Shown here: positions 1 to 64,000 of the stretch, in pieces
Layout of the letters: each line of letters begins with the position of its first letter
How positions within the stretch are numbered: position 1 is the first letter of the stretch
Assembly: GCA_021613535.1 (NCBI GenBank)
Contig: CP075492.1
Coordinates: 17,298,001 to 17,362,000, forward strand
Direction: 5' to 3'
DNA from: Adineta vaga
Lineage: Eukaryota; Animalia; Rotifera
DNA: 64,000 nt
Program-made: the position numbers and the translations under genes
Notes under the pieces: generated by a model
What the model was told of the DNA's origin: nothing
The model's input: only the letters and a program-made list of their open reading frames with translations
The model's database searches: none

Positions 1-252
1 ATCAATTCCATATTTCGAAAGTGTTAAATTACTTAGATCGGTTCTATATGTGATGGTTTAGGAACTTGATGTCCCACTATCAAGTGGAAATCAAACAGAA
101 TGAAAGGCATTGTTAAAAAGGACAACTATCATTTGCTGAAAGCTGTAGCAAATGACTGAGAGAGAGTGAGTGAGAATAATGACGACTACTACGGTCTCAT
201 GGAGGAATGGTAAAGAAAAGATAGAGGTGGAAAGAAAAAGTGAAGTCTATAG

Positions 253-1503
253 ATGAGATCATTCTATGGCCTAACCGAACGACAGCTCATAATAATACAT
301 CTTTGCTTTTTCTTATCTATTTTGAAGCCAACATTGCCTCAACAGTACCCGACAAATAATGACTATCAAGTGGAATCGGATGATCGATCTACCACAAGTG
401 AAGGTAACAAACGTTGTTACCAGCATCATGCTTCTAACCGACCAGCTAAACGATTTCATATAGCACCACAACGGTCAACCGTACCAGAATTTTTTCTTCC
501 CTTGCCTGAGGTGAGACCAGTCCGTTACAAACCATTGCGGGAAAAAATCCAACAAAAATATCGTGAGTTATGTCGGTGGTCTGGTCAACGATTTCCGGGA
601 TCTGAGCCTGTACCAATGCATCGTAAAAATTATGCCAACATTTTGCAATTGCCCTATATGGTCACTTGGAAACCGGTTGGTAAACGGTACATGATGTTAA
701 TTGAAGAAGAAAATAAAGTGTACATGCTCAACCAAGGTAAAGATCTATTCAGCGTTGATGAGATTCGATTTCCATACGATGCGGACAATACAACTCATCT
801 AAAGGACACATTAGTCGATGGTGAAGTTGTATGTGATAAAATCAATGGTTCGAATGAGGCTAGCTTTTTTATCAACGATATCATCATTTATAATGGTACA
901 GACGTGACCGCTTATTCATTTCCGGACCGTTTGAAGCTGATTTCTGAATCGATCGTCAACATACACAATAATGCCATTACAAAGGGAACGCAACCGTTTC
1001 GAATACGAATCAAACAGTTTTTTCGTTTATCAGACATGGACAAACTGCTTAGCCGGGAATTTCGTGCAAGCATACCTCATGAAGTTGAAGGACTCTTTTT
1101 TTTACCAGAACGGAAGCCATATAGAGCTGGTGAATGTCCAGACGTATTGAAGTGGAAGGAAAACGAGACGATCGATTTTCGTTTGAACATTGTCGACAAT
1201 GGTGCACATCCAGAGAAGAAAGCTCATCTCTTTCTCAGTCGTATGAATAAGCCGTTTGCGAAGATGCATTACTCGTCGTATTTGCAAAAATATGATAACA
1301 AAATTGTTTCATGTTATTACAGAGATAGTGATTGGTACGTTTATCGATTACGTCATGATAGGCGGTATCCTAATTCAGAACAAACAGCTATGACTGTTAT
1401 GAACGTGATGGAAAAACCAGTCACAAAAGAGGATCTTCGTGATTTAATGAAGAATCAATCAACAACCCATGTTCATGACCATAATTCGTCATGGGCTACA
1501 TAG
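253..1503 (+). CDS. mRNA capping enzyme guanylyltransferase-like protein (no triphosphatase domain, hydrophobic N-terminus, altered motif I)
   Basis: Intronless 416-aa ORF with FPGSEPV, YMVTWKPVGKRY (motif I, normally KxDG), TLVDGEV (III), FFINDII (IIIa), HEVEGLFFLP (IV), LKWK..TIDF (V) and an OB-fold end RLRHDRRYPN. Confidence 0.85.
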   Translation: MRSFYGLTERQLIIIHLCFFLSILKPTLPQQYPTNNDYQVESDDRSTTSEGNKRCYQHHASNRPAKRFHIAPQRSTVPEFFLPLPEVRPVRYKPLREKIQQKYRELCRWSGQRFPGSEPVPMHRKNYANILQLPYMVTWKPVGKRYMMLIEEENKVYMLNQGKDLFSVDEIRFPYDADNTTHLKDTLVDGEVVCDKINGSNEASFFINDIIIYNGTDVTAYSFPDRLKLISESIVNIHNNAITKGTQPFRIRIKQFFRLSDMDKLLSREFRASIPHEVEGLFFLPERKPYRAGECPDVLKWKENETIDFRLNIVDNGAHPEKKAHLFLSRMNKPFAKMHYSSYLQKYDNKIVSCYYRDSDWYVYRLRHDRRYPNSEQTAMTVMNVMEKPVTKEDLRDLMKNQSTTHVHDHNSSWAT

Positions 1504-2582
1504 GTCAGAAGTCGAGGGTGATGATATGGTTCAAACGAAAAAGAAATTGACATGGAATATACTTGTCTGAAGCAAACTAATCTATATACAGTTTTTAAAG
1601 AGAAAATAAAACTTCAATTGCTCGAAACATTCTTAGAAAAATACCATGGATGTTTTCTTCATTGTTGAACATTTTATATCTTTGGATGAGAGTAACTCAT
1701 TGTGACGAGACTGAGTTTTTTCTAAGAACATTAAAATCATATTCAGGTGAGATATGTTATATTTACGTCTGCTTATTATTGTTTTGCACATAAAGATTCG
1801 GCAGTTTATACTTTGATTATTTCATATTGATATTCTTGTCATCGAAGTAAAAAGTGCGAGAACATCTTCGCAATGCACTAATATTATTATTGTCCTTCCA
1901 TACTATCAACCAAAACCATCAAGTAGTCGGCCGATCTTCGCAAGATCGAAAAGAAAATGTTGTCCATTGTTTGAACCAGTCTTCATCGGTACAAAAAAAG
2001 TCACAAGAACATTTCTAAGCAACAATCGACTGAATTTTATCGCCATCTCTCAGTGGGATACATTTACTAGTGATTCGCTCGATTTCATACAAACAAAACG
2101 TCTGTTGTTGTTTTTATTTTCAATATATATACTTTACATCAGGTGAAGGTATCAAAGACTTCTATAAAGGTTATCTCGTGACATTGACTGTCTCAATTTC
2201 ATTTACTTATGCTCAGATCATAGCTTCGCTTACAACTGGCATCACGACGACAATCACTTCGACGAACGTTTGCGATTCTCATGCGCGGAAGAGATTATCG
2301 AGGTTGAGGAGTGATTATCGTACTGAATTGTGTTGTCATGATGTCTCTCTAGGAAATCACTAAACATGCTAAGACGATGCAAAGCGTTTACGGCTGCGTC
2401 GATGTATGAGCTTGCACATTCATTTTCCAACGCTCTGATTAATTTATTCAAGATATTTTAGTTTGAAATAAAAGCAATTTCGAAACTAAGAATTACGTTT
2501 CACACAGTAAACAAAAACAACAAGTCCATCAATTCTGTACGCTCATTGGATCGACGTCCCAGTGAATGTGTTGCCATTCGGA

Positions 2583-3449
2583 TTACCGTTGCAAGTTAAC
2601 AACTGCTCGAAGCACCTTGTGTTTCAATTCTCTCCAAACAAAATGATGTCGACGGACCGATGGCCGGTAGCCGATCAGGACATGTTCCAATTTCGGACAT
2701 TGTACGACAACTCTCGGCCATAGATGTTTAGTGTCGATGTTCACGATTCCATGCGGGAGACAAATTCGAACATGAGTGAGTTGAGGTGTTCGGACAGTAA
2801 GATCGAGAATAGTCGGTAAATGTATTAGACGTTCAAATGCCACATCGATCCGAACGAGTACGAGTTTCCAGAGATTCTATATCTGCAATGATGACGGAGT
2901 AGTGGTATTTAATACAGCAGAAAGAATACCAGTCTTGGAAAGAATTTCCATTTGTTTGAGGTACGAAAACCGTATGAATACTTGATGTAGTGAATGTTGT
3001 TGAAGAATAAAGTGACGCGATGGTTGAAAAGCTGTGAGAACGAGACGTTCGACACGAAATTCTCGAGTCAATTGTGACAACGGTTCGTAATTCTCCAGTT
3101 GACGAATGGTAAGTGAACGAAGAAATAAAAATTGTTCAGGATTAATATGATAAATGATCTTGAAGGGAATATCAAATAAAAGTATTTGATTCCGATACGA
3201 CAACGAACTGATTTCTCTGAGATGCTTCATATTATTCAACTGACCTCCATGAAGTTTAAGACGAAAATCTTGGATAATTGATCGAATATAAGGCAGATGA
3301 CAATTTAGTTTCGATAGATCAATCAACGTTAAATAAGAGATGATCTCCAGAAGAATGTTTGCGCGTAGATCAAACACTGTACTTCTTCTACTTCTGGAAC
3401 TAGATGTATGACAATAATATGCACTGGAAGAGAGCATCGACTTCGGCAT
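2583..3449 (-). pseudogene. F-box-like/LRR-like protein interrupted by one in-frame TAG
   Basis: ORF 2877-3470 (VFDLRANILLEIISYLTLIDL is F-box-like) and ORF 2583-2843 share a frame, separated by TAG at 2877-2879. First ATG is at 3449. Confidence 0.55.
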
Positions 3450-3488
3450 TTCGTGTAGTGATATGAACAAAAGAGAAGAATGATGAAT

Positions 3489-3557
3489 GGTGTGGGTGGG
3501 TGTGGGTGTGGGTGAGTGTAAATAGTGATCCCTTCATTATACACACCCTCAAGATGG
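3489..3557 (-). repeat. Hairpin element E1 (tail on right arm)
   Basis: GGTGTGGGTGGGTGTGGGTGTGGGTGAGTGT...ACACACCCTCAAGATGG. Confidence 0.9.
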
Positions 3558-4119
3558 TACGGCGACGCCCACTTACCCGACGATTTCTGGATACGCCGCT
3601 AATGAAAAGATAATATAATTGACTTCTAAAAAAATGGTATTTTATTATTGTTTGGGAATTTAAAATTCCTCTGCAACATATATATGAGAGTAATCTATAT
3701 ACGATGTGAAAAGTTTGATCTATTAACGAGTGTGATTTCTAGTCTTGATTCGAAATGCTTACATTTTATTTGTTAATGAAAGATAACCGTTGTTTTGTAA
3801 TTAGTAAAAGTGTATACCATCTGTTTCTCTAATTATAATAGTCATGATTTCTTCTATTTATTGTGTTCGTAGATTTTTTGATAAATATAAAACCTAACTT
3901 CGTCATTAAAGAATGATATAAACGCTTTTTTTAATTTCTATTTCCTCGCAAAGGCGTTTTGTCAGATCTGTGATTGTATGTGCGATAAACGTTTTTATAG
4001 TCGTTGATTCTCTTCATTTGAGCATTTGCTATAAATAACAAGAGTTAACTAAAGTTTTCCGTATATATCTTTTACTTTATATATTTCTGATAGAAGTTCA
4101 GATCTATTATAAAAGAAAA

Positions 4120-7100
4120 ATGAATTTTGCGATTAACACAGCCAATATAATGTTATATATCTTATTTATAATACAATTGTTGTGTTCAATAACAAGAACT
4201 CAATTCAATTTATACTACACTGATGACAATTATAATGTGGGTAGTCTATATAAAAATTGTCTTCGTCATTATAGTTTCATGGAATGGGATATTTCGGAAA
4301 TGGTCGAATATTGTCTTGATTCAATAGATAATAATGATATAATGGTTGAACCATTTCCTAACACAATTAGTAATAATTTTACATTCAATAAATTACGTCA
4401 ACTAAATATAAGTGCCACAAGAGCTTCTATCATGGTCTGCATCAGTCGATGTAGCGGAACAATATCAATTTTATCTTGAAAACCCAGCAAACTCATCTTC
4501 ATCAAATGAAACTTTTTTCAAATGTAAAAAACCATGGTTTGGCTCTCGATGTCAATACTCATTTGGTTTAGGTCGAGTGTATGACTTTGAAGAAATTGTG
4601 GCCAAAACATTTAAAAAAAAATTATTCTCTAGTCCACCATATCTAGTAAGTAATTTAACATGTTATACTCATTTACAATGTAATCGTGGTAGTTCTAACA
4701 TATGTCTTGATTGGCGTGAGGTATGCGATGGACGTATTGATTGTATTGATGGAGGTGCAGATGAAGAAGAATGTTTTGCTTTAGAAATGAACGAATGTAA
4801 TAAAGATGAATATCGATGTTATAATGGATTATGTATACCAAAAGATTTTTATAATGATAATTATCCTGAATGTCTCGATATATCTGATATTATTATAAAC
4901 AGAGAATATAATCATCTGAGTATTGGACATATAAGTGTATTTAACACTGAAGAACGTTCATGTATACCGGGTTACAAACAATTTAAATGTGGAGATGGAC
5001 GATGTGTGACAGATTTTGATGAATGTCTCAATAAACGACATTTATTATTATATCAATCGATAAGTCTACAAGGAAATTTAACATCTTCATGTTGGTCAAT
5101 AATGGTTTGTCTAACTAAAATTTCAAATGAAATGAATGGTACGTCATGTGAAGAAATCTTGGAAACATCAAATATTCATAAATATTTGCAAACTTGTGAT
5201 GATATTATTCAGTTTCCAACTGTTCCAGTACTTTTTGGTCATGTACGCTTTTTATATGTTCGAAATAATACTTATAATGAGAATCGTACATTAGCTCTCG
5301 TGCCTGATTATATCTGTTATGATAATGAACTATGTGATTTTCTTCGTCCGACATTTCATCATGGGATTTACAGTTGTATTATATTCAATTTCAATATGAT
5401 ATTTCAAACATGGTCTACTATTATTAGCGTAGTTGAACCTTATTTTCGTCAATGTTTGACACGACTTGAAAATAAAAATGCATCTCAATCTCAACATACA
5501 TCCTTGTATTGCTGTAAAAATTCATCGAAATGTATTTCAAAACATCGTATTCTTGATAATATTTCTGATTGTTATTTAAATGATGATGAACACGAATACG
5601 AAAGTAGTTGTTTACTCAACAATGCACAACGTTTTAAATGTGATAATGATAATAAATGTTACTCGTCGATAGTATCTAAAGATATATGCCCTCTCAAGTC
5701 TTTATATAATTTCGATGAAATTAGTTTCAATCATATATGTGATCGAGATGTTCAAATGTTTCCTATACTTATCAATGGAGAAAATCACACTGATGAAACA
5801 GAATGTGAACATTGGTCATGTAATAATTATTATACACAATGTGATGGATTTTGGAGTTGTCCATATGGAGAGGATGAAGAGAATTGTACAACAAAACGAC
5901 AGATTTGTCCGTTAAGATCTCTTGCTTGTGTATCTCCATTCAATTATACATTGACATGTTTATCGGCACATCGAGTTAATGATGGAATTATCGATTGTCT
6001 CGGATCAGCAGATGAACGTCATTATTGTCGTAATCTTGTTAGGAATTCACTTGGTTATTATGGTTTTCGCTGTTGGAACGAAAGTGAATGTATCGCACCT
6101 GGTGATCTATGTGATAAAAGTCAAAAATGCTTATTTAATGACGATGAAATGTTTTGTGATGATTATCAAGAAGATTGTACCGAATGTGATCATACTGAAT
6201 GTACTGATGTGATAGAAGCTCTTTGTCGTGCTAGCTATTTATATATATTCAAATTCTCATTGGAAACATCACCAGTATATCCACCAATTTCAGAACAAAG
6301 AACAAATGAATACATTTCTCAACAACCACAAAACTTACCTCGTATTGACAAATTAATCACAACTGAACCCTATGATCGTACATGACCATGGCGTTGTAAT
6401 CATGGTATTTATGTTAGTATCTGGCCTGGAAATAATACTTCAGAATATCGATGTTTTTGTCCATCACCTTACTATGGTGATCATTGTCAATATCAAAATC
6501 AACGTATAAGTCTTACACTACAAGTAATTATTATTGGTAGAAAAGGTTTCTATGCTATACTTGCTACTTTAATTGGTAATGATGGTGATTATGAGGTAAT
6601 TAATTCTTATCATGAACTAACATTATTCAATACTCGTGAATGTGATCGTATTCATAACATATATCTTACTTATTTATCGCGTCCAAAAAATAATTCGATG
6701 AACTATAGTATTCATATTGATGTCTATGATAAAGTTAACTTAATATATCTTGGTACTTGGTATTATCCAGTTCTTTTCCCATTTTTACCTAGTAATCGAA
6801 TGGCTATTATTTTAGTTGTATCAAATAATCAAGTATTTGGTCATAAACAGTGTAGTTTAATATGTAACAATGGTGAATGTATGAAATATATGAATGACGA
6901 CAAGATGTTTTGTCGATGTCATACATGTTGGAGTGGTTCTCGATGTGATATTCCTATTCGTTGTAGTGATTGTGCATCGGATTCGATTTGTATTGGTATG
7001 ATTTATAATCGATCGATATGTCTCTGTCGACTTGATAAAGGTGGTCTACGATGTTTACTTCCACTTTCATGTCCAGAGGGTTCGTGTGACAATAATGCTT

Positions 7101-8758
7101 CTTGTATTATGACCGATATCCGTATGCATGAGAGAAGTTTTACTTGCAATTGTTCAAAAGAATTATGGGGAACAGTTTGTAACTTTCAAAGACCAAAATT
7201 TCAGCTTGCCATTAAAAATATAAAATATTCATCGCCAATTATCTTGATGTATATTTTCACTGTTGGTATTTTCGATCCTCGTTATCTAGAATTGGAACAG
7301 ATTGTCGTACCCGTACAGTTAAAAATGTTTCAAAAACCTATAGAGATATACGTGGAGACAGATTTTAAATTGATATTTGCCAAAATTGACCAAAGCTTTT
7401 ATTTAACTATTGCTCAAGAAACTTTTAAAAATAATATCTCTACATCTATTGATCCTGCTCAACGATGTCCATTGATCAATGAAGTTTTAAACACATCATT
7501 AGCAAATTTACATCAAATTCGACGAATTAAATATTATTATACGATATGTCAAAATGATGTGAATCTACGATGTTTTTTTGATGACCCATACATGTGTTTA
7601 TGTACTAATGATCGACATGCTAATTGTTTGAAACTAAAGCAAATTCCTTCAGTATGTCGACATAAGACTTATTGTGAAAATAATGGACAATGTTTAGACG
7701 ATGGCAGTTTATGTCCAGTAGAAACAGTTTGTAATTGTACGAATTGTTATTTTGGTGATCGTTGTCAATTTCAGGCTCAAGGTGTCGGATTAACATTAGA
7801 TGATATTTTACGTTATGAGATTGAACCAACTATCAGCTTATTTAGTCAAACAAATTTAGTTAAATGGTGTACATCATTAACAATAATTATGTTAATTGCA
7901 GGTTTAATTAATAGTGCATTAGCTATGTTGACATTTCGTATGCAAAAATCTCGAGAAGTTGGTTGTGGAGTATATCTTCTTGCATCATCTGTAACATCAT
8001 TACTAACAGTAACCATGTTGGCATTGAAATTTTCGTTTCTTCTTTTTACTCATATCAATTCAGACATTGATAATTCTGCTGCACATGCAGGTTGTCGATC
8101 ATTAGAATTTATTTTGAAAACTTGTCTATATACAGACAATTGGTTGAATGCTTGTGTAGCTTTAGAACGTTTAATGACTGTATATAAAGGAGTTTATTTT
8201 AACAAATTGTTGAGTAGACGCATTGCACGTCGGGTAATTCTATTACTACCATTCGCAATTATGGTATCAATTATTCATGAGCCTATTTATCGAAAATTAT
8301 ATAAAGATGAATTTGAACAGCGTTTATGGTGTTTATTTCTTTATTCACAATCTCTACATAGATATAATGTATTTATTTCACTTGTTCATTTACTTGGTCC
8401 ATTCTGTGCTAATCTTTGTTCATCTGTCTATATAGTTATTGGTAGTGCGCGACAACGCGCATTACTACAACCGCGAATCAGTTATCGTCAACATCGACGG
8501 CAACAATTAATGGAACATAAACATCTTATTATTAGTTCAATGATTCTTGTTATTTTGTCAATGCCTCGTATCGTCACTGCGTTCATATCCGGATGTATAA
8601 AAACAACTCATAATTCACAATTATATGCTGCAGGTTATTTCATATCATTTATTCCATCAGTAAGTATTTTCGCGGTGTTTGTAATGCCATCAGACTTTTA
8701 CAAAGAACAATTTAAAAAGTCCCTTAAAATTGGACTAATACTAAATCCTTGTCGTTGA
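4120..8758 (+). pseudogene. LDL-receptor class A/EGF-repeat 7TM receptor, disrupted
   Basis: Signal peptide, LDLa repeats (CLDWREVCDGRIDC..DEEEC), EGF repeats and a rhodopsin-like 7TM (ACVALER). Frameshift near 4412 and in-frame TGA at 6383-6385; 6386-6697 is open and in frame with ORF 6698-8758. Confidence 0.85.
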
Positions 8759-9080
8759 TCATTTTTTTTTGAAAATAAATTCAATATTAATTGTATGAAT
8801 AAACTTTCTCTGTACTACATTAACATGTCTTATTGATAATGAATGTGTGAAAACATATATTCGTTTCTCACTTTAATCTATACACCTGACTGATATGCTT
8901 ACAAAATTAACCTGTCAGTATTGAACTGTGTTTTTATGACAAATATAAAAAATAATTCAATTTGATGTTTTATGTTTAGAACGTGACGCTCCTCAAAATG
9001 ACAGTAAAAAGACGGGGGATCCAATAATCAGTAGCGATGAAAGCTATTGCATAGTTGCCATGATTAATCATAATTACAAA

Positions 9081-9142
9081 CCATCTTGAGGGTGTGGGTG
9101 TGGGTGAGAGTATTGGATGAGAAAAATACCCCACACCCACAC
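9081..9142 (+). repeat. Hairpin element E2 (closest to consensus, tail on left arm)
   Basis: CCATCTTGAGGGTGTGGGTGTGGGTGAGAGTATT-ggatgagaaa-AATACCCCACACCCACAC. Confidence 0.92.
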
Positions 9143-9390
9143 ATTGCTTTTAAACGAACACTATCATCCACCCAAATGTTGGTATTATGTCAGATTGCTA
9201 AATGTGGAATTATTTGTTAGGATTTGAAGAACGGTTCCGTTACCATGAGAAAAGGTTATTGGCTAGTGACCGTCACCTGTAGTGGACGCTGTTTATTTGT
9301 TGTACAGAATGACAAAGGAAATGAAAAATAAAACCAAAAAGGTTTTCATTATGAGATGTCGGCAGTCTATCTGTGTCATTATAATCTCGT

Positions 9391-9885
9391 CTAATCAATG
9401 AATTCTCGTAGAGCTTGTTCAACAGCACGTTGTACGTCCTTCTCAACTTCATCTGATCGAGGCATAGGGTTCAAACGTAATGCTTCGGCTTTCAGACGAC
9501 TAAGGCGTTCTCGTTGAGCCTGAACAGGTGTAAGATGATGTTTTGGGCTCTGCTCAAGGTCATGCTGTTCAGGAGACACGTGAATGTTGTTAAAAGGGAT
9601 GTCAATATAAGTCTCTAGAATTTCCGATGCATTATCAGTTATTCATTGGCATAAAGGCTCATATTCCGATGTCTTTCGCTTTATGTATTTGTTTAGGCCG
9701 CGAACGTTGTTTTCCGGTAATAATAAATAAGGCGAACTGTATGTTGGTGTTGCGGTAATGCGCGTCCGAGCCTTTGTGTTGCATCGTTTGATAACAAATT
9801 TAATGAATAGACCCGTTAAACCAATGAGTATTATAGTACCCGGGATACCAAAGCCAAGTCCCAATTTTGTCCGATAATCTACCAT
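9391..9885 (-). pseudogene. Small single-pass membrane protein with in-frame TGA
   Basis: MVDYRTKLGLGFGIPGTIILIGLTGLFIKFVI forms a TM segment. ORFs 9643-9948 and 9391-9579 are in frame across TGA at 9643-9645. Confidence 0.5.
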
Positions 9886-10150
9886 GGTTTTGTTATTTTG
9901 ATTGTTGTGAGTATATTGGGCTACACAGATGCGACAGAAGTCCAACAATATCGACAGACGTTAAAACATAAACAAAACCAAATGAAGCAGATCTAATGAA
10001 ACAAGCATAAAAATCATTAGAACACTAATTCAGCTTTGCTATTTGTCGCTTTCTCGTTTATATCAGCTTTTGAATCAGATGTCTTAGTTTATTGCATTTA
10101 CATTACTTAGACCTGATCGCCGAGTTGGACATTTAAAAAAAACTGATAGC

Positions 10151-10226
10151 GAGTGTGGGTGTGGAAAGAAGACATGAACACCCTTACTCTCACTCTCACT
10201 CACACTCATACTTACTCTCAAAGTGG
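10151..10226 (-). repeat. Hairpin element E3 (degenerate)
   Basis: GAGTGTGGGTGTGG...CACTCTCACTCACACTC..ACTCTCAAAGTGG; the right end resembles CCCTCAAGATGG. Confidence 0.7.
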
Positions 10227-10490
10227 GAAAATTCTTGTGTATAATAAACTAAAGAAATCGTTTGAACAACTCGCTCGCGTCTACCGACGGACAAAAAAGT
10301 TGAGCATTTTCAACCACCACAAATAGAAAAAGAAACATTACACTCGCATTCCATCGCTTATCTATGCATCGATTTACACTTTCGCCTATCGGAATAAGAA
10401 CAATGATTTTTCTGAAGGGAGAATACATAAAAGAAACGAAAATTTTTTTCTGAGAATGGAAACAAGAATAAAACAATTCCTCTCGTAACA

Positions 10491-11286
10491 TTAAGGGTAC
10501 GCCCCTCACTTTTTTGCAAAAAGTTTTTCTGAAACTTTTTTTGTTTTCACTGGTAGTTGAAAGACCATCCACTAGCACGTCCATCGACGAGAGAACGACC
10601 TTCACTCAGCCCACCGTTCAGTTGCTATAACATGTTCACCCAAGTACTTCACCAAAAAACATTTTTTTCGAAAAAATCTGTTTTAGTGCTCAGAAGATTT
10701 TCCATGAAAAGTTGTTCGGAAAAACGTCGACGAAAATTTGGTCGCTTCGTTAACCTAGTTTTTCGCTTTTCTCAAAAACCGGTTTTTCACCCAATGGATA
10801 TAGTTGTGCCAAAGAAAACCCCCACTTAAGTTTGTTCGATTGGGCTGAAATTTTTACCAGAGATACCTTGGCCTATTGCCCAGAGGTAAATCGGCCAATT
10901 TTGTTTTCGACCATTCCTTCTGGATTTATAAGGTTTTCAAGAATCCGGACATAGGTCTCTAGAAATTTTTTTAGGTTTTTGATTATTAAAAAAAGTGAGT
11001 GAGTTTTTTGAAAACGGTGAACATTGCCTCTGGGGAATAGGTTTGACTACCCCCAAAAAAGTTTCAGCCCCAACGGATGAAATTCGGTCGAGTTTTTCCC
11101 GGCACAACGAAGATGACTGAAATAATGCATTTTTACTGGAACTTCAGGAAGACCTAGTAAAAGAAATTTCCTCGAACACGTGACTAATGGATTTCGATTC
11201 GCTATCTGTGGTAAAAATTTCAGCTCGATTGACCTTACCGTTGCTGAGTTTTGAGAAAGGTTCAAAAAGAGGAGGGATGCCCTTAA
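10491..11286. mobile_element. Non-autonomous DNA transposon (TTAA-flanked, GG...CC termini, Kolobok-like)
   Basis: TTAA|GGGTACGCCCCTCACTTTTTTG ... CAAAAAGAGGAGGGATGCCC|TTAA give imperfect TIRs. An internal inverted repeat GGGCTGAAATTTTTACCAGAGATA (about 10842-10865) matches about 11203-11226. No credible ORF. Confidence 0.6.
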
Positions 11287-11395
11287 GCTGTAAATTTATT
11301 GCGAATGAGAGGAAAAAACAGAAACGAAAACGAACCGTCAATACTGAGAGACTTTTTGCCAACAATACATCTAAGTTAAAAAAACTAGTTTACGA

Positions 11396-11440
11396 TGGGT
11401 GTGGGTGTGAGGGTTGTTTTGATACACCCACACTCAACAG
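11396..11440 (-). repeat. Hairpin element E4
   Basis: TGGGTGTGGGTGTGAGGG-ttgttttgat-ACACCCACACTCAACAG. Confidence 0.85.
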
Positions 11441-11638
11441 CTAATAATAATGGGAAAATTTTCATTTATCTTGTTTGATAATCATAATATAAGAATAATC
11501 TTTTTCGATTGTAATAAACTAATAATCAAAAGTGAGATGATTATCCGCTTCGCTATGCGGCTTTAATCTCTCGAGTAAAATTTTACACACAACATTTCAC
11601 GATGCTATACGATACATGTTTATTTATTCTTAAAAGTC

Positions 11639-11700
11639 GGAGTGTGTATGGTTGTCATGATATTGGTTGCAGAAAAACCAACACTATCACACCCTCAATG
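11639..11700 (-). repeat. Hairpin element E5
   Basis: GGAGTGTGT...TTGGTT-gcagaaa-AACCAA..TCACACCCTCAATG; ends 8 bp from the stop of the 3112-aa gene. Confidence 0.7.
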
Positions 11701-11708
11701 CTAGTCAT

Positions 11709-14700
11709 TTAGATGAGTTTCTGTGAATTGAAAATAATACTACCGACATGGGATGTTATAGGTATGTATGAGTTATTTCGATTCCCAACTAATTGCTTTA
11801 CAAATGTTAATGGATTCGATATGAATTGAGCGTCTTGGAGATGTAAGTGAACACGATGCATTTTATTACTAACAAATCCATCAATAGCAATCCATCCTTT
11901 CCGAAAAGCTTTCTCTTCTTCTTTTGTTCGACGTCTTGGACATAAACTCAAACATTGACAATAAGCTCTTTGTTCATTACTTTTTTCAAAGTAAAGAGTA
12001 CCGTTAAAGACAAATAATGGTGCTAACCATTCAATTGGTAATTCATTAGATGATCTAATCGTTGGAGGAATTGTTAGTGTTGGAATATTAACAAAAATGG
12101 ATTGAATTCGTTTAGTACGAGGTAATAATAGGCGTAAAGTTGTATCAGACATATTATTGGAACGTAATCGACCAATTAACCAATTAGCTTCGAAAGGACT
12201 GATAAAAATAATGTGTTTATTTCGATAGAAAATAATCCATCGAGGTGGTCGTAAAAATGGATCTAATATTTCATCTTTTGTAGAAATAACTCGTTGAAAT
12301 TCAGTAGTAACCCAACAATTCTTTTGCCATGTATTTGATTGACAAATATTAAACAATGTTGTAGCATTAAAGGCATATACTATTGGTTGAAATATCTTTG
12401 ATAATTGTCTTAAATTTAATTCATCACAATGTGCATCACATAATTGTTTAATTTCTTCATGTAATATAGGATTAACTGGTGTTACAGATGATGGACGTGC
12501 TAATTGTCGTTCTTCTTCTAATTCTTGTTCTAGTTCTCGTTGTTGTTCTTCATCTAACAATTGTGATAGGCGTGTTTTCGATCCACTATATTCTTGCAAT
12601 TGTTTAAGAACTGCCATATGAATTTCTGGAGATAAACGATAATTATATTGTTGACATCGAACAGAATAAATAGCGTCTAATGTATACAAATCTTTCGATG
12701 TTCCATACATAGATTTTAATTCAATTATTTCAGGTTCTAAACATTGTTCAGCATACTCTTTCATTAGTCTATTTGACAATTTTTGTTGATTATTTTCGCA
12801 ATGAATCTTTTGTGAAGCATTTATCTTTCGTTGAAAATTTAAACTTTGTTCTGCCCAATGATGTAAACCTTCCCATGTCGAATGAATTGTATTTTGATAT
12901 ACCCAACGAAGAATATCAATGATATAACTTTGTTGATTTGAAGATAATTGTCTTTTTAATGCTATAATTTGTTGATGAACTTCATTAGAACTCCAAAATG
13001 TTAATGAATGTCCATGTCCTAATTGTCTCATTCTCATACATGCTTGAACAAATCGATCTTTTGTTAAACCATTACCTAATGTAACTGCTGCACGAAATCC
13101 TTGAGGAAACTTGAAATCTGTTCCACGAGTATGAATTTCATCTAAATAAAAAATACAATGATCTAATCGTTCACTAGCAGGAGATGTTTCAAATCGTTGA
13201 TGATGATATTGACGATCGCATACGACAATCGAATCAAGATCAAAATAGACAACATAATCAATTTCATGTTTATTCGATAGATTTAACCAATGAACAGCAA
13301 TATTACGATTTGTTTTATCAATCAATAATGCTCCAACATCTAAAATAACATGAATACTTTGTTTATATTCACAGATTTGTTTTAAAATATCATCTGAAGT
13401 TGCATTGATAGGTAAAACATGATAACTTTCATTTATATTTTGTAATAAATTATTTAGAACAATTGCATCTGTCTTCTGTAATTCAGATAATTCATATTGA
13501 TGAATATGTACAGGTAATAATAATTGTGTATCATTTGTACCACTAAATCCAGTTATAGATTTTGATCGTTTTGATGACGATAGATCCCATGCTGATGAAA
13601 CAATTTTATAAGGAAATTGTTTTGCTTCTCGTGGAAAAACAAAATGGTTGAGAAAATAATTGATAACTAACATATGATATCGAAATGTTGGAAAAATCTG
13701 TTCAGTTCGTTGATGATAATCTTCTAAATTTACTCCATTCCAATATTTGATACTTTTTGGAACTTGTTCCATTCCTTCATATAGTATCCATTGTTCATAA
13801 ATCGTTGCTGGATCACTTTCTCGTTCATTTAAACGATCAAAACATTGTATCAATTGTGAATCTGTTAAACCAGAATAATAATATGAAAGTTGTGTTAAAA
13901 CTAAAGCAACATCGGGATGTCCGAATTCAGTACGATCAGCTGCAACATCTTTTGCTCGAAAGGGTACAGCCATTGAACGATTAAATGATGGATTTGAATT
14001 AATACCATAATTAACTCGATGTCGTTTTTTCAAAGCAATTAATAAAACTTCTGATGACAATAAACCACGAATAATAAGAAATAATTGAATTTCATGAGAA
14101 GGAAATTTTTCAAGTAGATGATCAACAGATGAATTTGATTGTAAAATAAATTGGAGTATAATTCGTTTATCTTCTTGTCGATAATTTCGATTGTTAATCC
14201 AATCATACGCTATGTTTTCACATAAGAATGGATATGATTGATGTGATTGTAAACGAAGTTGTGGAAAATTACTTCTATGTTTTGAATCTTTAAAACATGT
14301 TTCTTGAGGAAAACGTTCAGAAATATAAGCAGCATTTTTTTTAACTAATTCAAGTATAATTTGAATTGTTTTCCATCGTTCTGTTCCTCCATCAACTTGT
14401 TGTTGACCACCAATTGTATAAATTAATTGATATTTAACATGTAAAATTTCATCTGATTCATCTAAAATATCACGTACATATGTTCTTATCCATTGTTGAA
14501 CAGTTAACATCGATTGTGCAGTAAGAAAATCACTTTGTCGACATTTATCAATAGTAAGAAGATCAAAAGAAAGAAGATCTTCTGGTGATGTTAATATTAT
14601 ATCATTATGTTGTAATGCTTGTTGAAAATGATGAGAAATTTTGAGAATTTGTTCATTTATTAACTTCATATCACGACGACATGTAAATATTAAAATACGT

Positions 14701-17700
14701 CGATTTAATAAACCACCTAATTTATATCGTAATGATTGATAATTTGTTGGAAGTAAAGATTTTAAAACTATCATACGAACTAAAGTTGAATTTATTGAAG
14801 ATAAATTAACAGCTAACATTGGTAAAATAACAGATGTTTTTCCTTCACCCATATTCATTTGCATAACGAGATTTTTACTATTTGGATCATTTGTTTGCAT
14901 CATATGATGTGCTACTTTAATTTGTATATCACGAATAATAATATTCATTTCAAGTTCTAAAATTAACCAAGATATATATTCAGATGGTATCCAATTTGAA
15001 TGTGGAATATTTGAAATTTCTTTTTTAAAATCTTCGTATTTATTTTGATAAATGAAATATAATGTTCGTTCCAATTGTTGTTCTAAAGTCCAATTAACAA
15101 CAATACCACCTAATAATGTATATTGATTTGGAGTTAAATCAATTGATAGAGATTGTTTAGTATTCATATTCTTTTGTTGTAAAATTGGGATGAGTACTGT
15201 TGGCATCATTCGGGGTAATACACCCGTTTTTATCAATAATTCATTTGATTTTAGTAATGATTTGATTAATTCAGTAGAGAATGTTATAGATTCTTCTTGA
15301 ATTGTATTGAGTAATTGTTTTATTTCATTTACAGATGGATATGTCTCTTCATATTGTTCGTTTGAAAGAAATTTATTCCAACTTTCATTTAATTGATTTT
15401 TAAAATAATTCTCAAGTTTCTTCAAACGATTCTCTTCATTATTAACAAAAGGAAAAATTTCCTCGGGAAATTGACGTTGTTGAGTAATTAACAAAGACTT
15501 TTTTTCTGTATCGAAATGACCTCTATAAGGATGATGAAATTTTTGTGTAGCTTTTAATACAAGTTCAGAATTTAGTACTTCATTGGAAGATTTGAATTGT
15601 ATTTGATAATGATCTTTGTATGATTCGATGTTAAATTGTTGAGTATTGTATGGTAGTTTAGTATGAAACTTTTCAATTGGAACGGAACAAATTAATCTTT
15701 GTACATATTGAAGAAAACGTCGAAGATAGCTGTTCGATCGCCAAGAACGTAACAATAGATTTATTTGAGTTATTTCTGTAGATGATATGAGATCATCATC
15801 AGAACATTCATAGCTACAATTTTGTCTCCAACAACGTTCAATTTCGGCTAGAATTTCGTTTCGTGCAGTGTTATTTGAAATTGGAATACGATGTGCTATA
15901 AATGATACTTCTTCAATATTTTGATAGTTAATAGATGGAGGAAATATAATTGAATTGAATGAAATAATTGGTACATTCAATGCTGTTTTTAACATTTGTA
16001 TATAAAATGGTTTGATTTGACGTTTATTCGAAATATAATGAAAAAAATTGAATAAACAATGAAGACGTTGAATACCAACTAGACGATACATAGTTGATGG
16101 ATTTTTGCAACCATCAACCAATTTTAATAAACTAATCCAAATATTTTCAAATTGATTTTCATTATTTAACCATTGAGACAAAGGCAACCACTGAATATTC
16201 ATCACATCTCTAAGTGTAACATTCCCATTTCTATACAAATCATCTACAAGTTGAATAACTGGATAATTAGTAGTTTCCGAAGCATTTTCTGAATTTGAAT
16301 GATATATCACAGGTTTATAAGAACATAAAATTTGATTTTCTATTTCAGAAGGTAATCTAGCGATAGGATTATATGAATCTCGATAGTCCCAATAGAGTTT
16401 CTTTAATAATGCTTCATTGTAGAATTTTCCTTGAAATAATTTAGGAATTTCGATAGAAGAATCTGATGAGTGAATGAAATCTAGTTGCCGACTAGCATTA
16501 ATGAGAGATTTTACAATCAAATAATAACCAAAATGTTGTAACGAAACTTGTAAACCATTATTATTCCAATCAATTTTTTCCATACAAGTCAAATTTTCGG
16601 GATAATAATCAACTTTTGGTGAAATAGAAGCAATTTGAGTAAGTATATTTAATGATAAAGAATCATATGGTTGATCTGACCAACAACCAGCTGAATTTAA
16701 CAACTGAAAAGCTCGTTCCATTCCTGTCATTGCTGTAAATTGATCTGGTAAGGGATGAGAAGTCATCGCATGTAATAATGCTAAATAAAGCCATCCAGTT
16801 GGACTATCCGTTGATTGAAGAATACATAATCGATCATTTAAAATAAAAACAAAATAATGTGAAAGAAATTCATCGGATAATAATGATGTTCGTTGTATTT
16901 TAACAGTTTGATGTTTATCATTCTGAATCGTACTATAAACTTTTCCAAATGGAACAATTAATTTTCGATATGAATAACACTTTGATTCATCGTTATTGAA
17001 TAGTAATGGTGAGAGTAGAAGTCCTGATGTTAGTCCAGTAAGTGTTCCTAACCATTGATCTTCATCAACACGCATATCTGAATATTCACGAGACATTATT
17101 ATTTGAGTTGATGTATCGTATTGAAAAGCAATTCTTAAACGAGATAAATGTATTGTTATAATGAGATTATTTTGTGAAAGATCATTTCCTATCATATAGA
17201 CATATGGTTTATCATCGAGACGAATAAAATATTGTAAAAATAACTTTTGAAATATTTCGGATGATTGATTAATTAGAATTTGTTTTGTTTTCATTTCATT
17301 CATTGTAATTAATTCTGTTTTTCGATCGAAAATATAGAATTTATTCTTTCGAAAATCGAGATCTTTAAAATAAATCGATCGAAATTCAATTCTATCAATT
17401 GTTGCATTCCACCAATGACTATAATTTGAAATAAACATATCCGGTAGTTCATCTTCAAAACATGTATGAGGAATTAATTCATTTATTTCATTTGTTATTA
17501 TATCTCGTTCTCTAATTGTTAAATATTTCGTTTGATCATTGAAATGAAATTCATATAAAACATTATTATCATCATGATATCCATGTTTTGTGATATAAGT
17601 ATTTGATATTTCGGCTGCTTGAACTTCAAAAACATGTTGACCAAATATTCGTATAAATAATGGATGAAAAATAATATTTTTAGGTAAAAAACCGATTGTC

Positions 17701-20700
17701 ATTCCATCAACTAAGAACGTACCTTTAATACAATCAATTGATACTAATCTCGATTTATATTGACAATCATACCAACCATCAAATGCATAATTCGTTCGTT
17801 TTTTCCAATGTTCTTTCATTTGACCTTTATTATTTCGCATAACTGCCCAATAGATCGTAACAAATTCATTTAAACTTTCATGCGATGTTTTCTGAAGAAA
17901 TTTTGCTACTAATGGTTGTATTACTACTAATATGCGTTGAGCATATCGAATTAGATTTCTCATAAATGTACTAATAATTGATTGATTCGTATTTAAAATA
18001 ATATTATCATGAATAGTAGCTGCGGCTTTCAGTAAAGATGTAATATCATTATTCGATGATATAATATTTATATTTCGATCTTCATGAGTTGAAAATGTTA
18101 AAACGCAAGCAATAGCAATATTGATCATTTTAATTCGAAGTCTTTCGACTTCATCAAACGCTGTTGGTGTAATTGTTTGTATTGTTTTCGTTATTAATTG
18201 AATCCAATTTTCACCAATTTGACGAGATTTTCTAATTAAATCTATCAGTTCATTGACTTTTGATGAATTACAAATAGTTAATATTCTCATTATAATTATT
18301 GAAATAATTACTAAGATAAATTCATTTTGCCAATTTGATTTACATTGATCTAATCGATGATTTAATCTTAAGATTAATTCATCAACAAAATGATCTTCTA
18401 ATAAATCACGGTGAGATTCCGGACACCAACTATCAGGTAATGTTCGAAGATTTCTTGTTATCGAACCATATTGAAGTAATGAATGCATGATTAATATTGA
18501 AACACTTTCTTCAGATAGTAATAAAGAATCCATTTCAAAAATAATTAAAAGATTCCACCATTGTAAACGATGACCTGAACGAAATGAACCAAATTCGACA
18601 AATTGTGTTGGTTTCAATCGTGTTGAACAATCAGCTAATCGAGCGATAACCTCATTTTGTAAAAAATCTGTGTTAAATACTGTGAATTGCAATTTTTTAT
18701 AATCGGAATGATCAAGTTGAGGTGTCAGAATGATCAATTCATCATTGAAATCAATTGGTTGCTTTGGTGAAATTTCAACTTTTAAACTATTTTCAAATAA
18801 AAAATTAGTGACTGATGTCGAGGCAACTGAGGGTGGAGTTGAATAATGAGTTTGCATAAGAGATTTCGTTGATGAAACTAATTTGACTTTAGATTCGATT
18901 GAATTTTTATTATAACTTTTTAATTTACTATCATGTGGAGGAACTTTTAACCATTCGAAAATATTTTTCTTTGTATCACTTTGAAGACGATTAATAAATT
19001 GCCAAAGAATATCTCGATAACATCTGATTTCAATAGGCATTTGCAATTCAAAAATCATTGCTAATGCACTTTCATTACTCGTTGGTATTGGACATTCAAA
19101 AATTTGCACTCGAATATTATTTGCACTTTTCAATGTTTTACATCGAGTACATGATTTTTTACTACGACCACTTTGATTATGGTGACACGAAGTTCTATTT
19201 ACTATGGCCATCATTTCTGCATATCGTTGCTTTGCGTTATTAACTTCTTTGATTTTGTTTTCTTTATCATTTTCAGCTTGTTTTCGAATTGCTTGAATAG
19301 CATTAAGCATTATTGTTGATTGACTGGCATAATAAACTCCGAAAGCATTTTCCGATTCGATATTATTTAAAAGATCAGGATATGAATTTTCATAAAAACG
19401 TTCGAAATATTTATATAGATCATATGCTCGAATCATATCATCTCGGGTTGGTAAAATTAATAATTCGAACAAATCGAATAAATTTGGAATATCAATAGAA
19501 TGTTGTTTTAATCGTACAAAGCCTTCATCTTCACATAATTTCTTATGCATACAATGAATAATTGTTAATGATGTTAAAATAAAACGACTGTAACCAATAG
19601 AATCATTAGGACCTTTTTCTGGACAATAATGTGTTAATGCAACATCTCTGTATGTTTCGAAGAGATGAAATAAAATTTCAAAACGATTTTTCTTATTAAT
19701 TATTGATGGATTACGATTGAGCCATTGTTCTAAGCATAATTCAATCCAAATTTCAATAATAGTCAAAGCAATATCTGTTGTACATTTCATTTTATTTATT
19801 AATATATCATATAAAGGAATATAATCATCTTGATTAATTGTACTTGGATCATTATATACATTTATACCTTTGAATGGAAGAGATGTTTTATTTGAATTCA
19901 TAGAATTACATAAATAAGTTTGTAATTTTATGCAGGAATGTTCATAAATTTTCTGATTTTTATGAAGTTTAGAACAATTTTCAAGAAATTTATGACGAAG
20001 TTTTTCATCGATTTGAATTGAATCTTGCCAATCGGAATTGGAAATTATTCTTCTTAGTTCAAATTCAATTTGTTGTTTTGTATAATTTATCCATGTTTTA
20101 ATACTTTTATCAATGAAATTAATAGATAATAATAAACCTTCGATTTTATTTAATCTTCGTGTAATTTTTCTCATAGAATGAACCAATAAATCAATACACA
20201 TTGGTATTTTCTGAATAACATACGTCAAAAATTGAGTTAGTAATAATTTATAGATAATTGTACCAAGATTTTGTAAACGTTTAATTAAAATTGTATGTAA
20301 TACTATTTTAATTGTCATCCATAATCCTGAACGTCGAAATGGAAGTTTGGCTTTATTCCATCGAATTTGATCACGATGTTTTTTCTTGAATTGAACAGAT
20401 TCACAAGAGTTTTTCTCAATTTTTATATTGTCGAATTGTTCAATCCACCAACGACATACATAATGTGATTGTGGAACTTCACGCGTTTCATCAACTATAT
20501 TCGATGATTTGTAAGATTTAGAATATTCAATTGTATTTATCATAAAATCCATTAATAATTCACATTGAACTTTCGAAGTCAATTCTGATCGATCATGTAA
20601 TCGATATGTTGTTACTGGAAAACAGGAAAAATGAGGCATTAATGAAGAAGTTATCACATCAGTTGGTAATAGTACTTGCCATGCCGATATTAATGGGTGA

Positions 20701-21047
20701 TTTGTATTATTTTGATCCATTTCAATTAAAATCGCAGTATTTTGTGCATGGAAATAAAGAGGAAGGAAATGACCTGATGGCAATTGTTCAATAGTCGATT
20801 GAATATTTTTTATCGAATAGTTTTGCCGACTTTGCAAGTGAGACCAACGATCGATACAATCCATTAAGATACTGTATATTGGTAATTTCCTCCCTATATC
20901 AGTCGATCGAATCGTATGAAAATATCCATTGACATATTCCAACAATTCATGTTCATTTTGATGATTTTGTCCAGTTAAATAATCATTATCAGCAGACGAT
21001 GGTAAATATTGTGGAAGAAAAAGATGATTTAAAATTGATTCGTTCAT
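11709..21047 (-). CDS. Giant DUF3638/DUF3645-type P-loop (SF2/SecA-like) protein
   Basis: Intronless 3112 aa with QMNMGEGKTSVI (Walker A), LDESDEILH (Walker B-like), RVNYG..AVPFRAKD..EFGHPDV, GFSGTND, LDEIHTRGTD, QACMRMR and N-terminal HLFLPQYLP. Confidence 0.88.
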   Translation of the reverse strand: MNESILNHLFLPQYLPSSADNDYLTGQNHQNEHELLEYVNGYFHTIRSTDIGRKLPIYSILMDCIDRWSHLQSRQNYSIKNIQSTIEQLPSGHFLPLYFHAQNTAILIEMDQNNTNHPLISAWQVLLPTDVITSSLMPHFSCFPVTTYRLHDRSELTSKVQCELLMDFMINTIEYSKSYKSSNIVDETREVPQSHYVCRWWIEQFDNIKIEKNSCESVQFKKKHRDQIRWNKAKLPFRRSGLWMTIKIVLHTILIKRLQNLGTIIYKLLLTQFLTYVIQKIPMCIDLLVHSMRKITRRLNKIEGLLLSINFIDKSIKTWINYTKQQIEFELRRIISNSDWQDSIQIDEKLRHKFLENCSKLHKNQKIYEHSCIKLQTYLCNSMNSNKTSLPFKGINVYNDPSTINQDDYIPLYDILINKMKCTTDIALTIIEIWIELCLEQWLNRNPSIINKKNRFEILFHLFETYRDVALTHYCPEKGPNDSIGYSRFILTSLTIIHCMHKKLCEDEGFVRLKQHSIDIPNLFDLFELLILPTRDDMIRAYDLYKYFERFYENSYPDLLNNIESENAFGVYYASQSTIMLNAIQAIRKQAENDKENKIKEVNNAKQRYAEMMAIVNRTSCHHNQSGRSKKSCTRCKTLKSANNIRVQIFECPIPTSNESALAMIFELQMPIEIRCYRDILWQFINRLQSDTKKNIFEWLKVPPHDSKLKSYNKNSIESKVKLVSSTKSLMQTHYSTPPSVASTSVTNFLFENSLKVEISPKQPIDFNDELIILTPQLDHSDYKKLQFTVFNTDFLQNEVIARLADCSTRLKPTQFVEFGSFRSGHRLQWWNLLIIFEMDSLLLSEESVSILIMHSLLQYGSITRNLRTLPDSWCPESHRDLLEDHFVDELILRLNHRLDQCKSNWQNEFILVIISIIIMRILTICNSSKVNELIDLIRKSRQIGENWIQLITKTIQTITPTAFDEVERLRIKMINIAIACVLTFSTHEDRNINIISSNNDITSLLKAAATIHDNIILNTNQSIISTFMRNLIRYAQRILVVIQPLVAKFLQKTSHESLNEFVTIYWAVMRNNKGQMKEHWKKRTNYAFDGWYDCQYKSRLVSIDCIKGTFLVDGMTIGFLPKNIIFHPLFIRIFGQHVFEVQAAEISNTYITKHGYHDDNNVLYEFHFNDQTKYLTIRERDIITNEINELIPHTCFEDELPDMFISNYSHWWNATIDRIEFRSIYFKDLDFRKNKFYIFDRKTELITMNEMKTKQILINQSSEIFQKLFLQYFIRLDDKPYVYMIGNDLSQNNLIITIHLSRLRIAFQYDTSTQIIMSREYSDMRVDEDQWLGTLTGLTSGLLLSPLLFNNDESKCYSYRKLIVPFGKVYSTIQNDKHQTVKIQRTSLLSDEFLSHYFVFILNDRLCILQSTDSPTGWLYLALLHAMTSHPLPDQFTAMTGMERAFQLLNSAGCWSDQPYDSLSLNILTQIASISPKVDYYPENLTCMEKIDWNNNGLQVSLQHFGYYLIVKSLINASRQLDFIHSSDSSIEIPKLFQGKFYNEALLKKLYWDYRDSYNPIARLPSEIENQILCSYKPVIYHSNSENASETTNYPVIQLVDDLYRNGNVTLRDVMNIQWLPLSQWLNNENQFENIWISLLKLVDGCKNPSTMYRLVGIQRLHCLFNFFHYISNKRQIKPFYIQMLKTALNVPIISFNSIIFPPSINYQNIEEVSFIAHRIPISNNTARNEILAEIERCWRQNCSYECSDDDLISSTEITQINLLLRSWRSNSYLRRFLQYVQRLICSVPIEKFHTKLPYNTQQFNIESYKDHYQIQFKSSNEVLNSELVLKATQKFHHPYRGHFDTEKKSLLITQQRQFPEEIFPFVNNEENRLKKLENYFKNQLNESWNKFLSNEQYEETYPSVNEIKQLLNTIQEESITFSTELIKSLLKSNELLIKTGVLPRMMPTVLIPILQQKNMNTKQSLSIDLTPNQYTLLGGIVVNWTLEQQLERTLYFIYQNKYEDFKKEISNIPHSNWIPSEYISWLILELEMNIIIRDIQIKVAHHMMQTNDPNSKNLVMQMNMGEGKTSVILPMLAVNLSSINSTLVRMIVLKSLLPTNYQSLRYKLGGLLNRRILIFTCRRDMKLINEQILKISHHFQQALQHNDIILTSPEDLLSFDLLTIDKCRQSDFLTAQSMLTVQQWIRTYVRDILDESDEILHVKYQLIYTIGGQQQVDGGTERWKTIQIILELVKKNAAYISERFPQETCFKDSKHRSNFPQLRLQSHQSYPFLCENIAYDWINNRNYRQEDKRIILQFILQSNSSVDHLLEKFPSHEIQLFLIIRGLLSSEVLLIALKKRHRVNYGINSNPSFNRSMAVPFRAKDVAADRTEFGHPDVALVLTQLSYYYSGLTDSQLIQCFDRLNERESDPATIYEQWILYEGMEQVPKSIKYWNGVNLEDYHQRTEQIFPTFRYHMLVINYFLNHFVFPREAKQFPYKIVSSAWDLSSSKRSKSITGFSGTNDTQLLLPVHIHQYELSELQKTDAIVLNNLLQNINESYHVLPINATSDDILKQICEYKQSIHVILDVGALLIDKTNRNIAVHWLNLSNKHEIDYVVYFDLDSIVVCDRQYHHQRFETSPASERLDHCIFYLDEIHTRGTDFKFPQGFRAAVTLGNGLTKDRFVQACMRMRQLGHGHSLTFWSSNEVHQQIIALKRQLSSNQQSYIIDILRWVYQNTIHSTWEGLHHWAEQSLNFQRKINASQKIHCENNQQKLSNRLMKEYAEQCLEPEIIELKSMYGTSKDLYTLDAIYSVRCQQYNYRLSPEIHMAVLKQLQEYSGSKTRLSQLLDEEQQRELEQELEEERQLARPSSVTPVNPILHEEIKQLCDAHCDELNLRQLSKIFQPIVYAFNATTLFNICQSNTWQKNCWVTTEFQRVISTKDEILDPFLRPPRWIIFYRNKHIIFISPFEANWLIGRLRSNNMSDTTLRLLLPRTKRIQSIFVNIPTLTIPPTIRSSNELPIEWLAPLFVFNGTLYFEKSNEQRAYCQCLSLCPRRRTKEEEKAFRKGWIAIDGFVSNKMHRVHLHLQDAQFISNPLTFVKQLVGNRNNSYIPITSHVGSIIFNSQKLI

Positions 21048-22035
21048 TTCCTACAATTAATTACATAAACTGAAATCAAAGTTTAATTAATAATATGATG
21101 CGACAACTATATGTCTTATGAATATTTTGCTCCTTTATCTACTAGTCGAGACAAACACGACGCGATATATGATGTTAAAGAAAAGATAACGATGGTTGAG
21201 AATCATGTGAGACGTTTTATAATAAATCTATTAGAAGAAGGACGAATGAAAATTAATAGGATATCAGAATCATCGAGTTAATAAATTTCGTAGTATCATA
21301 ATTGAAAGAATTTGATAGAAGATTCTAGAAACCATATTCTGAATTTTTCTGTTGATATAATAAAAAAAATGTCGCTAGTCGTATAGATTTCTAAACGAAC
21401 AATTATTTATACATTGTGATAGATCTATGAAGAATATATTAAATTAAATGATGTGTCAAACGCTTTGATGCTGAAATCGAATAAACGTTTATACTTCGAA
21501 ACATGTGGCTTTATTTACTCACCTAATAAATGTTTTTGAAAATTATTTTGTATGCATATGCTTTTCATAGTTAACATTTTCTTGCGTTTTATACGATCAC
21601 GTCATATATGTAGAAAAAAAATTAAAGTGTTTTTTTTTAAAATGCTTATTGTGTAAACAAAATAGAACGAAAAAATATTTTTTTTGCTATAGCAAGGTTC
21701 CGTGCAAAATGTACAGCTATTTTTCTCTGAATATTTCATAGTTTTTTTGTAACCATAACTCGTTTCAGATGTATATCTCTCTCTCATATGATTGAACCAA
21801 TACCGACACTCAAATGGAATAATCGAAAAAACAATGCATAATTTCATGAGTGTTCGAGCTTCTTCTATCTCAAATCATCACAATTAGAATATTCTTTTCT
21901 TATTTTGAATTATTTAACTTAATTAATGTTATTCATTTCATCATTCGATTTTGTATTCCATTGTGTATTTGAGAGATTCTCATATATTTTTTACTCGATG
22001 AACATTCTTTTTTCTTTTCTCATCATTATCTCGAT

Positions 22036-22974
22036 ATGTCTACATCAACAATGTTGTATATTTGGCAAAGAAATCTATTTCGATTTGGTGGTCCAATATT
22101 AATATTTCTTGGTAGTATTAGTTGTTTAATAAATCTATTAGTTTTTACAAAAGATTCTTTACGAAAAAATCCATGTACGATTTGTTTTATAGTCATTAAT
22201 ACACTTAATTTTATTTGTTTTTATTTGGTTCTTCTTATTACAACACTCGCTATTGGTTATGATATCGATCCAAGTTCACAAAATCTTTATTTTTGTCGAT
22301 TTCGTTTTTATATTGCTTATGTTTTTGCATCTTGGAATGCAACTTGTCTGATTTTAGCATCAATTGATCGTACAATAGTCACTTCATCAAAAGCCAATAT
22401 AAGAAAATTAAGTACACGTCGAACAATTTTAATATATTTATTTAGTTTAAATTTCTTTTGGATGATATTTCATATTCATACATTTTTTTATATGGAAATT
22501 CAAGAATTTCAATCAAATTCTTTTATTTGTTATTATCAACCAGGTGTTTATACTTTATTTATAACTTATTATTTACTTTTATTCCATGGATTTCTTCCAC
22601 CTTTATTAATGACAATATTTGGATGTTTAACAGTAAAGAATATTCGTCAAGTTAGTCATAAAATAATTCCAACAAATATATCACAAATTGGAAGACAATA
22701 TATTCTTCAATCAAAAGATCGACAATTAATTCGAATGTTATTTGTTGATATAATTAGTTATACAATTAGTAAACTTCCATATGCATTTTATTATCTTTAT
22801 CAACAAATAACACAAGATGAAAAGAAAAATATTGAACAACAATTAATTGAACAATCAATTCTTATTTTAACTTATTTTATATTCTTTATTGAGAATAGTA
22901 TTAGTGGATATACAAATATATTAGTATCAAAGACTTTTCGAACAGAAATAAAACGAATCATTTCAAATACATGA
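22036..22974 (+). CDS. Rhodopsin-like GPCR (bdelloid-type expansion)
   Basis: 312 aa with 7 hydrophobic segments, LRKNPC, LASIDR, DRQLIRML and SKTFR. Confidence 0.9.
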   Translation: MSTSTMLYIWQRNLFRFGGPILIFLGSISCLINLLVFTKDSLRKNPCTICFIVINTLNFICFYLVLLITTLAIGYDIDPSSQNLYFCRFRFYIAYVFASWNATCLILASIDRTIVTSSKANIRKLSTRRTILIYLFSLNFFWMIFHIHTFFYMEIQEFQSNSFICYYQPGVYTLFITYYLLLFHGFLPPLLMTIFGCLTVKNIRQVSHKIIPTNISQIGRQYILQSKDRQLIRMLFVDIISYTISKLPYAFYYLYQQITQDEKKNIEQQLIEQSILILTYFIFFIENSISGYTNILVSKTFRTEIKRIISNT

Positions 22975-23542
22975 TTTAGCTTTTTATTGAAACGAATAAA
23001 TATTGTGATCTTTGTAATAAATCAGATAATTCTTCAACTATGGTTGAAAGTATTCCTGTATTGAGAATGAGATTATATTCCTCGAAATATCGATTTTAAT
23101 TGTTCGTAAAATAAAAAATAAACCAGGTCAGTCAACCCAACTGCAATATCCGATCAACTTTCGTTGTATTTAGATCGGTTAATGTGATCCAGATCATTGA
23201 AAATGAATTCTATAGATATTGTTTTATCATTCGAAAATATTGCACTATTTTGAATGTATGAAAAAATGTTCGTTTAGACGATACTTTATTCAAAATTATA
23301 TTACATAAATACATTACGACGAAAGAAATCCTTATAAATTCTAAAGAATGATTTAAATATTAGCTAGTATATTATGTCTATCATCTTATCAAAAAGTAGC
23401 GTATGATTATTCGTTTTTTTTTAGAATCAATCTAGTGTATTGTATGATTACTATTAGCGGGGTAGAATACGATAACTTTGAACTATATAATTAAATACAA
23501 CTATCAGCATTGGGGAAAAAGCGGATCCTAGGATCTGAGAGA

Positions 23543-23593
23543 ATCGAGCGTGTGAGGTATAGATGTAGGTAAAGAAAATATACTCTTACACCT
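23543..23593 (+). repeat. Hairpin element E6 (very degenerate)
   Basis: ATCGAGCGTGTGAGGT..GATGTAGGT...TACTCTTACACC; lies between two genes like the other copies. Confidence 0.35.
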
Positions 23594-23835
23594 TGAATAA
23601 GTCGTCTCTATTCTTCATTATAAGCCTTTTCTTCCCAATGTCAACATTACATCACACACATAGCCTCCAATTTTTTTCCAACTTCTGTGTAAATAAAGAG
23701 GTTGCTTTTTCATTTAATTTTTTTTGCGCAGTAGTCTATAAATAAACTTTTGCTTTCGGATGTTGGAAAGAAATAATCAGTCCGATCGTCTTATATAAAT
23801 CAATTCAGATTCTGTTGTATCAGCATCATTTATTC

Positions 23836-24496
23836 ATGGCCTTCTATCCTGCATTCTTCGTCTATTTTCTCACTTTCTTATGTATTGCAGCTCGCGAACG
23901 TGTTACCTTACCGGATGTTGATCGACAATACATAACAGAAATGTTGAGGGTGGAAAATCCGGATTATACGTTAGTTGAAACAGGCAAACTTATATACGAA
24001 CTGGAAAATTTTTATACTGTTATACGTGATAATCTTTTTGCATGTGGTCCTCCGAAGAAAATTGATGCTGTCTATCATCTACATGTAATCAACACGCGCC
24101 TTTACCGTACGTTTTGTGAAGCAACTTTTGGAAGATTTATTGATCATATTCCCTTCTGGTCTGGTCATGTAAGTTTGTTTCTTTCTGCACGAATACTCGA
24201 ACAGATAGTCGAGTGATTCAAATTAGCTTTTTTTTTAAATTAATCGTATGAATACAATCTCTTTATGCTTATAGCCTACAAGCGACGAACATCAAACTGA
24301 TTGCAGCGATCAATTAAGTCTTTTGGAAGCTCACGGCATCAACGTAACTAGTCCATGTCTTTGGCGAACACCGCAAGCAAAGTGTCGCACTGCTTGTCTT
24401 CATCATCATAAAGAATCACAAACGGCACAAGATGCTCTTGTTAGTGCATCATCACACTATAGAGCCATCGATTCTTCTGTACATGACTCTTTGTAA
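23836..24496 (+). CDS. Secreted glycine-rich-domain (GRDP/DUF1399-like) protein
   Basis: Signal peptide and motif PPKKIDAVYHLHVINTRLYRTFCEATFGRFIDHIP. Intron 24169-24274 (GTAAGT...ATAG) restores the frame to TAA at 24494-24496. Confidence 0.65.
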
Positions 24497-24975
24497 TTAT
24501 TTCAGACTTTTTCATCGGTTTTCTCTTTAATAATCTCGAACAGAAACATTTTTTTGTGTGTTCATTTTTGAGAAATAATAAAACACGACGTATTTAATTT
24601 AGAATCGTTTGACGCGGTTGCGCATAGGAAAATTCTATATTGTCGTACTCTTGTTTTGAAGCTGAACACAATTGTCATGACTCGCGGATTTCACTGTCTA
24701 GCTTATTTCAATGGACAATATATTTCTATAGTTCATTAAAATAAAATAAACTTTTTTTCCTATTTGTGGTGTTTTCCATCAGTAATTCTTTTCCTTTATT
24801 ATTAGAATGAAGAAATAACGCAATGAAAATCAAATTTGTCGTCAGAAAGTTTCGAAGCATTCAAACGTTATAAATATGATATTTGATGTAGAAAAATCCA
24901 CTTACTATTTTTTTGTATGTTAGAAATATAAAAGTCATGAATTTTCACATATGAAAAGATAAAGTAGGTTTTGGA

Positions 24976-25802
24976 ATGTCTTTAACATTACTCGGTGAAA
25001 GATTAACAGTTGGAATTGGTTCAATATTTTTCGTGACAGATTTTCTAGGAAATGGAATAAATATTGTCATATTTTCTAATAGAAGAATAAATCATCGAAG
25101 TTGTTGTTCGTTTTATTTATTAATTGGATCAATAATAAATATATTATATATTTGTATTATTTTAATTCCTCGTATTGTAACAGCAGCAAATGGAATTGAT
25201 TTAACTCGTACTTCATTAATTTGGTGTAAAATTCGAGTATTATTTACTGGTTCACTTCCACCAATGTCTTTAACTTGTGCATGTTTATCAATAATTGATC
25301 AATATTTATCAACATCAAAGAATATTCATATTCGTCAATATAGTAATATGAAATAACATCAAGAGGATGTAGTGCATCTAATACAATTTATTCGATTTAT
25401 ACCACCATATATCTTACAACTATTAATGGTTTTATTCCGGTGTTTATTTTAATGATATTTGGATGGTTAACTTATAGAAATATTCGTCAAACACAAGTTC
25501 TTGCTCATAGACAAGCAGATCGTCAATTAACGAAAATGATTTTAATGCAAACAATGATTGTTATTCTTAGTAATATAATATATGAAATTAATAATATGTA
25601 TCGTTTTATTACAGCTGGAATAACTAAAGATACAGATAGACAAATTAAGGAGAGTTTTGTTACAACAATTGTTACATTGATTTCTTATTTTTATTCTATT
25701 GGAAGTTTTTACATATTTCTGATTTCATCAAGTCAATTTCGTCAAAAAGTTAAACAACGACTATCGTTTTGCCAAAGAAACAATCAAATCAATCCAACTT
25801 AA
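24976..25802 (+). pseudogene. GPCR with internal deletion/stop
   Basis: Two ORF halves (TM1-3 ending near LSIIDQY; TM5-7 with DRQLTKM and SSQFR). The TM4 region is missing around 25356. Confidence 0.8.
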
Positions 25803-25851
25803 GGTGTGGATGAAAGGATGAATATTTAACCTTTATCTACACCCACACACA
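25794..25851 (+). repeat. Hairpin element E7 overlapping the GPCR stop codon
   Basis: CCAACTTAAGGTGTGGATGAAAGG-atgaatatttaa-CCTTTATCTACACCCACACAC; the TAA at 25800-25802 lies inside the tail. Confidence 0.8.
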
Positions 25852-26022
25852 TATACTAGTTCCATCTGTTTGCAATAAAAATAAAAAATTATTATTGGTT
25901 TATCTTTCTTTCAGCTATAATGACGACGAAATTTCATAATCATCAAAACTTTACTATTAATCAAAACGAAATGTAGCTGTCAATTATACATTATATAGAC
26001 AACGCAACGGAATATAACAAAT

Positions 26023-27305
26023 ATGTCTAAATTTGTTATTTTACCGATAGAACTTATTTATCGAATTCTGGATCAGCAGAATGATTGTACTTTGTTTTTT
26101 TCGATGCAAAATGTCTGTCAACGATTTAACCAAATTCTCAAAACGTACCATCGATATCAGGTAATTCTGATGAAAACAGTTTTTCACTCAAAAACGTTGA
26201 AAAAGTTAAGTTTAACATAGGTATTATCGAGACTTTTTTTCAAAAGTAACCATCATCGCTTTTTTCACTCTGTTTGAGGGTGTGGTTTTTGATTTTGAAG
26301 ACGTTCACATCCACATCGAAATATTGTGCCATGTTTTGCTATTCTAGAAAATCGTTGCATTGGATTTTGGGTACACTGAAATCAGAGTAAAAGGAGCACA
26401 ACACCTAGCCCATGCATTGAAAACAAACATGGTAAGAATCATTGCCTATGTATACACCTATTATCTTCTTCGATTTCATCATGAGCAGACACTCACCACA
26501 CTGAATATACAATCCAATCAAATCGGTGACAGAGGAGCTCATTATATTGCCAATGCATTGACAACAAACACGGTAACATTCATTCTCTATGCACACATCT
26601 CCCCTATTCATATGTTCTATCATAAAATAGATTCTCATTACACTGAATCTCAGTTACAATCATATCAGTGGCGAAGGAATTCAACATCTTAGTCATGCTC
26701 TGCAAATAAATAGGGTAATATTCATTTGTTATAAAGATAACGTCCATCTTTATCTATTTATATATATTAACAGACACTCATTTCACTGGATCTTGGACAT
26801 AACGAAATTGATGACAAAGGAGCTCAACATATTAGCAATGCATTGCAAACAAACACGGTGTTATTGATTCACTATATGCTTACATATGACATATTAATTT
26901 AATTTGTCATAAATTTAGACACTTACTACACTGAATCTCGGATACAATTGGATTGGAGTAAAAGGAGCACAGCATTTTGGCTATTCACTGGAGATAAACA
27001 CGGTAATATTCATTCTCTGTGTACATATTTTATATATTCAGCTATTTAATTATCAATAGGGGCTTACTACATTGAATCTCACTAACAATTGTTTCGGAGT
27101 GAAAGGAGCACAACATATTGTCGATGCATTCGAAACAAACACGGTGACTTTCATTCTCGATGCATCAATCTATCAGCTCTTTCTGTTTCATCATCAACAG
27201 ACACTCTCTTCACTGGAGCTCGGGCGCAACGGAATTCGAGAGGAGGATGTAGAACATTTCAGAAGCGCAGCAGGATCTCCGCTTAGAATGGTACGATGGC
27301 ATTGA
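26023..27305 (+). CDS. F-box plus RNI/NLRC3-like LRR protein, multi-exon
   Basis: LPIELIYRILD F-box exon, then repeated exons of about 84 nt (TLTTLNIQSNQIGDRGAHYIANALTTNT) with GT-AG introns. Confidence 0.85.
26274..26317 (+). repeat. Hairpin element E8 (intronic)
   Basis: TTGAGGGTGTGG...TTCACATCCACATC in the first intron region of the LRR gene. Confidence 0.55.
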
Positions 27306-27428
27306 ATGGTATTATTTTTTGAACGAACATCTTTTTATATTGCATTTTTTTATGGTTACAAAGTGTTTGAAGCAATGTATATCAGCTTTTACTCTAAGAA
27401 GTGGATGAGAAATTGTTTTGATTCAGAT

Positions 27429-27487
27429 CATCTTGACGGTGGGTATATATATGAATGGAGAAGATATGCACATGCCCACACCTACCC
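27429..27487 (+). repeat. Hairpin element E9
   Basis: CATCTTGACGGTGGGTAT...ATGCCCACACCTACCC. Confidence 0.8.
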
Positions 27488-27803
27488 TGTATGTTATTCA
27501 CCCTCCAAAGTATCCAAAGAAAATTCGAGAACATACCGAAGTTGGAGAAAAAGGCTGGTATAGTCGCCCCTTCACTATACAGTATGATTCCAACAGTAAT
27601 TCAAATCAAAATATATCCGTCTCTGTTCTCCTCACTCTCCTGAAGCCTTCTGATATAAACCATATTGATTGTAGTCTAACGTTGTCTTGAATCTAATGTT
27701 ATACGACACAAGAATGTTTAAACAACTCTCAGTAAACCTTGAGAAAAATGATAAATGTGTGATAGAGATAAGAACAGCATATTCTTACTGCTCTATCTGA
27801 ATA

Positions 27804-28973
27804 ATGCGTATTGTTTTAACTTTTGTTTTTCTGCTTGTTGTTACTTATCAACATGATATTATTTTATTCCATAATAATTCAAATTATTTACGTGGAACGA
27901 ATTATATTCGTTTAATTAATACATCAATGCATGCAACATTTGAACCAAGTCTATATTCTACTTGGAAAATTGAAGATGCATTAACACAAATGGAAAGTTA
28001 TGGATATAATTATGTACGAGTATTTCTTGCTTGTCCTTATTTCTATGCTGGATTCGGACTTTCATCACCTGGTGTTCCGATAAATTATACAAAAAATATT
28101 GTTGATTTTCTTATTCGTGCATCAAATCATAATATATCAGTAATGTTAACAGCTGATTTCAATCCTTTGAATTATCAATCTATTATTGATTCCTATCCAA
28201 TACCAGCAAATGTAACAGGAATCAATTTAATAATCTTTCATCGTGGTCAAATAGCAGCTAAAGCACAATTTCTTCAAGATCTTTTATCTCAAATTAAATT
28301 ATTAAATAGAATTGCGTTCGAAACCATATTTGCTATTGATATTTTCAATGAAATATCAATTTCTGTTCATGAACAACCATTTTCTTTCACTAGTGGATTT
28401 GTTTCTTTCGAAGATATTCTTTATGATATGTCGAAAGGTAATGATCGTCAACAAATGCTTGATATTGCTGGTAATAGTTGGATGGATTCGATAGTTGCAA
28501 CAATCAAATTAATTTCACCAAATATTTCCGTTTCAGCTAGTCTTTTCTCTCCTAATGCTGTTGGTCATGATGGTTTTGATGGTGTTCAAACTCGTCCAGC
28601 AGGTGCTGATGATCGATATCCGTTGAGACCGGCAAGTCTAGTCAAAAGTCTAGCTGACTATATTGATTTACATGTTTATGCCAGTGATAATGCAAAGAAA
28701 GAACTTGAAGGAGCTGCACTCAGTTCTGAAAAACCAATTATAATGGGAGAAACAGGTGCATATACAGGATACTTTTCAAATGCATCTATCGCTGCCTTAG
28801 CAATCAAGAAAGTAATTATTGATAGTTTTGATTATAAATTTAGTGGATGGAGTATTTGGACATGGGATAGTACCGATCAAATACCACGATTTTGGACACT
28901 AACTGAACAAAATAATACACTCAATAATATTTTAGCACCAAATGTATGGCCTTTGGGAAAACTTTCAATGTAA
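27804..28973 (+). CDS. Secreted clan GH-A glycoside hydrolase (GH5-like)
   Basis: Intronless, with signal peptide, GYNYVRVFL, IDIFNEI (acid/base), DLHVY, IIMGETGA (nucleophile) and WTWD. Confidence 0.8.
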   Translation: MRIVLTFVFLLVVTYQHDIILFHNNSNYLRGTNYIRLINTSMHATFEPSLYSTWKIEDALTQMESYGYNYVRVFLACPYFYAGFGLSSPGVPINYTKNIVDFLIRASNHNISVMLTADFNPLNYQSIIDSYPIPANVTGINLIIFHRGQIAAKAQFLQDLLSQIKLLNRIAFETIFAIDIFNEISISVHEQPFSFTSGFVSFEDILYDMSKGNDRQQMLDIAGNSWMDSIVATIKLISPNISVSASLFSPNAVGHDGFDGVQTRPAGADDRYPLRPASLVKSLADYIDLHVYASDNAKKELEGAALSSEKPIIMGETGAYTGYFSNASIAALAIKKVIIDSFDYKFSGWSIWTWDSTDQIPRFWTLTEQNNTLNNILAPNVWPLGKLSM

Positions 28974-29040
28974 TCGCAGAATTTGAACTATGTAATTAAG
29001 AAAGATCTATTTTTAAGAATAAAAAGACAAACAAAATAAA

Positions 29041-29098
29041 ATCTTAAGGGTGGGTGTAGTTAAACATGAGTCTATGCTCCTAACACAAACCCACACCC
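29041..29098 (+). repeat. Hairpin element E10 between convergent genes
   Basis: ATCTTAAGGGTGGGTGTAGTT...AACACAAACCCACACCC. Confidence 0.85.
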
Positions 29099-29110
29099 AA
29101 ATGAATTCCA

Positions 29111-30694
29111 TTATAAAGCTAATAAGTGCTTGATATCATCTATAATCGTTGAGTCATTGTATTGATCAGCTATATGAATAAATTTGATTGCATCTAAGAC
29201 GGCTTTAACCAAAGATTTTGGAAAATGTTCGATTTTTTTCAAACTACTGTTTAATTTGTTACAAATTGAAATGAGTATATCAGATGCAACTCGCAGAACA
29301 TTATATAACTGATTAACTGATTCCGTGGCTTTGTTTTGTGTGAATTCATTTGATTGAAATATTTGATCAAGTTGATTAATAGTAACATTAAATTCTTGAT
29401 CAACTTGATCATATTGCAGTTTGATTGGTTGATATTCGTTCTCTAATATATTTTTCTCCTTTTCTTTGACTGCCAGATATTGACGAACTTTTCTCTTTTC
29501 TCCGAATGGGTTTCTTATAGATCGTGCTTTTAGACTCATTGTAACTTCATTTATTCGTTGATGTAATCGATCTAAATTTTCCTTTGCAATTCTTTCACCG
29601 TCATCAATACGAATTCTCTCTAATTTCCATGAGAACCAAGATCCTGTTTTAACTACACGATATTTCTCCACCATTTGTTCGTAATGTAATATCTGACTTT
29701 TAAGATCTTTCAACTTTTCTTTCATATTTGATCGAGCAGTCTTTGAATCTCGAATTGCAGTATCATAAAATTGTTCTCGATATTTCAGAGATTCGATGGC
29801 GCCATTGATTTCACCTAGACGCGATGTTACATTTGTTAATTCTTTGGAAAGTTGTTCTAATGTAATTTCTAGATTGTCTCACTTCTTTAACAAATCTTTT
29901 GTTTGATCACCGCCTTTTTCAATAAATAGTTGCGAATAAATATCCATGAGGTTTAATCTCGATATTTCGATAAATTCCGAAGATTGGTTAATAAAATTAA
30001 AATTTAGCTGTTCTTTTAAATTCATCAAATAATCTTTATCGTGTTCATTCATACCACGATGTAAAATATGCCAACTTTTAATCACAAACTTAGATAAAAT
30101 AGCACAAGCGTCAGCAAAGCCTACTTTAATTATTTGATTCGTTTTGGAATATGCAGCTGATAAATTCTGTAGATGAGGAATCGATTTTGCCGAAAGCATA
30201 CCAGTTGCATTGTTTATTATATCAGATAGACTTTTGAAGGATCGTAAAATAGTATCATTTTTCGACGATTTGATCGCTTTTTTTATTTTATCCCAATCAC
30301 TTTTGCCGAAAGTAATCGGCAGTTTTTTATGTACGGCTGAAAAATGAAAATCGAAAGTAAACTCTTGATAACTTTTGTTCTACTAAAATTCTTCAAGACT
30401 ATATCTACTTTTCTTTTTGTTCTTCTTCTTTGCTTTAATTGATCGTACGAGTCGACTGCTACGTTTAATATCATTCATTGATGCTTCATCATCTACCCAT
30501 CGATCAGATGATAGCAATTGAATCGTTCGATCAATTTTGTTCCCATCAACAAAAGATTGATTGACTTCTAATTTCCACCTAAGATCACGATTGTTTGACC
30601 TGAAACACGAAGTTGAATTGATTTTGGTATATAAGAGTAGAAGATAAGTAAGAAATGTGAAGTATTGCATTTTAGAATGACGAAGAAGAACCAT
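29111..30694 (-). pseudogene. Coiled-coil protein, disrupted paralog of 30890-32639
   Basis: Shared motifs KVGFADACAILSKFVIK and IDDIKHLL. In-frame TGA at 29879-29881, frameshifts at about 30300-30420 and a deletion across the first intron region. Confidence 0.8.
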
Positions 30695-30889
30695 CGATGT
30701 AATACAATTTATAAAATGAGTAAGTAAAATAAAAAGGATTAAATTACGGTAGTATGGGATAAAAATGTTAGTCATGAGATGACATAGGTGTATTGTTTCA
30801 TCTTTTGTTTGTAGATCAATTTTTATTTTGCTTACTCATTTTGATTATCGAAACAAGATAACATTTATTTTATAAATTGTATTACATCG

Positions 30890-32639
30890 ATGGTTCTTCT
30901 TCGTCATTCTAAAATGCAATACTTCACATTTCTTACTTATCTTCTACTCTTATTTACTAAAATCAATTCAACTTCAATCAGCGAAGACGCTCAAATCGAA
31001 AAGTCGAGAGATACATAGAATAAAATATCTATTCAATCGGATTTATTGTTTATGTTTCAGGTCAAACAATCATACTCTAACGTGGAAATTAGAAGTCAAT
31101 CAATCTACTGTTGATGGAAACAAAATTGATCGAACGATTCAACTGTTATCATCTGATCAATGGGCAGATGATGAAGTATCAATGATTGATATTAAACATA
31201 GCAGTCGACTCGTACGATCAATTAAATCAAAGTGGAAAAGGAAGAAAATCATGTGTGTAAGGAAAAAAGGTAAAAGGAATCGCAAGAGAGGAAGAAAACC
31301 AGTAGTACAGCGAAGGATAAACATTCCTCCACAACCATCGGGTAAGATACTAGTATTAACTAAACCTCGTATTTTTCTTCGTTCCCTTTTTGAAATAGTT
31401 ACCCAAACTACAACAGTTACTTTCCCGCCTGGAAATGTGAATATAATAGTCGACTTTATAAAGAATTCAAAAGCACAAAATCAATTGGAAAATTTTAGTA
31501 AAATATCTGATATGATTAACAATTGCACTGGTTTACTCTCGAATGATCATATTTCTATTTTACAAGAGTTAGCTGTTTCGTATGCTCATACAACTAGAGC
31601 TATTAAAGTAAGTTTTGCTGATACATGTGCTATCTTATCGAAATTCGTCGTTAAAGCATATCATGTTATGAAACATTCAATGAACAAAAAAGATGAAGAA
31701 ACTTTACAAAACTTTGAAAAAACATTAAAAATTGATGTTCTTAATCAATTTAATTCATTCGAAAATAGTTCTCGAAATCAATTAATTGAAATCCATTCAA
31801 AGTTATTGATCAAAGCACATGGTGCTAAAATGAAAGCATTACTTAAACAGCGAACTGAAGAAGAAACAAAAGTTGAAACAAAAGCAGAAGAACTTAAGAA
31901 GAAATATGTTGAACTAAGTATTATTCAGACAAATATTGAATCATTACGTTACAATCAAAGTATTCTTGAAAAAGCCATGAATGATTCAGAAAAAGCAAAG
32001 AAATATATAGAAGTAGAAATTCAAAGATTAGAAAATCAAATATCAAGTTATGAACAAAAACTATTGGATCATCGAAATACTCGTACTAAAGAATATCGAA
32101 AATCTTGGATATATTCATGGAAAATACGTGATGTAATCAAGAATAATGGAGAAAGTATAGCACGAGAAAATCTTTATAGATTATTGGATAGAATTCGTAC
32201 TATGAAACATACTATGAAATATTGGTCAAATGAAAATGTCGTAAAACGTCTTACGGTAATTAAATATAATTTGACACGTCTGTTAAATGATAGCAATTCA
32301 CAAGAAAAACTTTATAAAAAATACAATGAATCTTATAATCAAGCTGAAACAAAATTTTTTAAAATCATTAAAGAAATTGAAAGTATAGAAGAAACAACTG
32401 GGACTGTGAATGTAAAGAGTATGGAAGCAATAGATCGTTTAGCTCGTGCTGTTCAAAGTGGACAAGAATCATTTGTAGATGCTTATAGTGCAGTAAGAAG
32501 AATTATTGGTAGTCTCGATCTTAATCCTGATCTTTTGACTCAATCTATTCTATACGCATTACAATTTCTTAGAATGGGTGATGATTACATGAAAACAACA
32601 AGAATCGATGATATTCGACGATTACTTGGAATTGTCTAA
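30890..32639 (+). CDS. Putative secreted long coiled-coil protein of unknown function
   Basis: ATG at 30890 or 30914 with a hydrophobic leader. Intron 31003-31060 joins in frame to ORF 31182-32639, which has a basic patch followed by a heptad-rich region. Confidence 0.8.
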
Positions 32640-32716
32640 GTTCAATTCCGGCATTTCTTTTCTTTTCCTATTCATCACATTTTATTGATTTTAAATTTAT
32701 TGTTCAATAAATATAA

Positions 32717-33289
32717 TTATGCATGATTATCTACATTCAGATGAACTCTTTCACATTTTTGAATATGTTGCTCACACCCTAAATTATTCGGTGGTAATCC
32801 TTGTTTAGCCATGTGTTGAAGTTGTTCAAGCCAATGTTGATGTTGAGTATACATTCGACGAGGAAAAAAGAATTTACTTAATCGTGCAACTAAACCATGT
32901 TGACTTTCTTCTGTAATGACATAACAATTGTTTTCATCTCGTGGTATAATTATCCAGGCATGATAGACATATAAACCTAATAAACCACGTGCATCCCAAG
33001 CAATTCTTTCACCTTCAATATATTCACGTACTTGAGATGTTAAATTTACACCAAATGTACGCCAAGTAAAACGAGTATTTTCACGAAGTATTGATGATTC
33101 TTTATCGGTAATAAAATTCACATTCTGTGAATTATTATAATACGTTGGCCACAGACGAGCATGTACAAGCCATGACCATACATTTACAGCTGACGCTGCT
33201 ATTTCTAGTTCGTTTTTGACATGTACTGCACATCTATTTGGCTGAAATTCGATCGGCCAATTTACTGTTGTTTGTTCAGTATTTTGCAT
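32717..33289 (-). CDS. SRPBCC/polyketide cyclase-like (START-fold) protein
   Basis: Intronless, with NELEIAASAVNVWSWLV..WPTYY, FTWRTFG, RIAW, YHAWII and VITEESQHG. Confidence 0.8.
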   Translation of the reverse strand: MQNTEQTTVNWPIEFQPNRCAVHVKNELEIAASAVNVWSWLVHARLWPTYYNNSQNVNFITDKESSILRENTRFTWRTFGVNLTSQVREYIEGERIAWDARGLLGLYVYHAWIIIPRDENNCYVITEESQHGLVARLSKFFFPRRMYTQHQHWLEQLQHMAKQGLPPNNLGCEQHIQKCERVHLNVDNHA

Positions 33290-33562
33290 ATAGAATAGAG
33301 AATATACACGTGTGTCTTTTTATCAACTGAAAATGAAGAATAAAAAAATAATATGTAAATATTCTTATCACATGTATTAAACTTCAAATAATATAATTCA
33401 TCAACAACGACTAAGGTATATAGTAACAGTATAATTCGTCATTTTCTTTCTTTCTTTCTTTCTCCAGTCCATGAAAGACAAGCTTCGTAATAGTATATTA
33501 AATACCGAATAATATTTGGCAAAGAACGAGAGAGACTTCACTCTTGAGATTGGAGAATGAAG

Positions 33563-34532
33563 CTAAGGATGAAATTGAATTGGTTCAGCAAATTGTGTAG
33601 CACCTTCGTGTGACCAATCGAAACCAGTGCAACAATTTCCAGCGAAATGTTGACAATTTTTCTTAGTAAAATGATAAACACCTGCACCATACGATGAATC
33701 TGCATATTCTTTAGCCGCATTTAAAATTTGTGTTGGAGTACGTCGACGAATTCGATAGACTATAATAAAGTAGATAAATTGAAAATCAATGTCTCAAACT
33801 ATTGTTTTACATACCTATCACCTTAATTTTACCATCCTTGTTGAGAGTAAACTTTTCCCATGGTTGAAATTTTACACAAGTTGTCGATTTTGCTGTTTTC
33901 GAATCACCTTCGCCAGATGAGATGTGATAAACTGTACGATTACCAGCATAAATACAATCATGATGATATAAACCACGAGACACTGATACATGATCACCAG
34001 GTTTAAGGAACACGTCCGGATTATCTATACATCATAGAAAATGCGGTACAAAAAAATATCAAATAACACGAACTTGAGCATTCTTTCGGCATTGTTACAT
34101 GATGAGCACAATGTGGACATACTACTTCACGAGTAGAATTATGTCCATCACATTGAAAAAACGGTGGTTGTTGAGATAATTGTTCCTTGTATTTATTAAT
34201 CTGATCCTGACATAAAAGAATCAAAGAATAACAATAACAAAAATATATCTCAAGAAATAACCTTTGTACCATCCAAAGTCAAATGATCTGTACGATGAAA
34301 GTGACAAATATTACCATTTGTATGACTTTCATCGAAGAAAGTTCTTAAAGCATACCACCAAGTTGTTGTAACTACAAAAGCAACTTCTTGACCAACACTA
34401 TAAAACAGAATGAATCCAACATAAGTACAAAGAATCAACTTACCTACTCACTGCATATTCTCGATATACTTCGTTACCAATAAATGTATAAGATTTTAAT
34501 GCTGAATCAACTCGATCTTTGAAAGAAGACAT
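33563..34532 (-). CDS. LRAT-domain (permuted NlpC/P60) protein, multi-exon
   Basis: LKPGDHVSVSRGLYHHDCIYAG (H-box) and a downstream exon YHFTKKNCQHFA (NCxHF). Exon borders are approximate and the gene may be damaged. Confidence 0.7.
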
Positions 34533-34623
34533 AATTGATTTATAAAGAATCTAGAATAATAGACCTCAACAATTACTCAATATTTCTAGATATTTTTCTC
34601 AGCATGTAACGAAAAAACTCTTC

Positions 34624-34643
34624 GGTGTGGGTGTTGGTGTGCG
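34624..34643 (+). repeat. Half-site E11
   Basis: GGTGTGGGTGTTGGTGTGCG with no clear partner arm. Confidence 0.5.
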
Positions 34644-36606
34644 TAAATAAGTATATGATAAATCGAAATGTTAATGTAATATAGAATTCAAATATGAATC
34701 TTTTCCTCTCTTTCTAACTCTTCTCCCCTTGTTGTATGGTCAACTCAGTTGTCAAATTGTATGTTATAGTCATTATACTCCTCTTGAAAAGAAAATCATA
34801 AAGAGGTCGCCACTTAGCAAATTATATCACTTATCCTTTTATATTCCTGTTCTCTCTAGATATTCTTTATTCACAAGTGTTGATTGTCCAAAATATGTTC
34901 TTGTATAGTTCTACTTAATTAGTTGTGTTTTTTTAATAATTGCCCATCTAGTTATAAAGTGACAATAAATCTGAGTAGTAAAAAAATAAATAAATAAAAG
35001 AATTTCTTTGCTGCTTTCTTTTGACTTTGGATAATAAAATGAATACAAAAGTATGATGATGCTGTCACATATCAGCAGAACTACAAAGTATATAAAAAGA
35101 GAGAATCAATAACGTTTTACATGGATTACGAGAAAAGAATAGATTTTATGATAAAGAGAAACAATAAAAGAGAATAAATGTGTGGGCTACATACATCTAT
35201 AAATATTCGGATTTTGTAGTGAGTCTTTCGGTATAGCTTTGACTATGGATTTGTTTCTTTAGTGATCAATAAATTTTAAAAATGATCACAGAATGAACAA
35301 ATCCGTATTCAAAGTATACCATAACTCTTCAAATATTTTAAAATCACATAAATATTGAAATTTCAATGCTGAGCATTAGTGATACTTAGGAAATATACAG
35401 TTAGCTTTTATGTGTTATACTCGTCGCAAACGCGCACTTTTACCTTCATCCTCAAGATCAATTTCTATTCTAATAATTATAGCTTTACAACAATATTACA
35501 ACAGAATAGAGCAAGAAATCTTCATGAACGATAAGATCTATTCAAATGGTCTTGTACCAAAATCACCAGATAATAATTTAAGCAAACCAATGATCATTAT
35601 CTCTCGAAATAGACGAGATATTAATGTCGACAAATAAAATGATCTTATATTGATTAGATAATTGGTTAAACTCAACATAAAATATATGATTGTCCATTGT
35701 TCAATAGTCTTATTCTCATTTTGTGTTGCCAAAAAATACCATAGTACATTTCAATTCATTCTATTTGACGTGTCACACAACATCCATAATCAAGTAGAAT
35801 ATCATATAAAAGACGAGAATATAATGATTGTAGTGATAAAAATCATCAGAGAGATCATTTCTAGGTGAAGAATTCGAGATATTCGCGATGTTGGACCATA
35901 TGTACATGCATATCGATCAAGAAGAGATGTTATTAAGAGATTCAATTTGAAGTAAAAATACTAAAAGAAAGAGTCTGAATTTACAGGTGAAACTATCGGA
36001 TATATTTGCAAAAACTATTGCTTGAAGATCGATTAAAATATTGTGGAAAAAAATTAATGATATCAATAAATGAAACTGAGAGTGTATAAAAACAAAATGA
36101 ATTCTTTCAAAGAGTTGATTGAAGAAATGTAAAAAAATTCCTAATGAAACCAATAATTGGAATAATGAGAGGAAGTTTAGTAACAAATCTCTCTTGTACA
36201 AGATTCAAATCATCGATAATATTTCATTATTTGATAACATTTAGTGTAGATTATTTTAAATGTAGGTAGAATGGACAAAAATATGACATTATATCTAAAG
36301 AAATCTTTGATGAATTCTAGAAAAACATTGTTCGGATAGAAGGTATAGTGTTTAAAAAAATGATATTCAATGCTTTACTTCAAAAGTGTTTCGTTTGCCG
36401 TGAATTGTTAATTGTCATAATGGTGTTCTGTTATCAGGAAAAAGGATTTGAGAAAAAAAATGTTCTCATGAATTATTCAGATCTTTTTACGTGAGAAACT
36501 CAGCAATTATATGAAAGGAGTTAATAATATTAACAGTATAAAAACACAGATGAAATATTGGTAATGCTCATAAGCTTAATAGTATTGAGATTGCAGTGAT
36601 CACGAT

Positions 36607-36681
36607 GGTGCAGGGTGAGGATGTGAGTGAGAGTAGTATATTTACACATCAATCATATCTACACCCACACCCTCAAGATGG
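36607..36681 (-). repeat. Hairpin element E12
   Basis: GGTGCAGGGTGAGGATGTGAGTGAG...CTACACCCACACCCTCAAGATGG. Confidence 0.9.
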
Positions 36682-37026
36682 TTTTTTTTTACAGTTTACC
36701 TGTATAATGTATGGTAAAAACACCATTTTATTACTGATCGATGTCTCGCACAATCTTGAGAAGAGTAAAACGTTATAAAATAATAAAAAGGAAAAAACAA
36801 AATATCCATGACAATTGCTATTATCTGCGTCAGTCAAGAAATGAATGAATACAGAAAAAGAACAATAGAAAGATGAAAAGGAAAGAAAATGGGCTTTCTT
36901 TTTATCCTTAGTTGCATTCAACGAATTAAAATAAAAAACCATCAATATAAAACATTATCAACATTCTTAAACGTATTTACGATTCTACGATTGGTAAAGA
37001 CGTTGCATTGTATTTAACTCGTTCGA

Positions 37027-38753
37027 ATGTCGAAAGCAGCTGCACCATCATTAACAACAATTCCAATAGAGCTCGTGTATCGAATTCTTGATAAAATGAG
37101 TCCAAAACGTATCATGATAAGTCTACGTGGTGTCTGCCAGAGACTGAACGATATCACAGATAACTATGCGCCATACAAGGTAAACTTGTCAGATCCGTGT
37201 GATCGTCCTTTTCTACGAAGTCTAGTTTTCATAGTGGCATTAGAAATTTCTTTTAATGAAATTAACACAGATAATCGGTTCAATGTCATCAACAGACTTT
37301 TCATATATATTCTAGGAATACAATCATATTTGCTTGAAAGCTGGAGGAATGGATCCTGAGAAGTTTAAACCATTAGCGAATGCTCTGAAATTCAATCGAG
37401 TAAGTCATCAATTATTAAAACTATACAAGACAATCATCTCTATGTTCTTATTGTGCACGAACAGACAGTAACGAAGTTTGAGTTCAGAGGTGATCATATC
37501 GGGGGGAGAGGTGCTAAAATGTTGGCTGAAGCGTTGATGATCAACCGAGTATGTTTTCATTAGTGATATCACGGATAATTCAATTTCTGTCTAGACAATA
37601 TCTATCATTCATATTGGAGCTAACTGTTTCGATCCTGATGGTGTGAGAGCATTGGGTAAATCGTTAAGGTTCAATCAGGTATATTTCTACAATTGACAAT
37701 CTAGATCATTCATATACCAGTGACTATTTATGCTTGAAGGGTGTAACAACGGTCGATCTCGGTACCTCTACAGCTGGTGCGGGGGGTGCTGAAGCATTTT
37801 TTTGTGCATTGACAACCAGTAGAGTACTACCACCCATTTCTGTAAATTATGACGATCAATCGTAACACAATGAAGGGTTTTAGACACTCCAGAAATTGGC
37901 CATACGTCGCTATAGAATCGAATTATCTAGTGTTGGTATGTTGGCAGATGCATTGAAAGTCAATAAGGTTCACTACATCATTTGCTGAGCGAACGTAGGG
38001 AAATCATTTCATTTTTATCTTCTTGAAGACATTGACAGAACTCGAGTTGGAAGTGAATGACATAGGTGTCGAAGGTATACAAAAATTAGCAGAAGCATTG
38101 AAAATCAATCGTGTAAGTCATACATTGTACGCATTTGCCACAAGCTTAACGATGATCTATCCTTGAATGGTAGACAGTAACACATATCAAACTGGAGCAC
38201 AACCGTCTTGGTTCTGGGAGTGCATGTGCTCTCGCTGAAGCACTTAGTGTCAACAACGTATATTTCCAATCTTTCCTGAAATGATCAACGCAACGAATTC
38301 TTGTCTTTTCTAGACACTGACAGACATATCTCTCAGAAGCAATAATATAGGTGCAGTAGGTGCTGAAGCATTAGCCGAAGCACTGACGACGAATCAGGTA
38401 GTTTTTCGATTTAAATTTATTCTGATGGCTACAATTTCTACTTGAATATCATTGACAAGTAGGGATTGACAACAATTGATCTCGAATACAACGAGATTGG
38501 TCCTGAAGGTGCTCAAAGTTTTGCGCAAGCATTACAGATCAATCAAGTATGTTTTCGATGAAGTAAGACTCGAAGTCAACCTGATGTTCCTCTCGGTAGA
38601 CACTGAAGAAAGTAAAATTGGGTTCAAACAAAATCGGTGAGAAAGGTTCTAAAGCTTTGGCAGCTGTTACAAGAGTAAGATAGTCGATGATTATTGCTTC
38701 AATACATTGTTTTTACTTGATAGAATGGTCTTGAACTCAGCTTCTATCATTAG
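37027..38753 (+). CDS. F-box plus RNI-like LRR protein, multi-exon
   Basis: IPIELVYRILD F-box and about 10 short LRR exons (TLTELELEVNDIGVEGIQKLAEALKINR); last exon ends at TAG 38751-38753. Confidence 0.85.
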
Positions 38754-38881
38754 AGTAGCATTCTTACTTCGATAAAGTTGTACGGCCAACGATCGCTTCG
38801 AGAACAAGTACATGATACTTGCGAATTATCTTTTAATAAAAATTCCTTCTAAACAATAAAACCTGTCTATATACATGTCTT

Positions 38882-38923
38882 ATCTCGAGGGTGTGAGTAA
38901 ATGAAAGATACTGACCCACACCC
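38882..38923 (+). repeat. Hairpin element E13
   Basis: ATCTCGAGGGTGTGAGTA-aatgaaaga-TACTGACCCACACCC. Confidence 0.85.
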
Positions 38924-39422
38924 TTTTTTCCAGTATAAGGATCCATTTTTCTGAGTAATAGAGGCATAGAGTAGATTACACTTGATTATCAAAAGGATGT
39001 TCACTCTCTTACTTTCAGTTTTTCGAACCAATTGTACCAAAAAGTTACAATTTACACATATATATTCGAAAACAAATATAAAACATTTATAGATTTTGAA
39101 AAACATGGACATACACGAAAATCATAACTGTGATTTATCGATCTAATCGACCAACAATATGCTGAACGTTTTCAGAAGCTTGTATTTACAAAAGACCAGA
39201 CAATATGGAATAATCAAAACTAAAATGTTTTTTTCTTTTCATCATAGAATTATTTTATCAAATATTAATTGAATTCACAAAATCCTCTTTGTTTTACATC
39301 GTCTCGGTATGCATGGAAATACCTTGAATTTTGAGATCACTTATAATCTGTTATCTCATTTCTTCAATGTATATATAAAAAACTATTTCATATAAAGAAC
39401 AAATAATTTATTTTGTTTTCTT

Positions 39423-40475
39423 TTAACACGAACTTTTATCAATAAGAAATTTTTGAACACGAGTATTTAAAGTGTCAGTAACGTATAAATGTCCTTGTCG
39501 ATCAAGAAATACATCTGAAGGATAATGTAATTGATCTGTTGCAGAACCTTTACCATTTCCACCCGCAATTAAGATACCATTTGTTGCATCTTTTAACCAA
39601 CGCATAATTCGATGATTTTCATGATCTGCAACATAAACTGATCCTTGTTGATCAACATAAACACCTGATGGGCGATTAAGGTTATTAAATTCATAATCCG
39701 AATGACCAATAAGAAGAATTGGTTCATCATTATCTTCACTTATTTTAAGTATTCGATCAGCTAAAATTCCAACAGAATAAACCGTTCGTTTTTCATCAAC
39801 ATAAATAAAATTTGTGTGGCCTAAATTAGTTGCAATAATATCTCCACTGAATTCATTATCATTAAAATTCCATTTTGTTATTTGCCCTTTTGCATATTCC
39901 GATACATAAATAAAACCTTGATTATCTTGTCCAATTCCAACAACTTGAATTTGATCAACAAGAACTTCACCCTTTTCTGCATTTTTGTACCAACGAACAA
40001 CTCGATAATGTCCTCCATCAGTTATATAAACTGTACCATTTTTATCAACAACAATATCTTGTGGCATATTTAATGGAAGTGTATGAGTATCATCTCCATC
40101 AACTGTTAAACCTGCAACCCATTGACCAATTGTTGCATTTTGTTTCCACATAACAACACGATGATTTGAACGATCTGCAATATAAATCGTATCATTATCA
40201 TCAAGAAATATTCCATATGGATCAGCTAATTGATCAAGTCTTCTACCATAATTATTTCCACCTGCTACTGTTATTCCTTGTTTTGACCATGTTGCTGTTG
40301 AACATATTTCACCATCTATTTAGATAAATAATTATAAAAGAGAAAGTTTTTTACAATTCGATTTACTTGAGAAGCTAAAAGGCAAAAAAAATCAATAATT
40401 TATAAATTAACATTCATGAAAATCTTACCTGAAAGTAAGAAGTAAAAAATAAAAGCAAATACTTTTTTCAATCAT
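39423..40475 (-). CDS. Secreted NHL-repeat beta-propeller protein
   Basis: LNRPSGVYVD..VYVADHENHRI and AGGNGKGSATDQLHYPSDV..DTLNTRVQKF, with short upstream exons carrying a leader from ATG 40475. Confidence 0.88.
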
Positions 40476-40930
40476 TATTTTTGTTTTAATATTGACAATA
40501 AAATAAAGCGACCTAAATAAGATTTTATTTTCTGATTCTCTCATCATACATCAACATGTTGAGTATCTCATGATGAGATTCTCATCATATTTTTTTATCA
40601 ATACTTATTTGTCCCCAAAATACAATGAAGAAATATGATAGTCATAGCAATTTTAAGGAAGATTAGTGTCGTTTTCATGAAGAAAACGATGCTTGAGTAA
40701 TTGAATCAGAAGCCATGTGTTAATTTAAGAAAGAGTTTTATAATAGACGATGATAGAAAAGATACAGTTAACGAATATATTCATACTTTAGTAAATTGCA
40801 GATTGTTTATAAACAAGAAAATAGTTACTGTAAATATAGACGAAATTTATAAAACGTTAATTTTTAATTTTTTTTCTCATTTTTTAACGCTCTTATGATA
40901 GAAGACAAAATTTTTATCTAGAAATATCAA

Positions 40931-40988
40931 GAGTGTGTGTGAAGATGTAAGAGTTATATGTAAATCCTAACACCCACCCTCAAGATCG
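40931..40988 (-). repeat. Hairpin element E14
   Basis: GAGTGTGTGTG...AACACCCACCCTCAAGATCG. Confidence 0.8.
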
Positions 40989-41716
40989 TAAAAAGAAGGG
41001 GAATACGAACTACTAATGATAATGAAGAAACTATTGAAAATACTTCAAATGAGGAAATATCAACATATGTCAATGTAGAACTTGAAGATGATGTGACGGC
41101 AGTAATTTTCAGTGACAAAGCAACACAAACTTAAGATGTTAGTGAAGAAGTTATAGATGATAATACTCATGAAGCATTTGATTTAGATTTTTCTTTCAAA
41201 AAAAAGTCTTAACATTTTTCGAACAGATAGATATTCAGAATAGAAAGCGAATATAAAATTAACTTTAATTTTCATTTAACTGGATTGATATAACATGCAA
41301 TGCATATAATAAATGAGAAAATATGTACAATTCTTTGTTAAAATCTTATTAAATTTTTTAGCATTGTAAAATATTTCAATAAAAATAAAGAATAACAACA
41401 GAAACGAAATTATATGTCGTCGAGAATGATATCCTTTTCGTACATTGGTATCTTATCAATTGTCGAATGAAAAGAAGCTATATGTGTATGAATAAGAAAA
41501 CTATTTATATAAAAGGTAAAGAAAAAAAATTCAGACGTAAAAATGTTTTTTTTTTCTTTTCGTTCTCTATAATTTCTCAATTATAGCTACGTACTTTTAC
41601 TCGATTTTGATTTTTTTTACATCAATCGATAAAACAGAACACTATTTTCATCATTTAATATTTATATATTTCAGATCACAAGATTAATTTTTGTTTTATT
41701 CTACTCATCACATAGA

Positions 41717-42139
41717 ATGGCATCTGAATTCTTTGTACAAGTTCATGATACAACAAAACAGGTTGGAAATACAATAAAAGCTGGTATAAATTCTGCTGCA
41801 AATAAATGGAATGAAAGTTCTACACTTACAAAAGCATGTATCGTCGGTGTGCCAACTGCAATCGTTGTGCCATTTTCAATGATACCTGCTTTAGGTGCGG
41901 TTGGATTTACATCAGCTGGTGTTGCGGCCGGCAGCATTGCAGCAACTCTTCAAACAGCATCAACCGCAGCAGGAAGTCTTTTTGCCCTTTGTCAATCTGC
42001 TGGAGCGATTAGTGCTATAGCTCTACCAACATCTGTGGGTGTTGGACTTGCAGCTGGTACTACTGCAGGAGGAATAGCAGCCGTAGTTTGTAGAGAAAAG
42101 GATTCTAAAAACAAGAATGATGAAAAAAATACAAATTGA
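41717..42139 (+). CDS. IFI6/IFI27 (ISG12)-like membrane protein
   Basis: ALGAVGFTSAGVAAGSIAA..AGSLFALCQSAGA motif. Confidence 0.8.
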   Translation: MASEFFVQVHDTTKQVGNTIKAGINSAANKWNESSTLTKACIVGVPTAIVVPFSMIPALGAVGFTSAGVAAGSIAATLQTASTAAGSLFALCQSAGAISAIALPTSVGVGLAAGTTAGGIAAVVCREKDSKNKNDEKNTN

Positions 42140-43143
42140 AGATGATATACATAGAAAAGAATTCGCAGCAAAATTATAAGTGACATCGATTCTTTGCATT
42201 TCCTAATCATTTATTCATATTTTATTTCATAAAAGAAGACATACTTTACTTTGACAAGCATTCGGGAAAAAAAACAATTCATATTGTTTCTTCTTCCATT
42301 GGCGTTTAAAAAGTATGAATAAACTCTCCTATGAATTATTTCTGTTTCGAAATCGAAGAATGTTATTTATTGTTTATTTTGTAATTGTGATGATAATTAT
42401 GATTGATCAATATTTCCATTCGATCGTGCAAGATAATAAACATTTGAAGCAAATTCCTATTCCTGGATTATTATATAGATATGCTTAAAAAATGGAGATA
42501 AAGAAATAATGATAAAATTACAATGAAAGTGAAAAAAAAAGAAGAAACAATTTTAATTTGGTAAATACGAATTCCAAGGTTGATTAAATGAATTATAAGT
42601 AATTTCACTTTCTGAATATGCCATATAACTATGCATATTATAATATCCACGTACTGCAAATATATTTCCACCTGATGCAAGCACATCTGGCCATATTCCA
42701 TGATGTTTACGATACGATAAGAAAACATTCATAAAGAAATAGACACACACACACCCTTGCGAACATATCAGTTTATATCTACATATTGCTAATTAAAAGA
42801 ATATATATATAAAAATAATCTACTTTTTAAAAATAGAACAAAACAAGAATAACAAATTTAATTACATAAAGAGGTCTTGAAAATGATACTGTCATTACAA
42901 AGACTTATTCAAGTATGAAATTAGAAAACTCTATGGTAAATTCTTTCAATTCTTATTTCTTTTGTTGAAGTCAGTTTTCAAATTACAAAAGAAAACAGAT
43001 CCATACAGAATCTCTACAACATTTTCTATAAGAAATATTCTATAGATTTTGCTTTACTTGTTTTTTTCAATATAGTATTGAAGTGTTGTGAATTAATACT
43101 ATATTTTTCGGATTTATTTATTTATTTATTTAAAAAGAAAGTG

Positions 43144-44118
43144 ATGCCATTAACAAATTTACCAGCTATTCAAAGAGAAATGATACGATATGGTCTCAGT
43201 ATTTATCTTGCATTAGGTCTTGTAGGTAATGTATTAAATTGTATTATGTTTACAAGAAATTCATATCGTCGTACACCAAGTTCTCTTTATCTACTTTCAT
43301 TATCGATCTTTTCGATGATGTTTCTAATGTGGTTACTTATTCCATCTATTTATGCATTATATTATAGTGAGCTTCAAACACAATCGGTTATTTATTGTAA
43401 AATAAGACTTTATATTGGTCATATTCTTAATTTATATCTACGTTATTCTGTAGTCTTTGCTTGTACAGATCGATATTTTATTACTCGAACAAATATTCAT
43501 CTTCGTTCATTAAGTTCAATTAAAACAGCTAAGAAACTTCTTTTTTTTATGTTTATCATTTTTCCATTGATGGCTATACATATGCCTATTTTAATGGACA
43601 TAAGAAATGGTAGTTGTGGTATGATTGGAATATATAAATTAGTATATGCAATCTATCAACTGATTATTTCGGGTCTTTTACCACCAATATTCATGAGTAT
43701 TTTTAGTATTCTTACCATTAATAGTCTTCATCAACGACATCACACGGGTCAAATACGTATGAAACAAAGTGATCGAGCTTTAACTCGTATGGTTGTTGTT
43801 GAAGTTATAGTAAATATTATAACGGCAATTCCATATTCAATAAATCTTTTATATGGTGCATTAACATATTTTATCATAGATAAGAGTACTCAACGTCTTG
43901 AAATCGAATCATTTATTACTTATATTAGTCGATTTAGGATTTATTTCGTTGGTGTTACTCCTTTCTATGTATTTATCTTCACATCTAAACCATTTCGAAA
44001 TGAATTTATTAGTTTATTTATTAATTTCTTTTACAAATATATCTTACGACAAAGACGAATCGTTCCAATTCATGATCAACACACAACGATACAAACAAAT
44101 AATATTCGAATGACTTAA
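43144..44118 (+). CDS. Rhodopsin-like GPCR
   Basis: GLVGN, ACTDRY, DRALTRM and SKPFR; ATG at 43144. Confidence 0.9.
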   Translation: MPLTNLPAIQREMIRYGLSIYLALGLVGNVLNCIMFTRNSYRRTPSSLYLLSLSIFSMMFLMWLLIPSIYALYYSELQTQSVIYCKIRLYIGHILNLYLRYSVVFACTDRYFITRTNIHLRSLSSIKTAKKLLFFMFIIFPLMAIHMPILMDIRNGSCGMIGIYKLVYAIYQLIISGLLPPIFMSIFSILTINSLHQRHHTGQIRMKQSDRALTRMVVVEVIVNIITAIPYSINLLYGALTYFIIDKSTQRLEIESFITYISRFRIYFVGVTPFYVFIFTSKPFRNEFISLFINFFYKYILRQRRIVPIHDQHTTIQTNNIRMT

Positions 44119-44144
44119 AACAAACAATATAGAAACATATATAT

Positions 44145-44192
44145 CCATCTTGAACGGTTGTGTAAGGTTAATGAAAGAAAAACTTACATCCA
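44145..44192 (+). repeat. Hairpin element E16
   Basis: CCATCTTGAACGGTTGTGTAAG-gttaatgaaagaaaaa-CTTACATCCA; starts 26 bp after the stop codon. Confidence 0.7.
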
Positions 44193-44326
44193 TAATAATA
44201 AAACCTGTTTTCTCGCTTCTATAACGTGATAGAAATCCAAATATTTGTTGATATTTGATCCTTTTATTTTATTAACAATGAAATAATAACACTTTTTTTT
44301 CTATATATCACTATCGTCGATTAAAA

Positions 44327-47300
44327 ATGATGTTAATACTAAGAATAAAACTTATTTTATTGAATATATTATTTATAAAAACTGAAATCTATCTTTCTAA
44401 TACAAATGATGGTTTTAATATTGAATATTATGATTGTTCTCTTATTCAATCATTAATATTTTGTCGTCGTCCAAAAGAATCAATTGATTTACATTGAAAT
44501 AATAATATGCAATTATGTTTAGAAAATGGTGGACAAGTTCATCGTTTTAGTGAACTTCAATCAAGAAATTTTTCAATTAGTCGTATTTTACATCAATGGA
44601 AATCGAGTCTTGAACAAATTGAACAATATTTATTTTATTTAAAAAATCATTCAACAATCGATGATTACATTTGTGAATGTTATCATTCATCATTATTTGG
44701 AAAGACTTGTGAATATGAATTACCAATTGGTACATCATTATCTGAAACACTTGATCGACAAATGGCTATACGAAATAAACATCGATGGATATTTCAAATG
44801 TATAGTGATATCATTTGTTATGAAACAATTGAATGTAATTCGGGTATGTTATGTCTTGATTGGAGAGATATTTGTGATGGTATTCAGAATTGTATGTTTG
44901 GAAAAGATGAAGAAAATTGTGATTTATTAGAAATGAATCAATGTGATGATAATGAATATCGTTGTATGAATGGAATGTGTATTCCTGAAGAATTTTTTCT
45001 CGATGGAGAATTTGATTGTCTTGATTGGTCATGTGGTGATGGAGAATGTATTTCTGATCGATTAAATTTTCAAAAATCATCAAATGATCCAATTTGTCAA
45101 AGTGGACGTGATCAATATTATATTTGTGAAATTCTCCCGTATCATACACGATGGACAATGTCAAATGGACGATGTTATATTAATAATAATCAAAGATATG
45201 AACAATCTTCAATGATTGATTATGAACAATGTGAATATCTTCTTAAATGTTCTTTATCACAAGGTGAAGAAATAAATTGTCCATGTTATCGCAATTCTAC
45301 ATGTATGGAAAAACTTAAACAAGATTGTTCTTTATCATTAATTCAATATCCACGTCAAGCAGTTCTTGCTCCATTTTCATTCTTCTTCTTTAATATTACG
45401 CGAGATTGGAAAACTAATTTACCAAATTTTGTTCTTATCAATGGAACAATTCGATGTGGAAATTCATTTGTTACTGTAAGAAAATTTCTTCGATTTGAAA
45501 AATATTTTGATATTCGTCAAATGACTGAAGAATATTTTTGTTGATCATTTCGAAATATTTCCTCGGAAGAACAATGTTATCATGGAAATCAATCAATTAA
45601 TCGATGTAATGAATGAAATTCTTGTATGTCTTTGAGTAGAATTAATGATGGATGGATAAATTGTTTGAATAAGAAAGATGAAATTGAACAAAAAGAAATT
45701 GAAATCGAAATGAATTTGATCAATGGTTATTTGGAAATGGTCGAGAATTATCAACAATTAATTGTAATAATCAAAAGAAAGATGAATGTTTATTTTTACG
45801 TCAATATATTGAACAATCATGGACAAAATCTATATCAATGAATGAAAGTGAGATACAATTTGAAGATCGAATTTCTTTTCGTTTCTATTGTGATAAGTTT
45901 TGAGATTTGGAATTAGGAGAAGATGAAAATCTTCTCGAATGTCAACGTTCATGGATATGTTCTTTAGAACAATGGCACTGCGGAAGTGGACAATGTTTTG
46001 AAAAACTTTGGAAAAATGATGGCGAATGGGATTGTTCTGATGTTACAGATGAAAGTGCGCAAATAAGACGTCAAACTGAATCAATATTAAAAAAAGCATC
46101 TCGTCATAGTTTTACTAATCAATCATATTTTATACCAAGTAAATGTAATCAATCTCATCCATTTCTTTGTCTATCGACGAAAGCAATTCTACAGGGATAT
46201 TCTTGTTTAAATTCAAGTCAAATTGGTGATGGTCATATTGATTGTGCAGGAGCTCTAGATGAACAAATGACACTTAAGCATTGTTTGCAATCAACAATAC
46301 TTGGATCAAACTATTTCTGTCAAACAAGTAATACTTGTATTCCTTATTATCTTCATTGTTCGAATGAGAATCGTTGTCCAAATCGATCTGATGATGAATA
46401 TTGGTGTTCTACTCAATATCAATTATCGACTTGTTCAAGTACACATAATTTTAGATGTTTTAATGGTCAATGTCTTAAACGTGGTCGATGTAATTCTCAA
46501 ACTAATTGTCTATTTGATGAAGATGAATATATGTGTGATTATTCAAGTATATCACGAATGGCTATTATTCCGTATCGTCAAGTAAAACGATTTTTACGAA
46601 GAATTACAAAGAGTACTATTCGATTATCTTTATATCCAAAAGATATCAACATAACAAATCTTGTTTCTGAATCTACAATAACAATTTCTTCTTCTTCTTC
46701 TTCTTCAAAAAATTTTTCATCCTTAGCACCATATTGGTGTAATCGTGGTCTTGGAACTTTATTAACAAAGAATAAATCAATTGTTTGTTTTTGTTCTCCA
46801 CATTATTATGGAGATAAATGTCAATATCATTCTGATCGTTTATCAATTTCTCTTTATTTAAATCTTTCTCAATTAACAAATACATCAGAAAATAATCCAA
46901 CAATAGTTTATAAACTTCTCGTTTTGTTTTTATTCAAGAATCAAATCTTAATGTTTGAACAATTTCAACTTCGATCAATATTAGAGAATCAAAAGATAAT
47001 TACACATTTTCCCTATTCACATTCTTTGTCATCTCGTCAAGAAAGAGAAAGACGATTTGTAAATCGATCTAATCTTCTTCATTTTCATCCTTATTCTATT
47101 CGAATTGAACTTTATGAAATATTAATTGATAAACAACTATCTTTAGTTTTCGTATGGAAATATCCAATTCTATTTGATTATCTTCCTGTTTATCGTTTTG
47201 CTAAAGTTCTTCATTTAATTCATTTATCAAATAATCAAAATCCTTGTTTAAGTCAACCATGTCATCTAAATGAACAATGTCAACCATTAATGAATAATCA

Positions 47301-49169
47301 ATTATCACATATTTGTCTTTGTAAAACGAATTTTACTGGAGAAAATTGTTCAACAATGAATTCTTATTGTCTTCAAGGTTATTGTTCTCAAGGATCATTA
47401 TGTTTATCAAATTCAGCGAATTCTATTCCATTTTGTTTATGTCCTTTGAATCGATTTGGTCTTCAATGTTTAATTGAACATGATCGTTGTCATTTCAATC
47501 CTTGTTTAAATAATGGAAATTGTATTTCAGATTTTCAACTTGATCAATTTATTTGTATTTTGTACAAGAAAATTTCGTGGACCAAGATGTCAATGGAAAA
47601 GATCATCAATTTATTTATCTATTTCAAATAATATATCACATCATGGTGTTGTTATTCAATATCTTGAAATCAATTCCATATCTCTTGAACTTAATCTTAT
47701 TGATCAACAAGTATTTGAAAATCTTCCTTTATTTATTGAATTTTTTCCTTATGATGATCGAAAACCTATGTTACCTGATATTGTTTTAGCTAAAATTTAT
47801 TCATCTTATCAAAATGTTTATCTTCTATCTGTCACTCGTAGTATCTACTTTTCTTCTCTTCATGGAACAACACAAATTTCTTCAATTAATCAATGTTCAC
47901 ATATTCGAACAATTTCTAACGGTAAAATTTTCTCCTCTCTCTCTCAAATTATTATTGTTTTTATTTCATAATAGATTCTTCACCTATTCGATATCATCAA
48001 ATTTGTCTTATGTCTCGATCTATTCTTTGTTTTCGAGATGATATTTATCTATGTATATGTGTAGAGAATCATAGTCGAGTTGAATGTTTTCTATATAATT
48101 ATAATTTTGATCACTGTTCTCATTGTTTATCAAGCGGTCATTGTTTACGTGGAGATCCTTATGAATTAAACGATTTTCTTTGTATTTGTCCACCATGTTA
48201 TACAGGACGACAATGTCAATTTAATACCAAATCATTTTCATTAACTCTTGATCAACTTTTCTATACTGATCTTCTTTCAAATCAATATCAAAATTCAATT
48301 ATTTCGTCTTATTCATCTAATAATAATTACTAAAATATCTCGATCATCTCCCATTATTGATGATGTATTTTGTAAACTTTTAAGTTATTTATTAACTTGT
48401 ATAACTCGTCTTAATATTTGGCTTCCATCATTCATTGCACTTGAACATGTTTATACAACAATATTTTTCAATAAACAATGCTTTCAACAACCATCTATTG
48501 CTCGTTTTCTCATGATATTTATCATTTGTTTAATTCTTATTTCTACTGTTTATGAATTGATTTTTATGAAATCTTTATCAATAATTGAAGATTCAAATAA
48601 AGCCTTATGTGTTATTGAATATCCAACAAATCATCGATCAATATGGATTTCTATTCAACAAATCGTTTCTATTAGTCATTTTCTTGTTCCATTTATTATT
48701 AATTCGGTTTCGACAATGACAATTATTGGTGTTATTATTAAAACAAAAGTGAAGATTTTTCGAAATATCAAATGTAAGAATAATAATAATGAAGAACATC
48801 GAACTGTATTTCGAAATGTTTTAAATGATAACTCGACCAACAATAACACTTGTTCCATCAATATTCTCACTTTTTTCTTTGCCATTATTTATTATATCAT
48901 TTTCATTAGGTTGTCAAAATCTTGAAAATAATCCATTACGATATGTTTTAATTTCATTCTTTTACTTAACATTTATTTCCCAAATCTTTATGTTTTATCT
49001 CTATATATATCCATCAACATTCTATTGGAAAGAATGGCAATTAACAACTATTTATCGATGGATTAAAATTCGTCGACAAAATCATTCTTCTATTAATAAT
49101 GATCTTTCGACTATCGATGAACAAAAATTAAAAAATATTTCATCAATATTGAACAATGAATGTAATTAA
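44327..49169 (+). pseudogene. LDLa/EGF-repeat 7TM receptor pseudogene
   Basis: Same architecture as 4120-8758, with TGA at 44495, 45542, 45614 and 45901 plus several frameshifts and deletions. Confidence 0.85.
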
Positions 49170-49530
49170 GTGTCTCACTCACACCGCTCTAGTTCAGCTA
49201 CATTTTTATTAAAATGAACTTTCAATCTTTCTTATTTAATTTTGTTCGATATATTTGTTCACTTTGATATTAAGATAAAATTATACTTTTTTTTCTATTT
49301 ACTGAATACGTTATAAAAGCATACAAGAATGTTCATGCGATTGTTTACTATATAATGTATTATTCCCGTGAAAAAATAATAATAAGATTTCAAATCTGTG
49401 TCACGATCGGATGCTTGCCGATTGCGTGTAGGTGTGTTTTTTTCAATTAATCATACAAATAAACAAACAAAAATTCCTTCATATCAAAGTTCGATTGAGC
49501 TGCGTTCATTTTTCCAATTGATAAGTAGAG

Positions 49531-50137
49531 ATGACGTTTCTATCATTAATCTTTTGCTTGTATTCTTACATTACAATCTGCATTATATGCACACTTCAGC
49601 AAACAATAGGTCGTGAATACAATCAAAAGAGTTATCAAACGAATAGTTCTCCAGTAGATCAATATAATCTCGATTCAAAGTTACTCTGCCTATCACAATG
49701 TACAAATCAAATTTCGACGTGTAGCATCGTTAGTTTTGATCGTTTGGCATCACCTCCTTGTAAGTTATTTCGCGAAGCGTTCGTACATGGAAATCTTGTT
49801 GCATCGGCTAGTGGTTTTGTTGTCGACTTCAATCGTTATTATGCTGATGAAGGTATGTATTTGGAAGTCATATACATATTGTTTGTTGATGTCATTGTAT
49901 TCCTATAACCTTTTGAACAGAGATTCTATACTCAGATTCCTATGAGGACAGTAAACTATTGATGAACCAGCGTACGTGAGTGTTGTACAGCGACAGAGAT
50001 GTCATCGAATAGATCTGCTAATTAGTCAATAACTGTTTTATTAATCTTTTTTTTATAGTAACAACTGCTGTAACTACGACTTGTAAGTAACCGTTTTCCT
50101 TTTTTAGTAGATCATTCAGTAATGAATATTTTAGCCA

Positions 50138-50178
<41 letters not shown>

Positions 50179-50269
50179 ACAACAACAACAACAACAACAG
50201 CAACAACAACAGCAACAGCAACAACAACAGCAACAGCAACAACAACAGCAACAACAACAACAACAACAA

Positions 50270-50304
<35 letters not shown>

Positions 50305-50329
50305 ACAACAACAACAACAACAACAGCAA

Positions 50330-50376
<47 letters not shown>

Positions 50377-51008
50377 ACAACAACAACAGCAACAACAACA
50401 ACAACAGCAACAACAACAACAACAGCAACAACAACAACAACAAGGACGACGACGACTACAGGATTAACTGCTACAGGTTTGAATTCATATTTTGAATTGT
50501 ATAGTCGTAAGAATCTGTATCTTTCATCTTAGGGTCATTATCGCAAAGCGGAGTTCAGCTGGATTTCAATCCAAGTTTGCTACCAAATGGATGGTCACTT
50601 TGTTATAATGCAACATATGCAGACACCATGGGTCAATTTGACATCGACACAATATTGTCCTCGTGTAGCCAAGACAAATTATTACTTGGATGTCGACCAG
50701 TCAACAATGAAAACTTGACTGTAGCAGCAATGGGTAGTCGCAGTGACGTTCTTTATAATTGTAGCGATATAAGCAACTGTACTAATGTAGTTAATGATGT
50801 TGGATGGTATTTTTCTGATTCATATTCATGGGGTTTTGTAAACGGTAGCGACACAGTAATACGAAGTAGTTGTGATACAGAATCAACAAATGCTGCTTAT
50901 CGTTTATGTTGGCATACGGATGGTGTTTCTGGTGGATATAGATGTGGTGCAACCGAGAGTTTGAATTCGGATACAAATTGGGAGAAGGTCATTTATCATT
51001 CAAATTGA
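49531..51008 (+). CDS. Secreted protein: PAN/apple-like domain, Thr/Ala stalk, Cys/Trp-rich C-terminal domain
   Basis: Signal peptide, SKLLCLSQC..CSIVSFD..CKLF, an (ACA/GCA)n exon, and GWSLCY..GWYF..SWGF..RLCWHT..GGYRCG. Several short introns. Confidence 0.75.
50137..50442 (+). repeat. Coding (ACA/GCA)n microsatellite
   Basis: About 100 ACA/GCA triplets encoding T/A. Confidence 0.95.
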
Positions 51009-51193
51009 TTGATACAAACTTCTTTCAATGAATAAGACACAGTTCATCATTTTAATCTTGAAATTTACACCTTAAAGAATTTTTGCACACTCATTTTTCG
51101 ACATTTAATCTTACAATATATTAATACAGCAGACTAAAACTATAATCTAGTTATACACAATATAAAAATGCATATTGATATTTACTGAATCAA

Positions 51194-51280
51194 ATCTTGA
51201 GGATGGGTGGGTGTGGGTGTGGATCAAGAACATAGAATCACTTATATACACATCCCCACCAATAACTACATTTACCCACC
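51194..51280 (+). repeat. Hairpin element E18 between convergent genes
   Basis: ATCTTGAGGATGGGTGGGTGTGGGTGTGG...ACACATCCCCACC..TACCCACC. Confidence 0.85.
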
Positions 51281-51400
51281 TTTTTTCAAAGGATCAATCG
51301 GATGCAGAAATGCTAAATCGTATGTAAGATTATAGTTAATCAAATTATTTATTTATTCATTCATTTGAATTCAGTATTCTACTTAACAAACTATTTATTC

Positions 51401-53082
51401 TCATTGATCTATTGTTGAAAGTACATCATAATTTTGATAATCAAATTTTCTTAATAAAAGATCATAAGTCCATGTAAATCCTGGCCATATTGTAGTATTA
51501 TTTCCTTTTGGATCTTGATACCATGAATGACAACCACCAACTTGCCAAACAGTTTTCTTTAATTTCGATTGTATTTCTTCATTGAATTTATCACTAACAT
51601 TTTCTTTGACAACCATTGCTCGAATCTTCTTCTCTTGCATATAGATCAATGCTTCGAGAATATATTTCAATTGTGCTTCAATCATTACAAGTACTGAATT
51701 GTGTCCAAGACCGGTGTTGGGACCAAGAAGAAGAAACATATTGGGAAATTGAGGTACAGTAACACCACGATAAGCCTTTGGAAAAAAAAAGAATTTCTTC
51801 TATGGAAAAAAAGAAGAATAAAATATACTTGAACAGTTTGTGACCATTGTTTTTCTAGTGATTGACCTTGAATACCAAACATTGGAATATGAAGTGAATG
51901 AACTCGAAATCCTGTTGCCCATACAATAATATCGACTGGATATTCATCTCCATCATAAGTAACAATTGAATGTGATTCGATTTGTTTGATTCTATTGGAA
52001 ACAAGAGTTACATTTGATTGTTGTAATGTTGAATACCAATCACTACTTAATATAACTCGTTTACAACCATAATCTGATGTTGGAAGTAATTTCTTTTGTA
52101 AAATTGGATCTTTAACTTGATAGAAAAAAATAGCTCGAACTAATTTTGGTGCAATAAAACGAAGAGGTAATCGATAGACGAACGAGAGAACAGTCGATTC
52201 AAGTCTCCAATAAAGACAAGCTCGAAGAAATCGTTGAATCAATGGAAATTTCGTAAATAATTTCTTTTCAAATTGTGTTATTGTTCGATTTTCTATAGCA
52301 ATTACCCAAGGTGGTGTTCGTTGAAAAACATACAAATGTGAGATACCAAAATGTTTATGTAATTGAGGAATACATTGTATCGCACTTGAACCTGTACCAA
52401 TAACAGCGACACGTTTTCCTTGAAAATTGATTTTATCATTCCATTCAGCTGTATGACACATTTCACCTTGAAATGATTCAAAACCTTCGATATGTTTTGG
52501 ATACGATGCATTTGATAAGATTCCATAAGCACCAATCAGAAAACGTGCATAATATGATTTCTTATCCACGGTCGTTACTCGCCATAATTGACGATCATCA
52601 AGCCAATCACATTGAATAACTGTTGTATTAAATTGAATATGTGAACGAAGTTGATATTTATCTGTACATTTTTCTAAATATTCCCAAAGTTCATTTTGTC
52701 GACTATATTGATGACTCCATTTTGGATTGATTTCAAATGAATAAGAATAAAGATTTGATGGAACATCAACTTGACAACCTGGATATCGATTTGCATACCA
52801 TGTACCACCAACATGTGAATGACGTTCGAGAATAAGAAATTTATGCATATTCATTTCTTTGAATTTAATACCCATACCTAAACCGGAAAAACCTGCACCA
52901 ATAATAATTGCATAATGTTCATCTTCATTCTCATTTTTCGATTGAAATTTGAAATTTTTATTTTTATCAAATAAATCGAAAATAAACCAATGGAAAATAT
53001 AACCAATAAGACCAAGTATTACTGAAATAGTCCATGTTAAATAACTGATGAATATCAACATTCGAAATTGCCATTTCGACAT
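51401..53082 (-). CDS. Baeyer-Villiger monooxygenase (class B flavoprotein)
   Basis: GAGFSG, GGTWYANRYPG, FQGEMCHTAEW (FxGxxxHxxxW), GTGSS and ATGF. One intron at about 51777-51829 and an N-terminal TM segment. Confidence 0.92.
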
Positions 53083-53626
53083 GACCACTCTCTACGAAGC
53101 AAATAAATTCAAATGAAGATAAAGAACAACGATTCATGTCACATGTTATTCTTTTATTGATATTTGTTATCTATAACCGAATATCGGCCTCTTTCTTGTC
53201 GATAGACGTATTTATACAATACACACTATGATTAATCATCACACGATAAAATAAAGTATTGAATATTTTTATTTTGATAAAAAAAACATTAAAACGTCTA
53301 ATTTAAAAGCGCAATTTTAAACTTTTCTTGTGAAATAAAAGCACTTTTTATCGTTAAGGATAAAAAGAAAATATTTGTTCAATGGATGTCTAATTCTAAA
53401 CAATGGACTTTATTTGATTCACATGAGTCAATAGTCAAACAGCACTAGTAAATTACAAAGTATTTTGTAAGAAATAAAATAAAAAAATGAATTCTGATGT
53501 TCTTTTACCTATTTTAAAATAAAAATCTATTGGTAATTTCTAAGAAGACAAGATCTTATAAAATATTCTTTCGTTTCTTATTTTGTATAGTTTTAATCAT
53601 AAGCTGTATGCTCTATAGATTTCAAT

Positions 53627-54253
53627 ATGACTTTCAACCCGTCTAAATTAATGAATATTACTAAGAATAATGAAATGGATAATCATAATCAAATACTTTC
53701 TAACATGACAAGATATGGTTTATTACTATCATTAATCATTCCATCTATTCTTGCTTATCTACTATCTTTCGCTTGTATGATTTCAAACAAAACTCTTCGT
53801 TCAGCTCCAAATAATTATTTGGTTCTTATTATTTTATTCATTTTTTTTATTATAGTTTTATTTGATATTCCACTCGTCACAGATTCATATGCATCATATC
53901 CACTTGTCAAGCAGACTAATTCACTCTGCTTAGCTTGGACATTTGTCGAAACGAGTTTTTTCTATGCAATCAATCTTTTATTTGTTTGGGTTTCATTTGA
54001 ACGACATCTTCTCATTTTCAATGCTAATATATTCAATAATAAATGGTGAAATCTTTATTTTCATAACATGCCACCAATCATTATTATTGTTTATATATTT
54101 ATATTTTATATGTATGCTGTACTCATTTATCCATGTGAAAATTTAGTAGATCTTGAAAATAATATCTGTAATATACCTTGTTATTTGTATGATTCACTTA
54201 TTGGTATATGGGAATTAGCTGTTCATGTTATGATGACACTTCCGTATGGATAG
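53627..54253 (+). pseudogene. Truncated GPCR
   Basis: WVSFERH motif and in-frame TGA at 54047-54049; similarity ends abruptly in TM5 at about 54235. Confidence 0.8.
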
Positions 54254-56000
54254 GGAAGGTGGTTGAAATTTGACTCAATTTCGATTAATTCATTCGATTG
54301 AAATTTAGAGTATTTATCTATTACTGCGTTTTTGTACTGTTTGGATTGTATTACAGAGAAGTGAGAGCGATTCAAGAGTAAGATACTCACCTCGACAGAG
54401 TGTTCATTGGATTATCATGCTGTATCATGGATGGATGTTTATTCAAGGTAGATGGGAATTCTGTAAGAAAACGGGTAGATTTGAAATCCTACATAATATC
54501 AGTTGTTCTGTCTCATATATGCATATCGGGATATGTGGTCGTGATAGATGAAAAATTTCAAGTACAACGCTCTCTACATCTCCTTTCGTTCACTGAAATG
54601 TGAAGTTTTCAGTCTGGAAGGTTCTAGACTACTATCGGGTACGTCCGCTAGTATATATGTATATAAGAAATAAAATTATTCGTTTTGCAGTCGATCATCA
54701 ACGTCCCTACGGTCTCTCACTCCCAACTGCTCAAATGATAGAATCACATATATGACCGCATGGAGTTGTACACGCTCTCCTCTTTAACTACGCGTCGATT
54801 ATTTACAGACAAATATTTCTAACTGGGCCCGTAAACACAACGAATAGCAATCTGATTAATCGATTTCATGTGTCTCAAATATTATTGGTCAATTTTATCC
54901 TTTAGAGGAAAATATTTTTTGGCCCTTGATCCTTAACCCTTCATCAATGCTCCAACCCCATTATCCAAACATCATCCTAACCTTGATTTCCGATGTTTAA
55001 GATCCTTTTAAAAAGAATGTTTTTTTTTTAACCCTGACACAGACAGATACACAAACGCTTTTTTTCATATGACCCTCCTTTCAGTCGAGGGAATATCCTG
55101 TGTCCTTTATTCGATTTGTAATAAATAATAACTTTGTAAGTGATTATTCATGTTAATACACTAGTAGCGCTCGTCGAGGCAGACTCGCTTAACCCTCGAC
55201 TGAATGACTAACAGTAAACGTTTTCTCTTGCTGAAGTTATTCATAATAATTTGAATTTGACTACTATGTACTCGTCATAGTCCTTTTTTAGCTTATAATC
55301 TTGAAAGTCATGTCGTAGGTATTTCAAAAAAAAGTTTCTAATTCAAATTACGCTTGAGATCATCTGTTCCAGAACTTCCGTAATCAATTGTATAACAAAA
55401 ATTTATTTATTGCAGTACAGTCGAATATATATATAACAGACGACGAACGAGAGAAATTAGTTCATTTTTACAAAAGAATGGATTTTTAATCATTTATGTT
55501 TGGACTAGTTAAGGACGCTAGGACGCTGCTTCTATAGAGGAAGTGTAGAAACTGGCCAAGAACATACATTTATTTCGAAATTACAAACAGTTATTGGTTT
55601 GTTATTTGCCCTAATCCCTTCCAAACGATGTTTTATGAAGTTTTGAGCATTTTCAAAAAGAATGTTTTTTTGACCTTTGACCCTGACACAAACATACAAA
55701 CTATTTTTTCCATATAACCCTCCTTTCAGTCGAGGGAATATTGAATCATGATTGAAAAAAACTGAAATATTCTCTAACATTCATGGTCATGAGCGAGCCG
55801 GCGAAAAAATTCACGAATTCAATCAAATTATTTCAGATCCATATAGAATATTTCTTATCCTCGTTTCAGAAATATACTTTTAAGTATGTATCTATATAAA
55901 ATGTCGTTTCGACTTTGCACTTTAGAAATATCTTGTGGGAAATATCCTCGAGAAAATGACTCCTTATGTCATGAAAATATTCTTTATATTTTAATTTAAC
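54235..56000. mobile_element. Probable transposon remnant(s) truncating the GPCR
   Basis: Non-coding, with a direct repeat of about 85 bp (55010-55097 vs 55655-55741, ending ACCCTCCTTTCAGTCGAGGGAATAT) and an inverted core CCCTCGACTGAA at about 55193. Boundaries are uncertain. Confidence 0.4.
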
Positions 56001-56161
56001 GTACTGATTAGTATTTGAACGATGTGCATCCACCTTTTCAAAATTTTACTCTGTTAAAAAAATGATTTGATTTTCGAAATTTAACAATAGCACGAAGAAA
56101 ATAAAGAAGCATAAAATTTTCTCGAGTATATTATATAAATTTAGATTTTAGCAAAATTTCA

Positions 56162-56373
56162 ATGAAAACAAGAAAAATATCAAAATAAGTGAAAATAATA
56201 AAGAGAAACGATTCATTTTGAACGTTTCGTTGACCAAGTCAATATCATCAGCACCATCTCCACGACCAGTTACTTTATTTGAAGCTAATTTAACTCACTT
56301 TGTAGGCAAAACGTTCAAAATTATTCGTTTCTCTTTATTATTTTCACTTATTTTGATATTTTTCTTATTTTCA
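56162..56373. repeat. Long inverted repeat (arms about 65 bp, spacer about 80 bp)
   Basis: ATGAAAACAAGAAAAATATCAAAATAAGTGAAAATAATAAAGAGAAACGA..TTTTGAACGTTT matches its reverse complement at about 56308-56373. Confidence 0.85.
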
Positions 56374-57031
56374 TCGAATATAGTATTTGACAATGATGAA
56401 AAAGTCCTGAGATTTTACATCTATATGTTAAGATATCATTAATGACTTTAATAAATAATAGAAAAATGTCGATATGATTATCATCATTCACCTGTGGACT
56501 ACTGTGAAAACAGATGAAAAGATATCTTTTAATGTAGTAGATTGTTTTATAGAACATACAGTAAATTGAGAAACGAATTCAAGACTATAGAGATAAAAGA
56601 TTTTTCGATTTCGTTCACCGATATAGTAATTAAATAATGTATATTTTGCAAATAATAATATACATTGATATGATATATAGTATCATCGAGTATTATTTCA
56701 ATTAATTTTAGTACGGTTTTTCTGAACATACTATATTATCTATTCAAATTTCATCAAAAGGATGATAGAAAGAAAAAAAATAATGAAAGTAATTTCGCCT
56801 GAAGATTTTTTATGTCAAATTATTAAGAATACAAAATATTTTTTTTTAGTATCGATGGTACGAGCATCTTTAATTAAAATAAGATATTTATTATGTAAAT
56901 AACGCATTAGTGATTATAATATATAAACTAAGTTTGCAAACGCAACGCGTCATTTCTCGTCGATTATAATCGCTAATAACATATCATCGTGAGCTATATA
57001 CAAGATTTTTCTCTTTCAAATTCAAATAATT

Positions 57032-58012
57032 ATGTCTTTAATAACATTATTAAATCTTATTCAAACAAATTTCTTTCGATTTGGTGGTCCATTCTTAATT
57101 ATTATTGGTACAATTAGCTGTACATTCAATCTTATCATATTTATGAAAGCTACTCTTAGAAAAAATCCCTGTTCAATTTATTTCATTGCTGTCACCATTT
57201 CAAATTTCCTACTTATATATTTACATTTCTTTCCTCTTGTAACTCAAGTTGGATACAATTACGATCCAACAGCAGTTTATATTGTTTATTGTCGTATTCG
57301 ATTATATGCTGCGTATGTTTTTAGTTCTTTGGGGCCATTCTTTTTAATTCTTGCATCAATCGATCGAACATTAATAACTTCAAGAAATGCTGTGATACGA
57401 AGACGTAGTACATGTCGTTTGGCTATAACATGTATCATTGCTTTAACACTCTTTTTCATGATATTCCATATTCATGCATTTATCTATGTAGAAATTATAC
57501 AAATTGGACCAGATTTATTTCTCTGTTATTATCAACCTGGAAACTATTCAGTTTTTGTCAGTTATTGTTCACTTGTCTTCAATGGAACGATGATACCTCT
57601 ATTGATGATCGTATTTGGATTTTGGACAATCAGAAATGTCGGTAAAATACAAAGTAACGTGAATCCTGTTGTTTTATCGATGAGTATATCGACAACAATG
57701 CCTAGAAGACAAATTATTGAATCGAAGGATCGTCAATTAATTAAAATGTTACTCGTTAACATTAGTGCCTATATTATCCTTCGATTTCCATTTGTCATGT
57801 ATATTCTTTACCAACAAATTACTCAATATCAATCAAAATCAAGTGATCAACTAGCGATAGATTACTTTGTCTTAAACATCACTTATTTTCTTTTCATGGT
57901 TGTGTCGACCATTGATTGTTATATAAATCTATTAGTTTCGAAAACATTTCGTTCCCAATTAAAAGATACCTTTTTAAATTGTCAAATGTTTCATTTTGTT
58001 CGACCGAACTAA
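57032..58012 (+). CDS. Rhodopsin-like GPCR, paralog of 22036-22974
   Basis: FRFGGP, LRKNPC, LASIDRT, CYYQPG, SKDRQLI and LVSKTFR are shared with 22036-22974. Confidence 0.9.
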   Translation: MSLITLLNLIQTNFFRFGGPFLIIIGTISCTFNLIIFMKATLRKNPCSIYFIAVTISNFLLIYLHFFPLVTQVGYNYDPTAVYIVYCRIRLYAAYVFSSLGPFFLILASIDRTLITSRNAVIRRRSTCRLAITCIIALTLFFMIFHIHAFIYVEIIQIGPDLFLCYYQPGNYSVFVSYCSLVFNGTMIPLLMIVFGFWTIRNVGKIQSNVNPVVLSMSISTTMPRRQIIESKDRQLIKMLLVNISAYIILRFPFVMYILYQQITQYQSKSSDQLAIDYFVLNITYFLFMVVSTIDCYINLLVSKTFRSQLKDTFLNCQMFHFVRPN

Positions 58013-58314
58013 AAATGAAAAAGTCAATGACTTGATTTTTTTTAATATTATCATTCTAAATGTATTTTTGTTGTTCGTTAATTCTGTTTTCTATTTAATA
58101 TTGTTTATAAATTTTTATGAGATAAATAAAGTTAATCATGCAACACAGTACTGACAATTTTAAACATTCGATTTACAACAATAATGTCAAGTTTGGAGTG
58201 TTCGCATTACCCATTGGTACTGAGTAAGATTCGAATCTAACTGAATAAATAGTTTGCTTGCAGAATATGCTGCAGTAGATTATCAAACAAACAAAATTCA
58301 GTTTCATTGATAAA

Positions 58315-58388
58315 CCTTCTTGAAGGCGTGGATGTGCGTGGAATTGACGAATAAATATACCAATCACACATGTACCCACACCCACCCT
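58315..58388 (+). repeat. Hairpin element E19 between convergent GPCRs
   Basis: CCTTCTTGAAGGCGTGGATGTGCGTGG..ATTG...CAATCACACATGTACCCACACCCACCCT. Confidence 0.85.
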
Positions 58389-58666
58389 AATATTTGAAAT
58401 CTATGTAAAAAAAATACATGTTTTTTTGTTCTTTTCGGTTGAAAGTACTCAGCCTCAATCACGAATAACACAAAGATATTATTAGACATCTGCATACTAA
58501 CTCAAATACGGTTACTTAAAGGCGCTAGAATCAAACGTCGTGTGACTTCTGACAAGATGTGACATATGTAGATAGAATATTATTATTATTTTTCATCATT
58601 CCGGCAAACATCATTTATATGTTACAGATAATATGTGGGTAGAACATCAAAGGATTTTCTAGGCGC

Positions 58667-59696
58667 TTAATCCGTATTGGCTTGATTTTCAGTATGAATT
58701 GGAATAATTCGATTTTGTTGACATTTATTCGCAAGCAGGTCATATAAAACATACTTTGCTTGTCGACGAAATCTTTTCGAAACACACATATAAGTATAAA
58801 ATGAATTCTAAAGAAAAGCAAAATAAAAATCGGATGAGAAAAAAATAAAGAGTTCTTACGCCATTGCTTAGAAAACTTAATGTAAATGTAATGGCACTGG
58901 CTAAACTCAATTGAGCAAGAAACACTGGATTACGATTGGTATTTAATGTTGAAATGACATATATTATTGAATATGGCATATAAGTACAAACATAAACACA
59001 AATTTCCACAAGGACCATTGTTGTTAATTGTTTATCTAATTCACGTCGAATAAGTGGATTTGCTCGTGTTGCTAAACTTCGTGCATTTCGAAATGCTAAT
59101 AAACCAAAAATAACAGCAATTAATGGGAAAAGATTTCCATACACTATTGTATAAACATAAGCATGATATTGATTGAATTGTAAATTTGATGAAGAACAAA
59201 TTGATGGATTTATTATTGATAATTGATCGAGATAGATGTAATAAATAGTTGCATGACAAAACCAAATTACTATGGTTATTAAGATTAGACGATAAGCGAT
59301 TCGAATGTTGGACCATCGTTGCCATTGAGGACGAGAACATGTTGCGAAATATTGATCAATTACCGATAAACATAAACATGTTAAAGCTGATAAATAACAT
59401 GTTGCAGAAAGAAAACTTCGTATTTGACAATAAAAAACTATAGTCGATGTAAAATTAACTGGAAATGCCATGGATATAGCAATAAATGATGTACTGAATA
59501 TTAATCGAATGAAATTAAACAATGCCATAAACATTAAATAAAATGAACAAGAACTTTCTCGAAATGTTTTTAAACTAAGAAAAACTAGAAGACTAAAGAA
59601 TTCACTTAGAATAGCTATGAAACATATTGGAATTGAGACATAAAGACCAATTTTTGATCGTGTAGAAGCAAGTGAAGCGATGTAAGCGGTATCCAT
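58667..59696 (-). CDS. Rhodopsin-like GPCR
   Basis: SLKTFRESSC, VIDQY and RRELDKQLTTM. Intron 58808-58859 gives the C-terminus NSFYTYMCVSKRFR with stop at 58667-58669. Confidence 0.88.
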
Positions 59697-61059
59697 TTTT
59701 AATATTTCATAAGAAAAAGAAAAAGTTAATGATAAGATTCTCTCTTTTTTACTTTAGATTTTAATGACGTTGGCTTCTGTTTCGAAGATACGCAAAGCGA
59801 TTATCATGTTTTCTCTTTGTAATTAGTAGAGAACAATTATAGAACATATTTTAACGATAAAAATTAAGTTTATTTGTTCGTTATCTATTATACGGAAGAG
59901 CGTTTTTTCCTGATTACTAAAAGGAATGGATTTATAGAAGTAAATGAAGATAATTCGTATGTATTAATGGATTAATAGTATCGTTTAATGACAAACAAAT
60001 TGTTTTTATCAACACTAAAAGGAAAAAAAAACTTTTTCTTCTCTTTTTAAACGCTAATAGAATCAATTGAATAAAGAAACAAAGTTGTTCACAGAAGAGA
60101 AGGATGATTATCTTGTCTCTTATTCTTATAATTACACACTCATTCTGTATATTCATCTTTAAGATTAAAAAGCATGTCAGAAAGCGAGTTTTCCTATATT
60201 GAAAAAACACGTTTATATAATAGAACAAGTTATTGAAACCAGATTTGTGTGTTCAGGAATAAGAAGAACATAGGCAGGAAGTGAATAAGCGACTTTTCGC
60301 ATAAAATCAGTTATAATGATAAACCTGAGCTACACAATCAATAAGTAGCTATCTCTGATCTTCGATGAGGTTAGCTTCATTTGAATTAAAAACACGAAAA
60401 CTATGAACAAATGTCGAAGAACAAACACAGTCTATGATTAAGTCATTCTGCATAAGAATCCTATCTTCAAATTGAAACCGACTACTTTTCTAACAAAGAA
60501 CATTATCATTCCGTCAATTAACATTTGGGTGATATTCTTGCTAGTCATTAACGATTGTACGAAACGTTGAAAGAAATTAGAGGGTAATGTAAGTATTTGC
60601 TCGATAATTTATTGACTCTCATCATTTATAAACCGAATTTTACAATTGAAAATGAAGTAAATCTTTTCTGTATTCTTCAATTTTAATACTAATGACGTTT
60701 TTCGATGGAAAAAGTGTTCAAGCAGTTGTGCTTTTCACCATACAGATGATAGAGATGCCTATACTCCGTAAAAATGCAGAGAAAAACAAGGCTATTTTTG
60801 AAAAAAAATGAAGAAGAAATCTTTCTTTCTAAGTCACTAAGTACTTGCATAGATGGATAATTATACATGGTATCTATGACGATTATTATTATAGGATAAC
60901 AGTAGGAAAGGTATTGTCTCATCCACATCCGATGAGTGTATTGTTGATCGATAGTCTTTTGTTTCAATAAAATTATAAAAAAACGAAAAAGAAAAATAAG
61001 TAGTGGACATTTTTTCATCAACTCAATGATTTTATTGGCATCTGTTATCATTCGATTTA

Positions 61060-62063
61060 TTAACGAATGAGTTCATTAATTTTTTGTTGAAGTTCATTTG
61101 GCCATATGGCAATGTTCGCATTGTTATCATTATATTTAGATAGATATAAAGTTGTGTCACCACCATTCCGATATTCTGCAACGTGAAGTAGATAAATATA
61201 TGGTTTATTATTCCCGTAAACAAAAATAGGTCCTCCACTAGCTCCTCGTCCTGCATTACAATCGTGTAAGAAAAGTTTCGATGACAATTCTTTGATAATC
61301 CTACAATTCATTTGTGCTCCAGCCGTTTGACCATCCTTGAAATTTACCGAATAGCCGACCAGAATTCCGGGCGACTGTTTCATAATATTAATAGGAACGA
61401 TTTTTGTACCTAATCAACCTTGAGTATCACCTAATTTTTTATCTAAACGAAGAAGTGCCCAATCAGCTGCTCGGTTATCATCCGGTTGATTTGTACCCCA
61501 CCATGTATACGTCACACGAGCTTGTAGATTTGATTTTCCATTGATCACACATTTGGATAGAAATACAAAGAGTTCGTGCATAATTTATGTGTTTTCGCAT
61601 CGAGCACACAATGAGCAGCTGTTACAACTAGATCACGTCCCTATTTTTTCAAAGAAAAATATGTGCAAATCAAAGAGATATTCTTTCTATAATCTCTTAC
61701 TACAAGAGTTCCCGTACAACCTGTACTTGGTTTTCCAATAGCACTCCAAGGATAAGCAGTACTGTAACGATAAAGATATCACCCCATGTGGTGATATCAA
61801 TATATGATCATAGCCCGAAACATGCTGCTAATGTATATCATTAACTATGAGAGAAAAAAACAAACGTCATGCTCTTATATATTAAAAAAATCATGTACAT
61901 ACCTGTCATAATTTTGATCGAAAGAAAAATATCATTATCTTGCTTCTTTTTCTTTTGCCTATGTCGACATCAATCTTTTAAAAATGCAATGCATAACATT
62001 CTTTATGGATCATTCTATGCGATGAAATAAAAAACAAGCAATCAGCAACAAACCAGCATTCAT
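61060..62063 (-). pseudogene. Trypsin-like (V8/glutamyl endopeptidase-type) serine protease, disrupted
   Basis: VTAAHCV, DWALLRLD and HDCNAGRGASGGPIF form the catalytic triad motifs. In-frame TGA at 61414-61416 (G*LG); the 5' exons are uncertain. Confidence 0.75.
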
Positions 62064-62143
62064 ATCAAATAGCCTTAAAAAAACAATATTTTCAATGTCG
62101 GCTATCTCTTATTTGCAATCATAAGAAAATATGATCTTTTTTT

Positions 62144-62212
62144 AGGATGTGGGTGCGGGTGATGGTGTAGATGTGAGTGAAGAAGCTACACTCACACCCT
62201 CACCCACCCTCG
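62144..62212 (-). repeat. Hairpin element E20
   Basis: AGGATGTGGGTGCGGGTG..GTGAGTG-aagaagcta-CACTCACACCCTCACCCACCCTCG. Confidence 0.88.
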
Positions 62213-63170
62213 TGCTCTTGTTGCCTACGATACAACAGCATCCGTTAGTGGTGCTCAAACGTCCAGTTGATCCGGTGATATAAATCAAGGATGGGGTGTC
62301 TGATAACATTGGTGTCATTGATCTAAATGACAATAATTCTGAAAACTAGATTTTAAGCAAGATCTAAACTATATAACACTATCATTATTCATCATGCAGT
62401 ATAATGATTTACAAGTCACTGATTGTTTGTTACATGTATTAATTCGGCATAGTAATAAAATTGAAAGAAACCGTTTGAAAAATACGATGTAAAATACTGC
62501 TAATATATAAAAATTTGCTTTCTTAAAACAAACGATGAATTCTGTATACACTCCTGTGATTGAAAGAAAAAAATATGGGGATTTTATTATTGTACTGAAT
62601 TTTTATCTTTTCTTTGTCGTCGAGATAGTCTATCTATTTATTTATTTCGTTATCCCATTACGTTTATTCTAGAATAAAATACCATGAAAAACAGTGAATT
62701 GTCTCATCAGAGGTGATGCAGAGGAATAAAAAATCAAAATGCATACGTTCATTGCTTCACATAACGTAAACAGAAAAGAATTGGTGTGTAATCAATTCTA
62801 TAAAGTCTTCATACTTAGAACAATCCAAGAATATTGTCACAGGCTCTGAAATTCCTCATAAAAAGCTTTAAGAAACTTTCTTTGTATAAAGTCTAACAGA
62901 AAAAAGAACGCTCTATTCTTCTACGCTATTTCATAATACTTCAACTAATATTATAATAATAAAATTTTGATAAGATATGTTTTGTGCGCCTGTGTCACGG
63001 TACCATCAATGCTCATTCTAGAAAAAAGGTGGGGTGTTTTTTGAATAATTTGTGGTTGAAACAAAATAGAGAACTACCGTTTTCATCGTTGGAAAGAAGA
63101 CATAAAAATACATCAAAACCTATATTCCAGACTTTCTCAATCTGTTTGTTGTAAGGTTTTCAAGGATATA

Positions 63171-63226
63171 AGTGTTGGGTGTGTGCATTCTGATTATCAT
63201 TTCAACGCATATCCACATCCACATCC
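63171..63226. repeat. Hairpin element E21
   Basis: AGTGTTGGGTGTGTGC...GCATATCCACATCCACATCC. Confidence 0.65.
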
Positions 63227-63339
63227 AATGTCAACCTATAGAAAACCCCTTTATAAACCTTTTCTGAGACTATATTGAATTGAAAAAAGGCCTAGAGGAG
63301 AGTCTGTGTGTTAGTTAACAAACGATCCTCACAATCCCA

Positions 63340-63830
63340 CACCGACCTAACCCATTTTTTGGGTCATTTTAGGCTGTTTTGATCGATTTTCGGAACGAAC
63401 GAGAAGAGCTAAAAGAAATTTGATGATAGCACAGAACGGAACTCGTCGAACTCGATCTCAAACCAGTTTTAGAACCGTGTTACATAAGGAAGACACGAAT
63501 CCGTAAAGGATTTAATAAACTTTGGGGTGATTTGGGTGTTTTAGAGGATATTAATCTAGAAGGAGGGCTTAAGGAGAAATCTGATCATTGTAGTCGATGG
63601 ATCTCATCGAGTTCGATCTGAAACGAGTGTTGGAACGGTGTTGCGCGTTAAAGACGCTAATCGGTAACCGTTTTAATGAGTTTTGCGGGGGATTTGGGTG
63701 TTTTAAGCTATTTTTAGAGTGAAGGAGTGGACATACGAGAAATCGGATGGTTAGAATCCACGGATCTCCTCTAACTCGATTTTAAACCAGTGAGACCAGA
63801 GTTTGAACGCAAACATGAGCGAATCCTTTG
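63340..63830. repeat. Degenerate tandem repeat of about 160 bp, probably a transposon subterminal region
   Basis: GG(T/G)GATTTGGGTGTTTTA at about 63525 and 63687; TCGAT(C/T)TNAAAC(C/G)AGT at about 63452, 63613 and 63776. Confidence 0.55.
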
Positions 63831-64000
63831 AAGAAAAGTTAGCGTCCGTGTCTTATATATTCTACGTCTCACCGCTTATTGAAAGCAATCAGTTTTCTCT
63901 TATTTGATTTTCACGTGACTAACCTATCATCATTACAATAAGCAATCCTTTTCCTCGATTTGAAGGACGGTAAACAAAGACCATAATAAAAAAATAGATT

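Follow-up and report, generated by a model that had tools for sequence, protein, structure and literature searches.

Head-to-head telomere-repeat elements between Adineta vaga genes as probable scars of joined, telomere-seeded DNA ends

Introduction

The chromosomes of bdelloid rotifers can break on a massive scale without killing the animal, and foreign genes, of which these rotifers have more than any other animal, are gathered in the subtelomeres, where short telomere-repeat stretches are already known to be enriched. In the 64,000-nucleotide stretch of Adineta vaga DNA analysed here (the window), which lies on chromosome 3 about 3 Mb from the chromosome end, inverted telomere-like elements recur between gene-sized units, and the initial annotation proposed that they bound mobile gene cassettes, by analogy with the attC sites of bacterial integrons. 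Which process, then, placed paired telomere repeats between the genes of this region? The head-to-head pairing of the repeats, a fixed templated tail beside them and paralogue breakpoints located exactly at the arms are new; in the literature we found no description of the tail, or of the head-to-head arrangement in rotifers.

Results

Read on the + strand, an element consists of (TGTGGG)n (the G-arm), a loop and (CCCACA)n (the C-arm), and a 12-nt tail, CCATCTTGAGGG, may be present on the outer side of an arm, and only there. When coordinates were printed and telomere-like words scanned, arms were recognisable at 17 of the 19 sites listed in the initial annotation, 23543 and 44145 being weak. 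In a scan with 11-mers (up to two mismatches), both arms in G-then-C order were found at 3487, 9086, 10149, 11394, 25802, 26274, 29047, 36613, 38887, 40931, 51204, 58325, 62144 and 63175, a single arm at 11687, 27471 and 34621, and no arm at 23543 or 44145; at the latter site the tail-like CCATCTTGA is the sole remnant. The 19 window elements are as follows (no strand assigned except for E11; z, folding relative to dinucleotide shuffles).

E1, 3487-3557: G-arm 3487-3519, loop, short C-arm 3541-3552; full 12-nt tail in reverse complement, ending at 3557 and facing the unit to the right
E2, 9081-9144: full tail 9081-9092, G-arm to 9111, 16-nt loop, C-arm 9128-9144; z -4.4
E3, 10149-10228: G-arm 10149-10166, decayed C-arm 10195-10211, decayed tail-like end; folds at shuffle level
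E4, 11394-11437: G-arm, 8-nt loop, C-arm; z -3.2
E5, 11639-11706: decayed G-arm, C-arm 11687-11698, short tail (TTGAGGG, minus strand); about 13 nt past the stop of an intact DUF3638 gene
E6, 23543-23605: weak candidate, missed by every arm scan
E7, 25794-25853: G-arm 25802-25813, C-arm 25835-25853; z -2.6; begins at the stop codon of a gene
E8, 26274-26317: short tail TTGAGGG, decayed arms
E9, 27429-27487: near-full tail (2 mismatches), decayed G-arm, C-arm 27471-27487
E10, 29041-29102: decayed tail, G-arm 29047-29061, C-arm 29083-29102
E11, 34621-34644, + strand: lone G-arm, a half element
E12, 36607-36681: decayed G-arm 36613-36629, C-arm 36657-36676, full tail 36670-36681 facing right; z -3.2
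E13, 38882-38925: tail with mismatches (ATCTCGAGGG), G-arm, C-arm; z -4.0
E14, 40931-40988: decayed G-arm, C-arm 40967-40982, tail (1 mismatch) facing right
E15, 44145-44205: weak; tail-like start, decayed arms; 27 nt past a GPCR stop codon
E16, 51194-51260: tail (3 mismatches), G-arm 51204-51225, C-arm 51249-51260; about 140 nt past the stop of a BVMO/FMO-like gene
E17, 58315-58388: decayed full-length tail, G-arm 58325-58340, C-arm 58372-58388
E18, 62144-62211: G-arm 62144-62175, purine-rich loop of the recurrent GAGTGAAGAAG type, C-arm 62186-62211; z -3.9
E19, 63171-63227: decayed G-arm 63175-63186, C-arm 63211-63227

The full tails of E1 and E2 face inward and bracket an LDLa/GPCR gene unit, and E12 and E13 bracket an F-box gene unit.

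The motif family is real, as shuffled sequence fell far below the observed counts: 49 relaxed arms were present in the window against 7 in its shuffled version, and the tail at up to three mismatches occurred 12 times against 2.2 expected. The family extends beyond the window, since at a strict threshold the surrounding 264 kb held 105 arms and the shuffle none; genome-wide, an 18-mer of tail plus repeat (up to one mismatch) gave 394 matches and its backwards control 0. Local density is about 0.3 copies per kb and the copies number hundreds to thousands, with arms of 2-8 repeats, loops of 4-60 nt and an element every few kb. The A. vaga telomere repeat is (TGTGGG)n (PMC8494291), and the arm hexamer is this repeat of the species itself; the initial annotation had cited it as the telomeric repeat reported for A. 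vaga. On chromosomes 1-4, the nearest end is no more than 3.5 Mb away for 64 of 73 exact matches (p = 4e-17), so that the elements are indeed concentrated in subtelomeric, accessory DNA.

The order of the arms is nearly invariant. Adjacent arms within the 264 kb were G-then-C in 27 cases and C-then-G in none, exact 11-mers gave 372 against 2 genome-wide, and in A. steineri there were 12 against 1. A G-strand tract followed by a C-strand tract on the same strand is the pattern by which fusion-type interstitial telomeres are recognised.

The tail directly adjoins the repeats, in register with them, and is often found on one side only. It forms a staircase, mostly shortened from its far end to remnants such as AGGG, TTGAGGG or ATCTTGAGGG. 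In 100 arms, the contiguous tail beyond AGGG measured 0 nt in 39, 1 in 21, 2 in 14, 3 in 14, 4 in 1, 5 in 2, 6 in 5, 7 in 2 and 8 in 2, with unrelated sequence past the contiguous part; about 90% of arms have lost part of their outer end. At the most frequent lengths the following template base is a G or a C, which alignment of AT-rich ends by microhomology would predict. Short tails stand on both sides of most hairpins, and the three positions before a full tail are rich in A. The initial annotation is to be corrected here: the tail lies on the outer side, is often one-sided and is mostly truncated.

About 7 of 18 elements folded better than dinucleotide shuffles (z <= -2.5) and the other 11 no better; loop ends paired at 31% against 27% by chance, with no loop palindromy beyond the arms. 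We therefore rejected a hairpin as a selected structure: the arms are inverted, as first described, but "hairpin" is too strong a word for elements of which so few out-fold shuffles. Most loops are unrelated to one another despite some loop families, one 16-mer having 29 exact copies, and words shared among loops are in 4-fold excess. Four related 20-nt loops sit in unrelated flanks, and arm lengths vary freely among copies that share a loop. Rfam returned nothing at gathering threshold in the window.

In the window the elements are located between long ORFs. The initial annotation placed all of them except E7 outside coding sequence; beyond the window, sister elements interrupt the coding sequence of XRN and Sec61-alpha genes. 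Pfam searches of the 20 largest ORFs bore out the GPCRs, NHL, BVMO/FMO and the giant DUF3638 gene of the described cargo, and added LDLa receptors and an F-box protein. A unit may contain several genes, genes with introns in either orientation, or no more than pieces of genes.

Gene fragments terminate exactly at arms. An XRN fragment runs into a G-arm (XRN_N 161-240, XRN_M 3-72 of 443), and a piece of Sec61-alpha is flanked by a C-arm and a G-arm (SecY 150-241 of 306, one intron retained), its homology to three paralogues ending at both arms. In a pair of 99.2% identical copies overlapping by about 790 bp, one copy starts right after a C-arm and the other stops at a G-arm. A 95% segmental duplication ends at window position 1827, where there is no arm, and one haplotype breakpoint in Rotaria is not located at an arm either. 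Truncation of the genes beside E5 and E7 was ruled out, their C-termini being complete relative to paralogues (for E7, one on chromosome 6). Breakpoints between A. steineri isolates were dismissed as scaffolding artefacts because they coincide with N gaps. Paralogue searches with 12-20 kb of the window matched gene bodies at 65-90% identity and were uninformative on boundaries; the read data were Logan contigs, which break at arms and yielded neither haplotype indels nor RNA ends.

The tail also occurs at sites of telomere healing. At locus L045 it has C-strand repeats on one side and, on the other, a copy of a 170-bp Athena-like repeat that is truncated at its 5' end, and at L017 it precedes a short G-arm joined to such a 170-bp repeat. 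At L020 it precedes a short G-arm joined to a repeat with a weak, sub-threshold hammerhead match, the sole Rfam match in six loci. A. steineri and A. ricciae also carry the tail, at loci that are not orthologous.

Discussion

Taking into consideration the head-to-head order, the staircase tail and the breakpoints at arms, we consider it probable (about 65%) that the elements are scars joining two DNA ends, each of which had first been seeded with a short telomere from an RNA template. We infer the enzyme, the RNA and the joining route as follows. A broken or other non-telomeric 3' end would pair by 0-2 nt with an RNA 5'-(CCCACA)n-CCCUCAAGAUGG-3'. Copying of this template onto the 3' end by a reverse transcriptase, for which telomerase is the simplest candidate, would leave a variable portion of the tail and then a few TGTGGG repeats. 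Joining two seeded ends would then give, on the + strand, unit, tail, (TGTGGG)n, loop, (CCCACA)n, tail' and next unit, and each inter-element stretch would be a former free fragment or chromosome end with both 3' ends capped. The template is probably telomerase RNA, in which case that of A. vaga would carry UCAAGAUGG directly 3' of the template.

If selection removes breaks in genes and promoters while loss of 3' UTR is tolerated, elements would persist between intact genes, as in the window. The subtelomere looks stitched from gene-sized DNA fragments rather than from integron-like cassettes: the proposal that the elements bound independently derived pieces of DNA is supported, and since end healing and end joining fit the evidence, site-specific recombination is not needed. 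Against the scar reading stand the Rotaria breakpoint and the duplication end at 1827, both without an arm, and the recurring loop families, which simple joining of independent seeds does not predict, so that an extra copying step or a unitary element would have to be invoked. As no empty-site allele was seen, the window's own elements would fit either a break repaired in place or an imported fragment. That Adineta subtelomeres grow by ligation of free fragments, own and possibly foreign, seeded by telomerase at both ends, is a tentative extension that we hold to be rather doubtful; if true, head-to-head scars would document physically how genes that are accessory or horizontally acquired were assembled, and the tail, of 12 or perhaps 16 nt, would give the sequence of the rotifer telomerase RNA beside its template.

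The loop families could be explained by a unitary element, in which a short RNA, (UGUGGG)n, loop, (CCCACA)n and tail, is reverse-transcribed whole onto a free DNA end by an Athena-type reverse transcriptase or telomerase, its product being ligated to another end; this would be a tiny non-autonomous retroelement that patches breaks. The dispersal of shared loops into unrelated flanks fits such an origin, as do the A-rich bases before full tails, which would result from copying an RNA whose 3' end is rich in U, and the truncation of both outer ends, which suits variable initiation and 5' truncation. However, the short tails on both sides of most copies would demand internal initiation in most events, arm length varies freely among copies with the same loop, the same tail occurs on single or retroelement-attached arms with no hairpin remaining, and there is no known promoter or defined RNA 3' end; we regard this account as possible but unlikely. 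The intergenic placement, often 0-70 nt from stop codons, could instead suggest a cis-element under selection, acting as a promoter, a terminator, an insulator or a source of small RNAs. There is a resemblance between the tail and a YY1-type CAAGATGG box, a G-quadruplex could form in the G-arm, and telomere-repeat density is reportedly linked to piRNA-covered genes. Against this, arms elsewhere cut coding sequence, most copies have a truncated tail and most elements lack structural stability, RNA-labelled contigs run through E5, and orientation to genes is inconstant, all of which makes a regulatory role very improbable. A YY1-like core promoter in particular was dropped because of the truncated tails, the inconsistent gene orientation and the gene fragments ending at arms.

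Two mobile-DNA explanations share the inverted-repeat layout. A MITE- or foldback-type DNA transposon whose terminal inverted repeats are telomere-like would account for the many copies and for some shared internal sequence; but no target-site duplication, the mark of an ordinary MITE named in the initial annotation, was found in the flanks (direct repeats of 4.3 nt against 4.5 nt in mismatched flanks), so these are not ordinary MITEs. Most copies moreover have truncated termini, arms vary in length, some elements are halves and flanks are non-contiguous at informative sites, and we give this explanation hardly any weight. Lowest in probability is the original proposal of attC-like recombination sites of a eukaryotic gene-cassette system. 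Like attC sites, the window elements are imperfect inverted repeats between gene-sized units, with one boundary per 1-3 genes and accessory cargo. Unlike integrons, they come with no integrase, attI or core-site logic: the lack of an integrase remarked on earlier held in the Pfam scan of the 20 largest ORFs, which revealed no recombinase, and in place of a conserved core site there is only a variably truncated, templated tail. The rules of cassette content and orientation do not hold for units with fragments, several genes, introns or genes in both directions. The arms are the organism's own telomere repeat in healing orientation and fixed head-to-head order.

The closest known case is the vertebrate TERC-ITS, in which telomere hexamers were inserted at double-strand breaks with microhomology, together with adjoining sequence retro-transcribed from telomerase RNA outside the template (Nergadze 2007, PMC2246262; Sola 2021, PMC8537989); 3 of 41 loci are head-to-head, which was explained by telomerase acting at both sides of the break (PMC8537989). 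The arms in Adineta are likewise the species' own telomeric hexamer; however, head-to-head order is here the rule (372 against 2), copies number hundreds to thousands, loops recur as families, and flanks are often unrelated fragments rather than one repaired locus. The extra sequence, putatively copied from telomerase RNA, is a constant 12 nt directly at the repeats. Fusion-type interstitial telomeres, such as the human 2q13 head-to-head array, have a G-strand tract followed by a C-strand tract where two ends were joined. Adineta elements show the same succession on one strand; their short arms and loops, repeated every few kb, differ from a single ancestral fusion.

In ciliates, nematodes and yeast, chromosome healing adds telomeres de novo at broken ends, and telomere repeats would likewise have been put directly on broken ends in Adineta. 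Neotelomeres have been reported at A. vaga deletion breakpoints (PMC13564844). Healed ends stay terminal, whereas the seeded ends proposed here would have been re-joined, becoming internal and carrying a non-telomeric tail. The bdelloid Athena/Terminon retroelements act at free subtelomeric ends, have truncated 5' ends capped by telomere repeats, and form arrays of a single orientation with host genes caught between units (PMC6431247, review; PMC3846280). The elements described here occupy the same subtelomeres, and the tail lies at such a cap at L045; those of the window are head-to-head, with no hammerhead or element body in the Rfam search of the window and no reverse transcriptase among its 20 largest ORFs.

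Read as junction scars, the elements would mark, to the base, where DNA ends were healed and joined in the past, and they offer a testable mechanism of subtelomere growth. Tail plus repeat provides a sequence tag for new junctions after irradiation or desiccation, and for a search for the template RNA. In metagenomes, five of seven matches were GC-rich chance matches, probably bacterial; the tail is also present in two AT-rich, bdelloid-like contigs.

Abundance and location of the elements

The window (C3:17298001-17362000) belongs to an assembly of 100.8 Mb and six contigs from the bdelloid rotifer A. vaga; its distance to the right-hand end of chromosome 3 is about 3 Mb. The telomere repeat of this species is (TGTGGG)n (PMC8494291). 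A family of telomere-like elements had been listed at 19 coordinates in the window, and sequence inspection together with a scan for telomere-like words upheld it: 14 sites carry both a G-arm, (TGTGGG)n, and a C-arm, (CCCACA)n, and three carry a single arm, but those at 23543 and 44145 are too decayed to be scored.

The family is real and abundant. We surveyed the window with 100 kb on each side (264 kb), where a strict scan with 14-mers (at most 2 mismatches) returned 52 G-arms and 53 C-arms but no arm at all in shuffled sequence; these make up 78 elements, spaced at a median of 2.6 kb (0.3 per kb). The 12-nt tail CCATCTTGAGGG, which adjoins the arm, taken with one repeat as an 18-mer (at most 1 mismatch), gave 394 matches in the genome and none for the backwards control. 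On chromosomes 1-4, 64 of 73 exact matches fall within 3.5 Mb of a chromosome end, a zone holding 40% of the sequence (p = 4e-17).

Arm order

The order of the arms is fixed: neighbouring arms at most 100 nt apart in the 264 kb run G-then-C in 27 cases and C-then-G in none, and genome-wide the counts are 372 and 2 (exact 11-mer arms, 4-34 nt between). This is the order that arises when two chromosome-type ends meet; each stretch from one element to the next accordingly starts with C-strand and finishes with G-strand repeats, as a small linear chromosome would.

Hairpin character is weak: better folding than in shuffles was seen for only about 7 of 18 elements of the window, and pairing at the loop ends is no higher than chance. 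A target-site duplication was looked for at the element flanks and is absent, which sets the elements apart from ordinary MITEs. The initial annotation's likening of them to attC recombination sites has to be abandoned: no recombinase is encoded among the 20 largest ORFs, a core site is absent, and the units are unlike cassettes.

Breakpoints at the arms

The same annotation's view of the elements as boundaries is upheld: they separate gene-sized pieces of independent origin within an accessory region. Breakpoints of paralogues and duplicates fall at arms. An XRN gene piece (XRN_N 161-240, XRN_M 3-72 of 443) runs into a G-arm at window 75622, and the match to its paralogue (80%) stops at that same base. 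Between a C-arm and a G-arm lies a piece of Sec61-alpha (SecY 150-241 of 306, one intron kept); in alignments to three paralogues, the similarity breaks off within a few bases of either arm and gives way to a short tail and repeats.

Self-comparison of the 264 kb revealed an overlap of about 790 bp between two copies, 99.2% identical, at window 106170-106962 and 112475-113338 (L035/L036). A C-arm directly precedes the start of one copy, and at the corresponding point the second copy extends further upstream; the second copy in turn is interrupted by a G-arm, at a point past which the first runs on downstream. The two are separated by about 5.5 kb of further arm-bounded units. Simple insertion is insufficient for this arrangement, which requires either that two molecules served as source or that a long staggered break occurred. 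The pair looks like a giant duplication from a staggered break, or like pieces of two homologues.

Neither the DUF3638 gene nor the gene that stops at E7 (the element at 25794..25853) differs from its paralogue in the C-terminus, and the added sequence begins about 13 nt and 0 nt, respectively, past the stop codon. E5, the element next to the DUF3638 gene (11639..11706), is traversed by RNA-labelled contigs. We read the intact neighbour genes as selection, in which fragments and joins persist if they leave coding sequence and promoter untouched, loss of 3' UTRs being tolerated. At a paralogue of the giant DUF3638 gene (L056, C5:1177683 region), a C-arm and tail lie about 110 nt past the stop codon.

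Other duplications were also seen. The mRNA-capping-enzyme gene region (window 1-1827) has two 95% copies nearer the chromosome 3 end (C3:19998773 and C3:19335425) and one 78% copy; no telomere-like arm is present at its boundary at window 1827. L023 and L027 (window -72876 to -70941 and -34752 to -30563) contain a tandem array of about 126-bp period, with units 82-88% identical, and a direct tandem duplication of 2.1 kb (98.5%), neither near an arm.

Structure of the tail

The tail invariably lies on the outer side of the arm and is mostly incomplete. In 100 arms, the contiguous tail past AGGG measured 0, 1, 2, 3, 4, 5, 6, 7 and 8 nt in 39, 21, 14, 14, 1, 2, 5, 2 and 2 cases, respectively, with unrelated sequence beyond; loss is from the distal end, with modes A/GGG, TT/GAGGG and AT/CTTGAGGG. 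The mismatches lack the even spread that decay of a full copy would produce. Such a staircase would be expected if AT-rich 3' ends align by 1-2 bases on a template 3'-GGUAGAACUCCC-5' and are then extended into repeats.

In 36 full tails, A makes up 53-56% of each of the three preceding bases. A few tails exceed 12 nt, with TCACC before ATCTTGAGGG in A. vaga (L004, C1:321 kb) and in A. steineri (L071 23769). Where long tails in the window form pairs (3546/9081, 36670/38882 and 40977/44145), the partners face each other over a unit and not over a junction, an excess that is only marginal (about 3 observed, about 0.8 expected).

Tails at probable retroelement ends

Twenty full-tail sites from elsewhere in the A. 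vaga genome were inspected, and about 14 are hairpins. At two loci (L005 and L017) the tail is followed by a 170-bp repeat (at least 40 copies) that carries C-strand repeats at the end of its sense strand; copies (L045-L050, e.g. C1:556622 and C4:14949245) show 87-99% identity, and in tandem copies a 52-nt segment comes after the C-strand repeats. This repeat is probably the 3' end of an Athena/Terminon family, whose published 3' end structure combines a hammerhead with C-strand repeats (PMC6431247). At L020 the repeat that comes after the tail has a weak match to a type I hammerhead (L020 368-414, C3:92 kb; 25.8 bits, below the gathering score of 34), adjoining tail and G-arm. Its orientation is that expected of a Terminon 3' end joined to a healed end.

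At L045 the tail has C-strand repeats belonging to one copy on one side and, on the other, the following copy with its 5'-truncated start, and truncated Athena cDNA is a known site of telomere-repeat addition (PMC3846280). Because copies of the Athena-like elements bear tails of differing lengths, the tail is not part of them; it appears to belong to the act of adding repeats onto a foreign (non-telomeric) 3' end.

Elements in other rotifers

Around homologous receptor genes in A. steineri, G-then-C order prevails by 12 to 1 with a similar staircase, and 3-4 full tails occur in 66 kb. A. ricciae has one arm with ATCTTGAGGG, Rotaria loci have head-to-head pairs with only short, TGAGGG-type tails, and the full tail with arms is also found in two AT-rich metagenome contigs. 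That the tail stays constant among species although the sites are not orthologous fits a conserved template better than inherited old copies. In Rotaria sp. Silwood2 (L066/L067), two assemblies are collinear for 20 kb at 99.5% and diverge completely at about 20127; no telomere-like arm is present at that point, and one assembly has a head-to-head element 137 nt on.

Proposed end healing and end joining, and recurrent loops

We propose, with a probability of roughly 0.65, that the elements are scars left where DNA ends, healed by RNA-templated synthesis, were joined head to head. The AT-rich 3' end of a non-telomeric DNA end would align by 1-2 bases and be extended through the tail into repeats, and ends healed in this way would then be joined end to end.

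The main rival, a hairpin RNA copied in one piece, is a possible cause of the recurrence of loops. One loop 16-mer has 29 exact copies in the genome, a 20-nt loop is common to four hairpins in the 264 kb with unrelated flanks and differing arms and tails, and words of at least 8 nt are shared among loops 4 times more often than in shuffles. The recurrent types are:

Loop families, genome-wide (e.g. window -98699, -87958, -5132 and 158017): TTAGATAGATGTAGTA, GAGTGAAGAAGATATAC, TTAAGAGTATAGTC and GTGCAAGTCAGTGTCTCTAT types

Members of a loop family vary in arm length and have unrelated flanks. Other possible causes of loop recurrence are that an older junction is copied as a bridge between two G-overhangs, or that synthesis reads through the template boundary.

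Among described phenomena, the vertebrate TERC-ITS comes nearest; in these, telomere hexamers at double-strand breaks accompany retro-transcribed pieces of telomerase RNA, and rare head-to-head loci are ascribed to a second telomerase on the other side of the break (PMC8537989, PMC2246262). The rotifer elements would work in a similar way, with four differences: head-to-head arrangement is the rule, copies are far more abundant, no gap separates the extra sequence from the repeats, and the joined partners are often unrelated fragments. The elements offer base-level markers of, and a testable route for, the assembly of bdelloid subtelomeric gene content.

One locus in a chromosome core (L016 276-325, C5:9.28 Mb) is probably a half scar: a TATAAATA box is followed by 13 nt, a C-strand repeat with full tail, and ATTTT, without a partner G-arm. 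Its layout is nevertheless that of a tiny Pol III-type gene that would encode the template sequence.
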